Part shown: positions 1 to 64,000 of the stretch, piece by piece
How positions within the stretch are numbered: position 1 is the stretch's first letter
Layout: every line of letters starts with the position of its first letter
Made by a program: the position numbers and the translations under genes
From: an uncultured Clostridia bacterium
Lineage (GTDB): Bacteria; Bacillota; Clostridia; Christensenellales; UBA1242
Direction: 5' to 3'
DNA length: 64,000 bases
Assembly: GCA_947625515.1 (NCBI GenBank)
Contig: CANQOO010000006.1
Span: forward strand, 1,139 to 65,138
Notes under the pieces: model-generated
Told to the model about the DNA's origin: nothing
What the model saw: the letters and a program-made list of their open reading frames with translations, nothing else
Databases searched by the model: none

Positions 1-1728
1 TTTGTTGCTTGAAAAGTCCAGTTCAAAAGTGAGCTTGTCCTTTTCCAGAGACTTATATTTTTCCACAATCTCGTTCATTTTGGTCGGAAATCTCTTCACA
101 AATTCTGGGTGCGGGCGGACAGTGATGTGAACGTCTTCGTCTTTAAGAGCGTCAACAATTTGGTCAATGCAGGAATCCAAAATGTTATCTTCATTCCACG
201 ACGGGGCAATCAAAATTTCTTTTCGCTTATGCTTTTCTCCGCCTTTTTTCTTGAACGCATCAACAAGGTTGTCCAAAAGCGGGAAGCCAAATTTCACCAA
301 ATTTTTCTCGCCCAAGTTATACATTTTTTCGGTCGCCAGCATTTCTTTCTGCACATGCGGGCCGGAGCAGAAAATGGTGTCGAATGCGTTGAGTGCCCCT
401 TCGTTGAAGCCCATGTGGATGCTCATAGAGTCGTGCGGAACATATATGTATTCGATATCCTTTTTCATGAACGAACGTTTGAGATAATATTTGTCCAAAT
501 CCGGTGTGGTCATGATGAAAATGTCGCATTCCACAAGCATCATCAAAATGGCGGTCTTTTTGAGGCTGATGAAATATGGCTTGATGCGTGGCTCGGTCTC
601 TGCAATTTTGAAAATTGTGTCGTTGAAGTCGTTGGTGACATAGTGAATTGTGACATCCGAATTTTTAAGCAGCTCATCAATCAAATCTTTGTAATATTTA
701 TAAAATCCGCTCTTTTCAGAATAGAAAACAATGTGCTTGTTGACGATGTGCTTAAACTTTTTGTAGTCCGCTTTCTCGCGTGCTCGCATTTGTTTATAGA
801 GCGGGTTCTTTTTGTCCATTGCCCCAAACGCCTTGGCTTCTGCAAGAGCCTTGCGGCTTTGTTCAAGGGCTTCATAGTCCACATACTTTTTAGGATTGAT
901 GAGGAAGTTGAGAAGATACATCACCGCAATGGAAAGCAGGTTGCTGGCTGTCCAATAAAGTGCCGTGGCTGTCGGGACAAAGATGCCAAGAATCAAAGAC
1001 AGCCCAACGCTTAACGCCATGATGCCATATTTGTTTATCTTTCCTTGCTCGTGCTGAATGACGTTGGAGCGATTTTGGGTGTAGCACATAATCAGTGACG
1101 AAAGTGCGGCGATGATGGAAACAACGCTATACCATCCCCAAACATTTTGAGGGATGACCAGCAGGTTCAGCCCGCAAAACATTGTGTCCATGTTCATCAC
1201 ATTGCCAATCAGCCCCGCAAGGTCAGCGGACGAAATCCCCGGAACAATGGAAGAAGCCGTGATTGTGCCGTTTTTGATGGCCTCAATGATTTGAATCTGA
1301 AAGGCAGAATCTCCCGTGTCCGCACCAATCAGTCCTGCAAGGGCGTTGATTGTTTCGTCGGATGCCCCAAACAGATAGTTCAGCGGGCGATTGATGACAT
1401 ACACCACTCCCAAAAGCAGGACAATTTGAATGATAAGCGGAATAAGCGAGGCGAATGGGTGATATTTTTCCTTCTTAAAAAGTTTTGTCTGTTCTTCTGC
1501 AATGGCGTCAAAGTTGCCGTTCAGCCTTGCCTTAATGAAATTTATTTGAGGCTGAATTTTCACCATGTGAATGGAATTCTTTTGAATCCACACCGAAATT
1601 GGCATCAACACAATTTTTGTGATGAGCGTGAAAAAGATGATTGCAACGCCATAATTTTTAAGCAGCCAAAAACAACCTTTCATCAAATAGCCAAGCGGCA
1701 AACATATATAATAAAGCACAGAGTCCAT
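1..1728 (-). CDS. YidC/Oxa1-type membrane insertase N-terminal domain fused to a CDP-glycerol glycerophosphotransferase (TagB/TagF)-like C-terminal domain; the 3' end runs off the window
   Basis: Missing from the ORF track because it has no stop inside the window. The reverse frame starting at the ATG (complement of 1726-1728) stays open to base 1 (576 codons). My translation begins MDSVLYYICLPLGYLMKGCFWLLKNYGVAIIFFTLITKIVLMPISVWIQKNSIHMVKIQPQINFIK...KLFKKEKYHPFASLIPLIIQIVLLLGVVYVI, a YidC/Oxa1 core pattern. It continues ...IYVPHDSMSIHMGF...FCSGPHVQKEM...EILIAPSWNEDNIL...VRPHPEF, which is TagF-family-like. The + ORFs 109..1014 and 1147..1758 are antisense shadows of it. Confidence 0.6.
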   Translation of the reverse strand, partial: MDSVLYYICLPLGYLMKGCFWLLKNYGVAIIFFTLITKIVLMPISVWIQKNSIHMVKIQPQINFIKARLNGNFDAIAEEQTKLFKKEKYHPFASLIPLIIQIVLLLGVVYVINRPLNYLFGASDETINALAGLIGADTGDSAFQIQIIEAIKNGTITASSIVPGISSADLAGLIGNVMNMDTMFCGLNLLVIPQNVWGWYSVVSIIAALSSLIMCYTQNRSNVIQHEQGKINKYGIMALSVGLSLILGIFVPTATALYWTASNLLSIAVMYLLNFLINPKKYVDYEALEQSRKALAEAKAFGAMDKKNPLYKQMRAREKADYKKFKHIVNKHIVFYSEKSGFYKYYKDLIDELLKNSDVTIHYVTNDFNDTIFKIAETEPRIKPYFISLKKTAILMMLVECDIFIMTTPDLDKYYLKRSFMKKDIEYIYVPHDSMSIHMGFNEGALNAFDTIFCSGPHVQKEMLATEKMYNLGEKNLVKFGFPLLDNLVDAFKKKGGEKHKRKEILIAPSWNEDNILDSCIDQIVDALKDEDVHITVRPHPEFVKRFPTKMNEIVEKYKSLEKDKLTFELDFSSNK

Positions 1729-1826
1729 TTTCTTCTCCCAAAAACTTCAAAAGTTTAAGTTTTTTGTTCCTATTCCACAAGTTTTTTAGACAATAATTGT
1801 TTTGTTTTTGTTAGTCATTAAGCTTT

Positions 1827-3800
1827 CTAGTCCATAAGTGTTTTGTTGAGATGCTGTTCGTCAATAATCTGCCAGTTTGAAAAATCCATTGCGTCGCCAA
1901 CAATTTTATATGTATAGGCTTCATATCTTCCAATAAACGAATGGCTGACAAGCGTTCTTTCAATCTGTGCGTCCTCTGCAATTTCAAACACCGATTGTCC
2001 AAAATCCTCTTCGGTCTCAATGCCAGCGGATTTGAAAGTTGTCGCCCACAAATTGCCATGATGAGTCGGTGCCTTGGAGGCTTTAAGCGGCTTATCGTCG
2101 CTGTGGGATGGCTTGACAAACAATGCTGTGCAAGATGGCTTGGAAAGCTTTCCAAGATTTGCATTTGTGCCATGGTCACCTGTGATGATGATTGTGGCGT
2201 CGTCATAAAGACCATTTGCTTTGAGATATTTAATATATTTGTTGACAACTTTAAAATCGTGAATCATCAGCGGAGCACCCTTTTGTGGAGTGTATGCCGC
2301 GTGGCAGCCGTCCGTATGGATGAAATAAAAACCTTTTTCTCCGCCTTTGCCAAGTTCTTTTTCTGGGAAGGAATTTGTGTTGTATTTCACATTGCCGTCA
2401 GCATCCTTTTCTTCAACATAGCTGTTGGATGTCTGAGAATCTGAGTTGATGCATTGTTTGAGGCAATATGGCAATGTGCGATAAAGTGCAATTTGTGTCA
2501 GGTCAAAAGTCAAGCCCGTTTTGTTGGTGATGCCGTAGGATGTCGTTTTGCCACGATTGGCAATATATTCCGGCAAAGTGTCTGCTTCGGAGTAGCCAAA
2601 GTATGCTTGGGTGTAGAGGTTGACATCATAGCCGCTTTCGTTAAGCGTTTCAAGTGGAGTGGCGTTGGCAAAAGCATCTTCAAGATAGGACGTCCTACTT
2701 TTTGTCGGGTCATGGGCGACATTTGTCAGCATCCTTGCCACGGACGGATAAGTGTGCGTGTAATATGCCACATGATTTTGGAACCATGTGAACCCAGTCA
2801 GCTCATCAAAAATATGAGGGTCCTGTTTCAAACCCTCTTCGGCAAAAGATTCGTCGAACTTGTCAAGAATAAACCAGAAAATATTTGATTCGGTGGAAAT
2901 TTTGTTGATGTTTTTGTCGCTCAAAACATATCTTTCGCCGTCCTCGATGCTTTGGTCATAGGATGCAAACGCGTCTGGATGCGAAATTGCGGATGCGGTT
3001 GGCGAAATCAGTTGGGTCGCAACAATTATGCCCGAAATCACAAGGGCTGAATAGGAAAGAATTTTCTTTTTGTCACGCAAGCATGCAAGCACAACTGCCA
3101 AAACAAGCACGACGCCCCACAGAAGTCCATTCAGGACTTCTGTGGTCAGAGAAATCCCCCCCCCGTCGTCCAGGAAGTCCCCTTGCAAGGAGGACAGACC
3201 GCTGTTGAGATAGTTACTTTGAATGAAGAACAAAAAAGCAAACGCAATCAATAATGCACTGACAATGCGATATGGCAGTCTTGGCAGGAAGAAAAGTATG
3301 CCAAAGATGCCAAACCAGAAAAGAAAGAAAAAGCCAATGCAGACAGGATAAAAATCTGCAAGAGTGAAAACAAATTCGGCAGAGTTGTTCGCAAAAATTT
3401 CAAAAGGAACGCTCAAAAACAGCAAAAGTGGGCAGAGGGCAGAAATAAGCAGTGTGACAGAAATGCGTTTAAGCAAGTCTTTTTTCGTCCAATGAATTTT
3501 TTCTTTTTTCGTTTTTTCAGCCTTAACTCGCTTTTTCTTTTCAGCGTTCACATCTTGCACGTTGTTGGAAATTACAATTTCTGCTTTTTCAGTGCTGTCA
3601 TTTTGGGCATTTTCCAAGGTTGGATTTAAACTTGTTTCGACAGAGGTGCCTTTCACAATATTTGAGGTTGTGTTTTCAGAAGCGACATCCTGCACACTTT
3701 CCAATGCTGGAATTGTTGAAGCTTTTGGCTCTTCTTTTCGAATTAAATTTTCTTTTTTCTCTACACTCTCTTTTTGGTCATTATCTTCTTGTGTTTCCAT
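1827..3800 (-). CDS. LTA-synthase/sulfatase-family membrane enzyme (phosphoglycerol or phosphoethanolamine transferase-like) with a K/E-rich N-terminal extension
   Basis: 657-aa ORF. About 110 aa of charged low-complexity sequence are followed by several hydrophobic helices (LLISALCPLLLFLSVPF, VCIGFFFLFWFGIFGILFFL, LLIAFAFLFFI, LLWGVVLVLAVVLA) and an extracytoplasmic alkaline-phosphatase-fold region. That region carries IFWFILDKFDESF (metal Asp), YYTHTYPS (nucleophile Thr/Ser position) and IIITGDHGT (DH pair), as in LtaS-type enzymes. Confidence 0.65.
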   Translation of the reverse strand: METQEDNDQKESVEKKENLIRKEEPKASTIPALESVQDVASENTTSNIVKGTSVETSLNPTLENAQNDSTEKAEIVISNNVQDVNAEKKKRVKAEKTKKEKIHWTKKDLLKRISVTLLISALCPLLLFLSVPFEIFANNSAEFVFTLADFYPVCIGFFFLFWFGIFGILFFLPRLPYRIVSALLIAFAFLFFIQSNYLNSGLSSLQGDFLDDGGGISLTTEVLNGLLWGVVLVLAVVLACLRDKKKILSYSALVISGIIVATQLISPTASAISHPDAFASYDQSIEDGERYVLSDKNINKISTESNIFWFILDKFDESFAEEGLKQDPHIFDELTGFTWFQNHVAYYTHTYPSVARMLTNVAHDPTKSRTSYLEDAFANATPLETLNESGYDVNLYTQAYFGYSEADTLPEYIANRGKTTSYGITNKTGLTFDLTQIALYRTLPYCLKQCINSDSQTSNSYVEEKDADGNVKYNTNSFPEKELGKGGEKGFYFIHTDGCHAAYTPQKGAPLMIHDFKVVNKYIKYLKANGLYDDATIIITGDHGTNANLGKLSKPSCTALFVKPSHSDDKPLKASKAPTHHGNLWATTFKSAGIETEEDFGQSVFEIAEDAQIERTLVSHSFIGRYEAYTYKIVGDAMDFSNWQIIDEQHLNKTLMD

Positions 3801-3926
3801 GAAGATAATTATATTATCCTCCCTTCATTTTGTCAAGCGAACTTTCGACAAAATCCGCTGAAAAGGCAAAAATAGAAGAATAATCAACCTCCATTTTGGA
3901 AAAACTATTCAAATGGAGGAATTTTT

Positions 3927-5192
3927 ATGAAATTTAATCCGTTTTTGGAAAAACCAAAGAAGCTTGAAAGCATCATCATGAGTTGGAAAGACCTTGCCCC
4001 GCAGCCATACAAAAAATTTGAAAGCAGTCCTTACACACGCGTGCGATGCATTTTGATGAACGGCACTGAGTATGAGGCGGTGTGGTTTTCGCATCAATTC
4101 CACAGGCACAGTGCGGACAACGACCTAAGACGCACGCTGGCAATGGTGCGAAGAAGCGAGCAGCAGCAACAAAAGGTGATTGCCGCTCTTAAACCGGTGG
4201 ACGAAAACTTGCTGGAAACCACAATCGGCTATGAGCAACTCGCTGTGGACCTTACGGCTTTCTTGGCACAGCACGTCAAGGACAAACATGTGAAGGACGC
4301 CCTTGACTTTGCACTTTTGGAAGATTTTGACCACCTATATCGCTATTCCAATCTTCTGGAAACGGATATGGGTGCCAAGGCGGAGGATTATGTGGGCGAC
4401 TACACCGAAATCACGCCGGGCAGACCGACAATTTCGCATCATCGTCATCCATATGACTCCGTTCGCAAGCCAATTGACAACAAAAAGGCAGACCCGTTTA
4501 CAAAGTGTGCGGTGTCAATCATCACGGCAGCCGAGCAGCAGACGATGAACTATTATATGAACCTTGGCTCTTTCTACAAAAATCAAAAAGGGCGAGAGCT
4601 TTACACCGAAATTGGGATGGTGGAGGAGCAACATGTTTCGCAATATGGCAGTTTGATTGACCCCAACCCAAGTTGGTTTGAAATGTGCCTGATGCACGAA
4701 TATATTGAGTGCTATCTCTATTATTCCATGCTGTCCGACGAGAGCGACCCGAACGTCAAAAAGATTTGGGAGAGATTTTTGGAGCAGGAAATTGCACACT
4801 TGCACGCGGCGACTGAGAATTTGAAAAAATACGAGAAAAAAGATTGGCAAGAAGTCATCCCTGTCGGCGAATTTCCAGAACTTATTGCATTCAAATCCAA
4901 CACGGAATATATCCGAAAAATTCTGAAAGGCACTGTGGAAAACACCGCCTATCGCGAAGGCTATTGCGACGTCAACGATTTGCCGGACGATGCAAACTTT
5001 TTCAAATATCAAAACAAAGTCAACACGCGTCCAGATGACGAGGCGGGGCACGCCACAATCACCGAGCATATTGCTCAGTTTGGGCAGGACTATCGCTTCG
5101 AGACCAAGCCAAACCCTGTCAAAGATTTGCAGGACCGCAAGCAAGACAACAACACTCTTGGCCGCGTGAAAACTTCCGGTGGTGTAAAATGA
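3927..5192 (+). CDS. Ferritin-like (di-iron four-helix-bundle type) protein of unknown function
   Basis: 421-aa ORF with a GGAGG RBS 7 nt upstream. Repeated E..H-type motifs (EQQTMNYY, VEEQHVSQYG, LEQEIAHLH) are typical of rubrerythrin/ferritin-like superfamily proteins. No signal peptide. Confidence 0.55.
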   Translation: MKFNPFLEKPKKLESIIMSWKDLAPQPYKKFESSPYTRVRCILMNGTEYEAVWFSHQFHRHSADNDLRRTLAMVRRSEQQQQKVIAALKPVDENLLETTIGYEQLAVDLTAFLAQHVKDKHVKDALDFALLEDFDHLYRYSNLLETDMGAKAEDYVGDYTEITPGRPTISHHRHPYDSVRKPIDNKKADPFTKCAVSIITAAEQQTMNYYMNLGSFYKNQKGRELYTEIGMVEEQHVSQYGSLIDPNPSWFEMCLMHEYIECYLYYSMLSDESDPNVKKIWERFLEQEIAHLHAATENLKKYEKKDWQEVIPVGEFPELIAFKSNTEYIRKILKGTVENTAYREGYCDVNDLPDDANFFKYQNKVNTRPDDEAGHATITEHIAQFGQDYRFETKPNPVKDLQDRKQDNNTLGRVKTSGGVK

Positions 5193-5331
5193 TTCTGTTG
5201 CATATATTTTAATAGAGAAAAATATCAAAAAAAAGTATAAATTTTTGATAAAAAGTATTGATTTTTTCTCATTAATATGTTAAAATTTTTTCGTAACCAA
5301 GAAATTTTGAAAAATTACAGCAATGTTTGGT

Positions 5332-5337
5332 TATAAT
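5332..5337 (+). promoter_or_regulatory. -10 box (TATAAT) placed at the first unit of the antitoxin repeat array
   Basis: A perfect TATAAT at 5332-5337 is preceded by TTGAAA at 5307-5312 (a long, about 19-nt spacer). It overlaps the ATAAT that begins each repeat unit. Confidence 0.4.
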
Positions 5338-5455
5338 CAGCGGTGTTTCGCAGCCGGAAATGCGAATAATGATTTTCGGTGTTTCGCCACCGCAAAGTGC
5401 GAGCGATAATCAGTGGTGTTTCGCCACCAAAAGGGCGAGCGATAATTGAGAAAAG
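5333..5455 (+). ncRNA. Type III antitoxin-like RNA repeat array (ToxI/antiQ analogue), about 3.4 tandem units of 36-37 nt
   Basis: Units run ATAATCAGCGGTGTTTCGCAGCCGGAAATGCGA / ATAATGATTTTCGGTGTTTCGCCACCGCAAAGTGCGAGCG / ATAATCAGTGGTGTTTCGCCACCAAAAGGGCGAGCG / ATAATTGAGAAAAGGCGAGCG(partial). GGTGTTTCG cores start at 5342, 5378 and 5415 (spacing 36 and 37 nt). The array lies directly upstream of a ToxN/AbiQ-family ORF with a terminator in between. Confidence 0.65.
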
Positions 5456-5482
5456 GCGAGCGAATGCTTGCTTTTTCTTTTT
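5456..5482 (+). terminator. Intrinsic terminator between the RNA repeats and the toxin gene
   Basis: GCGAGC (5456-5461), GAAT loop and GCTTGC (5466-5471) form a 6-bp stem with one G-U pair, followed by TTTTTCTTTTT. A partial terminator at this position is a hallmark of type III TA loci. Confidence 0.5.
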
Positions 5483-5502
5483 GCTTGTGATAATATTTTG
5501 CT

Positions 5503-5997
5503 ATGGAAAGCGAAAAATTAAAATTTTATAGTGTAGATGTGGAATATGCGGGGTATTTGAGGCAGTTTGACTCAAAAGTTCCTTACATAGAATATCCTGA
5601 ACATAACAAATTTTTTGTTGGTGTGGTTTTTGAAATTAAAAATCAAAAATATTTTGCTCCGGTTTCTTCCTATAGAAAAAAAGACAGGGGAGTGTTTAAT
5701 ATTTATGACGGAGGCAACATCATCTCTTCTATAAGATTTAATTTCATGTTTCCTGTCGTTGATGGTGTGTATTCATTGATTGATATAAAAAACGATTTTT
5801 CAGGAAGCTATAGGGATCTTGTTCAAAAGGAATACTTTTATTGCAATCAGCATCGAGAAGAGATTCGCCAAATTGCTACAAAAACATATTCCAAAAGATT
5901 GAAAGCAGAAACCAATCCAAAACAAAAGACTTTTTATGATACAATTATGGTGAATTTCAAATTGTTGGAAAAACTAGCAAAGAAATATAGAAAATAA
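5503..5997 (+). CDS. toxN: ToxN/AbiQ-family type III toxin (endoribonuclease)
   Basis: The 164-aa ORF aligns by eye block by block with ToxN as I recall it. KFYSVDVEYAGYLRQFDSKVP matches KFYTISSKYIEYLKEFDDKVP. KFFVGVVFEIKNQKYFAPVSS matches KAFIGIVLEIQGHKYLAPLTS. IRFNFMFPVVDGVYSLIDI matches INLKFMIPIIEAEVSLLDL. The C-terminal VNFKLLEKLAKKY matches CNFSLLEEKYRDF. Confidence 0.85.
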   Translation: MESEKLKFYSVDVEYAGYLRQFDSKVPYIEYPEHNKFFVGVVFEIKNQKYFAPVSSYRKKDRGVFNIYDGGNIISSIRFNFMFPVVDGVYSLIDIKNDFSGSYRDLVQKEYFYCNQHREEIRQIATKTYSKRLKAETNPKQKTFYDTIMVNFKLLEKLAKKYRK

Positions 5998-5999
5998 AA

Positions 6000-6020
6000 A
6001 CGGCGTTTTTGCCGTTTTTT
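6000..6020 (+). terminator. Intrinsic terminator after toxN
   Basis: ACGGC-GTTTTT-GCCGT hairpin followed by TTTTTT, starting immediately after the stop codon. Confidence 0.6.
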
Positions 6021-6055
6021 GTGTATTTTTTTTGATTTTTATTTCTTTGCAATCG

Positions 6056-6230
6056 CAATTATAAATTGTAATATTTCAAATTGATAATTTTGTAAAATTC
6101 AATTATTTTTTTATTTTGTATAATTCAATTATAATTTTTTCAAATTGATAAATTCTGTATAATTCAATTATAATTTTTCGAATTAATAATTTTGTAAAAT
6201 TCAATTATAATATTTTTCAAACTTATAATC
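6056..6230. repeat. AT-rich tandem repeat array (about 37-39 bp period, one shortened unit)
   Basis: TGTAWAATTCAATTA cores start at 6091, 6117, 6156 and 6193. Full units resemble TGTATAATTCAATTATAATTTTTTCAAATTGATAAATTC. Full units (6117, 6156, 6193) contain the perfect palindrome AATTATAATT; the shortened 6091 unit lacks it. The array sits in a convergent intergenic gap with no ORF. Confidence 0.7.
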
Positions 6231-6244
6231 ATGCAACAGTGAAA

Positions 6245-8296
6245 TTACAATTTCTCAGCGACGTCCCATGCACGCCAGATGACAGTGCGGAGGCTGCCAA
6301 CCGAAAGTGCGTCGCCAACAATGTGAACATGTTTGCTTGCCTTGAATGCTGGTGCGGGAACATATCCCACCGCCGAGATGACACTGTCGCAGGCAAGTTT
6401 TGTTTCCTTGCCATTTTCGTCAACAATAATCACGCCGTCGGAGTCAATCTGTTTACATTTTGAAAGCAGGTGAACAGGAATTTTGTTGGACTTCATGAAG
6501 TCGCGAAGGAAGGAAGAGTTTGCCAGACTTAATTTGTTTGTCACCATAAGGTCCTGCATGCTTTCCACAATTTCTGGCTTTTTGCCGTCGTTGAAAAGTT
6601 GCATTGCAATTTCGCAGCCGGTTGAGCCGCCGCCGATAATCACCACCTTTTCGCCAACTTTGGCACCATTTAAAAAGTCCACTGCCTCAATTGCCTTGTC
6701 AAAGCCTGGGATGTTCAGTTTGCGTGGTTTGGCACCAGTTGCCACAACAACTTCGTCAGCGTCAAGTGCAGCAATGTCGGTGACCTGCGTGCCGAATTTC
6801 ACTTCAATCCCCATGTCGGCAATTTGTTTGCGATACCACTCCAAAAGTTTTTTGTCAGCTTCTTTAAAATCAGGTGCGGCGGCAGGAATAAATACGCCAC
6901 CAAGTTTGTTTGTCTTTTCATATATTGTGCATTTATGCCCACGCATGGTGGCAACGCGAGCAACTTCCATTCCGCCAATGCCGCCGCCAATAATGGCAAT
7001 GCGTTTTTGCTTTTTCGCCGGTTTAAGGTCGTGCTTGCCTCCGTCCATAGTCTGCGGGTTGAGGGCACAGCGGCTCATGTGGATGCTGTCCGCCATCGAG
7101 CAACCGTTGGCAATGCCGTGATAGTGGCTCATGCACAGGCAGGCGTTGTGGCAGCGAATGCACGGCATGATGTCGTCCGTTTTGCCTTCCATCATTTTTG
7201 TCACCCAATGCGGGTCGGTCAAAAATTGTCTTGCCACGCCCATCGCATCAATTTTTTCTGCTTTAATCGATTTTGCCGCTGCCTCTGGCTCCATTTTTCC
7301 CGCACAAACAACAGGAATATCCACAAATTTTCTGATGTGTTCAACATCGCTCAGGTTGCAGTTGTTTGGCATATATTGTGGCGGATGAGCCCAATACCAA
7401 GCGTCATATGTGCCGTTGTCGCAGTCCAGCATGTCATAGCCGGCGTCTTGCAAATATTTTGCCGCTTTTTCGCTTTCCTTCATGTTTCTGCCAACTTCAA
7501 CAAACTTTTCGTCCGGCATTGCACCTTCGCAGAAACCTTTTGTCTTGCTGACAACGGAATATCTTAACGAAACAGGATAATCTTCCCCACATTCCGCTTT
7601 GATGGCTTTCACAACCGCTGTGGCGAAACGGAAACGATTTTCAAAACTTCCGCCATATTCGTCCGTGCGGTGATTGGTGTATTCGGTGGTGAATTGGTCC
7701 AAAAGATATCCCTCATGCACAGCGTGAATTTCCACACCGTCAACGCCAGAATCCTTGCATTTTTTTGCCGTCTTTGCAAAAGCGGAAATCATCTTTTCAA
7801 TTTCGCGTTTTGTGACTGCTCGGCAGGTGACGCCTTCCGCCCAACGGGACGGCAGTTCGCTTGGGGAGGCACAAAGATAGGAAATGTCAAAAATTGGCTT
7901 CACAAGCTTGCCTAAAAATTTGTTTTTCAGCATCGGGACCATGTTGTTTGGAATGGAAAACGAGCGGCCAAACCCGGCGGTGAGTTGAACAAAAAGTTTT
8001 GCTCCCGTCTTGTGCAGTTCGTCCATATATGGCTTCAATTTTTTGAACGCACCGTTTGCCTTATAAAGCCACTGCCCGCCCATAAGATTTTTCAGCGGAG
8101 CAATGCCCGTGATGAGAAGCCCAGCGTTGTTTTTTGCGATGTCCATAAAAAAGTCAGCGGCGTCCTTGTCAAAATGATGTGGCTCCATCCAGCCGAAAAG
8201 CGATGTGCCACCCATCGGGCACAGCACAATTCGATTTTTAATTTCCAAGTTCCCAATTTTCCAAGGTGTGAAAAGCGGTTCAAGTGTTTTTTCCAT
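6245..8296 (-). CDS. Old-Yellow-Enzyme-type FMN oxidoreductase fused to an FAD/NAD(P)-binding domain (2-enoate reductase / 2,4-dienoyl-CoA reductase family)
   Basis: 683 aa. The N-terminus WKIGNLEIKNRIVLCPMGG...GVDGVEIHAVHEGYLLDQF is an OYE TIM-barrel signature. A Cys cluster CIRCHNACLCM...C is the Fe-S motif of this family. Two Rossmann motifs are present (IAIIGGGIGGME, VVIIGGGSTGCE). Confidence 0.85.
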   Translation of the reverse strand: MEKTLEPLFTPWKIGNLEIKNRIVLCPMGGTSLFGWMEPHHFDKDAADFFMDIAKNNAGLLITGIAPLKNLMGGQWLYKANGAFKKLKPYMDELHKTGAKLFVQLTAGFGRSFSIPNNMVPMLKNKFLGKLVKPIFDISYLCASPSELPSRWAEGVTCRAVTKREIEKMISAFAKTAKKCKDSGVDGVEIHAVHEGYLLDQFTTEYTNHRTDEYGGSFENRFRFATAVVKAIKAECGEDYPVSLRYSVVSKTKGFCEGAMPDEKFVEVGRNMKESEKAAKYLQDAGYDMLDCDNGTYDAWYWAHPPQYMPNNCNLSDVEHIRKFVDIPVVCAGKMEPEAAAKSIKAEKIDAMGVARQFLTDPHWVTKMMEGKTDDIMPCIRCHNACLCMSHYHGIANGCSMADSIHMSRCALNPQTMDGGKHDLKPAKKQKRIAIIGGGIGGMEVARVATMRGHKCTIYEKTNKLGGVFIPAAAPDFKEADKKLLEWYRKQIADMGIEVKFGTQVTDIAALDADEVVVATGAKPRKLNIPGFDKAIEAVDFLNGAKVGEKVVIIGGGSTGCEIAMQLFNDGKKPEIVESMQDLMVTNKLSLANSSFLRDFMKSNKIPVHLLSKCKQIDSDGVIIVDENGKETKLACDSVISAVGYVPAPAFKASKHVHIVGDALSVGSLRTVIWRAWDVAEKL

Positions 8297-8466
8297 ATTT
8301 CCTCCATTTCTTTTTAAATCTTTTGCAAAGTCTTTCCTTAATCTAAGTCATTTTTAAATTGTCCAAGTTTAAAGTCTTTCTCTTTGCTCTCAGCTGTTTT
8401 CATTTTAAAATTTCATAGCACATTATGTCAAATAAATTATGAGAATAATTAAAAATTGCATTTTGT

Positions 8467-9381
8467 TTACATAATATCACGCAAACATTCCGTCACTTTT
8501 GACATATGTTTCTCGGATGCCATGATTGTGATGAGAATGTTGTTTTTATGGTCGCAAATGATATATTGTCCATTGCCATCGCGAAAAACAATATCGTCTT
8601 TTGAAATCCAAGTGAAATAACCGGCAGAAAGTTTTGGGAAAACACGCTCTTTTTTGTAATAATCGTGACAATCAAATTGGGGCTTGGTCATTTCCTGTAT
8701 CCATTTTTCTGGCACAATTTGCTTTCCGTTAAATTTTCCATAATTGAAAAGAAGTTGTCCCAATTTGTGAAAGTCTTTAAAGTTTAAATATAAACCCGTT
8801 GCACCGGCACAGTAATTCCCAAAATTTTCCCGTTTAAATTTTTTAATTTGCAAAGGTTTAAAAATTCTTTCATTCACAAAATCCGAAATGTTCATTCCAA
8901 AATTCTCTTGAAAAAACACAGATAAAAGATATGGCTCAACATTTGAGTATGTGAAATGTGTATTTGGCTCATATTTGAGCGGTGTTTCAAACAAAACGTC
9001 GAGAAGCTTAAACTTGTCCAAAGTTTCAACATGAGATTTATTAAACATCATTTTCTCAAAACCTGTTGAGTGTGTTAAAAGCGTTCTGATTGTCCACGCG
9101 TCAAATCTTTTGTCAGGCTTGACCAAAGAAAGATTTTTTAAAGTAGGGAAAACTTTTGTATTTAAAGAAAGCGGTTCTCCATTTTTACAAACAAACTTTT
9201 CCTCTATCGCAATTCCATAAGCAAAAGCAATCAAAATTTTGGCACAAGAGCGAAGTTCGTGCAAAGAAATTTTGTTTATTTCTCTTAATTCGCAAATCCC
9301 CCCCCCGCTTTCCACAACAATGCTGTCAACTGCAACATCGTTTTGTCTTGCGTTTTTCAAAAATTCTTCAATCAGTTTCAT
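8467..9381 (-). CDS. Serine hydrolase of the beta-lactamase/transpeptidase-like family
   Basis: 304 aa with an SxxK motif (LRSCAKILIAFAYG) near the N-terminus and size and spacing typical of class-C-like esterases/FLP proteins. No signal peptide. Confidence 0.55.
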   Translation of the reverse strand: MKLIEEFLKNARQNDVAVDSIVVESGGGICELREINKISLHELRSCAKILIAFAYGIAIEEKFVCKNGEPLSLNTKVFPTLKNLSLVKPDKRFDAWTIRTLLTHSTGFEKMMFNKSHVETLDKFKLLDVLFETPLKYEPNTHFTYSNVEPYLLSVFFQENFGMNISDFVNERIFKPLQIKKFKRENFGNYCAGATGLYLNFKDFHKLGQLLFNYGKFNGKQIVPEKWIQEMTKPQFDCHDYYKKERVFPKLSAGYFTWISKDDIVFRDGNGQYIICDHKNNILITIMASEKHMSKVTECLRDIM

Positions 9382-9408
9382 AAAACTCCTACATGATGAT
9401 TATTTAAA

Positions 9409-9960
9409 TTATTTTTCATAAAATTTCAGGCACTTTTCGTAAATTTCGTCAGCAATTTCTTCCGGAGTGCGATTTGTGCTGTCAATCACAAGGTCATAAT
9501 TTTCTTGGGACAAGTTGTCGAAGCCGTAAATTTTTTTGTATCGGTCGTTTTCCAAATTGAAGCGGTTGACAAGGTGTTTTCGAGCCTCTTCCACATCCTC
9601 AATTTTTTCTTTGCCTGTGCGGTCGGATGTGGCAAGCCGGCGAGCCATTTCTTTTTCGTCAACATCCACAAAAACCTTAAACGACCTTGGCACAAAATGC
9701 CACGCAAGGCGGCTGTCAAAAATCACCTTCTGCCCGTCAAGTTCTTTGCCCAGGCGGGCGGATTCGTTGTCGATGAAAAAGTCATATGCCGGGTCCGTCA
9801 GACAATAGGCATTAAATTCTTCGGCATTCATTCCGCGTCTTGCTGCCTCCGCCTTAAACATGTCGCCCACGCCAATGCGGCGATAGCCAAACTTCTCCTC
9901 CAAAATTTTGCCAACGGTGGATTTTCCACTGCATGGTTTTCCTGTGATTGTGATAAGCAT
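9409..9960 (-). CDS. (d)CMP kinase, archaeal-type/cytidylate-kinase-like P-loop kinase
   Basis: 183 aa. MLITITGKPCSGKSTVGKILEEKFGYRRIGVGDMFKAEAARRGMNAEEFN closely follows the archaeal Cmk pattern (P-loop, then GD.FR..A...GM...EF). Confidence 0.65.
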   Translation of the reverse strand: MLITITGKPCSGKSTVGKILEEKFGYRRIGVGDMFKAEAARRGMNAEEFNAYCLTDPAYDFFIDNESARLGKELDGQKVIFDSRLAWHFVPRSFKVFVDVDEKEMARRLATSDRTGKEKIEDVEEARKHLVNRFNLENDRYKKIYGFDNLSQENYDLVIDSTNRTPEEIADEIYEKCLKFYEK

Positions 9961-10060
9961 ATCGTCCTCCTCTACTTTTTTGGAATTTTAACTTAAATTT
10001 TTGCAATTTCAATTTAATTCTTTGAAATTTCAGCTAAGCATTTTTGAAAATCTATATTTA

Positions 10061-10126
10061 AGCATCCAAGCAATTCAATGTTGAACATCTTTCAGCATCC
10101 AAGCAATTCAATTTTAAACATTCTTG
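10061..10126. repeat. Tandem 33-bp direct repeat in the divergent cmk-like/khpB promoter region
   Basis: AGCATCCAAGCAATTCAATGTTGAACATCTTTC (10061-10093) is followed directly by AGCATCCAAGCAATTCAATTTTAAACATTCTTG (10094-10126). Confidence 0.7.
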
Positions 10127-10287
10127 AAAGCCTCTTAAAGATTCTTATAAAAATTTTATCATAAATCGCTAAAAAAACAAAATTTTTGACCGCTTTTTCA
10201 AATTCGCTTGCAAAAGAATGGGCAGATGTGATAAAATCAAGCGAGAGGTCAAGCCGAAAGCGGCTTAAAGGAAAAGGAGAAACAGCA

Positions 10288-11175
10288 ATGCGAGAATGCG
10301 AAGGAACTGGCAAAACAATTGAACAAGCGGTGCAAAATGCACTTTTGGAACTTAGGGCCCCGCGTGAAGATTGTGACATCAAGGTCCTCAGCGAGGGCGG
10401 ATTTTTGAAGAAAGCAAGAGTTTTGGTGTCAATTTCGGCGGACGCACAAGAAAAGTATGAGAAAAAGGACAAAATCAAAGAGCTTCTTAAAGAAGAGAAC
10501 GACGAGGACTTTGCCGAAAATTTCATGAAGCGTAAGGCTGATGTGCAAGAAGCAAAACAAAGTGTCAAAGAGTCTCAGAAAGAACACCGTGCTGAGGGCG
10601 AAGTTCACAAAATCACAGAAAATGCACAAAATGTGCAAGCAGAAGAGAAAAAGCAGAAAAGCAAGGCTCAGGCGGACGAGCAGGTTGAAACTGCCGCAAC
10701 TGAGGTCAAAACTGCTGACAGAAAAAGGACGCTCACCGGCGAGCAATTTTTGGGCGGTGTGCTGGATTCATTGGGGCTTGATGCACAAATTGAAAAATCT
10801 GAGGATGACAAATTTTTGCGATACAACCTCACCGGCGACAATCTGAACGATTTGATTGGACATCACGGCGAATGTATGCTGGCACTTTCGCAGATTATGA
10901 ACTCTGTTTGCGAAAGCGGACACAAGAAAATTGTGCTGGATGTGGAAAACTATCGTGCCAGGCGTGAAGAGAGCTTGATTGCTCTTGCACAACGCACTGC
11001 CGACAAAGTGGCACGCACTGGAAGATATTTCAAGTTTGAGCCAATGGACGCCAGTGAACGCAAAATCATTCACACTGCCTTGCAGTCAGACGAACGCGTC
11101 ACCACACTCAGCAAGGGCGAAGAGCCACGCAGATATTTGATTGTTTTCCCAAGAGACTACGACCAAAGAGACTGA
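10288..11175 (+). CDS. khpB: RNA-binding protein KhpB (Jag/EloR): Jag_N, KH and R3H domains
   Basis: The tracked ORF starts at 10186, but the ATG at 10288 has an AAGGAGAAA RBS and gives the typical N-terminus MRECEGTGKTIEQAVQNALLEL (Jag_N). A K/E-rich linker follows, then a KH-like region and the C-terminal R3H motif ERKIIHTALQSDERVTTLSKGEEPRRYLIVFP. Confidence 0.8.
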   Translation: MRECEGTGKTIEQAVQNALLELRAPREDCDIKVLSEGGFLKKARVLVSISADAQEKYEKKDKIKELLKEENDEDFAENFMKRKADVQEAKQSVKESQKEHRAEGEVHKITENAQNVQAEEKKQKSKAQADEQVETAATEVKTADRKRTLTGEQFLGGVLDSLGLDAQIEKSEDDKFLRYNLTGDNLNDLIGHHGECMLALSQIMNSVCESGHKKIVLDVENYRARREESLIALAQRTADKVARTGRYFKFEPMDASERKIIHTALQSDERVTTLSKGEEPRRYLIVFPRDYDQRD

Positions 11176-11596
11176 AATATTTTGACGGCTGCGACTGAGG
11201 CAACGCAAAATTTTTCAAGAAAAATAATTTCCTGTTGAAAATAACTTTCAAAAATCTCGTTCGTGAGATGTGAAATTGCGACAGGCGGAATGGATGAATT
11301 GACAAACGTCAAAAATGCCAAAAATCACGCTGTTTATTGCAAAAACTTAGAAAAAACAGGGAAAAAATTAAAAAATGGAACTTTATCGAGACAAAGATAA
11401 CGTTCTTTTTTTTACCAAATCTATCACAAAACCAATTAAAGTTTACCAATTTACTTCTTTACGTTCCCCAAATTTACTTAACTTAATTTTCACCAATTTC
11501 ACCATGACGGAATAAGAAATAAAAGCAAAAGTAATTTTTGGCAAAATTTGCTTTTTTGCCAAAAATGCCGGCTGCTTTGCAGTTTTAAAGGAGAAT

Positions 11597-12334
11597 ATGG
11601 TGATTGGAAGGATAAGATTTTTGAACGGAAAAAGAAATTTTGTTTGGCGGAATTTTGGCGGCACATCGCAAATTCAAACCCGCGAAACCCGAATGATTTT
11701 CTGTGCCGGCGAGCAAGAGCCAGAAGAGGTGGAAGAAAGAAATTTGCGTGCCAAGAAAGAGCTTCAAAGTGGCTCTGCAATGTCCGCACCCGCAACCGAG
11801 AAAGCGGGAAAAATGGTGTTTTTGCGGGGTGATGAAACCTTCTCATCGCAGGCACCAAGCGGAATGACAGCCGATGAATATGCACGCGGCACGGCGTCAA
11901 ACGATATGACGCCTGAAAATACGCATGGCTTTTTGTCTGAAAATATGATGCACGGCTTGGCGGCAGATGACCGTGCAGGCAAGGATTTTGCAGACGACGC
12001 AACTGAAAAGTTGGATGAGGACCAGTCTGCCGAAGACAAAGAACGTTGGCAACGCGATGCTCAGCCTCATCAGTCCTCGCGACAAAGATTTGTGGCCGGC
12101 GACGATGATTGGCAGGTGCATCAGCATGCACTTTCAGGTAACGCGTTTGAAAATGGACACCCAAACCTAAACACATTTTCAGGCGGGCTTGCAAATGAAA
12201 ATCCAGATAGATTTTCAAGCGGACAGATGAAGGGGCAAGACTTAGAAGCCCAACAAGTTGCAGGGCAAACAAATTCTTCTGCCAAACTTCCGCCGCTAAA
12301 ATTTCGCCCTGTTTCAAGCGATGTGAAAAAATAG
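11597..12334 (+). CDS. Hypothetical acidic, low-complexity protein
   Basis: The AAAGGAGAAT RBS is directly upstream of the ATG at 11597, and a terminator-like hairpin lies downstream (12450-12471). The product is D/E/Q/G-rich with no recognisable motif. Several frames are open here, so coding status is uncertain. Confidence 0.35.
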   Translation: MVIGRIRFLNGKRNFVWRNFGGTSQIQTRETRMIFCAGEQEPEEVEERNLRAKKELQSGSAMSAPATEKAGKMVFLRGDETFSSQAPSGMTADEYARGTASNDMTPENTHGFLSENMMHGLAADDRAGKDFADDATEKLDEDQSAEDKERWQRDAQPHQSSRQRFVAGDDDWQVHQHALSGNAFENGHPNLNTFSGGLANENPDRFSSGQMKGQDLEAQQVAGQTNSSAKLPPLKFRPVSSDVKK

Positions 12335-12449
12335 GAAATGCTCTAAATTATACGCAAATATATTTGCAAATAAAAATATGCATAGAAACAAAACTAACAA
12401 AAATAGGGGAACAGAATAAAACAAAAATTAGCAAAATAAATTAAAAAAA

Positions 12450-12471
12450 CGCCCAAAAAAGGCGCTTTTTT
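12450..12471. terminator. Probable bidirectional intrinsic terminator between convergent genes
   Basis: AAAAAAA-CGCC-CAAAAAA-GGCG-CTTTTTT. The GC stem is short (4 bp) and is flanked by an A-run and a T-run. It lies between the ends of 11597..12334 (+) and cadA (-). Confidence 0.45.
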
Positions 12472-12624
12472 GAATAAAACATTTTTACTTTTCTGTTGTT
12501 TTTCTTCTTTTATTTTTTCTTGTTAATTTTTTTGTTATTTTTTCTTATTTTTTCTTCATGTAATTTTTTTGTTAAATTTCTTGTTGTTTTTTCTTCTTAT
12601 TGTTTTGTTTGTTGCTTTTTCCTA

Positions 12625-14658
12625 TTAATTTCTTTTCTTGCCTGCTGGCTTGAAATAGAGGGCTCTCATGCTGTTTAAAACTGCCAGCAGTGTGACCCCA
12701 ACATCCGCAAGCACTGCAACCAACATACTGGCAAGCCCCACGCCCACAAGCACCAAGGCGGAGATTTTGATGACGGCGGAAAGAAGAATGTTTTGCCAAA
12801 CAATTTTTCTTGTGTAGCGGGAAATTTTCACGGCTGTCACAATTTTTTCCGGGTTGTCGTCCACAATCACGATGTCGCTTGCCTCAATGCTTGCCGGTGC
12901 TCCATTTATGCCCATCGAAAAGCCAACATCTGCCACCGCAAGTGAAGGTGCATCGTTGATGCCGTCGCCGACATATCCCACTTTTTGCTTGGATTTTTTG
13001 CAGTTCTGCAAAAATTCAAACTTTTGCTCCGGCAGAAGTTGGGCATGCACGTCATCAATCCCAACCGCATTAGCCACGCTTGTCACGCTTTCAAGGCTGT
13101 CGCCAGAAAGCAAGGCACATTTCACGCCAATTTCGCCAAGTTGTTTGCAAGTGTCAGCGGACTGCGGCTTGATGGTGTCGCACAATTCAATTCTGCCCAC
13201 CAATTTGTCGTTTTTGAACACTTCAACGCAAGTGGCCTTCAAAGTTTTGTCCTTTCTTCCCACAAAATATTTCGCATTTTCAAATTCAAACTCCACGCCT
13301 TTTCCGGCAATTTCGCGGACATTTTGCGTTTTTTCAAGCTTTTGCTTGCACGCAGCGACAATGGCTTTGGCAAGTGGATGGAGGGAATTTTGCTCCCCAA
13401 GAGCGACAAGATGAAGCACCTCTTTTTGCGTAAAACCTTCCTGCGGCTCAATTTTTTGAATTTGAAAATTTCCTGTAGTCAATGTGCCTGTTTTGTCAAA
13501 AGCGACCATTTGAAGATTGGAGCAGGCATCCAAAAAGTTTGAACCCTTAATCAGCACGCCGTTCTTGCTGGCGTTGCCAAGGCCGGAAAAATATGCAAGT
13601 GGCACGCTGATGGCGAAGGCACACGGGCAGGAAACAACCAAAAAGCCCAGCCCTCGGCGGAACGCTTCCGACAGGTCTCCCAGGCACGCCCACACAATTC
13701 CCCACACCAAAACTGCACATATCACCACGCCAAGGGTGTACCATCGCGTGATTTTGGATATGAAAGTTTCTGTTTTGGACTTATTTTCGGTGGCGTTTTC
13801 AACAAGGTCCATAATTTTGCTTATTGCACTGTCGGCAAAAAGACTGGTCGTCCGAATTTTCAGCACTCCGTCAAGCACAATTCCGCCAGAGAGAATTTCG
13901 TCATTTTTGCCCTTATGCACCGGAACGCTCTCGCCGGTCAGGCTTTGATTGTCCACAAGTGCTTGCCCGTCCACGATGACTCCGTCAATTGGAACCTTTT
14001 CGCCGGGACGCACCAAGATGATGCTGCCAATCTCCACAACTGCTGGGTCAGTGGTGACAACTTTTCTCCCTTTCACCACATTGGCAAATTCGGGACGCGT
14101 GCGGGCGAGGCTTTCAATGCTTCTGCGGCTTTTGCCAACCGCCAGTCCTTCAAAGATTTTGCCGAGGGAATATAACGCAATCACCATCAGCCCTTCCATG
14201 TGTTGACTCACAATCGACGCCCCCACAACTGAGATTGTGATTAACAAATTTTCATTCACAATGCCCTTGACAAGCAGCGTAGCCGCTTTCCAATATGTCT
14301 TATAGCCCAAAAGCAAGGCACTTAAAACATACAGCGTCCAATATGCCCATGGCGGCATCGGGCAGAAGAAAATCAAAGCCCCAATCGCCACGCCAACAGC
14401 AAGCGTGCAGATGTCGGCAATCAAATTTTTCCGGGAATGTGCGTCTGCTTCGGAGATTCTTGCTTGCGGTTCGATTTGTTTTGTGAGGAGTTTAATCTTT
14501 TCAAGTGCCGCTTGAGGCTGCTCGCTCTCAAACACAAGACTGTTTTTGACAAACTCAATTCTGGCATTTTGCACGCCGTCAAGTTTGTTAATCTCATTTT
14601 GCAAATTTCTTGCACAATTTGGGCAGTCAAGCCCCAAAATCTTAGCCTTTGTTTTCAT
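12625..14658 (-). CDS. cadA: Heavy-metal (Cd/Zn/Pb-type) translocating P1B-type ATPase
   Basis: 677 aa with an N-terminal CxxC metal-binding domain (GLDCPNCARNLQ), the transmembrane CPC motif (VVSCPCAFAISVP), the phosphorylation site DKTGTLT, SLHPLA and GDGINDAP. Confidence 0.9.
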   Translation of the reverse strand: MKTKAKILGLDCPNCARNLQNEINKLDGVQNARIEFVKNSLVFESEQPQAALEKIKLLTKQIEPQARISEADAHSRKNLIADICTLAVGVAIGALIFFCPMPPWAYWTLYVLSALLLGYKTYWKAATLLVKGIVNENLLITISVVGASIVSQHMEGLMVIALYSLGKIFEGLAVGKSRRSIESLARTRPEFANVVKGRKVVTTDPAVVEIGSIILVRPGEKVPIDGVIVDGQALVDNQSLTGESVPVHKGKNDEILSGGIVLDGVLKIRTTSLFADSAISKIMDLVENATENKSKTETFISKITRWYTLGVVICAVLVWGIVWACLGDLSEAFRRGLGFLVVSCPCAFAISVPLAYFSGLGNASKNGVLIKGSNFLDACSNLQMVAFDKTGTLTTGNFQIQKIEPQEGFTQKEVLHLVALGEQNSLHPLAKAIVAACKQKLEKTQNVREIAGKGVEFEFENAKYFVGRKDKTLKATCVEVFKNDKLVGRIELCDTIKPQSADTCKQLGEIGVKCALLSGDSLESVTSVANAVGIDDVHAQLLPEQKFEFLQNCKKSKQKVGYVGDGINDAPSLAVADVGFSMGINGAPASIEASDIVIVDDNPEKIVTAVKISRYTRKIVWQNILLSAVIKISALVLVGVGLASMLVAVLADVGVTLLAVLNSMRALYFKPAGKKRN

Positions 14659-15022
14659 TTTTCATCTCCAAAACATGCTCCGTGCTGACCTCAAATACCT
14701 GCCTCACGTGCTCGTCCGCAAGCGAGTAAATTGCCTCCTTGCCTTGGCGGGTGCAGGTGACAAGCCCCATCTCTCGCAAATTTTGCAGTTGGTGTGAGAT
14801 GGCGGACTTGGTCATATTTAAAATTGCACTTATGTCACAGACGCAGAGGTCCTGTTTGTCGAGGGCGTTGATGATTTTAATCCTTGTGCTGTCCGCCAGT
14901 GCCTTATAAAAATCGGCAATGTCAATTAGGATGTCGTCCGAGAGCATTTCGTTTTTGGTTTTTTCAACATTTTCGTGATGAATGGTGTTGCAGTCGCACA
15001 TCATGCATTTACATTTTGTCAT
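14642..15022 (-). CDS. cadC: ArsR/SmtB-family metalloregulator (CadC-like)
   Basis: 126 aa with a Cys-rich N-terminus (MTKCKCMMCDC), LCVCDISAILNMTKSAISHQLQNLREMGLV (wHTH with the CVC metal site), and a 17-nt overlap with cadA. Confidence 0.8.
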   Translation of the reverse strand: MTKCKCMMCDCNTIHHENVEKTKNEMLSDDILIDIADFYKALADSTRIKIINALDKQDLCVCDISAILNMTKSAISHQLQNLREMGLVTCTRQGKEAIYSLADEHVRQVFEVSTEHVLEMKNENKG

Positions 15023-15087
15023 AAACTTCTCCTTTTCTCATAAAGTTGTTAGGCGTTTTGCAATATCATATGCAAAACTTTGCAAAC

Positions 15088-15134
15088 GGTTGAACGAATA
15101 TTCAACCGTATTATAGTTGAATGCATATTCAACT
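15088..15134 (-). promoter_or_regulatory. Two ArsR/CadC-type operator palindromes upstream of cadC-cadA
   Basis: GGTTGAA-CGAATA-TTCAACC (15088-15107) and AGTTGAAT-GCAT-ATTCAACT (15115-15134). Both are TTGAA..TTCAA inverted repeats 66-112 bp upstream of the cadC start. Confidence 0.55.
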
Positions 15135-15465
15135 GTCAAGCGTTTTGCTGGAAAAAATAAAAAAAATTCATTTATTTGAAATGGGGCAGGAGAAAAACAA
15201 TTTTTTAAGTGGGAGGAAAAAATTTCTTGCGGGCGGAAGGAACATTTTTGTGGTGGACAGAAGAATGAATTTTTTCTAATAGAGGCATAAGAAAAATTTT
15301 TGTCCAAAACGGGCATTTTGATTTTTGCGAAGAGATGTTGCCAGAAAAATTTTTGTGCGGATTGTTATTGTTTTATAACAAGCCCAATGCAATTTTGGGG
15401 CAAAAATCGAGATGGAAATTTTGAAAAATTTTTTAAATTTTGCGTGGCATAAAAATTTTAAAAAA

Positions 15466-15513
15466 ACACCATATGTTGTGATATTTGTTTGACTCAAACA
15501 CTATACATGGTGT
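15466..15513 (+). promoter_or_regulatory. Two NrdR boxes overlapping the nrdD promoter
   Basis: ACACCATATGTTGTGA (15466-15481) and ACACTATACATGGTGT (15498-15513) fit the ACACnAnAT..nTnGTGT consensus and start 32 bp apart. The second abuts a TGTATAAT extended -10. Confidence 0.7.
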
Positions 15514-15553
15514 ATAATCGTTTCTGTAAAAATCAACATTTAGGGAGCAAATT

Positions 15554-17707
15554 ATGCAGGTTATCAAAAGAAATGGCAGTGTTGTGGACTATGACCCTTC
15601 CAAAATCAAAAACGCCATAGCAAAGGCAAATAAAGAGGTTGACCAGTCTCAGCGTGCCACAGACGCACAAGTGAAAGAAATTCTTTCGCACATCCAAGGT
15701 TTGGGGAAATCTCGACTTCTTGTGGAGGATATCCAGGACATTATTGAAGAAAAACTTATGTCCTATGGCCACTATGAACTTGCCAAAAAATATATCATAT
15801 ATCGCTACAATCGGGCGCTTGTGCGAAAAGCCAATACAACCGACCTTGCCATAAAGGAATTGATTGACGGCGAAAATGAATATTGGAACACCGAAAACTC
15901 CAACAAAAATGCCCATGTTGTCACCACGCAGCGAGATTACATAGCCGGCATCACAAGCACGGACATCACGCGAAGATTTTTGCTCCCAGAGGAAATTGTC
16001 AAGGCACATGACGAGGGCATCATTCATTTTCATGATGCGGATTATTTCGCCCAAAACGCACTTCACAATTGCGATTTAATCAATTTGGAGGACATGCTTC
16101 AAAATGGCACAAACATAAACGGCGTCATGATTGAAAAGCCGCATCGCTTCCTCACCGCCATGACCATTGCCACCCAACTTATCACTGCCGTTTCGTCCAG
16201 CCAATATGGCGGGGCGACAATCACGCTGACCCACCTTGCCCCATTTGTTAGGGACAGTTATAACTATTATCTGAAAAGATATAATAGTCGCGGGCTGTCG
16301 CCAGAACAGGTCAAAAAATTTGCTGAGGAAGATTTAAAGAAAGAAATCGTGGACGGCGTGCAGACTTTTCAATATCAAATCAACAGCATGACCACCACAA
16401 ACGGCCAGGCACCTTTCCTTTCTGTTTGCATGTATTTGGGCGAGACGCAGGAATATAAGAAAGAACTTGCCATGGTGATTGAGGAAGTGCTTAACCAACG
16501 CATTTTGGGCATGAAAAATGATAAGGGCGTGTATATCACCCCGGCGTTCCCGAAACTTTTGTATGTGCTTGAAGAGGACAATATCCACGAAGACAGCCCG
16601 TATTGGTATCTCACTCAACTTGCCGCAAAATGCAGTGCAAAGCGAATGGTGCCAGATTATATTTCAGAAAAAGTGATGAAACAACTTAAAATTGACCAAA
16701 ATGGCAACGGTCAATGCTATCCGTGCATGGGCTGCCGCAGTTTCTTGACGCCATATGTGGATAAGGACGGCAAGCCGAAATATTATGGCAGATTCAATCA
16801 AGGTGTTGTCACAATCAATTTGGTGGATGTCGCACTTTCTGCTGACAAAGATATGGATGCTTTTTGGAAAATTTTTGACGAGAGGCTGGAATTGTGTCAC
16901 CAAGCACTGCAAATTCGTCACAAACGTCTTGCAGCCGCCACCAGCGATGTTGCACCAATTCTTTGGCAATATGGAGCTCTTGCAAGGCTCAAAAAAGGGG
17001 AAAGTATTCATGAACTTTTGCACAACGGCTATTCCACCATTTCGCTTGGCTATGCGGGGCTTTATGAATGCGTGAAGTTTATGACCGGCAACAGCCACAC
17101 CGATAATGGCGTGGGCAAGGAGTTTGGGCTGCAAGTGATGCAGCACATGAATGACAAGTGCAAAGAATGGAAGGCTGCCGAGAGCATTGATTACAGCGTG
17201 TATGGCACGCCTATTGAAAGCACGACCTACAAGTTTGCCAAGGCCTTAAAGAAGCGTTTTGGCACGGTGGAGGGCATCACGGACAGAGGATACATCACAA
17301 ATTCATATCACGTGCCGGTGTTTGAAGAAATTGACGCGTTTTCAAAACTGAAACTTGAAAGCGAGTTCCAAAAACTCAGCCCAGGCGGAGCAGTTTCCTA
17401 CATCGAGGCTCCAAACCTCACAAACAATTTGGAAGCGGTGATTGAAATCATCAAATTCATTTACGACAACATTATGTATGCCGAAATCAACACCAAGAGC
17501 GATTATTGCCAAGTATGCGGATTCGATGGCGAAATGCAAATTGACGAAAATTTTGAATGGTTCTGCCCAAATTGTGGCAATCGTGACCACTCAAAGATGA
17601 ATGTTGCCCGCAGAACTTGCGGATATATCGGCACAAATTTCTGGAACAAGGGACGCACGCAGGAAATCAAAGAACGTGTTCTGCACCTTGACAATAAGGA
17701 CGCATAA
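15554..17707 (+). CDS. nrdD: Anaerobic ribonucleoside-triphosphate reductase (class III)
   Basis: 717 aa with an N-terminal ATP-cone (VIKRNGSVVDYDPSKIKNAI), the C-terminal Zn-ribbon CQVCG...CPNCG and the glycyl-radical motif RRTCGYIG. Confidence 0.95.
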   Translation: MQVIKRNGSVVDYDPSKIKNAIAKANKEVDQSQRATDAQVKEILSHIQGLGKSRLLVEDIQDIIEEKLMSYGHYELAKKYIIYRYNRALVRKANTTDLAIKELIDGENEYWNTENSNKNAHVVTTQRDYIAGITSTDITRRFLLPEEIVKAHDEGIIHFHDADYFAQNALHNCDLINLEDMLQNGTNINGVMIEKPHRFLTAMTIATQLITAVSSSQYGGATITLTHLAPFVRDSYNYYLKRYNSRGLSPEQVKKFAEEDLKKEIVDGVQTFQYQINSMTTTNGQAPFLSVCMYLGETQEYKKELAMVIEEVLNQRILGMKNDKGVYITPAFPKLLYVLEEDNIHEDSPYWYLTQLAAKCSAKRMVPDYISEKVMKQLKIDQNGNGQCYPCMGCRSFLTPYVDKDGKPKYYGRFNQGVVTINLVDVALSADKDMDAFWKIFDERLELCHQALQIRHKRLAAATSDVAPILWQYGALARLKKGESIHELLHNGYSTISLGYAGLYECVKFMTGNSHTDNGVGKEFGLQVMQHMNDKCKEWKAAESIDYSVYGTPIESTTYKFAKALKKRFGTVEGITDRGYITNSYHVPVFEEIDAFSKLKLESEFQKLSPGGAVSYIEAPNLTNNLEAVIEIIKFIYDNIMYAEINTKSDYCQVCGFDGEMQIDENFEWFCPNCGNRDHSKMNVARRTCGYIGTNFWNKGRTQEIKERVLHLDNKDA

Positions 17708-18035
17708 AAACGCCTGGACAATGGCAAAAACTTAATTTAACCAATGCAAAAAAAAGAGAGTGATTTAATCAGCAAAAGCAGAAGCATTTTAATTGCAAAA
17801 TACAACAATAAATTACACTGAAAATTGCTTAGACGAAAAAAATAAAAAGCGAAAAAATGGCCAAAAATGCGGGATTTTTGTCAAAAAAACTAGAAAAATA
17901 AAAATTTTATTGAGCAAAAATAAGCAAAAAAAATGAACATTTTACAAACATTTTTCTGCTTGTAAAACACGTGCGGGAAATTAGATTAACACAAATAAAA
18001 AAATATAGATGCGAGTGAAAAATTTGGAGTGCAAA

Positions 18036-18551
18036 ATGAGATATAACAAAATCAGAAAAATGGACATATCCAATGGCCCGGGCGTGAGGGTTTCCATCTT
18101 CATGCAGGGCTGCACATTCAACTGCAAAAATTGTTTCAATCCGGAGACGCATGACTTTCAGGGTGGCGAGGAGTTCACAGATGCGACCATCGATAAAGTG
18201 CTTGCATTGGGCGTGCCGGATTACATCAAAGGGCTGTCCATTTTGGGCGGCGAACCAATGCATCCAATCAATGTGGCAGGCACCGAAAAATTGGCGAAAG
18301 CGTGGAAGGAAAAATTTCCTCAAAAAACCGTTTGGGTGTGGAGCGGCTTTCTGTTTGAAAACATCAAGGACCGTGCCGCTTTGCGATACATAGACATCCT
18401 TGTGGACGGGCAGTTTGTGGACGAGCAGAAAGATTTTCGCATGAAATATTGCGGGTCGAAAAATCAACGGATTATCGACGTTCAACGCAGCCTCAAGGAG
18501 AATCGGACAGTTGTTTTGACCGAAGATGACGTGGGAAAACTTGGAAAATGA
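18036..18551 (+). CDS. nrdG: Anaerobic RNR activating radical-SAM protein
   Basis: MRYNKIRKMDISNGPGVRVSIFMQGCTFNCKNCFNPETH carries the CxxxCxxC cluster motif in NrdG context. I chose the ATG at 18036 (GGAG RBS) over the tracked start at 18009. Confidence 0.9.
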   Translation: MRYNKIRKMDISNGPGVRVSIFMQGCTFNCKNCFNPETHDFQGGEEFTDATIDKVLALGVPDYIKGLSILGGEPMHPINVAGTEKLAKAWKEKFPQKTVWVWSGFLFENIKDRAALRYIDILVDGQFVDEQKDFRMKYCGSKNQRIIDVQRSLKENRTVVLTEDDVGKLGK

Positions 18552-18617
18552 GGAAAAATGTTGCGACATTTTTGCAACATTTATTAAAAAGAGAAAACGC
18601 AAAAAAGGCGAGAAATT

Positions 18618-19064
18618 ATGCAAAAATTGAAAATTAACATTCAAAAAATTGACCCCAATGCACAACTGCCAACATACGGCACAGAGTTTTCTGCTGGGGC
18701 GGACCTGCACGCTCTACTTGATGCGGGCCTGACTATCTTGCCGGGTGAAACCAAGTTTGTCAAAACGGGGCTGGCGTTTGAAATCCCGGAAGGATATGTC
18801 GGGCTTCTTTTTGCTCGCAGCGGCTTGGCGTGCAAACAGGGGCTTGCACTCGCGAACAAGGTCGGCGTAATCGACAGCGACTATCGCGGAGAACTGATGG
18901 TTGCCCTGCACAATCATTCTTCCCAGCCGTGCACAGTGGCAAACGGGGACCGCATTGCTCAGCTTGTGATTATGCCATATTTTTGCGCTGAATTTGAAGA
19001 AGTGGAACGATTGAATGAAAGCGTTCGCAGTGCTGGTGCATTTGGCTCCACCGGCTGCAAATGA
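18618..19064 (+). CDS. dut: dUTP diphosphatase
   Basis: 148 aa with the classic dUTPase motifs AGADL, ARSGLA, GVIDSDYRGEL and C-terminal GAFGSTG. Confidence 0.9.
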   Translation: MQKLKINIQKIDPNAQLPTYGTEFSAGADLHALLDAGLTILPGETKFVKTGLAFEIPEGYVGLLFARSGLACKQGLALANKVGVIDSDYRGELMVALHNHSSQPCTVANGDRIAQLVIMPYFCAEFEEVERLNESVRSAGAFGSTGCK

Positions 19065-19275
19065 ATGCGTATTTGTTTTTCAAAACTGGTTGAAACGAGC
19101 AAGAATAATAAGTTCATAATTAAGATGTGAACTGTTCATAATTAAGATGTAAATTGTTTATAATTTAGACCCGAGCAAAAAAATAAAAATCACAATCAAA
19201 AAAAACGAGCGGAAAAATTATATTTAAAAAGTGCAAATAAATTAAGAAAAGAAAAAAATAAAAATGTTGAAAAAA

Positions 19276-19299
19276 ACGGGCAAAAATGCCTGTTTTTTT
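19276..19299 (+). terminator. Intrinsic terminator downstream of dut
   Basis: ACGGGCA-AAAA-TGCCTGT forms a 7-bp stem with one G-U pair, followed by TTTTTTT. Confidence 0.55.
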
Positions 19300-19755
19300 A
19301 TTTTTTTTACATATTTTTGTCACTGATTTTATCAAAGAAATAGAGGTTTGCTTAATTTTCTGAAAAAATATTTTATAATAAAAACTTTTCTTGCAATTTT
19401 TTGAGATTTTTTTCTAAAAGAGGTGATTTTTACGGTTTTTGAGGGGTTTTCAAATATAAATAATTTTTTTGATTTTACTTTAAATGTGGATTTTTCTTGA
19501 TTTTGAATTTGTTGTAATTTTAAGAATTTTTGAAGTTTAAGTTGATTCTTATTTTGACGCCGCTATTCTAATTCTCCTCAGTTTTTATGTGACAAGAAAA
19601 TTGTTTTTCCATACATTGGATTATGGGAGGATTTACGTGCACGGAGACATTGACGCACAAAATTGAGATGCAAAATTTATCCAAAATTTTTTGGGATGCA
19701 TAAATGGTGCCAAGCTGCAACTGTGAGATGAAAACTTGCAGAATTAAAAGCTTCT

Positions 19756-19831
19756 AAGTTTGCGAAAAATGCTTGCTTGCAAAATTGAAAGGCTTTAAAT
19801 TTGCAAAAAATGCTTAACTTGCAAAATCTGA
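19756..19831 (+). promoter_or_regulatory. Pair of 33-35 bp direct repeats immediately upstream of the ZIP transporter gene (possible operator)
   Basis: AAGTTTGCGAAAAATGCTTGCTTGCAAAATTGA (19756-19788) and AAATTTGCAAAAAATGCTTAACTTGCAAAATCTGA (19797-19831). The second ends 28 nt before the ATG. Confidence 0.3.
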
Positions 19832-19858
19832 CGAAAATTCCGTGTGCGATGCAAAAGA

Positions 19859-20752
19859 ATGAACGAAACTGCGGTGATTGCACTGGGCTTTATTTTGCCG
19901 TGCCTGATGACGACCTTGGGTGCCGTGCTGGTGTTTTTCTTTAAAAAGACGTCAAAAATTGTAAACATGATCACAATCGGTTTGGCGGCGGGGATTATGC
20001 TTTCGGCGTCAATTTGGTCGCTGCTGGTGCCGGCACTGGATAATGCATCGAACGGCTGGGGAGATTTGGCATTTTTGCCGGTTGTGCTTGGGTTTGTGCT
20101 TGGCGGGCTGCTGATGCTTTTTATGGACTTTCTTTCCAACAAAATATACAAAGAAAAAGTGAAAGAAAAAGACGAAATCAGCCCAATAACTTGCCCAAAA
20201 ACTTGTTCAGACATGGCACGTGAGCAGGGGAACGCAAAAGAAAAAGACGAAACGCACTTAAAAACCTGCCCAGAAGGTTGCCCAGATATGGTGCGGGAGA
20301 GGAAGAAGGCGTTCAAGATGTTCACAGCAATTACAATTCACAACATTCCTGAGGGGCTTTCGGTTGGGTTTGCCATTGGGACCGCCGTTGCGATGGGAAG
20401 TCCACTGCTTGCGGCATTGATGTTTGCTGTCGGCATTGCGTTGCAGAATTTTCCGGAGGGTCTTGCCACTGCCCTGCCAATCTATACTTCGCTGGGCAAG
20501 AAGGGCAAGGCGTTTTGGCTGGCAACGCTGTCGGGGCTTGTTGAGCCGCTTTTCGCCATGCTTGGATTCTTTTTGGCGGCATACATCACCTCGCTGCTGC
20601 CGTGGCTGTTGGCGTTTGCCGCCGGGGCGATGATTTATGTGATTGTGGAAGAAATGATTCCGGAAATTCAAGTGGACGGACAAAAAAAGTTGGGTACATG
20701 GTCATTCGTGCTGGGCTTTGTTGTGATGATGATTCTTGACGTCTGTCTGTGA
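19859..20752 (+). CDS. ZIP-family (ZupT-like) divalent metal transporter with a Cys-rich cytoplasmic loop
   Basis: ITIHNIPEGLSVGFAIG and LQNFPEGLA are the ZIP signature helices. The tracked start (19844) is a GTG, so I prefer the ATG at 19859 (MNETAVIALGF). No clear RBS for either. Confidence 0.8.
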   Translation: MNETAVIALGFILPCLMTTLGAVLVFFFKKTSKIVNMITIGLAAGIMLSASIWSLLVPALDNASNGWGDLAFLPVVLGFVLGGLLMLFMDFLSNKIYKEKVKEKDEISPITCPKTCSDMAREQGNAKEKDETHLKTCPEGCPDMVRERKKAFKMFTAITIHNIPEGLSVGFAIGTAVAMGSPLLAALMFAVGIALQNFPEGLATALPIYTSLGKKGKAFWLATLSGLVEPLFAMLGFFLAAYITSLLPWLLAFAAGAMIYVIVEEMIPEIQVDGQKKLGTWSFVLGFVVMMILDVCL

Positions 20753-21328
20753 AAAATTGGAAAAAATTGTTAGGAAGCGACAAAAATTTGAAAAAATTGT
20801 TAAAAAATGACAAAAATTTAAAAAATTGCTTATAAATTAAAAACATTGCTCAAAAGCCTAGAAAAATTTTGCTTAAAAAACTAAAATATGCTAAAAAACA
20901 AGAAAATTGCTTAAAAATTGTAAAAATTTAAGCAAAAAACTATGTAAAAAATTATTTGAAAATAAATAAAAACTGTCAAAATAGTTGTTTAAAAAATAGC
21001 AAAAAAAATTAACAAAAAAATAAGCAAAAAATATAAAAAATGGCAAAAAAAGCCGCAAAAATTGCAAAAAAATGATTAAAAAATAATAAAATATTTGACA
21101 AAAAATTAAGAAAATAAAAGAGGCTTAAAACTGGCAAAAAGTGACTTGGAAAATGGGCGGAAAATTGAGTGGAAAAGTTTGGAAAATCTGACTTGCAAAT
21201 TCGACCTGCGAAACAAAACGATAAATTTGAACGATAAATTTGGTAGATATTATCAGAATGCGAGAAAGTTTTTATAGAAAATGAAGAAAATGAGAAAATA
21301 AAAACTTGTTGAATTTATGCAAAAAAAT

Positions 21329-21357
21329 TTGTAAAAGTTTGTCGTTTAATATATAAT
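21329..21357 (+). promoter_or_regulatory. Candidate sigma-A promoter of the giant gene (TTGTAA-17 nt-TATAAT) ending 7 nt before its ATG
   Basis: TTGTAA 21329-21334, a 17-nt spacer, then TATAAT 21352-21357. The ATG is at 21365 with no Shine-Dalgarno in between. Confidence 0.35.
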
Positions 21358-21364
21358 ATATATC

Positions 21365-24300
21365 ATGAAAAATTTTCTGCTGGCTCTTTGTGCAATATTT
21401 ATGGTGTTCGGCATTGCCTGCGGAACTACTTTTTTGACGGGCTATGCCACAGTGGTGTTGGCAGAAGAGTCAGCCGGAGAGTCGACCGATGGTTCAACAG
21501 ACAATTCAACTGGCGAGTCCACTGACGGGTCCAGCAGCGAGACCAATGGTGATTCCACAGACAATTCAACTGAGGAGTCCAATGGCGAATCCACTGGGGA
21601 GACCACAGACGGTTCAACAGATGATTCAACAAATGGGTCAACTGAAGGGTCAGGCGAAGAACCGGGCGATGTTGAGGCGATGGCATCTGGCTATGCGACA
21701 GCGATTGACGAAATTTGGGACGGCGGCTATACTCGTTTTGACCCGATTCTGCTGCAAAAGCTTATACAGCAGGTTGCAGGACAAACCTACGGGCTATCAA
21801 GGCTTCCAAGCAGCACAATCACCGCGACAGACATGCGCTCCAGCACTGGTGGTGGCAAACAAAATGGACAAGATATCAAAGTGAAGTTTGGTGGAGTGAA
21901 CTGGACCCCTGTGTATCTTTCTAAAGACACAAACGGCAATGTGATTTTGACGTTGTGGGAAACAGATGTTTTGTCATCAAATTACACAACAAATTGGCAA
22001 GCCAGTCTGTCCAACGTTAATTCAAGCACATACCCCGCAAACATGTATGCGACTTCAAGGGCTGCAATTGCATTGCTTAACAATGCAGGGTCATATTTGG
22101 CCTATAATGGAAGTTCGTTCATAAACTATACCCAAACTACAACGGGTACATATGCAAAATTTACGATGTCTTCGGCTACTGGAAGCCTTGTGAGGTATTT
22201 GGTGACCCCCGACAAAATGAGCTGGCAAACCTCACAGTCTACATCAAACACGGGTGCACCAAAGACTGGCAAAATCACTGGCGGTGGACCTGGGGTGGTA
22301 ACTCCGTCGGAATCGGGTGCAGATGCGATCACTCCAGGGACAACAACGTATTATAACAGGTCAAACGAGGCCGTATCTTCTGGCGGCATTCTGTTCTATA
22401 GTGCAGATTATAACTATTTGAGCAAATTTCCAACCTATGCTGGAAAATGGGGATCTCATTACTTATGGCTGCCTTCGCTTACTGAGGCGGGCGGGACTGC
22501 AACATATGCACAGGACGTGACGGGTGCTGGATTGTGGGGATTGTCAGCAACACAGCGAAAAAGCACAAATAGCTCAAGTGGATCTTGGTATCGATCTGCT
22601 TCTATTGACAGTCAAGCATATGCTTATTATATCGACTACTCGACCGACAAGTTTGACAAAGCCAATGTGTGCACTGCGACGTACGACATTCGCCCTGCGA
22701 TTCACCTTAATTTGACAGCTGCTGTCAATGATGCTAAGACAGTTGTAACATATGACCCCAATGGCGGAACAACAAAGTCTGGCGAGACATACAATGTTAC
22801 GGTCAAGTGTTCGGACACATATAGTTTTCCTTCCATCGAACCAGTAAGAACAGGCTACGATTTTGATGGCTGGTATCCTTACTCCGGAAGCAGCGGCCAA
22901 GAACTGACAACTTCAACCCCGTTACGCACAAGTGAGGATCACACTGTTTATGCACACTGGTCGGGGAGTAACTACAGCATCGTCGCGAATGCGAACGGCG
23001 GAACATTCCCGTCCACAAGTGTGAGCGGGTGGAGTGTTTCCGGATCTGATCGTGCAAAATTCAGGGTGGCATACGACAGTTCGCTTGGTAATTTTCCTGC
23101 AGACCCGACAAGAAATGGCTGTATTTTCGCGGGGTGGTACACCACACCTTCCAGTGGTGGGTCGCGAATTACGGTGGATACAATTTTGGACGGCTCGGGG
23201 ATTTCGTTCGATCACACCTACAAGATAGGCACCATTTACGCCCGGTGGACCTTGCTTGATTACAGGATTAACTATAACACTGCCGGAGGGAACATAACTT
23301 CGTCGAGTTACACCACATCATACAATATTGACTCCACCATCACACTGCCGTCGGCATCGAGGACGGGCTACACTTTCGATGGCTGGAAGGTGACGCAAAA
23401 TGACGCAACTTCGTCGTGGTCAACAACCACAACATATTTGGCAACCGACAAGCTGACCGATATGTATGGCAATGTCACATTGATAGCTCAGTGGACGCCG
23501 AAAACCTACACCGTCACGCTTAACACAAATGGTGGGGCTTGGCAGACCGGCACCACAACGGGGACAAGGACGATTACTGTAACATATAATTACTCCATGC
23601 CAACCGCTTACAGATCTCCAGCCGGGCAAGCGTGGGAGGCTCCGTGGAGGACAGGCTATGACTTTGCCGGTTTCTATGACACTCCAAGTGAAAGCGGAGG
23701 CACGCAGTATTATAATGCTTCACTGTCAGAAGAACATGTCTGGAATAAGACGCAAGATGATATCTTGTATGCACGCTGGACACCAAAAGAATATACCATC
23801 ACCGCAAACATGAACGGCGGCACCATTGCAAACAATGCAACAGACCTGAATGGGTGGAAATATTCATCCACCTCCGCCGCGACACACAGTTTTGGCTACA
23901 CAAGCATCATCAGTCCGCTGCCAAAGCCGACGCGGAATGGCTATGAGTTTGCGGGGTGGTATTCCACAAAAGCATACGCAGACGCGGCAGGCTCTAGTGG
24001 CAAAATCAGCACAACCACACTGACCTCATCCACCCTGAAACTTAGCGAGGCCAACATCGGCGACTTGAACGATACCGCAAAAACCGGCACTATCTATGCT
24101 GGCTGGACGGAGATTGAATACACCATCACCTATCAAGTGAATGGCGGAAGTTTCACAAGCGGCACTTCGAGTTCGCAGACCTATAAAATCACATCCACCG
24201 CCAAACTGTACGACGCTTCCAAAATCACAAAAGCGGGCTTCGCCCTGTCGGGCTGGCTTGCGTCCAATTCGGAAGGCAGTTGGTCGGACGGGCAAACTTA

Positions 24301-27300
24301 TGGTGCGGGATTGTCATTGAGTGGAAAATATGGCGATGTCACCCTGACCGCACAGTGGACAAACACCCAAATTAAGATTGTCGCCGACCTCGGCGGTGGG
24401 ACCATTGCAAGTGGCAGCCTCAATGGCTGGACCAACAGCAGCGGAGTCATTTCCAAAAATGTGACCAATGCCACCACTCAGCTGGGCGGTCTGCCAACGC
24501 CGACCAAAAGTGGCTATTCTTTCACTGGCTGGTTTACGGCAAGCACCGGCGGCACCCTTGTGGGCTTCACAACCAGCACGCTGACGGCGTCAAATTTGAA
24601 TATTGTCGCAGCCACTCAAACCGCCACAATCTACGCTCGCTGGGTGCACACGCCTGTTGACGTGACCTACAACGCAAATGGCGGAACTTTTGGCAGTTCA
24701 AATACGCTGACGCAAAAAGCGGCTGTGGACAACTATTATGGCCAGATGAATTTGTATAATCCGATATCTGGCGAACTGACCCTTGCACAAGGCGTGTTAT
24801 ACAGCAGCAGTGCACATACTTTTGCTGTCACTAGAAAAGACAACCGCTCCGGAAGTGCAGAAATGTATGCGGGTTTCAGTAGTGCTTACAATGGAAATGT
24901 GTTTGTTCAAAACACAACATACACAGCCGTGTTGAAAATTCTTACCTACAATGTAACTGCAAGCAGTTCGATTGCTGTCTGCGTTGCTTCAAATGGCAGA
25001 GATGTTTGCAGCAGCGATGTCAGAATTAACTTTTCTGGCACTGGCACTTATGTCAAAACTTTCACAACCAAATCAAATTTTTCTTCAATAGAATCAAATT
25101 TGCGTTCGCTTGTTTGCATTCCTGTTGGGGCGAATGTCTCAAGTCTCATGTTCACCCTGTCTATTTTCTTGGGGGACATCTCAAGCCAAATCAACACGGA
25201 CAGTTTCATATATGAAGACCCAAACACCGCACCAAGCATCACATATGCAGACGGCAAATCTCTGCCAACACCGACGAGGGCGGGCTACACCTTCAAGGGC
25301 TGGGCAACAACTGCGGGTGCAACAACTCCTAATGTGACAGTTGCGACCAAAGTCACCGACTCGAGTGCAAGAACGCTTTACGCCGTTTGGGAGGCTCAAT
25401 CTCACACGCTGACGGTTGACAAAAACAATGCAACAACCTACACGGGACAAAATTCCTACACGCTTGAAACTGACCAGGTTCAAGCAATTCCGGCACCGCA
25501 AAGGAACGGTTATACCTTTGCAGGCTGGTCTGTTTCTCCGTCTGGCACTGGCACAATTGTAAGTGGCAACAATGTCACAATGGGCTGGGCGGATGCAAAA
25601 ATCACCGCCACCTGGACGCCGCATATATACACCATCTCGCTGAATCAAGACGATGCAGATGCAAAAGGCACGCAGACGGTTTATCTGAAATATGCCGATG
25701 GGCTTTATACGAGCAAGGCTTGCTCCACTTCGGACAAACTGACAAACGGAAAACTCACCTCTCTGCCGACCAAGGCTGGCTATGATTTTGACGGCTTCTG
25801 GACGGGCAGCGGCGGTGTTGGCACACAAATTTTTGACAAGAGCGGGGCTTTTGTCTCGAACTATACTTTCTATTATGGCGAAAACGGCTCGACCAAAACG
25901 CTTTATGTGAAATGGTCAGCAAAAACTTTCACTGTCACATATGACCCAAATGGCGGCACGCTTACCCCGTCAGGCACGGCAAGTTCCTTCACAATCACAT
26001 TTGGTGATGCATATGGCACGCATGTGACTGGCGTAAGTGCAACAAGAACGGGCTATAACTTCTTGGGCTGGTGCCTGAACGAAAGTGCAGGCAATGGCAC
26101 GGGAGCGGTGCTTAAATCAACAGACACTGTCACAACCGCAGGCGACCACTATCTCTACGCCAAATGGGAGGCGAAATCTTATACAATCACCCTCAACGGC
26201 AATGACGGAAGTGTCACTCCGACCAGCGTGAAGGTGGTGTATAATGACAGCAATGTTTATGTTGTCAACTCATCCAATGCCGCCAAAATCACGGCGAGCA
26301 GAGATGGATATAATTTGCTTGGCTTCTATTTCCACAACGGCTCAACTTCACAGGGGCCAGTGATGGATGCCAACGGCAGACTTGTGGCAAATGTCAGCGG
26401 CTTCACTGGGGCAAATGGCATTTGGACCAGGGATGGAGGCGTGACCCTCTACGCAGAATGGAGTGCACAGTCAAGGACGGTCATCTTGAACGCAAACGGC
26501 AGCAAGATTGACGGACAAAACTCCATCAGCGTCACTGCAAATGTTGGGGCAGAGATTAACATCAGCGAACACACACTTGCTTCGCGTCCGGGCTATGAAT
26601 TTACAGGATGGGCTCTCGCAAGCGGCTCCGGCAACGGCACACTTACAAACGAAAACAATGTTTGGAAATATGTTGTAGGCACGGGAGAGTCACAGCAAGT
26701 GAACGCTCAATGGGCAAATCGCGTCTATTCGGTCACTTGGGACAAAGGTGCTGGCACGCTTACAAGCCCAACCACGCTCTATCTTAAATACGACGTGGGC
26801 TTCTTCTCAGATAAATCCTGCCAGACGAAGTTCACCGGCAAGGTGGCTTGTGCAAGCAGAACTGGCTACTCCTTTGCGGGCTATTATTCTTCGCAAACTG
26901 GCGGCACACAAATTTTTGATGGAACTGGGGCTTGCGTGACGACAAACTTCACATTCTATTCGGAAGCAACCGATTCCGTCACTCTCTATGCAAGATACAA
27001 CGCACTTTCATATGATGTCACATTTAACCTTCAAGGCGGGACATGGCAAGACGGCACAACGGAAACAAGGAAGGTGCACGCAACATTTGACTCTGCTATG
27101 CCATCGTCCTTCTCAACCGGAAAAGTGCTGGAAGCACCAAAGCGAGCAGGCTATACTTTTGCCGGCTTCTATGACACCGAAAATGGCAAGGAAGGCAACC
27201 AATATTACACCTCTTCCATGACAAGTGCAAACGCGTGGGACAAGGCACAAGCAGCCACACTGTATGCACACTGGACTCCACTTACTTACACTCTTGTGTT

Positions 27301-30300
27301 TGAAACAGACGACGGCACTGACAGAACATCTGTCACTGGCAAGGCATATGGCTCCCTCTTCACAGCGGCAGAACTTTCCTTAACCGCAAGCACGCGGACG
27401 GGATATATTTTGGAAGGGTGGTATAACGACTCTTTGTTCACAACAAAACTGACAACATCACTCGCTTTTGACAGCACCCACGCCACATTTGATAACATTG
27501 GCAAGGCTGGGTCAAACGCGACAATCTATGCAAAATGGGTGGGCATGACTTACACCCTGACATACGATTTGGATGGCGGCACCGGCGTGACCAATCACAC
27601 AAAAGTGTATGGCACAAAGTTCACTGCCGATGATTTAAAAACTCCGACCAAAAATGGATTTACATTCGACGGGTGGTATAACAACTCTTCTTACACAACA
27701 AAACTGACCACATCACTTGCTTTTGACAGCAGCACCGCAACATTTGCAGAGATTGGCAAAGAAAACACTGTGGCAACAATTTACGCAAAGTGGTCGGCAA
27801 ACACATACAACATCACCTATCAGGCAAACGGCGGCAATTTCACCTCCGGCAGCACAACATCCAAAAAAGTTGGATACGAGCCAGACTCGCTGGTTCTGTA
27901 TGGAACAAGCGATATTGCACGTGCGGGATACACTCTTGTGGGGTGGACGGCTTCAAACGCCTCTTCGACTGCAAGCAACTGGGAAAACGGCCATACATAT
28001 GGCGTTGGGGCGGACCTTAAAAGTGCATTGATGTATGGAGATGTCACCCTGACCGCAGTCTGGGAGGGCAACCTCATTAAAGTCAACCTGAATGGCAACA
28101 AGGGCAGCGGCTCGACCGGCCCAACTTTTAGCGATACAAAATATCAAAATTCGACACAACAATACATATATATAAGATACGGCTCCAAGGAGGTGTATGC
28201 AGAGAGGTCAACAGCCAATCTGCACACTCCTGTGGGCAACGCACTTTCGGCAATTCCTGGCATATCACGCAAGGGATACTCTTTTGTCGGCTGGTTTACG
28301 GCAGCAAGTGGCGGCACACAACTTACTGGCTCGGACGGCAAAATCACTGTAAATTGGACATTTGAAACCGCGGATACGGCAACAATTTATGCACACTGGA
28401 CGCCAAACACCTACACCATCACCCTCAACAAGGGCGACGGCGTTACTGATGATGTGACTTTCTGGAACAGCTCAACAAACACCACAATTTCAAGCACCGT
28501 GTATGTCGCTTTTGACGGAACAAAGTTCTATTCTTCCACTGTTTTGACCGAGGAGAATGTAATTTTGCCAGTGGCGAAGCGAAACGGCTATTCCTTCGAC
28601 GGCTGGGCACTTGACGGAACTGTTGTGACAAATAAACTTGGCAGCCTGCTCAACGCCTGGACGTCTGACAACACTCCACCGACATTCACGCTGAAAGCAA
28701 CTTGGGTGGCGAATAAATATAGGGTGTGCCTGAACACAGGCGTCGAGGATGCAACATTTGATGAAAGCAGCGTGAATGGGTGGAGCAGGGATTCAAGCAA
28801 TCGCTACCTTGCTTATCGCACAATGACCTTTGAAGAAGCTTTCAATCTTCCAGGCGTTGACGCAACAGGCTTCACGGACGGGACAAATTTTATCACCTAC
28901 AATGGCTATAGATTCCTTGGCTGGACCACCAACGAATCTTTGGCAAAGACATATTACAGCGGGCTTTATTCGGATGATGACCTCAAAGACTTGCTCGCGG
29001 GAACGCTTGTTTTGAAGGACGCCAAAATTTCCAAACAACTTGATGGCGAGCCAAACATTCTCATTCAAACTCTGTATGCCGTTTGGCAAAAAATCAACTA
29101 TACTATTGAATATTTTGAAAGCGACGGCACGACAAAAATCAACACTCTTTCTCCAACACATTACAATGTTGAGGGGCAGGTGGACACTCGCAGCGGCGAT
29201 GTAATCACATCCAGCGACTTTACACTGCCAGCCCATGTCAAAACGGGATACAGTTTCCTGGGCTGGACGCCTGTGAAAACTGCTGGCAACTGGGCTTCCA
29301 TAACCTATCCAGCGGGCGGAACAAGCCTTAAAGGGATGTATGGCGACATCCAACTGAAAGCCGTTTGGCAGCAAAATGTGTATAAAGTCACGCTCAACCT
29401 TGGCTCTCATTCATTTGCCGACGCAAGTTTTGTACCAAGTGGAAGCAACGCCAGTGGCTTCAAAACGAATGATAGCGAAAATGCATACATATATTTCCAA
29501 TTCATGTCCTCAAAAATTTATGCGGGACGCAGCTCGGAAACATATCCAAACACTCCGTCAAACGAACTTTCTGCAATCAAGGCAAAAGCGTTGGGCAAAA
29601 ACCCAACATCGGGTGCTTTGGATGCATACATCTTCGCCGGATGGAGCCATAACGGCACCAAAATCATCGATAAAGACGGACATTTGATTAAGGGCGTAAG
29701 TGGCTACACAGACGCAAACGGAAACTGGATTCACGCTGGCGACGATATCATGCTGACCGCACAGTGGGATGCTGCAACTTTCAACTTGACGCTCGACAAC
29801 GGCAACGGCACGGGCGGGGCAACACAGGCAACTGTCACATTTGGCAAAAATCAAGTGACATTCAATCAAACATCGTTCGCTCCGACCCTTGCGGGACACA
29901 CATTTGCAGGCTGGACAGTTGACAACACAAATGTTGTGCTGTCAAGCGGCGGGGCATTGCAAGCTTACGACGGCTATGTGCAGGCATCTTCGACAAGCAG
30001 CACTGGCACAACATATGTGTGGACTCATGCCGCAAACGGCGTGACACTTTACGCCAAGTGGACGGCAAAACAATACACCGTCACCGTTCACGCCAACGAC
30101 GGCGGAACATTTGCTGATTCATCTGGCGGCTGGTCTGTTTCTGGCGACAGCACGACCGCATCTAAAAATGTGGGATATCAGGATGCACTGACGGGCTTGC
30201 CGGCACTCAGTTCTCTTATTGACACAAGCCTGCCGACCACAAATCACGAAAAATACGTCTTCACGGGCTGGTTCACAGCGGCGATTGGCGGCACTTTCCT

Positions 30301-33300
30301 CGGTTTCGACCTGAGCGAAAAGACCGTCCAAAGCATTTTTGGCAGCGACTCTCAACTGACGCGAAATATTTACGCACATTGGGTTGAGAAGCCTTTTGAC
30401 ATCACCTACAACGCGAACGGCGGCAAGTTTGACGGCGACAGCGAAACGCTGACCGACGTTGGCGTCACCAGCGACTATTACGGCAAAAAGAATTTGTATA
30501 ATCCAACGAACGGAGCATTATCTTTGGATGCGACTGTGAAATATGATACAAGCACGCATATGTTCAGTGTCACACGAGATAACACATCTGGCTCGGCGGC
30601 AATAAACTATGACTCTTCTTTCTTTACTGCATATGACGGCAGTGTTTTTGCACCTAACACCACCTACACCGCCGTGTTGAATGTCATCACATATAATGTG
30701 GAGCATTCAAGTTCTGCAACTGGGTCGGTGGCTGTTCACGTTGCAACCAATGGTTTGGACGTTGCCTATTTTGCCGGCACTGACGTTAGAATTTTAATTT
30801 CGGCTGTTGGAACTTATGTCCAAAGTTTCACAACAAGAGCGGATTTCTCTTCAATATCAAATAATTTGCGTTCGCTCGTCGCTGTCCCGACTGGCTTCAA
30901 CATCAAGAACCTGCAATTCAGACTCTCAATTTTCTTGGGCGACCTGACGAAGAGAATTGACACAAACAAATTTACATATGAAGCCCCAGGGGCGAAACCT
31001 GACATCGTCAATGCAACTGGCAAATTTTTGCCACAGCCGACAAGGGCAGGCTATGACCTTTTGGGCTGGGCAACCAAAAACAATGCCTCAGCAGCGGACA
31101 TCAACGTTGGCACGCAAATTTCCACAACAAACACTCTTTATGCAGTTTGGAAGCCGACTGAAAGCACAATCACATACAATTTCAACGGCGGTGACGCCAA
31201 GACAAGCACAAGCGGAGGGAAATATCCAAGTTCCGTTGGCTACAATATTGAAAGCAGCAACACGCTGTATGGCGACCAAGAAGTTGCTCGCACGGGCTAC
31301 AAACTTTTGGGCTGGAAGCCGCAGGCAAACAGTGGCAGTTGGCTGGCAAGCACAACATACAGTCCAAACGAAACCCTTCGCGGCAAGTATGGCAATGTCA
31401 CACTTGTTGCTCAATGGGAAAACATCTCAACGGACATCGAACTCAATCTTGTGCTGGGCGATTCAAGCGTGAAAGCAGACGCTGGACACAATGGTTACAC
31501 AAAACACAAAGCCACCTACGACAAAGAAGTGGAAAAAATCGGCACGGTTGTAGGCTGCCAAGACCTGATGGACAACAAATTCAGCAAGCCGTCAGGAGTG
31601 GGCGATGTGGCTGCTTGGAAAACAGGCTATAAACTTTTGGGCTTCTACACAAAAGAGGACGGCGGAGAGATGATTTTCAACGCTGACGGCACTGTTGTGA
31701 ACAAAGAAGTCTATGAAGGGACAACTCAGTGGCTTGGCAGGTCGGGCGGAAAGACTGTTTGGAAATATATTCCAACAAATGGCGTAGTGACATTGTATGC
31801 ACACTGGCAGGCGATTGAATATTCTCTCAAACTCGTCTTCGAAACGGGCATCGACAGAATGCACGTGCAAATTGTCACAGACGGCAAGACCACCCGCCAG
31901 GATTATAGAGAAGATACAACCATCAATGTGGCATATGACAGCAGCATCACCATCACTGCTTATGCAAAAGACGGATATCAAATTCAAGAAATGCAGGCGA
32001 AAGCCGGCAGCGGCAATTTTGCTCAGGTCAGCACCTCCACGACATACGAATACGAATTTAATTTCACAAATGCACTTTTTGGCAATGTTGCGGTTATGCC
32101 AGAGGCAGGCTCGGAGGCTGCGACTTATCAAGTGAAAGCTGTTGCAAAGCCATTGGATGTTGACTACACTGTGAAGGTTTATCGTCAGCAGCAAAATGGG
32201 GAATATTCCGCATCCACCGACATAACAGGCAACAAGGCTCAGGCGGACAGCAGCCTGACATTGAAGCAAGTGCAAGACCTTGCCGCAGCAAATGTTGGGG
32301 CAAGTTTGACGGCGTTTACATATGCTGGCAACAAATATTCCACAAAATCACGTCAAATTCCAGACATTTTTGATAATGCAAATTCATTTACTGTTCAAGG
32401 TGACGGGTCCCTCGTCATACATCTCTATTATTCCACAAAACAATTCACGATTGAATATGACCTTGGGCTGGCGGGTGCCAACGGGAAGTGGGTGAATGAC
32501 AATGCTGCAAGCCCGAAAAAGCTGCAAACTTACACCTTTTATGACGCCATTACCCTTCGCAATGCCGCTGATGTGCACTGGGCAGGTCATGTGCTTGTTG
32601 GCTGGAAGATTGAAAAAGCGGTCGGCACCTGGAAAGTGACCACAGAGCCATACGAGCCGGGACAGACTGTTGAAAAAGGACAATATGGCACTGACGGCGA
32701 AAACGTGAAACTTATTGCCGTTTGGGATATGGAGGAATATTCCATCTCATATGACGTCGATCAAGATGACGACAAGACCGGCAAGTGGGCAGCTGGCTAC
32801 TCCGCTCCGAAAACCTATGCATTTGGCACAGAAACAACTCTTCCTGTCGGAAGCAATGTTGAGCGTGCGGGCTACACATTTGACGGCTGGACAGAGCAAA
32901 TTTTGCTTGACGAGTGGCATTCCGGCAAAATTGTGGACGGTCAGTTTGTTGCGAACGGCACGGGTGATGCGGGCGTATATTCCAACGCTGTCACCTTGCG
33001 GGCAAACACCATCTACACCCTTGTTGACAGTGGCTCGGCAAGTGTCGCAGGCTGGAAAATTTACATTGCATCAAAAGGCACTTGGCTTAACGCACCGCAG
33101 CAAATTTCAATTTCGGGCGACGCCGGACAAGAATTTGTTGTGTATGTGGTGTTTGAAGGTGGGCTGGAAAATGCCACCAGGCACGACCTCAGATTTGTCA
33201 ACGACAACAAAATTGCCAAAATTTCGGATGCCGCAATGGGCAATCGCTATTATGTCGGCACTTGGCTGAAAAAGAACATTGAAGTGCTTATTGACCTGAA

Positions 33301-36300
33301 CGATGCAAGCAAGGGGCATGGCTCCACGCTTGCAGAACTTGCTGGCATTGACGACAGATTTTACATCAAATACGACACCACATTTGCATATTCAAGCAAG
33401 AGCAGCGATTCGCCTTTCACCCCTCTTCCAACGCGACCGGGATATGCTTTTGCTGGCTGGTGGACAACATCCGGTCATGACGGCAATGCCGGCAAGCAAG
33501 TGACAGACGACCGCGGCTTACTTTTGCAAGAATGGAACGAATCGTGGATTTCAGGTGCAAGCGTGGACGGCAAAGTGACGCTTTTTGCACGCTGGAAAGC
33601 AAACACCTACATCATTTCGCTGGCAGAAAACGGCGGGCATATGATTGACTACACCGCACGCAGCGGACTGACAAAAGAACCTGGCACAACATTTATGCTG
33701 GAAGCCACCTTCGACCAAGAAGGCGTGTTTGATGCGACACTCTATCACGAAGGATATTATTTGTCGCTGCAAGGATGGCGGGTTGCACTGGTGGAGAATG
33801 CTGACGGAACCAGCGGTTCACCTGGAAGCATCACCAAAGACGGCACCATCACCAAAAAATCTAGCACGGACCTTACGCACATCGACTGGACTTGCTCCGG
33901 CACAACAATTCTCAATCTTGCCTACTCCGGCAGAGTGGTGCTGGAAGCAGTTTGGGCACCAGAATTTATCACCATCACACTTAACCCAAACAAAGAGGCA
34001 GGACAAAGCAGTGAAGCCACAGTGCCAATTTCGACAATCTATGTCAAGACGGATGCCGCTTTCTCGACCGCAGTGAAGGACATGGAAAAAGCGGACAGTG
34101 TTGTGGGGCTTGTGAATCCAAACACCCGCGTGGGATATGAATTTAAGGGCTGGTATATCATTTCAAAGAGCGGCAAACAGCTGGAAGTGACCAGCTCCAC
34201 CGTCATCACGGACGATACAGATTCGGAATATTTCGTTGACAACGTGACAGATTTCGATTCGACAAAACTTAAATATTCCGCCACAATCTATGCTCGCTGG
34301 GAAGCAAAGATATATGATGTAGTGTATGAAACAAAAGACAAGGACGGACAAATTAAATCGCATCGCATTGCAGATGCAATAACTTTTGACGGCGAATATA
34401 AACTGCTTACAGAAGCCGCGGTCATCGCTCTTGGCGGCTGGACGGAAGAAGATGTGAAGGGCTGGACATTCCTGTCTTGGAAGCCTCAAAATCCTTGGAC
34501 AGGCAGCCAAGCGACATATGATGCCGGCACAACGCTGACGGGTTATGCATATGACGGCGACCTTGTTCTGCGGGCAGAAAGACAAGAAAACACCTATCTT
34601 GTTGTGTATGATGCAGACGACGAAAAACTGCTCAGCACTGCAACGCCAATTTCGGGCAGCGAAAACCCTGTCACGAAACAGTTCTTATATTCTGCAAGTG
34701 TGGATTTGTCCAGCAAATACAACTTGCAAGGCTACACTTTCGACCACTGGGAAATTGAAAGAAATGGCAAACGCTTGACCGTTGTGACAGAAGTGACGGA
34801 CGAGGGCAGCCAGATTCTCAACACCCGTCTTGTGGAAGGCACAATCAGCGGCAAATTTGAAACTGAGGGCGAGACAAAAATCACTCTCTATGCCGTTTGG
34901 ACGCCTGCACAGGTGAATGTGACATTATCTTATTATGGTCAAACAATTTCTGCGGCAAGAAACACCGTCACAACTTGGTCGAAAGACAATTTTGTGCTGA
35001 TTCAAGAAAGAACTGACACCGTAAAACTTGACACCGGCACAAATTTAAAGACCATCCTTGAAGAGGACATCAAAAAAGACAGCCCGCTTTACTTCAAAAA
35101 CTTCACCGGCTTCACAAAACTTGGCATGCACGAGGCAAACGGCAAAGCGGACATCATCGTTCAGCCAGACGGGTCGCTGCATGTTTATCTGCTCTATTAT
35201 CGCAACGCAAATAACTTGAAAGTCAACTTGGGCGAAGGCATTTTGAGCGTCACAGCACAATATGGCGGCTCACAACAATCAGGAAGTGTGGCGTCGGGCG
35301 TTGTCACATTCACGGGGATTTTCTTTGAAGAGACCGTTGTGCTGTCTGCAAAACTGGATGCGGGCTATGAAAGTGCCACATTTGTTCCAAAGAAGCCAAG
35401 CACTTTGTCAATTGCGGAAAACTCCTTCACAATGCCTGATGAGGAAGTGCAAATTGATGCTCTTCCAACAAAAGGACTTGTGTCTTACAGAGTGAATTTG
35501 TTCACGATGGGCTTGGACGGACAGACCTACTCTTTGCATCAAACCTTCACCCGTCAAGGCACACTGGGAAGCACAATCACCATTTCGGCTGCCGACTTCC
35601 TGCTTGAAGGCTTCACATATTTTGCTGGACATTCGAGCAATCACCTCACTGACACGTTGCAAGCGAAGTTTGGCGAGGACGGAAGCGTGGTTGGCACAAC
35701 CGAATTTGCACTTTACTACACACGCAACCAATACACAATCACAATCGATGCCAAGGGCGGAACATATGACGACGACGGCACCATTTCCACAAACCCAGCA
35801 TTCGACAAAACAACAAATCAATATAAAAATGTATATTATGGTGCAACCATAACTCTTTCTGTGCCAACATATGCGGGCAGAACATTTGTTGGCTGGACAA
35901 AAGGCACAGGCAGCGTGGGCGACATTGAAGAAAATGTGTTCACCGTTGGAGCGGGTGCTGCAACACTTTCGGCTCAATGGATTGAGAGATATTATCAACT
36001 TGTCCTGGATGTTGGCACACCGTCAAATGTTTATGTCAGATTTGGCGACGCCAATTTGTATCGCACGCTGGACGGCACACCGACGTCTTACACACTTAGG
36101 GATGTTGTTGTTCCAACCGCAACAAAGACTGGATATCGCCTTGACGGCTGGGATTATGTGCAAAGCGGCTCGGCAAATGTGCATGTCATTGACGGAAACG
36201 GCAGCTTGCAACATCTTGCCACACAATTTACGGACGCAAGTGGTAAGTGGACATATGTTGGCACGCTGGAAACAATCAACTTGACGGCTCAGTTCAGCCC

Positions 36301-39300
36301 TATTGAAATTGAGGTTACTTTTGACAAAAATGTGAAAACATCTTATCCAACCGACAAAGTGAGCGGCATGCCGCAAACAATTACGGTTGTGTTTGATGAT
36401 ACATATGGCGGCGGCACGGCGGGCGATGGCAAGAATGCGGCTGTCTTCACAAACGGCCCAGAAAGAAGCGGCTATCAATTCTTGGGCTGGTTCTTGTCAG
36501 AGGATGGCACCGACCAAATCACTGCAACCAGCAAGGTTGACAAAACCACCTCGCACACACTGTATGCACACTGGGAAGCACTTGAAAACAATGTCACCTT
36601 CAATTTTGAGAACATCCAAAAGCCGACAGGCGAGCAGAAAGCAAAATCGCACGACAAAGATTTTGAGTTCACTTTGCAAGCGGAGCCTGGCTTTGGACTG
36701 CCTGGAAGCATCCGCGTGGAAATTGCTGGCGAGTTGATGACAAACGGCGTGGGCTATGACTATTCTTCCGAAACTGGCTTGTTGACAATTCATAAGGAAT
36801 ATATCAACGGCGACATCATAATCACCGCAGCAGGTGTTGCAGGTGAAAACAAGGTGAAATTTGATGTCAAATTCTTGACGGCGGAAGGTGAAAACAACGC
36901 CGTGAGTGGTCAAGAATATGTTGCAACACTTCATCGCGTGACCGGCTATGATTTGCCTCAGACCATCACAATCACAATGGAAGGACATGAGGGCGAACTT
37001 TCCGTTGGCACACACTATTCATATGAAATTGCTGCTGACGGCGAGTCTGCAACAATCACCATCAAGCAAAATGTCATTACGGGCGATTTGACAATCAGTG
37101 CAACAGGCGTTGTCAGAAAAGTTACCGTCACATTCAATGCAAATGGCGGAATGGTTGGCGGCGAAAAACAAATTGTTGTCAAAGATGTGGAATACGGAAC
37201 AGCAATCACGCCATTCCCGGCACAGCCGACATGGGACGGATATGATTTTGTGGATTGGTATCTGGTCGGCACGGCCCCAGCAGTTGGACAAATCCCAACA
37301 GCCACAAAGTTTGATTCTTCCACCACTCTTCAAGGCAAGGAGTGCGAGCAAAACTTCACACTTTATGCCGTTTGGCAATATTTGACCGTTCAAGTGAACG
37401 TTGTCAATCGCTCCGGCAACGGATATGAAGGCAAGGTCAGCGGAAATGTTGACGGAATGGAGCCATTCACCAGTGCGTCACTGCATATTGACCAGGTTGT
37501 CACCCTCAGCCACACAGAAAATGAAGGCTTCACCTTCAAAGGCTGGAAAATTTCCATAAATGGCGAAGAAAGCGACTTCGCGGACGATTCATTTGAAATT
37601 GAGGCCACTCACGTGATGGATGGCGGCACAATCACCTTCACCGCTTATTACACCATTGTTGGCACAATTTTGGTTATCACCGACCAAGAGGTGGACCCAG
37701 CAGGCGGCTCCGCAATTTTTGACGGCGAATCAAGCGTCAAGACAATCGACTTTGAGGGGCCAAATCAAACTGTCAATGTGACAGCCACCGCACAGCATGG
37801 ATTCAGTTTTGTCGGCTGGTTCGCAGACGCGGATGCTCTCAATCCTGTCAGCCCAAATGACAAGGCAAGCGGGGCACACGTTGTTGGCGGGGGCGGAAGC
37901 TTCACAATCTATGCCAAATTTGTGGCAGTGAAATATTACATCACTTATCAGGCGGGCGAAGGTTCAATTTTGCCAGACATTTTGGATGAACATGACAGAA
38001 AAGAGTTCACCGTCAAAGACAAAATTCAACTTCTTGACCAGCCAAACATTTCTCTCACAGGCAGAAAACTTGTGGGATATGACATCACTGTGGCACAAGA
38101 GGGCGAAGAATTTGAAAATTGGACGACCAAATTTCCGGGCAAACGCATTTCTCGCACCGACGACGGTTTTGATGTTTTGGAAGCAATGTATGGCGACGTC
38201 ACACTGACGGCAGTTTGGGAGGCAGAAACTTACACGCTCATCCTCAACACCAATATTGCTGCAAACACCACTGGAAAAGTGACAATCGAGGACAACATCA
38301 GCGAAATCTCTGTCAAATATCTTGACAAATATGAAAATGCGACAGCAAACGGCAAAAAAGTTGGGCTTCTTGCGGGCAAAGTTAAACGCACGGGCTATGA
38401 TTTTGTGGGCTGGTCGCTGACCGCAAGTGGAGAAAAAGTGCTTGCCGAAAGTGACACAGTGGAAATCACCTCAAATGGCATACTTTATGCCGTTTGGCGT
38501 GCCGCAACAAGTGAATATCGTGTGGAATATTGGCTGGAAGATTTGGACGGGTCATTCCATCTGGACACATATTATGATTATGTGACGTCCCATTCCACAA
38601 CTGATGAAAGAAAATACACCACCACAACCGACACCACCGCAAAAATTGTGCAAGAAACTTTCTTTGGCTTTGAACTTGACTTGACTCATGAAGAGGACGG
38701 CAAAGTTGCGGCTGTTGAGAGTGGCATTGTTGTGGCAAATGACGATGGCAACATGCTTGTTTTGAAGCTTTATTACACCCGTCTCAGTTTCACTCTCAGC
38801 GTGACACTGCCTGCAAAAGGTGTGGAAAGTGCAACACTGACAGAATTTGCACAGGACGGCACTGCGTCCGAGCCTAAGCAAATCACAAGCACACAAAATT
38901 CTTTCTCAATCAAATATTATCAGTCCCTCAAACTTGATGTTGTCATTGCGGATGGATATGAATTTGGCGGCATTTATCAGGGCGGCGAAATTTGGTCAGA
39001 CGCAACAAGCAAGACATTCAATTTGCAAGGCGACCTCAATTTGCGAGTGACAATCGCCGGCACAGAAATTGACTATTCTGTCAGGTTTGACTATGAAAGC
39101 CTTACACAGGCAGGGACTTTTGCGGCAAAATCCACAAAAACGGGTTTGAAGGCGGAAATTGACACCCGCGTTGGCTATGCCGATGTGGAAAATGTCATCA
39201 GGGAAGAGCTGCAAAAAGTCGACGCGAAGGGCTTTGAATATGACTCTCTGACAGAAATTGTCATTGGTGCAAAAGAAGAGCAAAATGTTGTTGTTGTCAA

Positions 39301-42300
39301 ACTTAGACGCATCACATATACCTTGACACTTAACAAAGAAAGTCTTTCGGACGAAAGTTTGGACGACTTCACGGCAGAGATTGTCAGCAGTCTGGACAGT
39401 GCCGCATTGAAGGAAACAACTTCTGGCACAAACAGGACATATGCCGTCAAATTTGGTGCAGAAATCAACCTTGTTGTGAAGACCAAAAATGGCTATGCAT
39501 TGGCAGACTTCCGTGCCGACCCAGAGACAACAATCGTCAAAGGCAGCGAAGCACAAGAAAGCATGTGCTTTACAGGCACCTTCACTTTGCAAGAAGATGT
39601 GACAATCAGCGTGGAACTCACTCCGCTGGATAGAACTTTTGCCATTGAATATTATGTTGAAAAGCTCAATTCTTCTGGCGAGGGCGACAAGGAAAATGAC
39701 TATCAGTCAGCGGACGACGAAATCCTTAAAGACGGCACCAAAGTTTCTGAGGCTTCTGACCACAAGACTGGCGTTGGCAAGACGGGGATGTCTCCGTCGC
39801 TCTCTGCCAGTGACTTGTTGGAAATTGTCGGCTTCACATATGAATCATATGAAGCGGACGGCGTTATCAAGGCGGACAACACTTCGATTGTGAAAGTGTA
39901 TTTCAAGCGTGACACAATCGACCTCACCGTTTCCATGACGGAAGGCGTGAAAGATGTCACTGTTTCCACAGACTATGCCGTTTCAAAAACGTTCGACTCC
40001 ACAGGAGTGTTCAGACTTAAATTTGGCGGCACGGCAACATTCTCTGCGACCTTGTCACATGACGGATATGAGCTTGCTGGTTGGAGCAAAGACGGCGGCG
40101 ATTTGCAGAAAAATGCCACCTATTCCATCACTGCTGGCACAGTGATTGATGGTGAAGAACACAAAATCATGCCAGCGGCAAGCATCCAGGCGGTTGCACA
40201 AGGCAAAACTTTTGTCATCACATTCAAAAAATTTAAAACAAGCACAGCCAAAGAGGAAATAAGCACACAAAACGTTGTGTTCAATCAAAGGACGTCACTG
40301 GACCCGAACCCATTCAAAAATGACGGATTTGGCTTTGTTGGCTGGGATATGCTTGACGAAGAGGACAACCTTTCGATTGGCACATATTCCAACATGGCAG
40401 ACTTCACTTTGACGGAAGCAATTGGTGCAAGAAATGTCACCATGGTTGCCAGATGGAGTGCGGTGATATATAAGGTTAAATATGACCTCAACGGTGGACG
40501 CCTTAAAGAAGACGCCGACATTGGTCCAACTATGCAGGGCGAACTTGCGGCAGAATTTGAGGTGACCTTCACAGAAGAGGCTCACCCGCTTTTGAACGGC
40601 AAGGAAAATCTTGTTCGCAGTGGGCACACTTTTGAAGGCTGGGACGTTGTCATTGAAGGCTCCGTCAGCAGCACTTTGGCGGTGGATGCTGACACCTTCC
40701 CTCCACTTTCTTCTGTGGCAGGACAACTTGTCACATTGCGGGCACGCTGGAAGGAGCACACCTACACTTTGGTGTATAACTCCAACTATTCCACACAAAA
40801 CCCAGATGTAAGTAAAAAGCCTGCTGACGAGACGCACATTTTCTCGACAAGCATCAAATATTCGGACGTTGTCACAATCTTGGCGGCAGCAAATGATGAC
40901 TGGACTTTTGCTCTGACGGGCTACACTTTTGCGGGCTGGTCGAAGGATGCTGGCAGCAAGACTGCACAATTCAGCAGCGGCGATACTGTCAGCGACAGCA
41001 GCCTTGTTGGCGAAGACTCAGCGGACGGCATCACTGTGACTCTCTATGCCGTTTGGACTCAAAAATCTTACACCATTCTTTATGACAAGAATGACGATGA
41101 CGTCTTTGGCGATGCCGCTGGGCAGGTGACAAGCCACACGGCACTTTATGACCAAAAAGTTGTGCTTAAAGGCACTGGCAAGGACGGAGACATTGGCTTC
41201 ACGCTGGTGGGCTATAACTTCTTGGGCTGGGCAAAATCCGCAGACGCAACAGCGGCAGAATTTGTGCTGCAAGGCGGCGAGTTTAAGCAGGTGGCTGGCG
41301 AAGGCTATATCGACGTCATCAACCTGGCAACTGGCGAAGAGGAAGACCAGTTTGTCACACTTTATGCTGTTTGGGAGGCAATCCAATACACAATCACCTA
41401 CAACGCTGGCGTTGACGGACACTTCACAGACCCTCAAAACGAGGCGGCTCAAAAGGTTGTGGTGACTTACACCATCGCTGAGAAGGTGACCCTCTTGACG
41501 GATGCGGACTTTGAAAAGCAAGGATATGTTTTGACAGGCTTTGAGCTGGAAGTGGCGGAAGGAGCGGACGGAAACTGGAAGAAAACATTCAGTGGAACCA
41601 TTCCGCTTGGCAGCGATGTGCCGGAAGGCACATATGGAACTGTCACTTTGAATGCCGTTTGGCAGGCGGACGACTTTACATTGATTGTTGAATATGTTTT
41701 GCCTGAGGGGGCAAGCTCGGCAAAGCCTCAATCACACACCCAAACGGTGAAATATGAAGAGGCGTTCTCTGTGACCTCGCCGAATGTGGATGGCTACACC
41801 GCCAAAATGGCAGAAGTTGTTGGAACGATGAACTATTCATCCTTCCCAGACATCGACTTTGAGCACAAAACCCTCACAATCACTGTGGAATATTCTCCAA
41901 ACCGATATGAAATTCAGTTTGACCTCAACGACGCGGCAGGCTCGTCAAGGGCAACGCCGCTGACAAGAGCGTCGGTGTTTGTAGATTTTGACAGCACTTT
42001 TGCTGATGCTTATCTTTGGGACGAAGCGAATTCCACAAAATCTTCAGCATATGGATTGGAAAAACCTGGACGCACGGGATACGTGTTTGACACCTGGATG
42101 TTTGACGGCATCAAGATTGACAACGGCACAAAAGTGACAAAAGATGTGCTTTCAGGCGTGGCAATCGGTTCTGTCACAACACTTGTGGCAACTTGGACGG
42201 CGGAACAATCTCAATTTAAAATTCGCATCGGATTTGAAAAACTTGACGGCTCTGACTTTGATTTTGAAGAAGATAAGTTTGGCGACGCAACCACCGACCA

Positions 42301-45300
42301 AAACATTTCTGAGGCGGAAGTGCTTGCTGCTCTTGAATGGGCAGCAATGAAGCCGGAGCCGGGCTATGAGATGCCAACCATGGAGATGACAAATGACGGA
42401 AAAGCGGTGGCAAATGTTGGCGACGCAATGACTGTTGTGACAATCAAATATAGGCGTGCAAACATTTCCCTCACGCTGACCAAAGACGCGGCAGACGTTG
42501 ACATCACATTCTACGCCGAAAGCACAAACACCGCAGGAGAAGTGCAATACATTCAAGATTTGCATAATGGACAATATTTGGTTCGCTTTGGTGCCACCGT
42601 TGTTGTGCATGCAGAATCTCACAACTTGGGCTATGAAATTTCCTTCACAAGCATTCCGCAAAACAGCGGCTGGAAAGAGGAAATCTCTGGTGCAACAGGC
42701 ATGGCAACATTCACAATGGGCAGCGAGGCGACCACAATCACACTTGCAAAACAAAAACGAGCATTCACAATCACATATCACAACTTGAAGAATCCTTCCG
42801 ACAAGGTGCAAGTTCAGGGAAATGATGACGACAAGATTTACTATGACACAGAAGTGCAGTTGCTTTCAAATGAAACTATCGGCTTCACATTCGCAGGTCA
42901 TCACTTCATTGGCTGGTCAACGCAGCCGGACGGAGGAAAAGAATATGAAGCTGGGGGAACATTCATCCTACACACATATCCAGAAAGTGGCAACGTGGAT
43001 TTGTATGCTGTTTGGGAAGCGGGCGGACATCGCATCACCATTTCGGTGACCGCCGGCATTGAAACAAGCGGGCTTGACATTGTTGTTGGCGAGCAGACCT
43101 ATCATTTTGAAGATGGACAAAACAGCGTTTCCGTTTCGGTCAGATATGGCGACACGCTGACGCTGACTTTGACGGATGAAAACATCAAGGGCGGATATAA
43201 ATTTGACGGCTTTGTTGTTGGCAGCGAGGAGTTGGACAAGACATTGATGAGTCTGTCGCATCTGGTTGTCGGCGATGAAAGCATTCAAATTCGTGCTGTC
43301 GCAATGACGACGCCATTCAAGGTGACATACAAAGTTGAAAATCTCGCACAAAACGACTTTGAGGTCTATGGCGAGTCGGTTGTGGCATATGGCACCACCG
43401 ATTCAGTAATTTCCACACTTGCCGATTTAAGCGAATTAAAGACTTCATCAGGCGGACAAGTGCTTATTGCCATCCCTGGCTTCGACCCATTGAGATTGCA
43501 AGAAAGCGTGCAAATTCTCTATCAGGCAGACGAAGATTCTTACAGCGAAGTTGTCATTCTCTATCGCCGCCTGTCCTTCACTTTACAGTTGGACACCACT
43601 GGCGTTTTGGGTATTGTTGACTTCCAGCCGCAAGAAATAGAGGGGCAAATCAGCCCAATGGATGATTCAAACACCAAAACATATTCCATCTTGTTTGGCA
43701 GCAAGTTCAATTTGCTTCTTGGCGTGCATGCGGGATATGAATTCAAGCCATTTGATTTTGAAATCACTGTCATTTCACAGGACGGCAGAACGCTTTATGT
43801 GCTCACGGATGACGACATACAAAAAACTGCAAACAAATATGTTTATTCATATGAAGGGAAAGAACTTTTCAGCCTCAGTCTCACAGAAAATGAGAGCGGA
43901 AACTTCACCTTCGAGTTTGACAGCATGCCGGCATACAGGCTGATAATGAAGCCGAAGACATCTGCACGCGACTTTGTTGTGACCTATCACAAAAATGATG
44001 GGCAAGAGCCAGAACAGACCCTTTCTGGCTCCGTCACATACGGAACACCATTTTCACCAATGGATTTTGCCGACACAGGTTGGCAAAAAGACGGTTATTC
44101 CTTCGTTGGCTGGGCGTTCTCGCTTTCCGACCTTGCCGCAGATGAACGCGGAGAGCTTGTGGTGTATGATTTTGCATCGGATGCAAACCTGACGCCAAAC
44201 TTCTTATATTCTCAGCCAGTGCACCTGTATGCTATCTGGCAGGCAGGCACGGCAGAATATCATGTGGAACATTATTATCAACAGCTTACTGGCGACGATT
44301 TGACTGCCGATTTCACTTTGGAATATACAGACACAAACTTTGCTCATGTGGACGACTTTGTGACAGTCAGTGAATATCACAACAAGAACGGATTCGTGAT
44401 TGACGAAGTTCGCTCCATATTCTCCGGCACTGTCATTGAAAATGTCGGCGAAGGAGAAAAGATGACGATGTTGGTGCTTAAAGTTTATTATCTCCGCGAC
44501 ACCTACACCGTGAACATCACATATGACGAGGGGCTGACCGGCGTGAAGGTTTCCGAGCGAGATTTTGGCATTGTCAGCCAAAGTGCGGATGCCGAAAACA
44601 GAACACTTACGTTGCAAGTGCTTTACGGAGTGAACATTGGCTTTGAAGAATGGACATATGCGGAAGGCTATGAAAACGCTCAAATCAGCGGAGTGGCACT
44701 GAAAGAAGACAACACCTTTGATGTGCCTTATCTTGCAGAAAAACGCTTGGATGTTTATATAACCACTTCAACAAAATCGTTCACCTTGTCATATGAAGGC
44801 GGCGACCGTGAAGATGGCACAGTTGAAATTGAGGGCAGCATGTCCAGCGTCAGTGTGAAATATCTTGACAGCATCACCCTTTCGGAGTGTTTGTTCACAA
44901 GAGAAGGCTACACTTTTGCAGGCTGGGAGATTGACGGAGAGATTTTTGATGCTCAGACGTCGTTCTCAATTGACCTGCCAAAAGACTATGTCGCAAAGGC
45001 AACTTGGACGGCAAATTCTGGCATATCATGGTATGTGGATGTCTTCTTGAAAGATATCTCTGGCAACTATGCTCAGCAAGACGGGGCTGATGTTGCCAGC
45101 CGCAGCGTTGCTATGAGCGGCAGCACAGACGAAATCATCACCCAAGAGGCGGTGATGTCGGCATTTGCCGGATTTGCCGAAGCGGAAGGATTTACATTCG
45201 AAAAAATCACCGCTGAGGACGGAACACCATTTGACGACAAAGTGCTGAGAATCAGCCCAGACGGAACAACTCACGTGAAGGCATATTATGTTCTTAAATC

Positions 45301-48300
45301 ATTCAATGCAAGCTTCACCTTCAAGGGTGAGGATGACCTGCCTGTTGGCGTGGAAAATGCCGAAGTTTCATATCAACGCACCGGCACGGAAGATGCCAGC
45401 GAAAGCTTCGCAACCGACCGCACGCTTTCCATTGAAAACACGGCAAACATTTCTGCCACACTCACATTCCAGCAAGGCTTTGAGCTTGACCAAATTGTCA
45501 TCTCTTATGCGGGCGGCGAATTGCAAACAATTTCTGACGACCGCTCTGAGAAAACTCAACAATTCACTTTCACATATCAAATGCCGGCACACGATGTGCA
45601 GATTGAAATTCGCACGCGAGTGGTGCAATATCACATCATCTTTGTGCGAAATCTTCCAACCGACACAGACGAGGTGACCTACCCGCAGGAAGTTAGTTAC
45701 AAAAAGCCTTACATTCTTTCCGCTGACCCAACATTCACAATGGTCTATGGTTACAGTTTCCGCGGCTGGGCAGAAAGCAAGGAATATGAAGAGGGTGCAC
45801 CTCTCTATCAAAACGGGCAACGCTTTGAAAGTTTTGACCAAACTGGCGATTTGCAACTTTATGGCGTTTGGGAAACATTTGTCTATAACGTCAGATATAA
45901 TCGCAACGGCGGCAGTTTGAAGAATGAAGAAGATGTGCCAGCCGTCCAGACCTATGCATTCAACACAAACTTTGAACTCATCATTTGGGACAAATATTTT
46001 GCTGCACCGGACGGCTTCACATTTGCTGGATGGTCGCTTGACGGCGTCAGCATGGATATTGGCGAGATTGGCTCTTCTGAAGAGTTGACCGGTCAGACAA
46101 GCGGAATTTTCGTGGATGCGGAAGGCCAATATTGGGCAAGAAATCTTGGCGAGCGAAACGGTGACGATGTGACAATCTACGCAATGTGGAAAGAAATCAC
46201 CTACACCGTCACAATTAAATCCACCGAAACTGGTGACAGCCACAAAGTTGTCAATGCCGCACGCGGCGGATTTGAATTCTCATATTCTGAGGATGTTGTG
46301 CTGCCAAGTTTTGAGTCCTTGAAGTGGACCCCACCTGAAGGGAACAGATTTTATGCTTGGAAATACACCCAAGACGGCGAAGAACAAATGATTCGCTGCT
46401 CGCCAGCCGAAGAATTCACTCTCAGCAAATTGACCAAGCAGGCTGGCGAAGTGGAAATCTTTGTTGTTTGGACAACTGGCAAATCCACTGTCCATGTGAA
46501 ACTTCTTAAAGAGCTTATCACTGGCGGATATGAGGACCCTAAAAATGAAAACTTGATTATGTTTGACGCCGAATTTGACGTTGACGCCACCTTGACAAGC
46601 GAACTTGCATACGAGAACTTCATTGTGGCAGCAGATGGTGCAGGGCATGCCTACCTTCAAATTCCAGGCTTCCAGTTTGACCGCTCCTTCTCCGACGAAA
46701 TTGTTGTTGATTTGGCAAACGAAAACAACATTATTGAAATCCACTATTGCCGAGTCTTCTTCAATGTGACATTCCAGTTGGATGAAAGCGTTGCAAGTGC
46801 AGAAATTTCATCCAGTGTTGCGGGGCAGTTTACATCGCAAGGAAATGTTTGGTCGGTGAAATTTGAAGATGTCATCACCTTGCAGGCAACTGCCGCAGAG
46901 GGATATGAAACTCCAAAATTCTCCTTCACTGGCTTTGACGGCATTGAGGCAACTCTGGACGTAGGCGGCACGCTCAAAATTTTGGGCGACATTGTGCTGA
47001 AAGTGCAGGCTCAGCCAAGCGACGGAACGGCATATTCAATCAAAATCTTCAAGCAGACGCTAAGCCTAGACTACTTGGCTGAACCAATAACAATCGGCGG
47101 CAGCGGCAGAACGCTTTCGGACATCGATATCGACGAAGTGCTTAGACTGATTGAGCAAGCAGTTCTCACAAATGAAGGGCTGAAAGATTTGAAGGTTGGC
47201 TTTGAATATTCTGACTTTTCGTTTGCAATTGGCGATGGAAAAATCCTTGGCAACGGTTCGAGCGTTGTTGAGGTGAGATATACACGCAAATCCTTCCAAG
47301 TTGAAGCAACAACAAATAAGCCAGAAGCATTTGACGGCTTCATTTCAAGAGGCGAACATCTCTATGAAAGCGTTGTTGAATTGTCGTTTGTTCTGCTGCA
47401 AGGCTTCAAACTTGAAGAATCCAGCTTTGTCATCACGGATGAAGACGGACTTCCAGTTTCCATTTCTGATTTTTCGACGCAAGAAAACGAGTCTGGAAAG
47501 ACAACAGTCACATTGAGGTTCAATATGCCTGCCAAGGCTGTGAGTGTCACTGTCAGCCCAGAGGCTTTGCCTGCAAACTTCACTGTCACATATTGGTTGC
47601 AAAACACAAAACTTGATGACTATGAGCTGAATGAAGATTTGTTGGCTCAGGCACAGGTTGTAGGGCAAACGGGAGACATCATCACAAGAGCGATGCTGTT
47701 TGACGCAGACAAGTTTGACAGCTTTGAAGAGCTTGTTGCCTCAATCAAGGGCTTCTCGTTTGTTCGCACAACGGCAGACGACGGGTTGCTCAGGATTTCC
47801 GGCGACAACAGCACAAATGTGGATGTATATTTCGACAGACAGATTGTGGACTTCACATTGAAGTTCACCGACCCGATGAGCGGCTTTGACTCTGCATCGC
47901 TGCGTGTTATGGCAGAGGGCAGCCAAATTGTTGGCATTGCTCCGCCACTGTTGTGGGAAGCGGCATATGGGCAGTCCATCAGCATTTCTCTCGACATCTT
48001 GCAAGGTTTCTCGTTGGGCGGCTTCTTTGTGGGCGGCGTAAACGCAAACACACTTGACAACTTTGTTGTTTCGGACAAGACACTCACCTTCACGCTCGGA
48101 CTTGAAGGAATTGAGATTGAAATTGTCATCAATGCCAACACCGACACTGAATTTTTGGTGGAATATTGGAAAGAAATCTTAGACACGCATGACTTCAACA
48201 TGTTTGCATCCAAGAAAGACACCGGCATGACCAACAGCGTGCTGGATAAGGAAACAATTTCCAGAACGTATGTTCGCAATGCTGAAACATTCTTGGCAGA

Positions 48301-49573
48301 GCAATATCGTCAAGAAGACTTCTTTGGCAGCGAGTTTGCTTACTTCGAGGCGTTCCTTGGCGATGCGGACATTTCCACTCGCGTTGTAATTTCGGGCGAC
48401 GGTCGCACCGTGATTAAGTTGTATTTCGCACTTGTTGAAATTAAAGTGGAAGTGCAATACAACGACCGTCATGTGCTGGCAGTTGAAATTTCACCGCAGC
48501 AGGAAGGTTATAAGTTTGGCAGCCGGATTTCCGTCAGTGCCACTCAGCGGCAAGGATATCTGATTGTGGGCTGGCAAGTGGACGGAGCTAGCGTGTCCGG
48601 CGTGCAAACTGATGACGACTTGCAGGTGCTGACTTTGACATTAAACTACGACCACGACATTGTCATTTCCATCCAGTCGGATGTCGGCACGGCAAACTTT
48701 ACTGTGGAATATTATTTCGAATTGATTGACCAGGATGAGGACGAACTCCGCGATATTCTCATACGCTCTGGCCGCACGGAAAGTCAAATCAATGTTCGGG
48801 CTTTGGCTGAGCCGTTTGAGGGATATGTCTATGACCAATCTCGCAGCGAGGACAGAATATATTACGTTGAAGGGGACGGCTCGACGGTTGTGAGAATTTA
48901 TTACACCCTCATTTGGGTGGAGATGCGTGTGGCGTATCAGACCGGCATTGACGCTGTGGACGTGCGAGGTTATTTGCGGGATGACGGACTGGAATTTGTC
49001 AACGGCAACTCGTCCGGCACAGTGCTTTACTATCGTGTCAAATATTCCAAACAGCTCAAACTTACAGTGTCCACCGAGCGTGGCTATGTGTTTGCGGGCT
49101 GGTCGCTGACACTTTCTGAGGGGAAAAAGCAAAAGCTGGAAAATTCTTCGGCAATCACCGGCTTCCTGTTCAACGCCCCTGCCCAGGATTTCTTGCTGAC
49201 TGCCGAAACGGACAACTCCATTGTGACAATTTTCTATAATCCAAACAACGGCACTGGCGAAATTATGGAAATTCAGGTTAAATTTGGCGAGACCTTCCAG
49301 TTGTGGCACAATTTGTTCACAAATGGGAAAAAGAAATTTATTGGCTGGGCGACATCGCCGGACGGAGAAATTGCCTTCTTCGACGACGACATCCTCACCG
49401 CAGATTTCCACGGCACACTTGTTTTGTATGCCATCTGGAAAGAGACGACCAGTTTGATGTGGCTCTGGATTCTTTTGATTGTGCTGGCAGTGCTTATCAT
49501 TTTGATTGTTCTTTCAATCTGGCTGGCAAGACGGCGTAACGAATCGAAGAACAAATATATGAGCAAGCAATAA
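21365..49573 (+). CDS. Giant (9402 aa) tail-anchored cell-surface repeat protein: signal peptide, S/T/D/E/G-rich linker, DUF6273-like head, more than 50 Listeria-Bacteroides (Flg_new) repeats plus other beta-sandwich modules, C-terminal TM helix
   Basis: One uninterrupted 28,209-nt ORF with N-terminal MKNFLLALCAIFMVFGIACGTTFL. A head region ends ...GSWYRSAS...YDIRPAIHLNL. By eye I count more than 50 G(Y/F/H)x(F/L)xG(W/F/Y) cores, each closed by (L/I)YA.W (for example TGYDFDGWY...VYAHW). The C-terminus is LMWLWILLIVLAVLIILIVLSIWLARRRNESKNKYMSKQ with no LPXTG. Confidence 0.9.
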   Translation: MKNFLLALCAIFMVFGIACGTTFLTGYATVVLAEESAGESTDGSTDNSTGESTDGSSSETNGDSTDNSTEESNGESTGETTDGSTDDSTNGSTEGSGEEPGDVEAMASGYATAIDEIWDGGYTRFDPILLQKLIQQVAGQTYGLSRLPSSTITATDMRSSTGGGKQNGQDIKVKFGGVNWTPVYLSKDTNGNVILTLWETDVLSSNYTTNWQASLSNVNSSTYPANMYATSRAAIALLNNAGSYLAYNGSSFINYTQTTTGTYAKFTMSSATGSLVRYLVTPDKMSWQTSQSTSNTGAPKTGKITGGGPGVVTPSESGADAITPGTTTYYNRSNEAVSSGGILFYSADYNYLSKFPTYAGKWGSHYLWLPSLTEAGGTATYAQDVTGAGLWGLSATQRKSTNSSSGSWYRSASIDSQAYAYYIDYSTDKFDKANVCTATYDIRPAIHLNLTAAVNDAKTVVTYDPNGGTTKSGETYNVTVKCSDTYSFPSIEPVRTGYDFDGWYPYSGSSGQELTTSTPLRTSEDHTVYAHWSGSNYSIVANANGGTFPSTSVSGWSVSGSDRAKFRVAYDSSLGNFPADPTRNGCIFAGWYTTPSSGGSRITVDTILDGSGISFDHTYKIGTIYARWTLLDYRINYNTAGGNITSSSYTTSYNIDSTITLPSASRTGYTFDGWKVTQNDATSSWSTTTTYLATDKLTDMYGNVTLIAQWTPKTYTVTLNTNGGAWQTGTTTGTRTITVTYNYSMPTAYRSPAGQAWEAPWRTGYDFAGFYDTPSESGGTQYYNASLSEEHVWNKTQDDILYARWTPKEYTITANMNGGTIANNATDLNGWKYSSTSAATHSFGYTSIISPLPKPTRNGYEFAGWYSTKAYADAAGSSGKISTTTLTSSTLKLSEANIGDLNDTAKTGTIYAGWTEIEYTITYQVNGGSFTSGTSSSQTYKITSTAKLYDASKITKAGFALSGWLASNSEGSWSDGQTYGAGLSLSGKYGDVTLTAQWTNTQIKIVADLGGGTIASGSLNGWTNSSGVISKNVTNATTQLGGLPTPTKSGYSFTGWFTASTGGTLVGFTTSTLTASNLNIVAATQTATIYARWVHTPVDVTYNANGGTFGSSNTLTQKAAVDNYYGQMNLYNPISGELTLAQGVLYSSSAHTFAVTRKDNRSGSAEMYAGFSSAYNGNVFVQNTTYTAVLKILTYNVTASSSIAVCVASNGRDVCSSDVRINFSGTGTYVKTFTTKSNFSSIESNLRSLVCIPVGANVSSLMFTLSIFLGDISSQINTDSFIYEDPNTAPSITYADGKSLPTPTRAGYTFKGWATTAGATTPNVTVATKVTDSSARTLYAVWEAQSHTLTVDKNNATTYTGQNSYTLETDQVQAIPAPQRNGYTFAGWSVSPSGTGTIVSGNNVTMGWADAKITATWTPHIYTISLNQDDADAKGTQTVYLKYADGLYTSKACSTSDKLTNGKLTSLPTKAGYDFDGFWTGSGGVGTQIFDKSGAFVSNYTFYYGENGSTKTLYVKWSAKTFTVTYDPNGGTLTPSGTASSFTITFGDAYGTHVTGVSATRTGYNFLGWCLNESAGNGTGAVLKSTDTVTTAGDHYLYAKWEAKSYTITLNGNDGSVTPTSVKVVYNDSNVYVVNSSNAAKITASRDGYNLLGFYFHNGSTSQGPVMDANGRLVANVSGFTGANGIWTRDGGVTLYAEWSAQSRTVILNANGSKIDGQNSISVTANVGAEINISEHTLASRPGYEFTGWALASGSGNGTLTNENNVWKYVVGTGESQQVNAQWANRVYSVTWDKGAGTLTSPTTLYLKYDVGFFSDKSCQTKFTGKVACASRTGYSFAGYYSSQTGGTQIFDGTGACVTTNFTFYSEATDSVTLYARYNALSYDVTFNLQGGTWQDGTTETRKVHATFDSAMPSSFSTGKVLEAPKRAGYTFAGFYDTENGKEGNQYYTSSMTSANAWDKAQAATLYAHWTPLTYTLVFETDDGTDRTSVTGKAYGSLFTAAELSLTASTRTGYILEGWYNDSLFTTKLTTSLAFDSTHATFDNIGKAGSNATIYAKWVGMTYTLTYDLDGGTGVTNHTKVYGTKFTADDLKTPTKNGFTFDGWYNNSSYTTKLTTSLAFDSSTATFAEIGKENTVATIYAKWSANTYNITYQANGGNFTSGSTTSKKVGYEPDSLVLYGTSDIARAGYTLVGWTASNASSTASNWENGHTYGVGADLKSALMYGDVTLTAVWEGNLIKVNLNGNKGSGSTGPTFSDTKYQNSTQQYIYIRYGSKEVYAERSTANLHTPVGNALSAIPGISRKGYSFVGWFTAASGGTQLTGSDGKITVNWTFETADTATIYAHWTPNTYTITLNKGDGVTDDVTFWNSSTNTTISSTVYVAFDGTKFYSSTVLTEENVILPVAKRNGYSFDGWALDGTVVTNKLGSLLNAWTSDNTPPTFTLKATWVANKYRVCLNTGVEDATFDESSVNGWSRDSSNRYLAYRTMTFEEAFNLPGVDATGFTDGTNFITYNGYRFLGWTTNESLAKTYYSGLYSDDDLKDLLAGTLVLKDAKISKQLDGEPNILIQTLYAVWQKINYTIEYFESDGTTKINTLSPTHYNVEGQVDTRSGDVITSSDFTLPAHVKTGYSFLGWTPVKTAGNWASITYPAGGTSLKGMYGDIQLKAVWQQNVYKVTLNLGSHSFADASFVPSGSNASGFKTNDSENAYIYFQFMSSKIYAGRSSETYPNTPSNELSAIKAKALGKNPTSGALDAYIFAGWSHNGTKIIDKDGHLIKGVSGYTDANGNWIHAGDDIMLTAQWDAATFNLTLDNGNGTGGATQATVTFGKNQVTFNQTSFAPTLAGHTFAGWTVDNTNVVLSSGGALQAYDGYVQASSTSSTGTTYVWTHAANGVTLYAKWTAKQYTVTVHANDGGTFADSSGGWSVSGDSTTASKNVGYQDALTGLPALSSLIDTSLPTTNHEKYVFTGWFTAAIGGTFLGFDLSEKTVQSIFGSDSQLTRNIYAHWVEKPFDITYNANGGKFDGDSETLTDVGVTSDYYGKKNLYNPTNGALSLDATVKYDTSTHMFSVTRDNTSGSAAINYDSSFFTAYDGSVFAPNTTYTAVLNVITYNVEHSSSATGSVAVHVATNGLDVAYFAGTDVRILISAVGTYVQSFTTRADFSSISNNLRSLVAVPTGFNIKNLQFRLSIFLGDLTKRIDTNKFTYEAPGAKPDIVNATGKFLPQPTRAGYDLLGWATKNNASAADINVGTQISTTNTLYAVWKPTESTITYNFNGGDAKTSTSGGKYPSSVGYNIESSNTLYGDQEVARTGYKLLGWKPQANSGSWLASTTYSPNETLRGKYGNVTLVAQWENISTDIELNLVLGDSSVKADAGHNGYTKHKATYDKEVEKIGTVVGCQDLMDNKFSKPSGVGDVAAWKTGYKLLGFYTKEDGGEMIFNADGTVVNKEVYEGTTQWLGRSGGKTVWKYIPTNGVVTLYAHWQAIEYSLKLVFETGIDRMHVQIVTDGKTTRQDYREDTTINVAYDSSITITAYAKDGYQIQEMQAKAGSGNFAQVSTSTTYEYEFNFTNALFGNVAVMPEAGSEAATYQVKAVAKPLDVDYTVKVYRQQQNGEYSASTDITGNKAQADSSLTLKQVQDLAAANVGASLTAFTYAGNKYSTKSRQIPDIFDNANSFTVQGDGSLVIHLYYSTKQFTIEYDLGLAGANGKWVNDNAASPKKLQTYTFYDAITLRNAADVHWAGHVLVGWKIEKAVGTWKVTTEPYEPGQTVEKGQYGTDGENVKLIAVWDMEEYSISYDVDQDDDKTGKWAAGYSAPKTYAFGTETTLPVGSNVERAGYTFDGWTEQILLDEWHSGKIVDGQFVANGTGDAGVYSNAVTLRANTIYTLVDSGSASVAGWKIYIASKGTWLNAPQQISISGDAGQEFVVYVVFEGGLENATRHDLRFVNDNKIAKISDAAMGNRYYVGTWLKKNIEVLIDLNDASKGHGSTLAELAGIDDRFYIKYDTTFAYSSKSSDSPFTPLPTRPGYAFAGWWTTSGHDGNAGKQVTDDRGLLLQEWNESWISGASVDGKVTLFARWKANTYIISLAENGGHMIDYTARSGLTKEPGTTFMLEATFDQEGVFDATLYHEGYYLSLQGWRVALVENADGTSGSPGSITKDGTITKKSSTDLTHIDWTCSGTTILNLAYSGRVVLEAVWAPEFITITLNPNKEAGQSSEATVPISTIYVKTDAAFSTAVKDMEKADSVVGLVNPNTRVGYEFKGWYIISKSGKQLEVTSSTVITDDTDSEYFVDNVTDFDSTKLKYSATIYARWEAKIYDVVYETKDKDGQIKSHRIADAITFDGEYKLLTEAAVIALGGWTEEDVKGWTFLSWKPQNPWTGSQATYDAGTTLTGYAYDGDLVLRAERQENTYLVVYDADDEKLLSTATPISGSENPVTKQFLYSASVDLSSKYNLQGYTFDHWEIERNGKRLTVVTEVTDEGSQILNTRLVEGTISGKFETEGETKITLYAVWTPAQVNVTLSYYGQTISAARNTVTTWSKDNFVLIQERTDTVKLDTGTNLKTILEEDIKKDSPLYFKNFTGFTKLGMHEANGKADIIVQPDGSLHVYLLYYRNANNLKVNLGEGILSVTAQYGGSQQSGSVASGVVTFTGIFFEETVVLSAKLDAGYESATFVPKKPSTLSIAENSFTMPDEEVQIDALPTKGLVSYRVNLFTMGLDGQTYSLHQTFTRQGTLGSTITISAADFLLEGFTYFAGHSSNHLTDTLQAKFGEDGSVVGTTEFALYYTRNQYTITIDAKGGTYDDDGTISTNPAFDKTTNQYKNVYYGATITLSVPTYAGRTFVGWTKGTGSVGDIEENVFTVGAGAATLSAQWIERYYQLVLDVGTPSNVYVRFGDANLYRTLDGTPTSYTLRDVVVPTATKTGYRLDGWDYVQSGSANVHVIDGNGSLQHLATQFTDASGKWTYVGTLETINLTAQFSPIEIEVTFDKNVKTSYPTDKVSGMPQTITVVFDDTYGGGTAGDGKNAAVFTNGPERSGYQFLGWFLSEDGTDQITATSKVDKTTSHTLYAHWEALENNVTFNFENIQKPTGEQKAKSHDKDFEFTLQAEPGFGLPGSIRVEIAGELMTNGVGYDYSSETGLLTIHKEYINGDIIITAAGVAGENKVKFDVKFLTAEGENNAVSGQEYVATLHRVTGYDLPQTITITMEGHEGELSVGTHYSYEIAADGESATITIKQNVITGDLTISATGVVRKVTVTFNANGGMVGGEKQIVVKDVEYGTAITPFPAQPTWDGYDFVDWYLVGTAPAVGQIPTATKFDSSTTLQGKECEQNFTLYAVWQYLTVQVNVVNRSGNGYEGKVSGNVDGMEPFTSASLHIDQVVTLSHTENEGFTFKGWKISINGEESDFADDSFEIEATHVMDGGTITFTAYYTIVGTILVITDQEVDPAGGSAIFDGESSVKTIDFEGPNQTVNVTATAQHGFSFVGWFADADALNPVSPNDKASGAHVVGGGGSFTIYAKFVAVKYYITYQAGEGSILPDILDEHDRKEFTVKDKIQLLDQPNISLTGRKLVGYDITVAQEGEEFENWTTKFPGKRISRTDDGFDVLEAMYGDVTLTAVWEAETYTLILNTNIAANTTGKVTIEDNISEISVKYLDKYENATANGKKVGLLAGKVKRTGYDFVGWSLTASGEKVLAESDTVEITSNGILYAVWRAATSEYRVEYWLEDLDGSFHLDTYYDYVTSHSTTDERKYTTTTDTTAKIVQETFFGFELDLTHEEDGKVAAVESGIVVANDDGNMLVLKLYYTRLSFTLSVTLPAKGVESATLTEFAQDGTASEPKQITSTQNSFSIKYYQSLKLDVVIADGYEFGGIYQGGEIWSDATSKTFNLQGDLNLRVTIAGTEIDYSVRFDYESLTQAGTFAAKSTKTGLKAEIDTRVGYADVENVIREELQKVDAKGFEYDSLTEIVIGAKEEQNVVVVKLRRITYTLTLNKESLSDESLDDFTAEIVSSLDSAALKETTSGTNRTYAVKFGAEINLVVKTKNGYALADFRADPETTIVKGSEAQESMCFTGTFTLQEDVTISVELTPLDRTFAIEYYVEKLNSSGEGDKENDYQSADDEILKDGTKVSEASDHKTGVGKTGMSPSLSASDLLEIVGFTYESYEADGVIKADNTSIVKVYFKRDTIDLTVSMTEGVKDVTVSTDYAVSKTFDSTGVFRLKFGGTATFSATLSHDGYELAGWSKDGGDLQKNATYSITAGTVIDGEEHKIMPAASIQAVAQGKTFVITFKKFKTSTAKEEISTQNVVFNQRTSLDPNPFKNDGFGFVGWDMLDEEDNLSIGTYSNMADFTLTEAIGARNVTMVARWSAVIYKVKYDLNGGRLKEDADIGPTMQGELAAEFEVTFTEEAHPLLNGKENLVRSGHTFEGWDVVIEGSVSSTLAVDADTFPPLSSVAGQLVTLRARWKEHTYTLVYNSNYSTQNPDVSKKPADETHIFSTSIKYSDVVTILAAANDDWTFALTGYTFAGWSKDAGSKTAQFSSGDTVSDSSLVGEDSADGITVTLYAVWTQKSYTILYDKNDDDVFGDAAGQVTSHTALYDQKVVLKGTGKDGDIGFTLVGYNFLGWAKSADATAAEFVLQGGEFKQVAGEGYIDVINLATGEEEDQFVTLYAVWEAIQYTITYNAGVDGHFTDPQNEAAQKVVVTYTIAEKVTLLTDADFEKQGYVLTGFELEVAEGADGNWKKTFSGTIPLGSDVPEGTYGTVTLNAVWQADDFTLIVEYVLPEGASSAKPQSHTQTVKYEEAFSVTSPNVDGYTAKMAEVVGTMNYSSFPDIDFEHKTLTITVEYSPNRYEIQFDLNDAAGSSRATPLTRASVFVDFDSTFADAYLWDEANSTKSSAYGLEKPGRTGYVFDTWMFDGIKIDNGTKVTKDVLSGVAIGSVTTLVATWTAEQSQFKIRIGFEKLDGSDFDFEEDKFGDATTDQNISEAEVLAALEWAAMKPEPGYEMPTMEMTNDGKAVANVGDAMTVVTIKYRRANISLTLTKDAADVDITFYAESTNTAGEVQYIQDLHNGQYLVRFGATVVVHAESHNLGYEISFTSIPQNSGWKEEISGATGMATFTMGSEATTITLAKQKRAFTITYHNLKNPSDKVQVQGNDDDKIYYDTEVQLLSNETIGFTFAGHHFIGWSTQPDGGKEYEAGGTFILHTYPESGNVDLYAVWEAGGHRITISVTAGIETSGLDIVVGEQTYHFEDGQNSVSVSVRYGDTLTLTLTDENIKGGYKFDGFVVGSEELDKTLMSLSHLVVGDESIQIRAVAMTTPFKVTYKVENLAQNDFEVYGESVVAYGTTDSVISTLADLSELKTSSGGQVLIAIPGFDPLRLQESVQILYQADEDSYSEVVILYRRLSFTLQLDTTGVLGIVDFQPQEIEGQISPMDDSNTKTYSILFGSKFNLLLGVHAGYEFKPFDFEITVISQDGRTLYVLTDDDIQKTANKYVYSYEGKELFSLSLTENESGNFTFEFDSMPAYRLIMKPKTSARDFVVTYHKNDGQEPEQTLSGSVTYGTPFSPMDFADTGWQKDGYSFVGWAFSLSDLAADERGELVVYDFASDANLTPNFLYSQPVHLYAIWQAGTAEYHVEHYYQQLTGDDLTADFTLEYTDTNFAHVDDFVTVSEYHNKNGFVIDEVRSIFSGTVIENVGEGEKMTMLVLKVYYLRDTYTVNITYDEGLTGVKVSERDFGIVSQSADAENRTLTLQVLYGVNIGFEEWTYAEGYENAQISGVALKEDNTFDVPYLAEKRLDVYITTSTKSFTLSYEGGDREDGTVEIEGSMSSVSVKYLDSITLSECLFTREGYTFAGWEIDGEIFDAQTSFSIDLPKDYVAKATWTANSGISWYVDVFLKDISGNYAQQDGADVASRSVAMSGSTDEIITQEAVMSAFAGFAEAEGFTFEKITAEDGTPFDDKVLRISPDGTTHVKAYYVLKSFNASFTFKGEDDLPVGVENAEVSYQRTGTEDASESFATDRTLSIENTANISATLTFQQGFELDQIVISYAGGELQTISDDRSEKTQQFTFTYQMPAHDVQIEIRTRVVQYHIIFVRNLPTDTDEVTYPQEVSYKKPYILSADPTFTMVYGYSFRGWAESKEYEEGAPLYQNGQRFESFDQTGDLQLYGVWETFVYNVRYNRNGGSLKNEEDVPAVQTYAFNTNFELIIWDKYFAAPDGFTFAGWSLDGVSMDIGEIGSSEELTGQTSGIFVDAEGQYWARNLGERNGDDVTIYAMWKEITYTVTIKSTETGDSHKVVNAARGGFEFSYSEDVVLPSFESLKWTPPEGNRFYAWKYTQDGEEQMIRCSPAEEFTLSKLTKQAGEVEIFVVWTTGKSTVHVKLLKELITGGYEDPKNENLIMFDAEFDVDATLTSELAYENFIVAADGAGHAYLQIPGFQFDRSFSDEIVVDLANENNIIEIHYCRVFFNVTFQLDESVASAEISSSVAGQFTSQGNVWSVKFEDVITLQATAAEGYETPKFSFTGFDGIEATLDVGGTLKILGDIVLKVQAQPSDGTAYSIKIFKQTLSLDYLAEPITIGGSGRTLSDIDIDEVLRLIEQAVLTNEGLKDLKVGFEYSDFSFAIGDGKILGNGSSVVEVRYTRKSFQVEATTNKPEAFDGFISRGEHLYESVVELSFVLLQGFKLEESSFVITDEDGLPVSISDFSTQENESGKTTVTLRFNMPAKAVSVTVSPEALPANFTVTYWLQNTKLDDYELNEDLLAQAQVVGQTGDIITRAMLFDADKFDSFEELVASIKGFSFVRTTADDGLLRISGDNSTNVDVYFDRQIVDFTLKFTDPMSGFDSASLRVMAEGSQIVGIAPPLLWEAAYGQSISISLDILQGFSLGGFFVGGVNANTLDNFVVSDKTLTFTLGLEGIEIEIVINANTDTEFLVEYWKEILDTHDFNMFASKKDTGMTNSVLDKETISRTYVRNAETFLAEQYRQEDFFGSEFAYFEAFLGDADISTRVVISGDGRTVIKLYFALVEIKVEVQYNDRHVLAVEISPQQEGYKFGSRISVSATQRQGYLIVGWQVDGASVSGVQTDDDLQVLTLTLNYDHDIVISIQSDVGTANFTVEYYFELIDQDEDELRDILIRSGRTESQINVRALAEPFEGYVYDQSRSEDRIYYVEGDGSTVVRIYYTLIWVEMRVAYQTGIDAVDVRGYLRDDGLEFVNGNSSGTVLYYRVKYSKQLKLTVSTERGYVFAGWSLTLSEGKKQKLENSSAITGFLFNAPAQDFLLTAETDNSIVTIFYNPNNGTGEIMEIQVKFGETFQLWHNLFTNGKKKFIGWATSPDGEIAFFDDDILTADFHGTLVLYAIWKETTSLMWLWILLIVLAVLIILIVLSIWLARRRNESKNKYMSKQ

Positions 49574-49577
49574 AAGA

Positions 49578-49603
49578 GGGAGAGGGAAAACTCTTCCTTT
49601 TTT
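49578..49603 (+). terminator. Intrinsic terminator after the giant gene
   Basis: GGGAGAG (49578-49584), GGAAAA loop and CTCTTCC (49591-49597) with one G-U pair, followed by TTTTTT. Confidence 0.6.
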
Positions 49604-49862
49604 ATTGCAAAATGAAAAAGCAAAAATTGCTGCAAAAACTTTAAAAATTGTTGCAAAAACGAAAAATAAAAAGCAAAGCAAAAAACGTTGAAAAGATTTA
49701 CAAAAATCGCCGAAAAAATATTAGATAACACCGCAAAAATGCTTAAAAATATGGCAAAAATGTCGAAAAATGAAAAATCTAATAAAAAGTTTGGAGATTT
49801 TCTGCAAGATGTTGTAAACTTAAAGAAAGGTGGCCTGCGGGCAAAACAAAAGGAGTTAAAAA

Positions 49863-50570
49863 ATGAAACAAAAAGGCATGCTGATTTCTTTTGAGGGCGG
49901 CGAGGGCTGCGGCAAAAGCACCCAACTTGCAATGTTTAAGGAATATCTTGAAAGACGAAACATTCCATATCTTGTGACGCGTGAGCCAGGCGGGACGGAT
50001 GTTGGGGAGGAAATTCGAAAAATTTTGCTTGACCCCAGCCACAAAATGTCTGCCCGCACGGAGTTTTTGCTTTTTTCTGCCAGCCGCAGCAAAATTGTGC
50101 AGGATGTCATCAAGCCGGCATTAGCGGAGGGCAAAGTGGTGATTTTGGACAGATATTTTGACAGTTCTTTTGTCTATCAAGGCTTTGCGGGCGGGGTGGA
50201 CCTATGTGACATCGCCAAAATCACGGAGGTCGCCATTGGCGAGGACCTGAAAATGAAGGCTGACCCCACAAGTGCGGTGCCGAAACTGACGGTCTATCTT
50301 GACCTTGCACCAGAGGTGGGCTTTGGCCGCAAGGCAAAAGACGCGAACCTTCAAAATCTTGACCGCATAGAGCAAAACGGGTTGGACTTTCACCGAAAGG
50401 TGCGAACCGGCTATCTCAAACTTGCCGAAGCGTTTCCGGAGCGGATTTGCGTTGTGGACGCATCTCAATCGCGGGAAGAGGTTTTGGCCGACGTGTGCAA
50501 ACTTTTTGAGCAGCGATATGAAAAATTTGCCGGCAAGTTGCCGGGCCGCAGCAGAAATGTCGAACAATGA
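49863..50570 (+). CDS. tmk: Thymidylate kinase
   Basis: MLISFEGGEGCGKSTQ (P-loop), LVTREPGGT and DRYFDSSFVYQG motifs, with an AAGGAG RBS. Confidence 0.9.
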   Translation: MKQKGMLISFEGGEGCGKSTQLAMFKEYLERRNIPYLVTREPGGTDVGEEIRKILLDPSHKMSARTEFLLFSASRSKIVQDVIKPALAEGKVVILDRYFDSSFVYQGFAGGVDLCDIAKITEVAIGEDLKMKADPTSAVPKLTVYLDLAPEVGFGRKAKDANLQNLDRIEQNGLDFHRKVRTGYLKLAEAFPERICVVDASQSREEVLADVCKLFEQRYEKFAGKLPGRSRNVEQ

Positions 50571-50805
50571 TTTTTTCCGCCGAAATTCCGCAACAAGGAA
50601 AAGGCTTATCACAATTTTTCACTTTTCATAAAATCATCGGCGAAAATTTTTCTCTTCTTAAATATGTAAAAATGGGTGAAAAGCCTGGATTTTTCACCAT
50701 TTTTTTTGTTTTAATCTCAATTTTCTTGACTTGCTTGCGGCAAATTTGATATAAAAAACATGATTAGGGCTTTGCATCGGCGTGCAAAGACAGGGAGAAA
50801 GAAAA

Positions 50806-51987
50806 ATGGACATTTTTCAAAAGATGAGGTCGGAGGACTTAAACTATAAAATTGCGAAAAAGGCGGGGGTATATCCATATTTCCACGCACTTTCCACGGG
50901 GCAGGACACACAGGTGATGATGGAGGGACATGACACCATCATGATTGGCTCCAACAACTATCTTGGCCTGACAAGCGAGCCGCGGGTCATCAACGCGGGC
51001 ATTGAGGCTTTGAGAAAATATGGCTCTGGCAACAGCGGTTCCAGATTTTTGAACGGCACGCTGGACCTTCACAAAACTTTGGAGAAAGAACTTGCCGCAT
51101 TTTTGCACAAAGAGGCGGTGATGACATTCTCCACCGGATTTCAGTCCAACCTTGGCATCATCAGTGCGGTTGTTGGTCCGCACGACTATGTCATCTGCGA
51201 CCGTGAAAATCATGCGTCCATATATGACGGCTGCAAACTTTCGTTCGGGAAGATGCTGCGATATAAGCACAGCGACATGGCGGAACTTGAAAGATGCTTG
51301 CAGCAGGTGCCAGCAGAGAGCGGCAGCCTGATTGTCACCGACGGCGTGTTCAGCATGGGCGGGGACATCTGCAAACTGCCAGAGATTGTTTCTCTTGCAA
51401 GAAAATATGGTGCCCGCGTGATGGTGGATGACGCTCACGCCCTGGGTGTTTTGGGCAAGCATGGCCGCGGGACGGCGGAATATTTTGGGCTTGAAGACCA
51501 GGTGGACATCTATATGGGCACATTCTCCAAGTCGCTGGCGTCGCTTGGGGGCTACATGGCTTCGTCGCAAGATGTTGTGGACTACGTCATGCACACCTCT
51601 CGCCCATACATTTTCAGTGCCAGCATCACGCCGGCATCGGCAGCGTGTGCACTTGAAAGTTTGCGAATTTTGGAAGAGAACCCGCAGAGAATTCAAGACC
51701 TTCTGGATATTTCGCAATATATGCGTGACGGCTTGAAAAAACTTGGCGTGAAAATCATCGACAGCATCACGCCAATCATTCCAATTTATGTGTATGAAGA
51801 CGAAAAAGCGTTCCTTGCGTGCAAAATGCTTTTGGAGCGTGGCGTGTATGTCAATCCGGTTGTTTCACCGGCGACCCCAAAAGGGATGGCACTGCTGCGA
51901 ACGTCCTACACTGCCACTCACACCAAGGCACAGATGGACCGTGCCATGAAGGCAATCAAAGAGGTGCTGGATTTGTTGCATGTGTGA
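50806..51987 (+). CDS. PLP-dependent alpha-oxoamine synthase, closest by eye to serine palmitoyltransferase (KBL/BioF/SPT family)
   Basis: I chose the ATG at 50806 (AGGGAG RBS); the tracked start is a GTG at 50782. Blocks matching Sphingomonas SPT as I recall it are GSGNSGSRFLNGT, FSTGFQSNLGIISAV, YVICDRENHASIYDGC, GVFSMGGDICKLPEIV, VMVDDAHALG, GTFSKSLASLGGY (PLP Lys), RPYIFSAS and GVYVNPVVSPATPKG..LLR. Confidence 0.75.
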   Translation: MDIFQKMRSEDLNYKIAKKAGVYPYFHALSTGQDTQVMMEGHDTIMIGSNNYLGLTSEPRVINAGIEALRKYGSGNSGSRFLNGTLDLHKTLEKELAAFLHKEAVMTFSTGFQSNLGIISAVVGPHDYVICDRENHASIYDGCKLSFGKMLRYKHSDMAELERCLQQVPAESGSLIVTDGVFSMGGDICKLPEIVSLARKYGARVMVDDAHALGVLGKHGRGTAEYFGLEDQVDIYMGTFSKSLASLGGYMASSQDVVDYVMHTSRPYIFSASITPASAACALESLRILEENPQRIQDLLDISQYMRDGLKKLGVKIIDSITPIIPIYVYEDEKAFLACKMLLERGVYVNPVVSPATPKGMALLRTSYTATHTKAQMDRAMKAIKEVLDLLHV

Positions 51988-52088
51988 AATCCATTTGAGA
52001 TGTGAGTATGCAAAGTCATCCCCAAAAAGTGACCTTAGCACACACATGTGTCAAAAGAAATGGCTGAAAAGAAAAATTTTTCATTTTT

Positions 52089-52150
52089 TTACTTGACAAG
52101 TGTGTAATATTTGTGAAATAATAAAATGTGTAAAAGAAGGCATACTTATT
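52089..52150 (+). promoter_or_regulatory. Conserved promoter-like block P1 (TTACTTGACA ... TTGTGAAATAATAAAA ... CATACTT)
   Basis: An about 60-bp block repeated at 56392-56450. It contains a TTGACA -35-like hexamer. The -10 assignment is ambiguous. Confidence 0.4.
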
Positions 52151-52225
52151 GTAGGGCAATTTAGGAAACGAATTCTTCATTTCAGAAGAAGAAAAAGGAG
52201 GATTTTGGGAATAAATTCTGTTTAA

Positions 52226-52340
52226 AAAGTTTTGAGACTTTCTTTTCAAAAAAGTTCGGGTGGGAAGAATAGATAGTTTTGCCTAATCACTGTATATTCG
52301 GACAGAAAATGGGAAAGCAAAATTATAAAGGAGAAAATTA
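52226..52340 (+). promoter_or_regulatory. Conserved leader module, copy 1 (imperfect palindrome, hairpin 52267-52299, RBS)
   Basis: AAAGTTTTGAGACTTT...GTTCGGGTGGGAA-GAATAGATAG-TTTTGCCTAATCA-CTGTATATTC-GGACAG...AAAGGAG. It is homologous to the leaders at 53450, 54474 and 55406. Confidence 0.55.
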
Positions 52341-53015
52341 ATGACAACAAAGAAAAAACTTCTCACAGCACTTTCAATGTTCGCATTGGTGGCAGTTGTT
52401 GCAGCAGTTTCCGTAGGAATCACGTTTGCGGCACTGAGTGGACAAGTTACATCTCAATTCAAAATCTCTTACACTGCATCCAACGTTGAAGCAGAACTTC
52501 AAGCAAAATATTCAACTGATGGTGGAAAAACTTACACCGCCATTGAAGTGAATGGAGCAGGGGACGGCGATAATCACACAATTAAATTTGAGAAAACAAC
52601 TGAAACTGCACAAAACAGCAAATCATTTAAGGACACAACCAACCTTAATTTTAAGGATAAGGAAAACTTCTTGGTTATTGCATTCTACTTCAAGAACACA
52701 TCAACATCAAGCAATAAGTTGGATATCACACCAAAATTTACACCAACTACCAGTGATGCAGAAGGCAAGAAGAATGTAACTGTCACTTATAGTTGGTTGG
52801 ACAGCGAGACTGGCGGCGTCAGTGGTTTCGATACATTCTCCACACCATCTCCTATTAACACTGATATAACCTCAAATTTCACTAATGCAGAAGAGTTGGA
52901 CGCAGAGGTTGAAGCAATCCTTTTTGTTAAGGTTGAAATTACCGAAGAAATCAAGGATGCAACTTTTGCGGGAACATTCACTTTCGACCTTAAAAATGCA
53001 AGTGAAGCGGTTTGA
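52341..53015 (+). CDS. TasA/camelysin-like secreted protein with SipW-type signal peptide (paralogue 1)
   Basis: MTTKKKLLTALSMFALVAVVAAVSVGITFAALSG fits the SipW-cognate signal pattern (KKK...hydrophobic...G.T.AAF/L.., compare TasA GGGTWAAFND). The C-terminal ATFAGTFTFDLKN resembles the F.F.F.A.Q strand of the TasA family. AAAGGAG RBS. Confidence 0.8.
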   Translation: MTTKKKLLTALSMFALVAVVAAVSVGITFAALSGQVTSQFKISYTASNVEAELQAKYSTDGGKTYTAIEVNGAGDGDNHTIKFEKTTETAQNSKSFKDTTNLNFKDKENFLVIAFYFKNTSTSSNKLDITPKFTPTTSDAEGKKNVTVTYSWLDSETGGVSGFDTFSTPSPINTDITSNFTNAEELDAEVEAILFVKVEITEEIKDATFAGTFTFDLKNASEAV

Positions 53016-53263
53016 TTGAAGCGTTAAGGAACATCAGAAAACTTCTTAAATGCTTAGTAAGTTGAAACTGAACAATTTGCGAAGTTAAAACTTGACAAAT
53101 ACTTATCAAGAGTTTGAGGAGATTTGATTGGGCGAACATTGTGTCAGCGATGCTGAGCAAACGCAAAAAACAAAAAAGTTGACAGTCATCTTGCAAGGAG
53201 GCTGGAAACGAAAAGTGGCAGCAGGGCGGAGGCTTGGAAAACAACTTAATATTTTGGATTATC

Positions 53264-53317
53264 CTTTCTCGTGATGTCTTTGATTAGGCGGGTATTGCGG
53301 GGGGGGGTAATTTTTTT
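53264..53317 (+). terminator. Terminator-like long hairpin after paralogue 1, with a G9 tract as its 3' arm
   Basis: CCTTTCTCG (53264-53272) can pair, with G-U pairs, to GCGGGGGGGG (53298-53307). An inner hairpin lies between, and TAATTTTTTT follows. Confidence 0.4.
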
Positions 53318-53449
53318 GACAAAAATGGACTACATTTAAATTTTCAGAACATTTTGCAAAAAGTTCTCCCCTTCTCGTGCGAGACCAAGCGAAAGTGCAT
53401 TTTGCGAATAGATGTTTGTCAAAGGCACTCGCGAGAAAGTTTAGATATA

Positions 53450-53566
53450 AAGTTTTGAAACTTTCTTCAAAAAAGTTCGGGTGGGAAAGAATAGATTGTT
53501 TTGCCAAATCACAATCATATTCGGACGATAATGGGAAACACAAAAATTTAATAAGGAGAAAACAAA
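53450..53566 (+). promoter_or_regulatory. Conserved leader module, copy 2 (palindrome AAAGTTTTGAAACTTT, hairpin 53490-53523)
   Basis: AAAGTTTTGAAACTTT...GTTCGGGTGGGAAA-GAATAGATTG-TTTTGCCAAATCA-CAATCATATTC-GGACGATAATGGG...AAGGAG. Confidence 0.55.
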
Positions 53567-54247
53567 ATGACAACAAAGAAAAAACTTCTCACAGCACTTT
53601 CAATGTTTGCATTGGTCGCTGTTGTGGCTGCAGTTTCTGTTGGAATCACGTTTGCAGCGTTGAGCGGAAATGTTAAATCCACATTTAACATCACATACAC
53701 CGCATCTAACGTTGAAGCAACAGTTACTGCTCAATATTCTCTTGACGGCAAAAGACCAAATTATCTTGGCTCATCTGGCGATGCAAGCGTTGGCACATTG
53801 AATGACATGCAAGCAGGCGAATCGAAAGAAATCAAATTTGAGCTTGCAACAACAAACGCTGATGCTCAAACCAAGACTTTTGATGCAATAACAAACAAGA
53901 CATTTGCTGACCAAGACTCTTCAATCTACATCAAGTTCACATTCCAAAACGACAGTGCTGACTATGCATTGAAAGTTACACCAACTTTCACCCCAAAACA
54001 AGAGAACAAGAATGTAACTCTAAACTATTACTGGGATGAAACTGGAGCGGCTGCATTGCCATCATCCACCACAACATTTGTAAGCGGAAACATTGGTGAT
54101 GCTGAACATGTAATTGCTGCTAAAACTAGTGCCGCTGTTAAACATGTTCTTTGGATTCGCGTTGACATCACCGACAACATCAAGGAAGCTACATTCTCTG
54201 GTGACTTCGGATTTACACTTGTAAACGGAGACCATGTTGAACCTTAA
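53567..54247 (+). CDS. TasA/camelysin-like secreted protein with SipW-type signal peptide (paralogue 2)
   Basis: The N-terminal 34 aa are identical to paralogue 1. The mature N-terminus is NVKSTFNITYTASNVEA and the C-terminus is EATFSGDFGFTLVN. Confidence 0.8.
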   Translation: MTTKKKLLTALSMFALVAVVAAVSVGITFAALSGNVKSTFNITYTASNVEATVTAQYSLDGKRPNYLGSSGDASVGTLNDMQAGESKEIKFELATTNADAQTKTFDAITNKTFADQDSSIYIKFTFQNDSADYALKVTPTFTPKQENKNVTLNYYWDETGAAALPSSTTTFVSGNIGDAEHVIAAKTSAAVKHVLWIRVDITDNIKEATFSGDFGFTLVNGDHVEP

Positions 54248-54278
54248 GGGTTAGACAAAATACTTAAAATTTAATTAT

Positions 54279-54333
54279 CCTTTCTCGCGTGCCTATGATT
54301 TGGCGGGTATTGCGGGGGGGGGGGAAATTTTTT
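54279..54333 (+). terminator. Terminator-like long hairpin after paralogue 2, with a G11 tract as its 3' arm
   Basis: CCTTTCTCGC (54279-54288) can pair with GCGGGGGGGGGGG (G-run 54314-54324). AAATTTTTT follows. Confidence 0.4.
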
Positions 54334-54473
54334 AACAAAAACAGGCACGGAGAAATTCCAGTCCTGAAAAACAAATGCTGAAAAAGTCATAAATTTCTCC
54401 CCTCTCTCGCGACATTATGAATTTTGCGAATAGTTTTCGCCCAGTCATGGCACCCGAAACAGGATTTTTAAAA

Positions 54474-54594
54474 AAAGTTTTGAAACTTTCTTTAAAAAAG
54501 TTCGGGCGGGAAAGAACATTTTGGTTTTGCCAAATCACCAAATGTTCGGACGATAATGGGAAAACAAAAATTTAAATAAGGAGAAAAACAAAAA
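54474..54594 (+). promoter_or_regulatory. Conserved leader module, copy 3 (palindrome, hairpin 54514-54547)
   Basis: AAAGTTTTGAAACTTT...GTTCGGGCGGGAAA-GAACATTTTGG-TTTTGCCAAATCA-CCAAATGTTC-GGACGATAATGGG...AAGGAG. Confidence 0.55.
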
Positions 54595-55245
54595 ATGACA
54601 ACAAAGAAAAAACTTCTCACAGCACTCTCATTGTTTGCATTGGTTGCTGTTGTAGCTGCAGTTTCTGTTGGAATCACCTTCGCAGCTTTGAGCGGAAGTG
54701 TTAAATCCACATTTAACATTACTTACACCGCTTCAAACGTTACCGCAACAATGAAGGCAAAATATTCCACTAACTCTGCAACTTCTTTCACTGGCTTGAC
54801 ACCAAAAACAGGCTCTGGCACTGGCGATTCAATTACATTCGTTGCTGGCGATGCAACAGGAACTGAAAAAGAGTTCAATGCGGTTACAGCAACATTTGCT
54901 GGCCCTGATAAAGACATCTATGTTGCATTTTCATTTGAAAATCAACACGCTAGTGACGCTATGAACGTAACCTTGACATATAACAAGGGCACAGACTCTA
55001 ACGTTACAGTGACATATGCTTGGGATGCAGCAGGAACAACTTATGGTGAATCTCAGGAAGATGCCGGCACTCATCCAGATGTATCTACAAGCCTTCCAAG
55101 TGGCAGTGCAATTGCCGCTCAAAAGATTGAACATGGCAAAACAGCCGTTCTTTGGGTTAAGGTTCACATCACATCCAACATCGAAAGTGCAACATTTGGT
55201 GGAAGCTTCAGCTTCGCTCTTCAAAATGTTGCCGCTGCTGCTTAA
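54595..55245 (+). CDS. TasA/camelysin-like secreted protein with SipW-type signal peptide (paralogue 3)
   Basis: Same signal peptide family. More than 90 percent identical at nucleotide level to paralogue 4 over the first about 300 nt. C-terminus SATFGGSFSFALQN. Confidence 0.8.
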   Translation: MTTKKKLLTALSLFALVAVVAAVSVGITFAALSGSVKSTFNITYTASNVTATMKAKYSTNSATSFTGLTPKTGSGTGDSITFVAGDATGTEKEFNAVTATFAGPDKDIYVAFSFENQHASDAMNVTLTYNKGTDSNVTVTYAWDAAGTTYGESQEDAGTHPDVSTSLPSGSAIAAQKIEHGKTAVLWVKVHITSNIESATFGGSFSFALQNVAAAA

Positions 55246-55277
55246 TTGCACTGAGTTGCGAATACATTTCTAAATTG

Positions 55278-55334
55278 TCTTCACTTTTGACGCCTATGAT
55301 TTGGCGGGAGTCCTTGGTGAGGGCAATTTTCTTT
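55278..55334 (+). terminator. Terminator-like hairpin after paralogue 3
   Basis: TCTTCAC (55278-55284) pairs with GTGAGGG (55317-55323) around the inner hairpin CGCC-TATGATTT-GGCG. T-rich CAATTTTCTTT follows. Confidence 0.35.
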
Positions 55335-55405
55335 GACACTCGCGACGTCATGAATTTTGCGAATATCTTTTGCCCAGTCATGACACCCGAAACTGGATTT
55401 TTAAA

Positions 55406-55525
55406 AAAGTTTTGAAACTTTCTTTTAAAACAGTTCGGGCGAAAAGGAACATTTTGGTTACGCCAAATCACCAAATGTTCGGACGATAAAGGCAAACACA
55501 AAAAATTTAATAAGGAGAAAACAAA
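55406..55525 (+). promoter_or_regulatory. Conserved leader module, copy 4 (palindrome, hairpin 55447-55480)
   Basis: AAAGTTTTGAAACTTT...GTTCGGGCGAAAAG-GAACATTTTGG-TTACGCCAAATCA-CCAAATGTTC-GGACGATAAAGGC...AAGGAG. Confidence 0.55.
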
Positions 55526-56194
55526 ATGACAACAAAGAAAAAACTTCTCACAGCACTCTCATTGTTCGCATTGGTTGCTGTTGTGGCAGCTGTCTCTGTT
55601 GGAATCACCTTCGCAGCGTTGAGCGGAAATGTTAAATCCACGTTTAACATTACTTACACCGCTTCAAACGTTACTGCAACAATGAAGGCAAAATATTCCA
55701 CTAACTCTGCAACTTCCTTCACTGGCTTGACACCAAAAACAGGCTCTGGCACTGGCGATTCAATTACATTCGTTGCTGGCGACGCAACAGGAACTGAAAA
55801 AGAGTTCAATCCGGTTAAAACAACATTTGCTGGACCTGATGCAGACATTTATGTTGCATTTTCATTTACAAATCAACATGCTACTGACGATATGAACGTA
55901 ACCTTGACATACGACAAGGGTGGTGACAAAAATGTTGAGGTGAAATATGCTTGGGATGCAGCAGGAACAACTTATGGCTCATCTCAGGTTGATGCTGGCA
56001 AACATCCAACAATCTCCACAGCCCTTCCAAGTGGCAAGGCAATTGATGCTCAAAAGATTGAACATGGCGATACAGCCGTTCTTTGGATTATGGTTCACAT
56101 CACATCCAACATTGCTGATGCAACATTTGGTGGAAGCTTCAGCTTCGCCCTTCAAAATGCTGCCCCTGGTAGTGAGGTGTCTTCACCTTGGTAA
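55526..56194 (+). CDS. TasA/camelysin-like secreted protein with SipW-type signal peptide (paralogue 4)
   Basis: As paralogue 3. C-terminal DATFGGSFSFALQN plus a short extension AAPGSEVSSPW. Confidence 0.8.
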   Translation: MTTKKKLLTALSLFALVAVVAAVSVGITFAALSGNVKSTFNITYTASNVTATMKAKYSTNSATSFTGLTPKTGSGTGDSITFVAGDATGTEKEFNPVKTTFAGPDADIYVAFSFTNQHATDDMNVTLTYDKGGDKNVEVKYAWDAAGTTYGSSQVDAGKHPTISTALPSGKAIDAQKIEHGDTAVLWIMVHITSNIADATFGGSFSFALQNAAPGSEVSSPW

Positions 56195-56309
56195 AAAGGC
56201 TGGTCAAAAGTCTAGTCAAGAAATCCTACTTTCTCGATAGTTACTTGCTCCTAGATAATAATGACATAGCTTTTTAATCGAATTAAATTGCGAATATTTT
56301 TTCGAATTG

Positions 56310-56366
56310 TTCTCACTTTTGACGCCTATGATTTGGCGAGAGTCCTTGGTGAGGACAATTTTTTTG
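56310..56366 (+). terminator. Terminator-like hairpin after paralogue 4
   Basis: TTCTCAC (56310-56316) pairs with GTGAGGA (56349-56355) around CGCC-TATGATTT-GGCG. CAATTTTTTT follows. Confidence 0.4.
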
Positions 56367-56391
56367 TCTTTTTGTCATGTTTTTTTTGATT

Positions 56392-56450
56392 TTACTTGAC
56401 TTTACATCACTTTTGTGAAATAATAAAAAAGGTGAAATAAGCCATACTTT
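56392..56450 (+). promoter_or_regulatory. Conserved promoter-like block P2 (copy of P1) upstream of the 56480 gene
   Basis: TTACTTGACT...TTGTGAAATAATAAAA...GCCATACTT aligns with 52089-52150. Confidence 0.4.
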
Positions 56451-56479
56451 TTTTAGACAAAAATTTTTGAGGTTTTGCT

Positions 56480-57220
56480 ATGGAAACAAATGGCTTGCAA
56501 TCAAGTCAACAAAACAACGGTCAAAACGCTGGGCAAAATGTCAAGAGTCTTGGGGCACAAACTCCAAGACAGCCTCAACAACCGCCAAAGACTGGCGTCC
56601 CAAATGAAGGCGAGGGCGTGAAATTGACCAAAGAAGAACACTCTCTTCAGCCAGAACAGCCTGAGGAAAAGAAAAAGCGAAAAAAACTTTTGCTTCTTCT
56701 TTTGCTTCTTCTGCTTTTGATTGGTCTGGCAGGCGGAGGAATTGCTGCCGCATTCTTGATTCGCCCAACTGAGGTGGATGCCGTTGTGCATGTTGGCTTT
56801 GACCCTCTGCTTTGGTCAGAACAATATCGTCCAATCCCAGGCGGGGCAGAGAACTTCGACATGCGGCTTTCAGACACCCCGCAATACACCACTCAAAACG
56901 TCAACCAAAATGTTTTGGAAGACCAATATCTTTGCTTCCATTACAGCCTCTTGAATGACGGCCCAAAAGAGGTCAGCTGGGCACTCAGTTTGGAAGAGCT
57001 TGAAAACAACGGCTTTGACATAACCTACTGTCTCGGCGATGTGAACAACCCCGTTGACCACATTATTGGGCAAAACACCACCGTCTCCTCGCAAGAGGGG
57101 CTCCGACCTGGTGCCACCGAAGAAATTTGGGTGTTCTTCCGTGTGGACACTCTTAACCCACCCGTTTCTGGAAATCCTTCCATTTCTGGTTCGTTGATTT
57201 TGACAATCTCAATCGTATGA
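56480..57220 (+). CDS. Divergent fifth SipW-type substrate or anchor-like protein: Q/N/P-rich N-terminal extension, poly-Leu TM/signal segment, small beta-rich domain
   Basis: About 65 aa of low complexity (QSSQQNNGQNAGQN..PRQPQQPPK), then KKKRKKLLLLLLLLLLLIGLAGGGIAAAFLIRP (KKK-hydrophobic-GGG.AAAF, like TasA GGGTWAAFND). The remaining about 150 aa end in EEIWVFFRVDT...ISGSLILTISIV, echoing the C-terminal strands of the four paralogues. Its stop lies 7 nt before the peptidase ATG. Confidence 0.7.
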   Translation: METNGLQSSQQNNGQNAGQNVKSLGAQTPRQPQQPPKTGVPNEGEGVKLTKEEHSLQPEQPEEKKKRKKLLLLLLLLLLLIGLAGGGIAAAFLIRPTEVDAVVHVGFDPLLWSEQYRPIPGGAENFDMRLSDTPQYTTQNVNQNVLEDQYLCFHYSLLNDGPKEVSWALSLEELENNGFDITYCLGDVNNPVDHIIGQNTTVSSQEGLRPGATEEIWVFFRVDTLNPPVSGNPSISGSLILTISIV

Positions 57221-57227
57221 GGTGACT

Positions 57228-58430
57228 ATGGACAACATAATTGTTGTTGAAGACGACAGCGTCCGAAAAAAAATCCAGAAAACAGCAGAAAAATTGGAGA
57301 GAAAATACACCGCTTCAAGAAAAGTTAATGAAAAAGAACTCCTTGAAGGCAGGCCTTGGTGGAAAAAACTTATTTCCGCCGCGATAAATCTCATCCTCGC
57401 TCTGCTGATCGTTTTTTCGTGTGCAATGTCACTTTCCGTCATTGTTTCAAAAATTAACCGCACCGTTCCGTCCTTTGCAGGTTACAGTGCCTTGACAATC
57501 GTCAGCGGAAGTATGGTGGCGGCAGGATATGAAGTGGGTCAGACCATTGTCACAAAATCTGTGGACCCACATACACTCAGCATTGGCGATCGCATCGCAT
57601 TCTATGTCTATGAGCCGGATTACAGACGCTATTCCTCCGCTGGCAGCACCGAGGTGACCACCCAGCAAGAGGTCAAAACTGAAACTCCATTTTTCAGTTT
57701 CTTTGGCCTTAAATCCGCAAAAATCACCGAAGCTTCCCGCAACGGAGCAAGACTTGTCTTTCACGAAATTGTCGGCATCTATGATGACGCCAACGGCGAA
57801 AGATGGTTTAAAACCAAAGGGGCGTCAAACCCGGGGGTTGACACTTGGATAACTTCCGAAAGCCTTGTGCTGGGCATTCTTGATGAGGGTGGCTTCGGCG
57901 GGGCACTTGCTTCCATCTTGACAACCATGACAAACAATATGGCAACCTTTATCATCATCATCATGATTCCGCTGCTGGCACTTGCTGCAATGCTTTCCTT
58001 GCAACTTATCCGCAGTATGTCACGCATCAAACTTGAAATGGACGTGGTTGAAGAGAAACGTAAACTCACCGACGAGATTTGCGTGAAAAACAACATCGGC
58101 TTCCGCATGGATAAGCAGACCAAACTGAAAGTGCTTGCTCAGGCAAAAGATGACCAAAAATTGGACTACATTTCTTTGCTTTGGGAGGACGGCTCCGCTC
58201 CAAACAGCATCCGAAAATATTATCTTCGCCACAACCAAATGCTTAAATACAACAAGCAACTGCTGGAACTTAACCGCATGTGCGAACAAATGATGCAAGA
58301 CGGTGTGAAGATGGATGAAATTGCCAGATTTTACACCGAAGGGAAAACAAAAATCAACTCCGAACGCGAAAAAACTGAGGCCCGAATCAAAAAAATGCGT
58401 AAGGCATATAACGCCAAACCGCAAATTTAA
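57228..58430 (+). CDS. sipW: SipW-like (eukaryotic/archaeal-type, S26B) signal peptidase I with N- and C-terminal cytoplasmic extensions
   Basis: ATG at 57228 (GAGGTG RBS); the tracked start 57222 is a GTG. After a TM helix come IVSGSM (compare SipW VLSGSMEP), GDRIAFYVY (GDVITF), FHEIVGI (THRIVDI) and WFKTKGASNPGVD (LFKTKGDNN). A second TM helix follows (FIIIIMIPLLALAAMLSLQLI), then about 140 aa of K/E-rich, probably coiled-coil, tail. Confidence 0.75.
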   Translation: MDNIIVVEDDSVRKKIQKTAEKLERKYTASRKVNEKELLEGRPWWKKLISAAINLILALLIVFSCAMSLSVIVSKINRTVPSFAGYSALTIVSGSMVAAGYEVGQTIVTKSVDPHTLSIGDRIAFYVYEPDYRRYSSAGSTEVTTQQEVKTETPFFSFFGLKSAKITEASRNGARLVFHEIVGIYDDANGERWFKTKGASNPGVDTWITSESLVLGILDEGGFGGALASILTTMTNNMATFIIIIMIPLLALAAMLSLQLIRSMSRIKLEMDVVEEKRKLTDEICVKNNIGFRMDKQTKLKVLAQAKDDQKLDYISLLWEDGSAPNSIRKYYLRHNQMLKYNKQLLELNRMCEQMMQDGVKMDEIARFYTEGKTKINSEREKTEARIKKMRKAYNAKPQI

Positions 58431-58573
58431 TCGAAGTTTTAATTGTTTGCAAATTTTGCGTTAAACCTCTTTTGAATGTGCCTGCTCGCGTAAATTTTCA
58501 AAATTTTCGCCAAAAATATTTACTTTTCACAAAAAACGTGATATAATGAAAGAAGCATTGAAAAATGCTTCAT

Positions 58574-58650
58574 GCGTCCATAGCTCAACTGGATAGAGCG
58601 TCAGTCTACGGAACTGAAGGTTGGGGATTCGAACTCCTCTGGACGCACCA
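58574..58650 (+). tRNA. tRNA-Arg (anticodon ACG), CCA encoded
   Basis: Manual cloverleaf: acceptor GCGTCCA/TGGACGC, D-arm TAGCTCAACTGGATAGAGC, anticodon stem TCAGT/ACTGA with loop CTACGGA, variable AGGTT, T-arm GGGGA-TTCGAAC-TCCTC, discriminator A plus CCA. A TATAAT box lies at 58543-58548. Confidence 0.9.
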
Positions 58651-58656
58651 CAATAG

Positions 58657-58787
58657 CAAGCCAGTTTCGCTCTCAACTGGATAACAAAAAAAGAAAGCTT
58701 TTTTTGTTGCGACATCGTCGAATCTTCGCAAAATGTTGCAAGCAACATTTGCTCTCCTTCTCCTCGTCTTAGAGCGTCAGTCTACGG
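58657..58787 (+). repeat. About 130-bp direct repeat, copy R1 (immediately 3' of tRNA-Arg)
   Basis: CAAGCCAGTTTCGCTCTCAACTGGATAACAAAAAAAGAAAGCTTTTTTTGTTGCGACATCGTCGAATCTTCGCAAAATGTTGCAAGCAACATTTGCTCT...TCGTCTTAGAGCGTCAGTCTACGG recurs with few changes at 59238-59365. It contains two hairpins (ACAAAAAAAG/CTTTTTTTGT and AATGTTGC/GCAACATT). Confidence 0.8.
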
Positions 58788-58831
58788 AACTGAAGGTTGG
58801 GGATTCGAACTCCTCTGGACGCACCACAATA
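58770..58831 (+). pseudogene. Duplicated 3' portion of tRNA-Arg (att-like 62-bp exact direct repeat)
   Basis: 58770-58831 is identical to 58594-58655 (tRNA from the D-arm TAGAGCG to CCA plus CAATA). It has no 5' acceptor/D-arm half, so it is not a functional tRNA. Confidence 0.85.
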
Positions 58832-58869
58832 AGAACATGGTTGAACATGTTTAACGAAGAGGGAAAAGT

Positions 58870-59199
58870 ATGGTAGGAAAGTATAAAGTTGTCACATTAT
58901 GTGGAAGCACAAAATTTAAAGAGGATTTTCTTGCCGCCCAAAAGGAACTGACCCTTAAAGGGTATATAGTAATTTCAGTTGGACTTTTTGGACACTCTGG
59001 TGATAATGAAGTATGGACAGAAGGCACAAAAGAAATGCTTGACGATATGCATAAGCGTAGAATCGATATGTCCGACGAAATCTTTGTGATTAACAAAAAT
59101 GGATACATTGGTTCAAGCACTCGCTCAGAAATTGAATATGCTGAAAAAACGGGCAAAAAGGTGAATTATTTAGAGCCGATAAAAGCAGCAACGAAATAA
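58870..59199 (+). CDS. Small cytoplasmic protein, possibly of the nucleoside 2-deoxyribosyltransferase/DNPH1-like fold
   Basis: 109 aa. The N-terminal YKVVTLCGSTKF resembles the (Y/F)xCGSIRGG-type first strand-loop of that superfamily, and the C-terminal GYIGSSTRSEIEYAEKTGKKV resembles its G.G..(Y)E.G.A motif. Bracketed by R1/R2. Confidence 0.35.
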   Translation: MVGKYKVVTLCGSTKFKEDFLAAQKELTLKGYIVISVGLFGHSGDNEVWTEGTKEMLDDMHKRRIDMSDEIFVINKNGYIGSSTRSEIEYAEKTGKKVNYLEPIKAATK

Positions 59200-59237
59200 A
59201 TGGTTCAAATGAAGTTCAATTCTGTGCATCAGAAACA

Positions 59238-59365
59238 CAAGCCAGTTTCGCTCTCAACTGTATAACAAAAAGAGAGTTTTTTTGTTGCGACATCGTCGAA
59301 TCTTCGCAGAACGTTGGAAGCAACATTTGCTCTGCATCTTTTCGTCTTAGAGCGTCAGTCTATGG
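59238..59365 (+). repeat. About 130-bp direct repeat, copy R2 (ends in a short tRNA-Arg fragment)
   Basis: CAAGCCAGTTTCGCTCTCAACTGTATAACAAAAAGAGAGTTTTTTTGTTGCGACATCGTCGAATCTTCGCAGAACGTTGGAAGCAACATTTGCTCT...TCGTCTTAGAGCGTCAGTCTATGG. Similarity to the tRNA stops after GTCTA. Confidence 0.8.
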
Positions 59366-59468
59366 AAAAACCTGGGCGGCAGGCTAAGGAATGAAGGCTA
59401 ATTTTTGCTTTCTTTTTTATTCCCTTAAACTTGTTTGACAAATTGCTGCTTTATGCTAAAATTGAAAT

Positions 59469-59981
59469 ATGCTTGAAGATGTTAAAGAAAAAAGTGTGAT
59501 TTTTAAGGGCTTTGAGCCGGTTTTCAATAATGAGAGCCGCATGCTTATTTTGGGGAGTTTCCCAAGCGTGAAAAGCAGGGCGGCGGGCTTTTATTATGGC
59601 AACAAGCAAAACAGATTTTGGAAAATGCTGGAAACGATTTTTGATGAGCAAATTGCCGAAGATAAGGCGGGCAAAATTCAATTTTTGCTCAAACATAAAA
59701 TTGCACTGTATGACGCGGTTGGCGAAAGCGATTTGCAAGGCTCGATGGACAGCAACTTGCTTAAATCCAACAGCAAACTTGCCGACATGACGCTCTTGCT
59801 GCCGCCAAACACAAATGTGCAAAAAATTTTGTGTAACGGAAAGGCCGCATTTGAACTTGCATCTCGAAACTTGAAAACAAACTTGCCAATAATCTGCATG
59901 CCTTCCACCAGTCCGGCAAATGTGAGTTACAATTACAAAAAGTGGAATGACGAATTGAAAGCCTTGAAGAATGGAATATGA
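59469..59981 (+). CDS. Uracil-DNA-glycosylase-superfamily protein, hypoxanthine/deoxyinosine-DNA glycosylase type
   Basis: 170 aa. LILGSFPSVKSRAAGFYYGNKQNRFW matches the GSFPS..S....FYY....N.FW signature of family-6 (hypoxanthine) DNA glycosylases. Also C-terminal PSTSPAN. Confidence 0.7.
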   Translation: MLEDVKEKSVIFKGFEPVFNNESRMLILGSFPSVKSRAAGFYYGNKQNRFWKMLETIFDEQIAEDKAGKIQFLLKHKIALYDAVGESDLQGSMDSNLLKSNSKLADMTLLLPPNTNVQKILCNGKAAFELASRNLKTNLPIICMPSTSPANVSYNYKKWNDELKALKNGI

Positions 59982-60084
59982 AAGGGAATTATGTTTTCAC
60001 TTTGAATGCTTTTTTTTTATAATGTTTCGGCTTTTCTGTTTTTTTCTTATTTTTCCTGTTTTTGCATTAAACGGCAAAGATTAT

Positions 60085-61905
60085 TTAATCCAGGTTGTCC
60101 TGTTTGGCGAGGAAATCTTTGATGGTGTGGGCAAGCGATTGGTGAATGCCTTTCACAAGACACAACTCTTCCAGGCTGGCCTTGCTGACGCCTTCACTGG
60201 TGCCAAACGCTTGCAGGAGGGCGTCAATTTTTGCCGGCCCCAGCCCCGGAATTTCCTCCAAGATGCTGTGCGTTTGAGATTTTGTTCGCAAAGAGCGGTG
60301 AAAGGTGATGGCAAAGCGGTGAGCCTCGTCGCGAAGGCGTTGCAGCAGCCGAAGCTCTGCACTGCCATATTTCAAAATCACTGGCAAATGACTTTGGGTG
60401 GTGAAGACTTCTTCAATTCGCTTGGCAAGCGAGATCATTTCAATTTTGCCATCCAGATTGAACTCTTGCAAAATTTCATAGCAGGACGAAAGTTGTCCCT
60501 TGCCGCCGTCAATCACCAGCAAATCCGGCTTTTCGCGGAAACTTTCGCCGTTCTGCTCTTTATATCGCGTCAGGCGGCGGGTGAGAGCCTCTTTCAGCGA
60601 GGCGAAATCGTTGTTTCCCTGCACTGTTTTGATTTTAAATTTTCGATATTGCGATTTTGCGGGCTGACCGTTTTCAAACACCACCATCGACGCCACCTTG
60701 TTTGTGCCACTGATGTGAGAAATGTCATAGCACTCCATCCGTCGTGGCAGGCAGGATAGGCCAAGTTTTTCTTGCAGTTTTTGCATAGCTCCCAAGCCTT
60801 GACTATATTCCAATTTCTCTTTTTCAAGATGTTTTTGCAGGTGTTCTTCTGCGTTCTCCTTAGCCATTTTCAAAAGCGTCAGGTTCACGCCGTGAGGACT
60901 GGTGATGACCTTCACGTTTTTGCCAAGATATTCCTTCAAAAGTTCGGCGTCAATCTCATGAGAAACAATAATTTCGTTCGGCACAAGGCAGTTTTTGTAA
61001 TATTGGCAAATGAAATTGAAGAGTGTCTCTTTTTCTTCCAGTTCGGCGTCATTTTGGACATAGTTTGCGATGCCCAAAATTTTTCCTCCACGCACAACCA
61101 TTCCAGTCACAACGCCCGAAAGACCGTCGGAGTGGAACGCAAAGACATCCTTGTTGACATCTTTTGGCAGATTTGCCACCACGCGTTGTTTGAGTTTTGC
61201 CACCATTTTTAATGCCTCGCGAAGTTCAATAGCACGCTCGAAATTTTCCAGTTCCACGGCGGTTTGCATTTTCTCTTGCAAAATTTGCTCAATTTCGTCG
61301 TCATTCCCGCTGAGGAAACGGATGACTTTTTTAATCTCCTCCGCATATTCTTCCTTGCTGACGCGGCCTGTGCAAGGTGCAAGGCAGAGTCCAAGCGAGT
61401 AGTTCAGGCACTCGCGTTTTGCCTTGCCATCAATTTTGTGGGTGCAGGTGCGGATTTTAAAAGCAAAATTGATGGTCTTCAAAATTTCGGCAGGACTGAT
61501 GCCTGCAATGTAAGGCCCAAAATATTTCGCCCCGTCATCTTTTTTGATTCTTCGCACAATTTCCGGGCGAGGAAAATCCTCTTTCAGATTGATTTTGATG
61601 TATGGAAACGCTTTGCCGTCTTTGAGCAGGATGTTGTAAAACGGCTGATGTTTGTGAATCAGGTTGCTTTCCAGCCCAAGGGCGTCCAGCTCGCTGACGG
61701 CGATGAAATAGTCAAAGTCGTCCACATGGTCCACCATTGCTTGCACTTTGCTTGGCTTTGGCGAATTGCGAAAATATTGGCTCACACGATTTTTCAGATT
61801 TTTCGCCTTGCCGATGTAGATTATCTCGCCATTTTTGTCACGCATAACATACACGCCTGGGCGTGTTGTGAGCGTTTTAAGTTTTTGGCGGATTTTTTCG
61901 TTCAT
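60085..61905 (-). CDS. uvrC: Excinuclease ABC subunit C
   Basis: GIY-YIG N-terminus (RPGVYVMRDKNGEIIYIGKAKNLKNRVSQYF), UvrBC-interaction region, endonuclease V-like domain (MECYDISHISG) and C-terminal (HhH)2. I prefer the ATG at 61905 (MNEKIRQKLKTL...) over the tracked GTG at 61962. Confidence 0.9.
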   Translation of the reverse strand: MNEKIRQKLKTLTTRPGVYVMRDKNGEIIYIGKAKNLKNRVSQYFRNSPKPSKVQAMVDHVDDFDYFIAVSELDALGLESNLIHKHQPFYNILLKDGKAFPYIKINLKEDFPRPEIVRRIKKDDGAKYFGPYIAGISPAEILKTINFAFKIRTCTHKIDGKAKRECLNYSLGLCLAPCTGRVSKEEYAEEIKKVIRFLSGNDDEIEQILQEKMQTAVELENFERAIELREALKMVAKLKQRVVANLPKDVNKDVFAFHSDGLSGVVTGMVVRGGKILGIANYVQNDAELEEKETLFNFICQYYKNCLVPNEIIVSHEIDAELLKEYLGKNVKVITSPHGVNLTLLKMAKENAEEHLQKHLEKEKLEYSQGLGAMQKLQEKLGLSCLPRRMECYDISHISGTNKVASMVVFENGQPAKSQYRKFKIKTVQGNNDFASLKEALTRRLTRYKEQNGESFREKPDLLVIDGGKGQLSSCYEILQEFNLDGKIEMISLAKRIEEVFTTQSHLPVILKYGSAELRLLQRLRDEAHRFAITFHRSLRTKSQTHSILEEIPGLGPAKIDALLQAFGTSEGVSKASLEELCLVKGIHQSLAHTIKDFLAKQDNLD

Positions 61906-62189
61906 GGAACAATTATAGACATTTTGCGGAAGAAAATCAAGCAGGCGTATCACATTTTTCACTTATTGGTGCAGCAAAATATATTGTGCAAACAGGCATA
62001 GAAAATTTCTCAAAGCCTTTTTGTGAAAAAGTGAAAAATTTTTTGATAAAGAGTGTTGAAAATTCTTCCAAAGACTTCGTGGAAAAAAATATGAAAAATA
62101 ACTGCAAGAAATTTTATATAAAAATTGACAAACTGCTGCAAAAAAATATCGAAAAAAAGATAAAGAACATGAAATTTGTTGCAAAAACT

Positions 62190-62290
62190 GATTTAATTTG
62201 TTAAAATGAGAAAGAATATATATCATCTGTTGATTTAACTTGTTAAAACGAGATAGAACGAGAGAGAATATATATCATCTGCTGATTAAA
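62190..62290. repeat. About 2.3 tandem copies of a 42-52 bp unit upstream of the membrane-protein gene
   Basis: GATTTAATTTGTTAAAATGAGAAAGAATATATATCATCTGTT / GATTTAACTTGTTAAAACGAGATAGAACGAGAGAGAATATATATCATCTGCT / GATTAAATTG... Confidence 0.6.
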
Positions 62291-62345
62291 TTGCTTGCAT
62301 AAAATGGCTCGGATTGCCTGTTGGCAAATGATGGGGGAAGTCTAA

Positions 62346-64000
62346 ATGGATTGGTTGGTAGATTTATTTGCAAGTCTGTTTGATATGATTCCAAAAATCA
62401 TATATCTTTTATATACCTCAATGGCATGCCTTTTGGACTTTATGCAGCTTGCTTTTCGAAAACTTGCCGGGCTTGACGTGTATTATGATGCCAACGGCAA
62501 CAAAATTTCGGGCGACATCGTCACAAATTTCATTGCCGGTGTTTTGGGTATAGATTTTGACGGCGGTTCTGGGGTGGCGTTCGATTATTCCATCCTCACC
62601 ACTGTTTTTTGGTCTTTTGTGTTGTTCGGGGTGATTATCACATTTGTTTCGGTGTTTGTTGCACTTATCAAATCGCACTATAACTATGACGAAAAATCCG
62701 CAAAAGGGCCAATGCAACATGTTTATGCAGGCTTGAAAGCAATTCTCAACATTTTTGTGGTGCCGCTTGTTGTTGTGCTTGGGCTTTATGTTTCTCAGGC
62801 AGTGCTCACGGCACTTGACTCAATTTCGTCTGGTCCAACTGCGGCAACTTTGACAGATTTTGACACCTCCAAATTGCAGCCAACCTTGACGACACGCAGC
62901 GGAGCGGTCAACACCCAAGACGCGGGCGAGCGAACATACATATATTATGACATCTTTGGCATGGGCAGCGATGTGTTTTATGGTGCAAGCTCTGGCACGT
63001 GGGAAGGCTGGCGAGCGGATGACTTGGGCAAAATCGCCGCAACAACCCAAACTTTTTCGGGAATGCTTTTCAGGGTGGCGGCATACAACGCCAACCGTGC
63101 AAGGACGGGGCAGATTCAAGTGGGCAACACCACCATCTATGGCCTTGAAGAAAACGGAATTTTCAGTTCGCCGCGTGAGGACAGCAATGTCAGCCAGCAA
63201 GAGTCACTGGCGAACATGATTGACACCGCCTTCGTGTGCGACTTGCACCTGAGCGATGACTACCTCAACTCGCACATCACTGTTCATTATGACAAAAATG
63301 GTGCGTTGGAGTGGACAAGCCTGTCTTGGTTTACAAATTTCCTTACGGGAAGAATTGCAGCGTTCTCGAAATTTAACGTGGGTGCTGTTTGGTATTATTA
63401 CGATTTGTGGAAATTCAATTTCATTGTTGGCTTTGGTGGCGTGATTGTGTGCATCACATTGTTCTTAAACATAATTTTGGGGCTTATCACGCGTATTTTC
63501 ATGTGCCTGGGGCTGTTCTTGGTGGCTCCGCCAATGTTTGGGCTTTCACCGTTAGACGGTCCACAGGGGGCGGCAAAACGCTGGCGTGAAGCATTCTTGA
63601 AACAGCTTTTGATGGTTTATGGTGCCATTTTGGGGATGAACATTTTCTTCTTGATTTTGCCGCTGATGAACCAAATCAATTTCTTCGACCTTGCCGTGCC
63701 GGATTATCTCATGCAAGTGCTGGTCATCATTGTGGGGCTTGTTTCCGTCAAGGCGTTCATTGCCATGGTTTCCTCGGTTGTGGGGAGTGAAGACGCAAAT
63801 AAAACGGGTGGAGACATTTCAAAAGATGTTGGCACCGTGGCGGGCAAGGCAGCAAAATTGGCAATTGGCACGCCGGTTCAACTTGGAGTTGCAGGTGCGA
63901 GACTTGGCGGAGCCATGTATGCCAAGACCAGGAAGAATGATTACGCAAGATATAGGGATGCGGAAAACAGGAGAGCAGAAAAAGCCGAAGCACAAACCGC
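62346..64000 (+). CDS. Large polytopic membrane protein of unknown function; the 3' end runs off the window
   Basis: Missing from the ORF track because it has no stop inside the window. An ATG at 62346 follows a GGGGGAAG RBS, and the frame stays open to 64000 (551 codons). My translation reads MDWLVDLFASLFDMIPKIIYLLYTSMACLLDFMQLAFRKLAG...FWSFVLFGVIITFVSVFVALI...ILNIFVVPLVVVLGLYV... (about 170-aa loop) ...IVGFGGVIVCITLFLNIILGLITRIFMCLGLFLVAPP...MVYGAILGMNIFFLILPL...VLVIIVGLVSVKAFIAMV... Confidence 0.6.
   Translation, partial: MDWLVDLFASLFDMIPKIIYLLYTSMACLLDFMQLAFRKLAGLDVYYDANGNKISGDIVTNFIAGVLGIDFDGGSGVAFDYSILTTVFWSFVLFGVIITFVSVFVALIKSHYNYDEKSAKGPMQHVYAGLKAILNIFVVPLVVVLGLYVSQAVLTALDSISSGPTAATLTDFDTSKLQPTLTTRSGAVNTQDAGERTYIYYDIFGMGSDVFYGASSGTWEGWRADDLGKIAATTQTFSGMLFRVAAYNANRARTGQIQVGNTTIYGLEENGIFSSPREDSNVSQQESLANMIDTAFVCDLHLSDDYLNSHITVHYDKNGALEWTSLSWFTNFLTGRIAAFSKFNVGAVWYYYDLWKFNFIVGFGGVIVCITLFLNIILGLITRIFMCLGLFLVAPPMFGLSPLDGPQGAAKRWREAFLKQLLMVYGAILGMNIFFLILPLMNQINFFDLAVPDYLMQVLVIIVGLVSVKAFIAMVSSVVGSEDANKTGGDISKDVGTVAGKAAKLAIGTPVQLGVAGARLGGAMYAKTRKNDYARYRDAENRRAEKAEAQT

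Follow-up and report, generated by a model that had tools for sequence, protein, structure and literature searches.

Type III toxin-antitoxin loci of the ToxIN family combine an RNA-cutting toxin with a repeated RNA that restrains it, and across the family the repeats measure 31-62 nt, are present in 1.9-5.6 copies and accompany a toxin with a mean length of 168 aa (PMC3401426). ToxN proteins fold as a twisted beta core with helices around it. In the numbering of ToxN_Ec and ToxN_Pa, the catalytic residues are Lys33, Thr52, Ser53 and Lys55 (PMC8860590). On the RNA side, the group I ToxI template consists of two nested stems of 3-5 bp in a hairpin-type pseudoknot, with loops of ~3 nt between strands 1a and 2a, 1-2 nt between 2a and 1b, and ≤7 nt between 1b and 2b (PMC3401426). 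ToxIN_Pa of Pectobacterium atrosepticum pECA1039 and ToxIN_Ec (PDB 2xd0/2xdb/2xdd and 7d8o) lie on enterobacterial plasmids and are ordered as promoter, ~36-nt units, terminator and toxN, with 5.5 near-identical units in ToxIN_Pa. AbiQ/antiQ of Lactococcus lactis pSRQ900 (PDB 4glk) is a plasmid-borne system with a Firmicutes toxin of the ToxN family, ~3 repeats of ~35-36 nt and the cut site A↓AAA. ToxIN_Bt of Bacillus thuringiensis pAW63 (PDB 4ato; PMC5086642) is laid out in the same way and has 2.9 units, each of 34 nt. CptIN and TenpIN share the type III logic of repeats, terminator and endoribonuclease toxin, and their repeats are longer, with means of 45 and 51 nt (PMC3401426).

The locus described here lies in a 64-kb stretch of DNA, the whole of which we refer to as the window, and in contrast to the plasmid-borne ToxIN_Pa and ToxIN_Ec it is chromosomal, in a Clostridia metagenome-assembled genome. 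It is a ToxIN/AbiQ-type type III toxin-antitoxin locus, and the module is real and intact. Repeats, terminator, toxN and a second terminator follow one another on the plus strand in the canonical type III order (Table 1), and repeat length, copy number and toxin size all fall inside the published family ranges (PMC3401426). A first-pass annotation had proposed just such a locus, and the proposal is borne out by Pfam, PADLOC, the solved structures and the terminators; the TATAAT, the repeat cores, the hairpin with its T-run, the 164-aa open reading frame and the second terminator are all where it had placed them. Both the protein and the RNA repeat fall in described families, so that the locus adds a member to a known kind and does not found a new one. 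The best explanation, to which we assign a probability of roughly 0.88, is that it represents a functional ToxIN-family module, which an uncultured lineage of Christensenellales-like gut Clostridia has acquired.

Table 1. Features of the locus, in positions of the window. R1 is the covariance model described in the text.
Feature	Positions	Strand	Basis or detail
Candidate main promoter P1	5258-5286	+	consensus scan
Leader hairpin	5293-5334	+	GUAACCAAG (5293-5301) pairs with UUUGGUUAU (5326-5334)
TATAAT	5332-5337	+	coincides with the first junction motif of the array (AUA↓AU)
ToxI-like unit 1	5340-5375	+	R1, 22.4 bits, E 1.3e-5
ToxI-like unit 2	5376-5412	+	R1, 28.2 bits, E 3.8e-7
ToxI-like unit 3	5413-5448	+	R1, 28.5 bits; E 4.9e-5 in the whole window, 3.1e-7 locally
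Rho-independent terminator between toxI and toxN	5448-5482	+	14-bp stem (5448-5479) and T-run
Candidate second promoter P2	5468-5496	+	hypothetical, motif-based
toxN, 164-aa ToxN/AbiQ-family endoribonuclease	5503-5997	+	Pfam, PADLOC, PDB, AF2
Terminator after toxN	5996-6025	+	-11.7 kcal/mol, z -3.74 (5996-6019)

The toxin

The product of toxN matches the Pfam profile ToxN_toxin (PF13958) over positions 1-159 of 159 with an E-value of 6.7e-37 (127.6 bits vs a cut-off of 25), a full-length match in the very profile search that the first-pass annotation had suggested, and it matches the PADLOC profile for AbiQ at E 2.8e-31; NCBIfam gave no match for it. Among proteins of known structure, sequence matches were obtained to 2xd0, 4ato, 7d8o and 4glk, the solved ToxN_Pa, ToxN_Bt, ToxN_Ec and AbiQ, with E-values from 5.7e-15 to 1.5e-10, the last of these belonging to AbiQ. 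The same four entries were the best Foldseek matches of an AF2 model (pLDDT 91.5, pTM 0.87), with TM scores of 0.80 for ToxN_Bt, 0.76-0.77 for the ToxN_Pa and ToxN_Ec structures and 0.73 for AbiQ, and the predicted fold is that of ToxN, although identity to the ToxIN_Pa and ToxIN_Ec toxin is just ~30%. The protein is not a CptN or TenpN, in that Pfam gives ToxN_toxin alone and the CptN structure 4rmo compares with the AF2 model at a TM score of 0.44 (E 1.5e-2).

The positions of K33, T52, S53 and K55 read K36, S55, S56 and R58, such that K33, T/S52 and S53 of the ToxIN_Pa and ToxIN_Ec toxins are kept. Serine at the Thr52 position is native to AbiQ (Ser51), where it holds the nucleophile position as it does here, and is tolerated (PMC5086642). 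The Lys55 position carries a conservative arginine in the window and an asparagine in one relative (L014), and Trp57 and Gln117 of ToxN are not kept. Judged from its sequence, the protein is a full-length ToxN/AbiQ endoribonuclease with most of its catalytic residues retained. Its five closest relatives, at loci L163, L007, L008, L014 and L165, form a clade with it, their toxins being 52-89% identical to that of the window. A second protein search added one clade member (P0010), and scans of metagenome and viral sequences returned only toxins of ≤45% identity.

The repeat array and its relation to ToxI

The core GGTGTTTCGC is present in exactly three copies in the 64-kb window, at 5342, 5378 and 5415 and thus at spacings of 36 and 37 nt; the shuffle expectation is 0.22 copies, and three copies were reached in 0 of 100 shuffles. 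These cores mark three abutting head-to-tail units of 36-37 nt, spanning 5340-5448 directly upstream of toxN and on the same strand, which are 67-81% identical to one another (26/37, 24/36 and 30/37), in contrast to the near-identical units of ToxIN_Pa. Tandem Repeats Finder, run with a minimum score as low as 30, missed the array because the units are too divergent, and this result is not evidence against it. Where about 3.4 units had been counted in the first-pass annotation, three are full units and the remainder is a 13-nt partial copy, AAAAGGCGAGCGA (5451-5463), that forms the 5' arm of the first terminator. The array is like antiQ in repeat number and length, and its AU-type junctions are unlike the A↓AAA cut site of AbiQ.

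The units agree with the group I ToxI pseudoknot template. Stem 1 of unit 1 is GGU/GCC and its stem 2 UUCGC/GCGAA; unit 2 reads GGU-guu-UCGC-c-ACC-gcaaagu-GCGA, and a G precedes stem 2b in units 2 and 3. The stem of unit 1, previously described as degenerate, is not so, since a U-G wobble forms the third pair of GGU/GCC, as it also does in the orthologous unit of L007. Three of the four inter-unit junctions carry the motif ATAAT (within the TATAAT, at 5405-5409 and at 5441-5445), and the fourth, after unit 1 (5368-5372), reads ATGAT. All four coincide in register with the site (AA↓AU) at which classical ToxI is cut (PMC5086642). As the junction after unit 1 is UG↓AU and the other three are UA↓AU, unlike the classical AA↓AU, the predicted cut positions are homology-based guesses; they would yield processed RNAs of 36 nt (5336-5371), 37 nt (5372-5408) and 36 nt (5409-5444).

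Support for the pseudoknot comes from comparison with other organisms. A covariance model, R1, built exclusively from other organisms' units, recovered all three units of the window (Table 1) and nothing better than E 0.6 elsewhere in its 64 kb, and across 224 kb it produced 73 matches, every one of them upstream of a toxN gene and on the toxN strand. MAFFT alignment of 23 units from other loci, made without regard to structure, left 90.8% of the pseudoknot cells paired, with 30 double-change cells, a level of pairing reached in 0 of 500 shuffles and compared with 40-46% in slid controls. The result was the same for 70 distinct units, in which both helices covary (96 double-change cells), and slid controls over the 23- and 70-unit sets together ranged from 37 to 62%. 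Minimum-free-energy folding of single units performed no better than shuffles, as expected because the pseudoknot is stabilised by protein and such folding cannot model pseudoknots; covariation counts were used in its place.

Given these results, the earlier suggestion that the repeats constitute an undescribed ToxI-like RNA family has become very improbable. It could draw upon the failure of the array to match any Rfam family, upon the absence of blastn matches to it in 72,556 plasmids and 50,697 phage records, and upon the lack of an exact match to the core pattern in 185,579 species genomes. Against it, unit 2 is identical at 24 of 37 positions (65%) to classical ToxI, for which the reference sequence was read from E. 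coli plasmid pTA120-2, and lies about as near to it as unit 1 lies to unit 3. In a MAFFT alignment the units line up column for column with those of ~20 other Clostridia ToxI loci and of an E. coli plasmid, the model lacking the window's units still finds all three, and the stems and loops, two nested stems with a loop of ≤7 nt as in the ToxIN_Pa and ToxIN_Ec RNA, follow the published group I template (PMC3401426). The array does not match the Rfam ToxI family (RF02519) at its gathering score or at E-values up to 10. This miss does not bear on wider ToxI membership, as RF02519 models the Bacillus type narrowly, at 34 nt, and fails on classical ToxI (L120) as well. RF02519 matches pAW63 at 40-59 bits and not the window, and R1 in turn does not match pAW63, from which it follows that the RNAs of ToxIN_Bt and of the window share an architecture and not a recognisable sequence. 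Rfam matches to MicX, SraB and ctRNA were rejected as terminator-driven chance, far below gathering scores. We give still less credence to the notion that the repeats are not an RNA antitoxin and instead represent small open reading frames (5327-5449 or 5379-5531) or DNA-level sites such as iterons or operators. Two short reading frames do overlap the array, but the 50-aa frame is interrupted by a TAG in L007 and L163 (ATTGAG to ATTTAG) and also runs through the terminator. Furthermore, substitutions between and within arrays keep pairing in two helices, which is the signature of an RNA, and all 73 R1 matches sit on the toxN strand.

Transcription signals, selection and probable acquisition

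The candidate main promoter, P1, is composed of TTGATT (5258-5263), a 17-nt spacer and the extended -10 element TGT-TAAAAT (5278-5286). Its -35 hexamer, spacer length and TG-extended -10 are kept in L163 and L007 with varying spacer sequence, and in L008 and L014 a 5' hairpin comes after an equivalent promoter. In the window, a ~45-nt leader with a hairpin precedes the units, a difference from ToxIN_Pa and ToxIN_Ec, and several other ToxI arrays likewise carry a hairpin ahead of the first unit. The leader hairpin (-8.2 kcal/mol, z -2.2), the arms of which are invariant in L163 and L007, would lie at the 5' terminus of the toxI precursor if transcription starts from P1. The first-pass annotation had taken the TATAAT for the promoter; the hexamer is indeed present, but it is not clearly a -10 box, since P1 is the better and positionally conserved candidate and the sole -35-like hexamer available to it is TTGAAA at 5307, 19 nt away. 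It may rather be the first inter-unit junction. Three promoter-like elements are found at the locus in all: that at 5258-5286, the TATAAT with its 19-nt spacer, and one directly before toxN. The first terminator has a predicted fold of -18.7 kcal/mol (z -4.63), and the terminator after toxN is symmetrical and scores on the minus strand too.

Both parts of the module are under purifying selection. The dN/dS of toxN is 0.06, with dS at ~1.0-1.5 relative to L163 and L007, and the non-coding units are identical to those of the same two loci at 105 and 95 of 109 positions (87-96%), which is more conservation of the array than neutral divergence would permit; the first terminator is identical to that of L007 at 35 of 38 positions. 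The presence of the module is lineage-specific. No toxN was found beside p421, the neighbouring 421-aa gene (itself without a match in NCBIfam), in 80 of 80 related species representatives, and this comparison of related genomes favours the first-pass view of the module as an inserted islet. In the window, L007 and L163 it stays beside p421 as neighbouring genes change. The relative in L014 sits in a phage tail-fibre module, and that in L008 adjoins a gene with a SocA_Panacea domain (a weak Pfam match) near IstB/DnaB-like replication genes. An empty site was partly obtained, in that a 183-aa P-loop kinase-like gene follows p421 at the same position in L041; orthology of this reading frame to the 183-aa gene of the window could not be demonstrated (E 0.06). 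As the empty site is partial, the case for acquisition rests on the absence of toxN from 80 loci and on the differing contexts of the relatives rather than on exact insertion borders, and with this in mind the module looks acquired.

Role of the module and expression of toxN

By analogy with its family, the module would operate as follows. A promoter, most likely that at 5258-5286, would drive a toxI precursor that begins with a 5' hairpin, continues through three pseudoknot units and ends in a strong terminator, at which most transcripts would stop. ToxN, as a sequence-specific endoribonuclease, would cut this precursor at the AU-rich junctions 5335↓5336, 5371↓5372, 5408↓5409 and 5444↓5445, and each freed pseudoknot would bridge two ToxN monomers in a closed and inactive RNA-protein ring. 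Should the supply or stability of the antitoxin fall, for example upon phage infection, free ToxN would be expected to cleave cellular and phage RNA and arrest the cell. Precursor processing, formation of the ring, toxicity and its relief by the RNA, and defence against phages are thus anticipated from other family members, as is abortive infection (PMC5086642); strong purifying selection on the array offers indirect support for processing and neutralisation.

It is also conceivable, though unlikely, that this is a genuine ToxIN pair of which the chief role here is selfish maintenance, through addiction to or stabilisation of an acquired segment, and not phage defence. Plasmid stabilisation is a known property of type III systems (PMC5086642, PMC4615649), and the present module is chromosomal and has been retained by p421 amid changing neighbours. 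Set against this, abortive infection is the phenotype of ToxIN_Pa, AbiQ and other members of the family (PMC5086642), and the location of one relative inside a phage tail module fits a conflict between phages or between phage and host; the two roles are in any case not mutually exclusive. A separate question concerns how the toxin of this ToxIN module is expressed. Most genes of the window have GGAGG-like sites, but toxN has no Shine-Dalgarno sequence, and all five clade relatives are likewise without a ribosome-binding site. As such, toxin expression may differ from the canonical read-through model. A tentative proposal, to which we accord somewhat less than even odds, is that toxN is transcribed from its own terminator-embedded promoter and translated leaderless from or next to the ATG at 5503, without read-through of the toxI terminator. 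The candidate element, P2, comprises TTGCTT (5468-5473, in the 3' arm of the terminator), a 17-nt spacer and the extended -10 sequence TGATAATAT (5488-5496, TGA-TAATAT), which ends 6 nt upstream of the ATG, so that a promoter-like element abuts the start codon in a manner that distinguishes the locus from ToxIN_Pa and ToxIN_Ec. There is no in-frame upstream start for toxN, because of a TAA at 5491-5493.

Comparison within the clade lends the proposal some substance. The motif TGnTAnnnT ends 5-7 nt before the ATG in six of six members (the window, L163, L007, L008, L014 and L165) and has this arrangement in none of ~47 other toxN loci with a placeable start, most of which have a Shine-Dalgarno sequence. 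TTGCNT lies exactly 17 nt upstream in five of the six, despite two unrelated terminator stems, and the 5-7 nt from motif to ATG vary freely, the pre-ATG spacer being identical to that of L007 at just 10 of 21 positions. Elsewhere in the window, a 9402-aa open reading frame at 21365 shows the same arrangement (TTGTAA-17-TATAAT-7-ATG) with no Shine-Dalgarno sequence, and leaderless starts are therefore plausible in this organism. The leaderless reading is nonetheless built from motifs, and AT-rich spacers readily mimic -10 boxes; the L163 spacer is 19 nt, P2 was not called by a simple scan (8 of 12 positions match), and published type III loci are single-promoter operons (PMC5086642). The motif might alternatively serve as an A/U-rich enhancer of translation if toxN is made from a read-through transcript, or be a ToxN recognition site, since GAUAAU is also the tail of the units. 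A ToxN cut site in the 5' region of toxN was judged less likely than a -10 box, because GATATT and GATATA in the relatives retain T, A and T at the places where a -10 box usually has them. No description of internal promoters or of leaderless toxN was found in the literature searched. Should the own-promoter reading hold, and we regard this as possible without favouring it, the clade would have lost its ribosome-binding site, gained a terminator-embedded toxN promoter and so arrived at a means of setting the antitoxin:toxin ratio that has not been described before for a type III system.

With this locus the known ToxIN modules gain one from an uncultured, Christensenellales-like lineage of the gut, and it shows that one recognisable class of ToxI sequence and structure spans enterobacterial plasmids and many Clostridia. 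This class is without a usable Rfam model; one could be started from the present alignment and model, which would let type III antitoxins be annotated in metagenomes. Interest beyond this locus is confined to the loss of the ribosome-binding site in this one clade and to the terminator-embedded, promoter-like element that lies directly before toxN, and if true, a leaderless toxN with its own promoter would change the accepted single-promoter, read-through picture of type III balance.

Toxin identity and selection on the module

The first-pass annotation read the locus as a type III toxin-antitoxin module, and it is one: a real ToxIN-family system, intact and maintained by selection, with toxin, pseudoknot units, terminators and their order all fitting the family. 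The toxN product matches Pfam ToxN_toxin over the whole profile (E 6.7e-37) and the PADLOC AbiQ model (2.8e-31), which bears out the ToxN/AbiQ identity originally proposed, and by sequence it recovers the solved structures of ToxN_Pa (5.7e-15), ToxN_Bt (2.3e-14), ToxN_Ec (3e-13) and AbiQ (1.5e-10). The fold agrees: in Foldseek these four structures are the sole strong matches (TM 0.73-0.80) to the AlphaFold2 model (pLDDT 91.5), whereas CptN reaches 0.44 and MazF/Kid no more than 0.3. The active-site residues Lys33, Thr52, Ser53 and Lys55 of ToxN_Ec (PMC8860590) align with K36, S55, S56 and R58; in AbiQ the residue corresponding to Thr52 is natively a Ser, proposed to act as the nucleophile (PMC5086642). 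As dN/dS against the closest relatives is 0.06 with synonymous sites near saturation (dS 1.0-1.5), toxN is, judged from sequence, a maintained and functional gene.

Selection reaches the RNA as well. Against the two nearest relatives, L163 and L007, the units are identical at 105/109 and 95/109 positions, compared with a toxN dS of ~1-1.5; the first terminator retains 35/38 positions and the spacer before the toxN ATG only 10/21. Since the array is conserved beyond what toxN dS would predict, and a 50-aa ORF across it is broken by TAG in both relatives, the comparison indicates that constraint acts on the RNA rather than on a peptide. For this locus, family membership predicts processing of the precursor, assembly of the ring, toxicity and abortive infection.

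Features of the toxIN locus and of the surrounding window
Feature	Position	Strand	Details
p421 gene	3927-5192	+	421 aa
Candidate upstream promoter	5258-5286		TTGATT-17-TGTTAAAAT; consensus scan
Leader hairpin	5293-5301 with 5326-5334		9 bp
TATAAT box	5332-5337		read from sequence
ToxI-like array	5340-5448		three units
First terminator	5448-5482		14-bp hairpin and T-run; -18.7 kcal/mol, z -4.6
-35-like TTGCTT	5468-5473		within 3' arm of first terminator; exactly 17 nt upstream of TGATAATAT
-10-like TGATAATAT	5488-5496		ends 6 nt 5' of toxN ATG
toxN ORF	5503-5997		164 aa; full-length ToxN/AbiQ toxin
Second terminator	5996-6019		3' of toxN; -11.7 kcal/mol
AT-rich tandem array	6087-6228		~3 units of 39 nt, consensus ATTTTGTATAATTCAATTATAATTTTTTCAAATTAATAA
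9402-aa ORF	21365-49573	+	TTGTAA-17-TATAAT-7-ATG
Four tandem ORFs	52341-56194	+	216-226 aa; at 52341, 53567, 54595, 55526

The ToxI array and its pseudoknot

The repeat cores, TATAAT box, hairpin with T-run, 164-aa frame and second terminator described earlier are all present in the sequence. The whole 64-kb window contains three copies of the 10-mer GGTGTTTCGC (starts 5342, 5378 and 5415; shuffle expectation 0.22), giving unit spacings of 36 and 37 nt, and pairwise identities among the units are 26/37, 24/36 and 30/37; Tandem Repeats Finder, run on the window, did not report the array. Of the 3.4 units first counted, three are complete, and the remaining 0.4 is a partial 13-nt copy (5451-5463) that serves as the first terminator's 5' arm. 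Unit 1 had been called degenerate; its third stem-1 pair is instead a U-G wobble, likewise found in the orthologous L007 unit.

Among toxN homologues gathered from species genomes, metagenomes and assemblies, nearly all of 27 stacked loci have an array of 2-4 units, each 35-43 nt long, immediately upstream of toxN. A MAFFT alignment of 23 units, one per array, made without structural guidance, leaving out the window and its two nearest relatives and including the classical ToxI unit AGGTGATTTGCTACCTTTAAGTGCAGCTAGAAATT (from the sequence of E. coli plasmid pTA120-2), matched the consensus AnGGTGTTTCGCnACCG..TAAGnGCGA..TTTAAT column for column. Covariation in this alignment speaks for a pseudoknot of the H type, in which GGUG/CACC forms stem 1 and UUCGC/GCGAR stem 2: 90.8% of cells are paired, with both sides changed in 30, a level equalled by 0/500 column shuffles and falling to 40-46% when partners are slid by 1-3 columns. 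Where compensation occurs, stem 1 typically goes from GGUG/CACC to CAGU/ACUG or GGCG/CGCC, and stem 2 from UCGC/GCGA to CCGC/GCGG, CCAC/GUGG or CUGC/GCAG. The resulting covariance model finds three abutting units in the window (22.4, 28.2 and 28.5 bits), with nothing else there better than E 0.6; over 224 kb of loci it yields 73 matches, every one upstream of toxN and on its strand, and the pseudoknot statistics persist on the 70 distinct units among them.

It had been suggested that the repeats represent an undescribed ToxI-like family, and the array does lack an Rfam match. The reason lies in the narrow scope of RF02519: a 34-nt model of the Bacillus type, it detects the Bacillus thuringiensis plasmid pAW63 and misses classical ToxI. 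The published ToxI template combines two nested 3-4-bp stems with loops of ~3 and 1-2 nt, group I being defined by a third loop of <=7 nt (PMC3401426), and unit 2, GGU-guu-UCGC-c-ACC-gcaaagu-GCGA, agrees with it. Classical ToxI is identical to unit 2 at 24/37 positions, a closeness similar to that between window units 1 and 3. Because of this fit and identity, together with detection of all units by a model trained outside the window, novelty of the RNA family is not supported. In the loci L120 (which carries classical ToxI) and L121, RF02519 covers the B. thuringiensis 34-nt type only, and the founding Pectobacterium/E. coli-type repeats are missed.

In the arrays of the clade members L008 and L014 (3813-3945 in each) the outer units are partial: stem 1 has lost its 3' strand in the first, stem 2 has lost its 3' strand in the last (CGGCGATTCGCTGCCGAAGAAATC), and two complete units are left. 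Units of one array at L035 (1569-1676) differ in stem 2 (TTTGTC/GACAAG, TTCTTC/GAAGG, TTTCGC/GCGAAA), as they do in L023, L025, L028 and L030, and as these differences are compensatory, ToxI arrays are not always homogenised copies.

Candidate promoters, predicted cut sites and the toxN start

Classical ToxI is cut by the toxin at AA/AU, the slash marking the cut (PMC5086642). With the window units placed in register with it, homology predicts cuts at 5335/5336, 5371/5372, 5408/5409 and 5444/5445 (UA/AU, UG/AU, UA/AU and UA/AU), with products of 36, 37 and 36 nt. The TATAAT box, earlier taken as the array's promoter, is a real motif, but it coincides with the first predicted junction and a spacer of 19 nt separates it from its sole -35-like hexamer (TTGAAA, 5307). 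We lean towards the upstream candidate promoter, which is retained in L163 and L007 with a varying spacer; transcription from it would begin at the foot of the leader hairpin, and the order of promoter, 5' hairpin and units recurs in L008, L014 and several other arrays.

The toxN gene has no Shine-Dalgarno sequence, whereas most window genes have GGAGG-type sites, and an in-frame TAA at 5491-5493 leaves no alternative start. The -35/-10-like arrangement before its ATG is found in all six clade members (toxins 52-100% identical), with the -35-like hexamer at 17 nt in five; the L008/L014 pair shares it with the window group although the terminator stems of the two are unrelated. It is absent from ~47 other toxN loci with a placeable start, most of which have a normal Shine-Dalgarno. 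Published accounts describe an operon with one promoter, in which read-through of the terminator does the tuning (PMC5086642, PMC4147584), and our literature search found no account of internal promoters or leaderless toxN. At the level of motifs, it is conceivable, at slightly less than even odds, that toxN of this clade has a dedicated promoter giving a leaderless mRNA. A more distant toxN (43% identity; L125, ~1430-1462) also lacks a Shine-Dalgarno, with TATAAT 8 nt upstream of the ATG, so that a leaderless-like layout may extend beyond the clade. The 9402-aa ORF, whose N-terminus is signal-peptide-like, has a similar leaderless-type layout without a Shine-Dalgarno.

Genomic setting and standing within the family

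The p421 gene beside toxIN, whose best match (88%) is in a rabbit-gut MAG, assigns the window to an uncultured lineage of Christensenellales-like Clostridia. The p421 product has no match in Pfam or NCBIfam, yet it is highly conserved: matching stretches in species genomes, most of them from uncultured Clostridia, number at least 587 (best 80 at 58-88% identity). It belongs to a widespread family to which those databases assign no function. Among the 80 best species representatives with p421, toxN is not beside that gene in a single one; in the nearest of these that also have jag (the R3H/Jag gene) in the stretch examined, jag follows p421 within 0.7-1.6 kb. L007 has the order p421 (94% identical), toxIN, kinase-like gene, jag. 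L014 and L008 are more distant clade members, with toxins 58-62% identical to that of the window, and as their toxIN loci adjoin, respectively, tail-fibre genes (immediately downstream, within a phage tail-fibre module, L014 3800-8200) and a two-gene cassette whose first product weakly matches the SocA_Panacea domain in Pfam, along with DnaB_2/IstB-like replication genes (L008 2527-3556), the clade travels on mobile elements. The proposal of an inserted islet is supported, its exact borders not being definable because the 183-aa gene in the equivalent position of L041, a p421 locus without toxN, is no clear orthologue of the window's 183-aa gene.

Relative to L007 (4499-4621), the window (6245-9381) has a second indel at the same spot, comprising oxidoreductase (Oxidored_FMN and Pyr_redox_2, 683 aa) and beta-lactamase-family (304 aa) genes between toxIN and the cytidylate-kinase-like gene. 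The AT-rich tandem array, not present at the corresponding L007 position, occupies the gap between toxN and the oxidoreductase gene, whose 3' ends converge on it; each unit contains a near-consensus TTGATA-18-TATAAT, and the core TTGTAWAATTCAATTATAAT occurs four times there and nowhere else in the window (expected 0.01). Tandem promoters giving antisense transcription, iterons and an insertion scar are candidate explanations. The four tandem ORFs appear to be paralogues, since all begin ATGACAACA and have near-identical ribosome-binding sites (AAGGAGAAAA).

As toxin, RNA and layout all lie within the known ToxIN family, the locus adds a member to it and not a new type. Its value resides in the ToxI alignment and covariance model, a usable resource that Rfam lacks, and, if true, in the possible leaderless toxN variant.

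Follow-up and report, generated by a model that had tools for sequence, protein, structure and literature searches.

A fibrillar adhesin is defined by three parts, an adhesive tip, a stalk of repeats and an anchor; Flg_new is among the domains labelled as stalk domains in these proteins (10.1101/2021.12.07.471604). In the Flg_new-stalk fibrillar adhesins of Firmicutes described by Monzon, Bateman and colleagues, a non-repeat tip at the N-terminus is followed by a tandem Flg_new stalk and a C-terminal anchor, and these proteins are among the longest of their genome. The protein reported here, the 9,402-residue product of a gene of ~28 kb, has the same layout and the same exceptional length. Its stalk is a tandem array of known stalk domains, and its surface anchor, a transmembrane (TM) helix with a basic tail, lies outside the catalogued anchor domains and sortase motifs. 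It differs from the described proteins in that the anchor is a plain TM helix and not LPXTG/sortase, the tip is DUF6273-related and not a listed adhesive domain, and at least 59 Flg_new units make its stalk far longer than those usually seen. Giant proteins of 10,000-30,000 aa with Listeria-Bacteroides repeats have been reported from Clostridia of mammalian gut metagenomes (West-Roberts et al. preprint, 10.1101/2023.11.21.568195). Gut origin, giant size, repeat type and proposed binding function are common to both, whereas the protein here falls slightly under the 10,000-aa class, belongs to a different lineage, probably Bacilli, and lacks YG, dockerin and LRR domains.

The prototype of Flg_new is the InlB B-repeat of Listeria monocytogenes (2Y5P), which the array here matches with the common signature G-Y-x-F-x-G-W. 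InlB has one B-repeat beside LRR and GW anchor modules; here at least 59 units occur without LRR or GW. Another comparable protein is Mub of L. reuteri (3I57), again a very long surface protein from gut Firmicutes whose beta repeats each comprise two domains. Mub is anchored via LPXTG. For the tip, the relevant systems are phage proteins. Published work (PMC10743442, PMC11792537) describes DUF6273 as C-type-lectin-like, with DGR variable regions at its C-terminus, and as the part of phage receptor-binding proteins that binds the ligand and is diversified; tentaclins and the Faecalibacterium prophage targets are examples. Phage DUF6273 proteins are the best structural neighbours of the head here, which matches the C-terminal half of DUF6273. 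In contrast to them, the present protein is cellular, its head is about twice the length of the Pfam model, and neither a DGR in the window nor a PHROG match was found.

The giant protein can thus be recognised as one of the giant adhesins known from gut Firmicutes, though a very large one. Our main reading, to which we give a probability of roughly 60%, is that it serves as a Sec-exported, membrane-anchored fibrillar adhesin. Its features are given below with their positions in the window, that is, the whole 64-kb stretch of DNA that was analysed.

21329..21357, + strand: promoter-like site TTGTAA-17-TATAAT, 10/12 matches
21365..49573, + strand: giant open reading frame (ORF), 9,402 codons plus stop, GC3 0.51, like neighbouring genes
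21365..21463, + strand: predicted secretion signal at the N-terminus, aa 1-33, with K2 and a long hydrophobic core
21464..21667, + strand: acidic low-complexity linker, aa 34-101 (68 aa), 97% S/T/E/G/D/N
21668..22741, + strand: globular head by its family and an AlphaFold model, aa ~102-459 (~360 aa), predicted distal tip of the fibre
22463..22711, + strand: DUF6273-like C-terminal part of the head, aa 367-449, PF19789 match
22742..32140, + strand: distal stalk, aa 460-3592, near-pure tandem Flg_new (InlB B-repeat) array with 28 strong units
24764..25177, + strand: first orphan domain, apparently nested, aa 1134-1271 (138 aa), Flg_new profile split around it
30524..30946, + strand: second orphan domain, apparently nested as well, aa 3054-3194, Flg_new profile split, within an internal duplication
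32141..49441, + strand: proximal stalk, aa 3593-9359, 31 strong Flg_new units, 13 copies of module B and about seven Flg_new_2-like units
45020..45640, + strand: modelled pair of module B and a Flg_new_2-like unit, aa 7886-8092, AlphaFold pLDDT 84
49454..49528, + strand: C-terminal TM helix by hydropathy, aa 9364-9388, LMWLWILLIVLAVLIILIVLSIWLA
49529..49570, + strand: basic tail directly after the TM helix, RRRNESKNKYMSKQ

This arrangement bears out each architectural point of the original prediction, made by reading the DNA by eye: one uninterrupted ORF of 9402 residues, a signal peptide, an S/T/D/E/G-rich linker with periodic DNA, a non-repeat head of about 350 aa, more than 50 Listeria-Bacteroides repeats with "other beta modules", and, in place of LPXTG, SLH or choline-binding anchors, one TM helix at the C-terminus followed by a basic tail.

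An intact giant gene

The giant ORF is genuine and intact, a chromosomal gene of an uncultured Bacillota from the rabbit gut. It starts with ATG, contains zero internal stops and is preceded by an in-frame stop at 21347. The -10 box ends 7 nt from the ATG, and no Shine-Dalgarno sequence lies between them; therefore, the mRNA may be leaderless. A GGAGG-like motif is likewise absent from the 25 nt 5' of the ORF, but present at most neighbouring genes. An Rfam scan gave no regulatory RNA match near the gene, and none of the RNA runs contains its sequence. Recent horizontal origin was rejected because GC3 is like that of the neighbouring genes; the raised overall GC is due to GC2 and fits the T/G/S/A-rich amino-acid composition. 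Phage origin was also rejected, since the gene matched neither the phage DNA collection nor any PHROG.

For a repeat gene from a short-read metagenome with low depth per run (3-5x), it has to be asked whether the frame is a chimeric or collapsed assembly, or else a dead gene or unexpressed relic. A few contigs do show joints at repeat motifs, with sides of just 22-32 nt, and the exact protein was not found in a collection of 15 billion proteins. However, no 25-mer is repeated within the ORF, and similarity between its DNA repeats extends over 104 nt (82% identity) at most. Short contigs from three runs of a single sample also agree exactly with the window and cover every 500-bp bin, so that collapse of repeats is unlikely. 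Long-range contiguity is supported by short contigs and k-mer uniqueness, not by long reads. A variant of the gene in a second rabbit-gut study is 90-99% identical and differs mostly at third codon positions: 48 of the 80 listed substitutions fall at codon position 3, 43 of the 69 changed codons are synonymous, no new stop appears, and the one indel loses 3 nt in frame. A 28-kb frame is also not expected to stay open by chance. Taken together, we consider an artefact or a dead gene very unlikely.

Anchor, head and stalk

Hydropathy found two strong hydrophobic segments only, aa 1-33 and aa 9364-9388. The first ends in a likely signal peptidase I site, VLA/EE. When searched with the lipobox consensus [LVI][ASTVI][GAS]C at the signal-peptide end, it showed G-I-A-C at aa 16-19, which is weak and non-canonical at -3, and the hydrophobic stretch runs on to aa 33. 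If the predicted signal peptide were uncleaved or the N-terminus lipidated, both ends of the protein would be tethered. The linker that follows is periodic in its DNA, with period 12/60 at 21493-21630. At the other end, sortase motifs (LPxT[GASN], NPxTG, LAxTG, IPxTG or similar) are missing from the last 120 aa, no NCBIfam sorting-signal model matches the protein, and Pfam scans of it gave no SLH or CW_binding (choline-binding) repeats. The basic tail would be cytoplasmic by the positive-inside rule. By predicted topology, the giant protein is a type I single-pass membrane protein. It had been called tail-anchored, which suits as a description of topology; in the strict sense, that class has no N-terminal signal and is inserted post-translationally, and the clear N-terminal hydrophobic signal here means that the protein is not tail-anchored.

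The head ends in ...WYRSAS...YDIRPAIHLNL. It belongs to a family of 526 cluster representatives at E <= 1e-3, whose alignment has ~27 invariant residues, including the motifs W-L-P-S-x2-E-x-G and R-P-A-x-H-L-N. Its proposed DUF6273 type is firmer at the family level, where 12 of 19 relatives match PF19789 with a best E of 2e-11. For the giant protein itself the link is real but borderline: only the C-terminal half of the model is matched (positions 85-171 of 172), and against a cut-off of 23.5 the score is 23.6 bits with the head taken by itself but 19.6 bits within a 4,800-aa piece. The idea that such heads often cap Flg_new proteins was not borne out, since Flg_new units occur in just 17 of 151 relatives and never exceed four per relative. 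Among the best 151 of the 526 representatives, 113 have a signal-peptide-like N-terminus and the median head start is residue 58; a C-terminal TM helix follows in 30 and LPXTG in one. The head is thus usually N-terminal in these proteins, often with a C-terminal TM helix and almost never with LPXTG. It sits at the distal end of many different stalks, and the stalks of the other giants of the family are mostly without Pfam annotation. Close relatives of the head were found neither in GTDB species representatives nor in JGI metagenome contigs.

The AlphaFold model of the head (pLDDT 75, pTM 0.83) has no significant match among PDB structures (best E 0.54); C-type lectins, among them EBV gp42 and langerin, come up at no better than E 5-9. 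A head-profile sequence search of PDB also gave nothing at E <= 1. The best BFVD matches to the model are phage DUF6273 proteins (E 0.006-0.05, prob ~0.9). Because no PDB match is significant, a lectin-like fold leans on the literature for other DUF6273 proteins, by analogy with which the head is probably C-type-lectin-like and ligand-binding. The analogy also raises the question of whether the head is a DGR target and hypervariable like its phage counterparts. DUF6273 is recurrently targeted by DGRs with a C-terminal variable region, and the C-terminal part is what matches the model here. Against this, the 64 kb lack any template-repeat-like copy of 22300-22780, and the ORFs scanned include no reverse transcriptase. 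Thus, DGR action on the head was rejected within the window, and we regard it as extremely unlikely.

The stalk makes up 95% of the protein. Annotation with the Flg_new/List_Bact_rpt HMMs, which had been proposed as a check, placed both PF09479 and TIGR02543 above their cut-offs. Flg_new reached E 1e-117 and 8.7e-65 for the two protein halves (384.8 and 215.2 bits against 27), with 17 + 5 stretches passing individually (22), and TIGR02543 scored 22.8 against 20.95 on the last 400 aa. A self-trained repeat model detected 63 units, 59 of them at E < 1e-5, and 0 units in five shuffles or the reversed sequence. The sequence match of the array to 2Y5P has an E of 1.4e-4. No LRR family was found in Pfam scans of the whole protein, which excludes it from the internalins with their N-terminal LRR and inter-repeat region.

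In the distal stalk, two Flg_new units each appear to enclose an orphan domain of ~140 aa; the two domains are 55% identical to each other. The second of them falls within the best internal duplication (aa 992-1354 against 2893-3274, 47.5% identical). The orphan domain has no match in Pfam, PDB, PHROG or protein databases. The "other beta modules" of the proximal stalk are mainly Mub/MucBP-like and Flg_new_2-like. Module B has the motif Y-x-V-E-Y-Y...D-G-x-x-V-x-x-Y-Y-x-R, and Pfam Flg_new_2 matches the protein with E 5.4e-14. The best PDB match of the modelled pair is the L. reuteri Mub type-2 repeat 3I57 (E 8e-5, prob 0.99), followed by Gram-positive pilins. TM-scores to Mub are low (~0.3), so that the likeness holds per domain and not for relative orientation, and MucBP (PF06458) has no match even at E <= 1 on the scanned non-Flg_new segments.

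Possible roles of the fibre

The integrity of the gene, its domain architecture and its topology signals were seen directly; export, extension, the lectin-like fold of the head and ligand binding are inferred. The N-terminal signal peptide would direct export through Sec, and the C-terminal TM helix would act as a stop-transfer tether that leaves the short basic tail in the cytoplasm. The stalk would be formed by ~90 small beta-grasp-type modules: 59 of the Flg_new/InlB B-repeat type, the Flg_new_2-like ones and 13 Mub/MucBP-like ones. If extended, it would measure a few hundred nanometres and carry the DUF6273-related globular head past the envelope. There the head would bind to mucus, food particles or other cells through a ligand that is most likely a glycan.

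The ligand could also be dietary. As a nutrient-capture fibre and not a host adhesin, the protein would use its head and the two nested 140-aa domains to hold plant polysaccharide or particles, comparable to CBM-bearing or cellulosome-like scaffolds. The rabbit gut is a fibre-fermenting habitat, two extra orphan domains are inserted in the stalk units, and any glycan would suit a lectin-like head. However, neither the protein nor the adjoining genes gave any signal of a CBM, dockerin, cohesin or glycoside hydrolase, and the nested domains are without detectable relatives. This role therefore seems rather unlikely to us.

The stalk itself may alternatively be the functional part, as a non-specific surface brush or spacer whose head has no specific ligand. 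For example, it could sterically keep phages, immune factors or neighbouring cells away, or serve a thin-walled cell as a mechanical link. The predominance of the stalk in the protein fits this, as do repeats that have diverged to 22% mean identity with the reading frame still kept, and nearest relatives in lineages predicted to be thin-walled. On the other hand, the head is a conserved family, found distally on many different stalks, and this favours a specific function of the tip. We judge a pure brush or spacer to be unlikely.

Host and significance

The fibre locus at 52-58 kb had been described as adjacent to the giant gene. It does look like one (TasA/SipW-type), but two housekeeping genes lie between. 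Conserved synteny around the giant gene was rejected: in 80 related loci, nrdD-nrdG is the sole common element, and none has the head, the Flg_new array or the ZIP gene nearby. The nearest relatives are MAGs of uncultured gut Bacilli/"Tenericutes", and the host probably falls, judged from MAG labels, among the Bacilli lineages with reduced genomes. For the uncultured gut Bacilli orders RF39, RFN20 and ML615J-28, a thin cell wall or none at all has been predicted, as has the absence of sortase in two orders (PMC10868615). Because the nearest relatives belong to lineages of this kind, projection of the fibre through a cell wall is uncertain.

A broader proposal can be made more tentatively, namely that hosts of the RF39/RFN20/ML615J-28 type possibly use a membrane-anchored sub-micrometre fibre as another display route, and that the head family is a widespread unrecognised gut adhesin tip with a fold absent from PDB. 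If true, sortase-poor cells, which have been read as showing reduced surface-protein display, would have an alternative route. Perhaps more than 1% of the genome, as a rough estimate, would be spent by one gene on a fibre, and its lectin-like head would be of the kind that phages use as receptor-binding domains.

The giant protein leaves the current picture of giant surface proteins unchanged. No part of gut-bacterial genomes is less well understood than such proteins, which are often lost to assembly fragmentation; here one is complete and cleanly assembled, with separable parts. Its defined 360-aa head, from a family of hundreds of clusters with no solved structure, is available for binding and structural work, and it connects the tip of a probable cellular adhesin with DUF6273, a domain diversified by phages to recognise their hosts. 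The predicted anchor, in turn, would display sortase-free membrane anchoring in a lineage whose cell envelope is debated.

Integrity of the giant gene

The original prediction described a giant surface protein encoded at 21365-49573, and each of its coordinates and features for this interval was present on re-examination. As predicted, a single uninterrupted reading frame runs from an ATG through 9,402 codons with no internal stop. Its start is fixed at 21365, because this is the first start codon past an in-frame stop at 21347. The gene, two domains within it and its neighbours are as follows.

Upstream of the giant gene: nrdD, nrdG and a ZIP transporter gene
21365-49573 (+): giant gene, product of 9,402 aa
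24764-25177: orphan nested domain, about 140 aa
30524-30946: orphan nested domain, about 140 aa, 55% identical to the other
Downstream of the giant gene: genes for thymidylate kinase, an aminotransferase, a uracil-DNA glycosylase-superfamily protein and uvrC

These neighbours are housekeeping genes, and GC3 of the giant gene (0.51) equals theirs (0.51-0.57). Its higher overall GC arises at second codon positions, an excess consistent with a protein rich in T, G, S and A. Its Flg_new units (InlB B-repeats, or Listeria-Bacteroides repeats) share a mean pairwise identity of 22%, with a maximum of 51%; the repeats are old and divergent. The top internal segmental duplication of the protein (aa 992-1354 against 2893-3274) shows 47.5% identity. 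Similar pairs in the DNA reach at most 104 nt, at 82%, and no 25-mer is repeated within the ORF, so that a short-read assembler faces no repeat ambiguity. Four runs of a single rabbit-gut metagenome sample contain the sequence, and a run of a second rabbit-gut study carries a variant. Three of the four same-sample runs were compared over the gene; their short contigs match the window exactly and jointly cover every 500-bp bin. The variant is 90-99% identical to the window. Third codon positions account for 48 of the 80 listed substitutions, 43 of the 69 changed codons are synonymous, and no stop is created. The sole multi-base indel is an in-frame 3-nt deletion (window 42043-42046). The other differences are scattered across the ORF and mostly synonymous. 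This is what purifying selection on a coding sequence produces, and the variant indicates strain-level diversity of the fibre. The giant gene is real, and its original description was good.

Architecture from signal peptide to membrane anchor

The architecture and the topology signals of the giant protein are evident. It begins with MKNFLLALCAIFMVFGIACGTTFLTGYATVVLA, followed by EES, in which a basic start precedes a long hydrophobic core. V-L-A in this signal fits a signal peptidase I site, which gives a predicted cleavage position, and a weak lipobox-like GIAC is also found there. By hydropathy, only two segments of the protein are strongly hydrophobic, aa 1-33 and aa 9364-9388. The expected S/T/D/E/G-rich linker occupies residues 34-101, of which 97% are S, T, E, G, D or N, and its DNA is periodic at 21493-21630 with periods of 12 and 60.

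The non-repeat head follows, at about aa 102-459. When 1.84 billion cluster representatives were scanned in full with phmmer, 526 relatives of the head reached E <= 1e-3, the best of them 38% identical. Among the best 151 of these 526, a signal-peptide-like N-terminus is seen in 113, the median head start is residue 58, and a C-terminal TM helix is found in 30 and LPXTG in 1. Across 19 aligned heads, 27 residues are invariant, including W-L-P-S-x2-E-x-G and R-P-A-x-H-L-N. The head had been assigned to the DUF6273 type. Its own Pfam match covers only the last 83 head residues with a score at threshold, and the assignment is firmer for the relatives, 12 of 19 of which match DUF6273 (best E 2e-11). 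The AlphaFold model of the head (pLDDT 75, pTM 0.83) has no significant PDB neighbour, and in BFVD it is nearest to phage DUF6273 proteins. PMC10743442 and PMC11792537 describe DUF6273 domains as C-type-lectin-like and as the part of receptor-binding proteins in phages that binds the ligand and is diversified.

In the stalk, Pfam Flg_new matches both halves of the protein (E 1e-117 and 8.7e-65). More than 50 repeats had been proposed; a self-trained iterative model found 63 units, 59 of them with E < 1e-5 and all with the signature G-Y-x-F-x-G-W, and zero units in shuffled and reversed controls. By sequence, the array matches 2Y5P, the structure of the InlB B-repeat. The "other beta modules" of the prediction also exist. 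Module B, about 90 aa long, occurs in 13 copies, all from aa 3600 onward, usually preceding Flg_new_2-like modules, whose model fuses with that of Flg_new upon iteration. The PDB entry that best matches a model of one such pair (pLDDT 84) is 3I57, the Mub type-2 repeat of L. reuteri (E 8e-5); Gram-positive pilins come next. The two orphan domains appear to be nested inside Flg_new units, because the Flg_new profile is split around both. Searches of Pfam, PDB sequences, PHROGs and a 5.8-billion-protein index gave no relatives of these domains, which may serve as additional binding modules.

The C-terminus reads ...KETTS-LMWLWILLIVLAVLIILIVLSIWLA-RRRNESKNKYMSKQ, and the anchor consists of a single TM helix and a basic tail, as anticipated. 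No LPXTG-type motif is found in the last 120 residues, and SLH, choline-binding and sorting-signal models of Pfam and NCBIfam have no match in the protein. The term "tail-anchored" is right as to the C-terminal TM helix but does not apply in its strict sense.

Genomic context and host lineage

Except for the last four of the 80 loci kept, the nearest NrdD sequences are 74-85% identical; the best reaches 85%, and the source species therefore has no close representative in GTDB r232. The NrdD sequences are from MAGs of uncultured bacteria in the gut of rabbit, goat, mouse and human, and these MAGs carry the labels Bacilli, Clostridia, Clostridium sp., Tenericutes or Erysipelotrichaceae. Such a mixture is typical for the placeholder Bacilli orders (RF39, RFN20, ML615J-28), to which the host probably belongs. 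These orders are predicted to be thin-walled or peptidoglycan-deficient, two of them without sortases (PMC10868615), so that a membrane anchor would be a natural choice. nrdD-nrdG (15554-18551) is the sole block common to the window and the 80 related gut MAG loci, none of which has a gene comparable to the giant gene near nrdD.

Elsewhere in the window, the 657-aa product of 1827-3800 (-) matches a sulfatase family weakly, at 33 bits, and may be LtaS-like; 8467-9381 (-) encodes a low-GC beta-lactamase-family protein. Both could inform what type of cell envelope the host has. A ToxN-family type III toxin gene (5503-5997, E 6.7e-37) has a very low GC of 0.305, and the 350 nt upstream of it showed no tandem-repeat antitoxin array.

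In the promoter-like TTGTAA-17-TATAAT (21329-21365 region), the -10 box TATAAT ends 7 nt upstream of the giant-gene ATG, and no Shine-Dalgarno sequence precedes the gene, whereas most neighbouring genes have one. These two features hint that the mRNA may be leaderless. The intergenic region 20753-21364 (612 bp) is AT-rich, with short tandem repeats at 21013-21084 and 21217-21242, nine promoter-like sites against 3.3 in shuffles, and no match to an Rfam family.

The fibre locus noticed earlier at 52-58 kb is of the TasA/SipW type (52341-58430). Four paralogues of about 220 aa, 44-87% identical, share the nearly identical signal MTTKKKLLTALS(M/L)FALVAVVAAVSVGITFAALSG and match no Pfam family; their genes carry strong GGAG sites, and their GC3 is low (0.32-0.35). 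They are followed by a 246-aa protein, whose TM segment is poly-Leu, and by a 402-aa protein with matches to archaeal-type/SipW signal peptidase (TIGR02228 E 7.5e-11, SipW E 3e-8). A single tRNA-Arg(ACG) lies directly downstream, at 58574-58650.

A putative fibrillar adhesin

The protein would be exported by Sec and retained in the membrane by its C-terminal helix. Each module measures a few nanometres in B-repeat and Mub structures, and an extended stalk of roughly 90 modules would span some 0.3-0.4 micrometres, with the head at its distal end binding a ligand.

The protein fits the fibrillar-adhesin class (10.1101/2021.12.07.471604), and also the giant proteins with Listeria-Bacteroides repeats previously described from Clostridia of mammalian guts (10.1101/2023.11.21.568195). 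It is not an internalin, having no LRR, nor an LPXTG protein, given its last 120 residues; membership of MucBP by sequence was also rejected, as was, within the 64-kb window, the status of a diversity-generating retroelement target. No close homologue was found in the searched collections. Unusual features are the size of the Flg_new array attached to this head, whose relatives carry at most 4 units, the TM anchor and the orphan nested domains.

A purely steric role, as a "brush", is possible for such a protein. The best reading of the head is that of an "adhesive tip", because it is distal, recurs in conserved form on many unrelated stalks and is akin to phage receptor-binding domains. Such a tip could bind host mucus, dietary particles or other cells.
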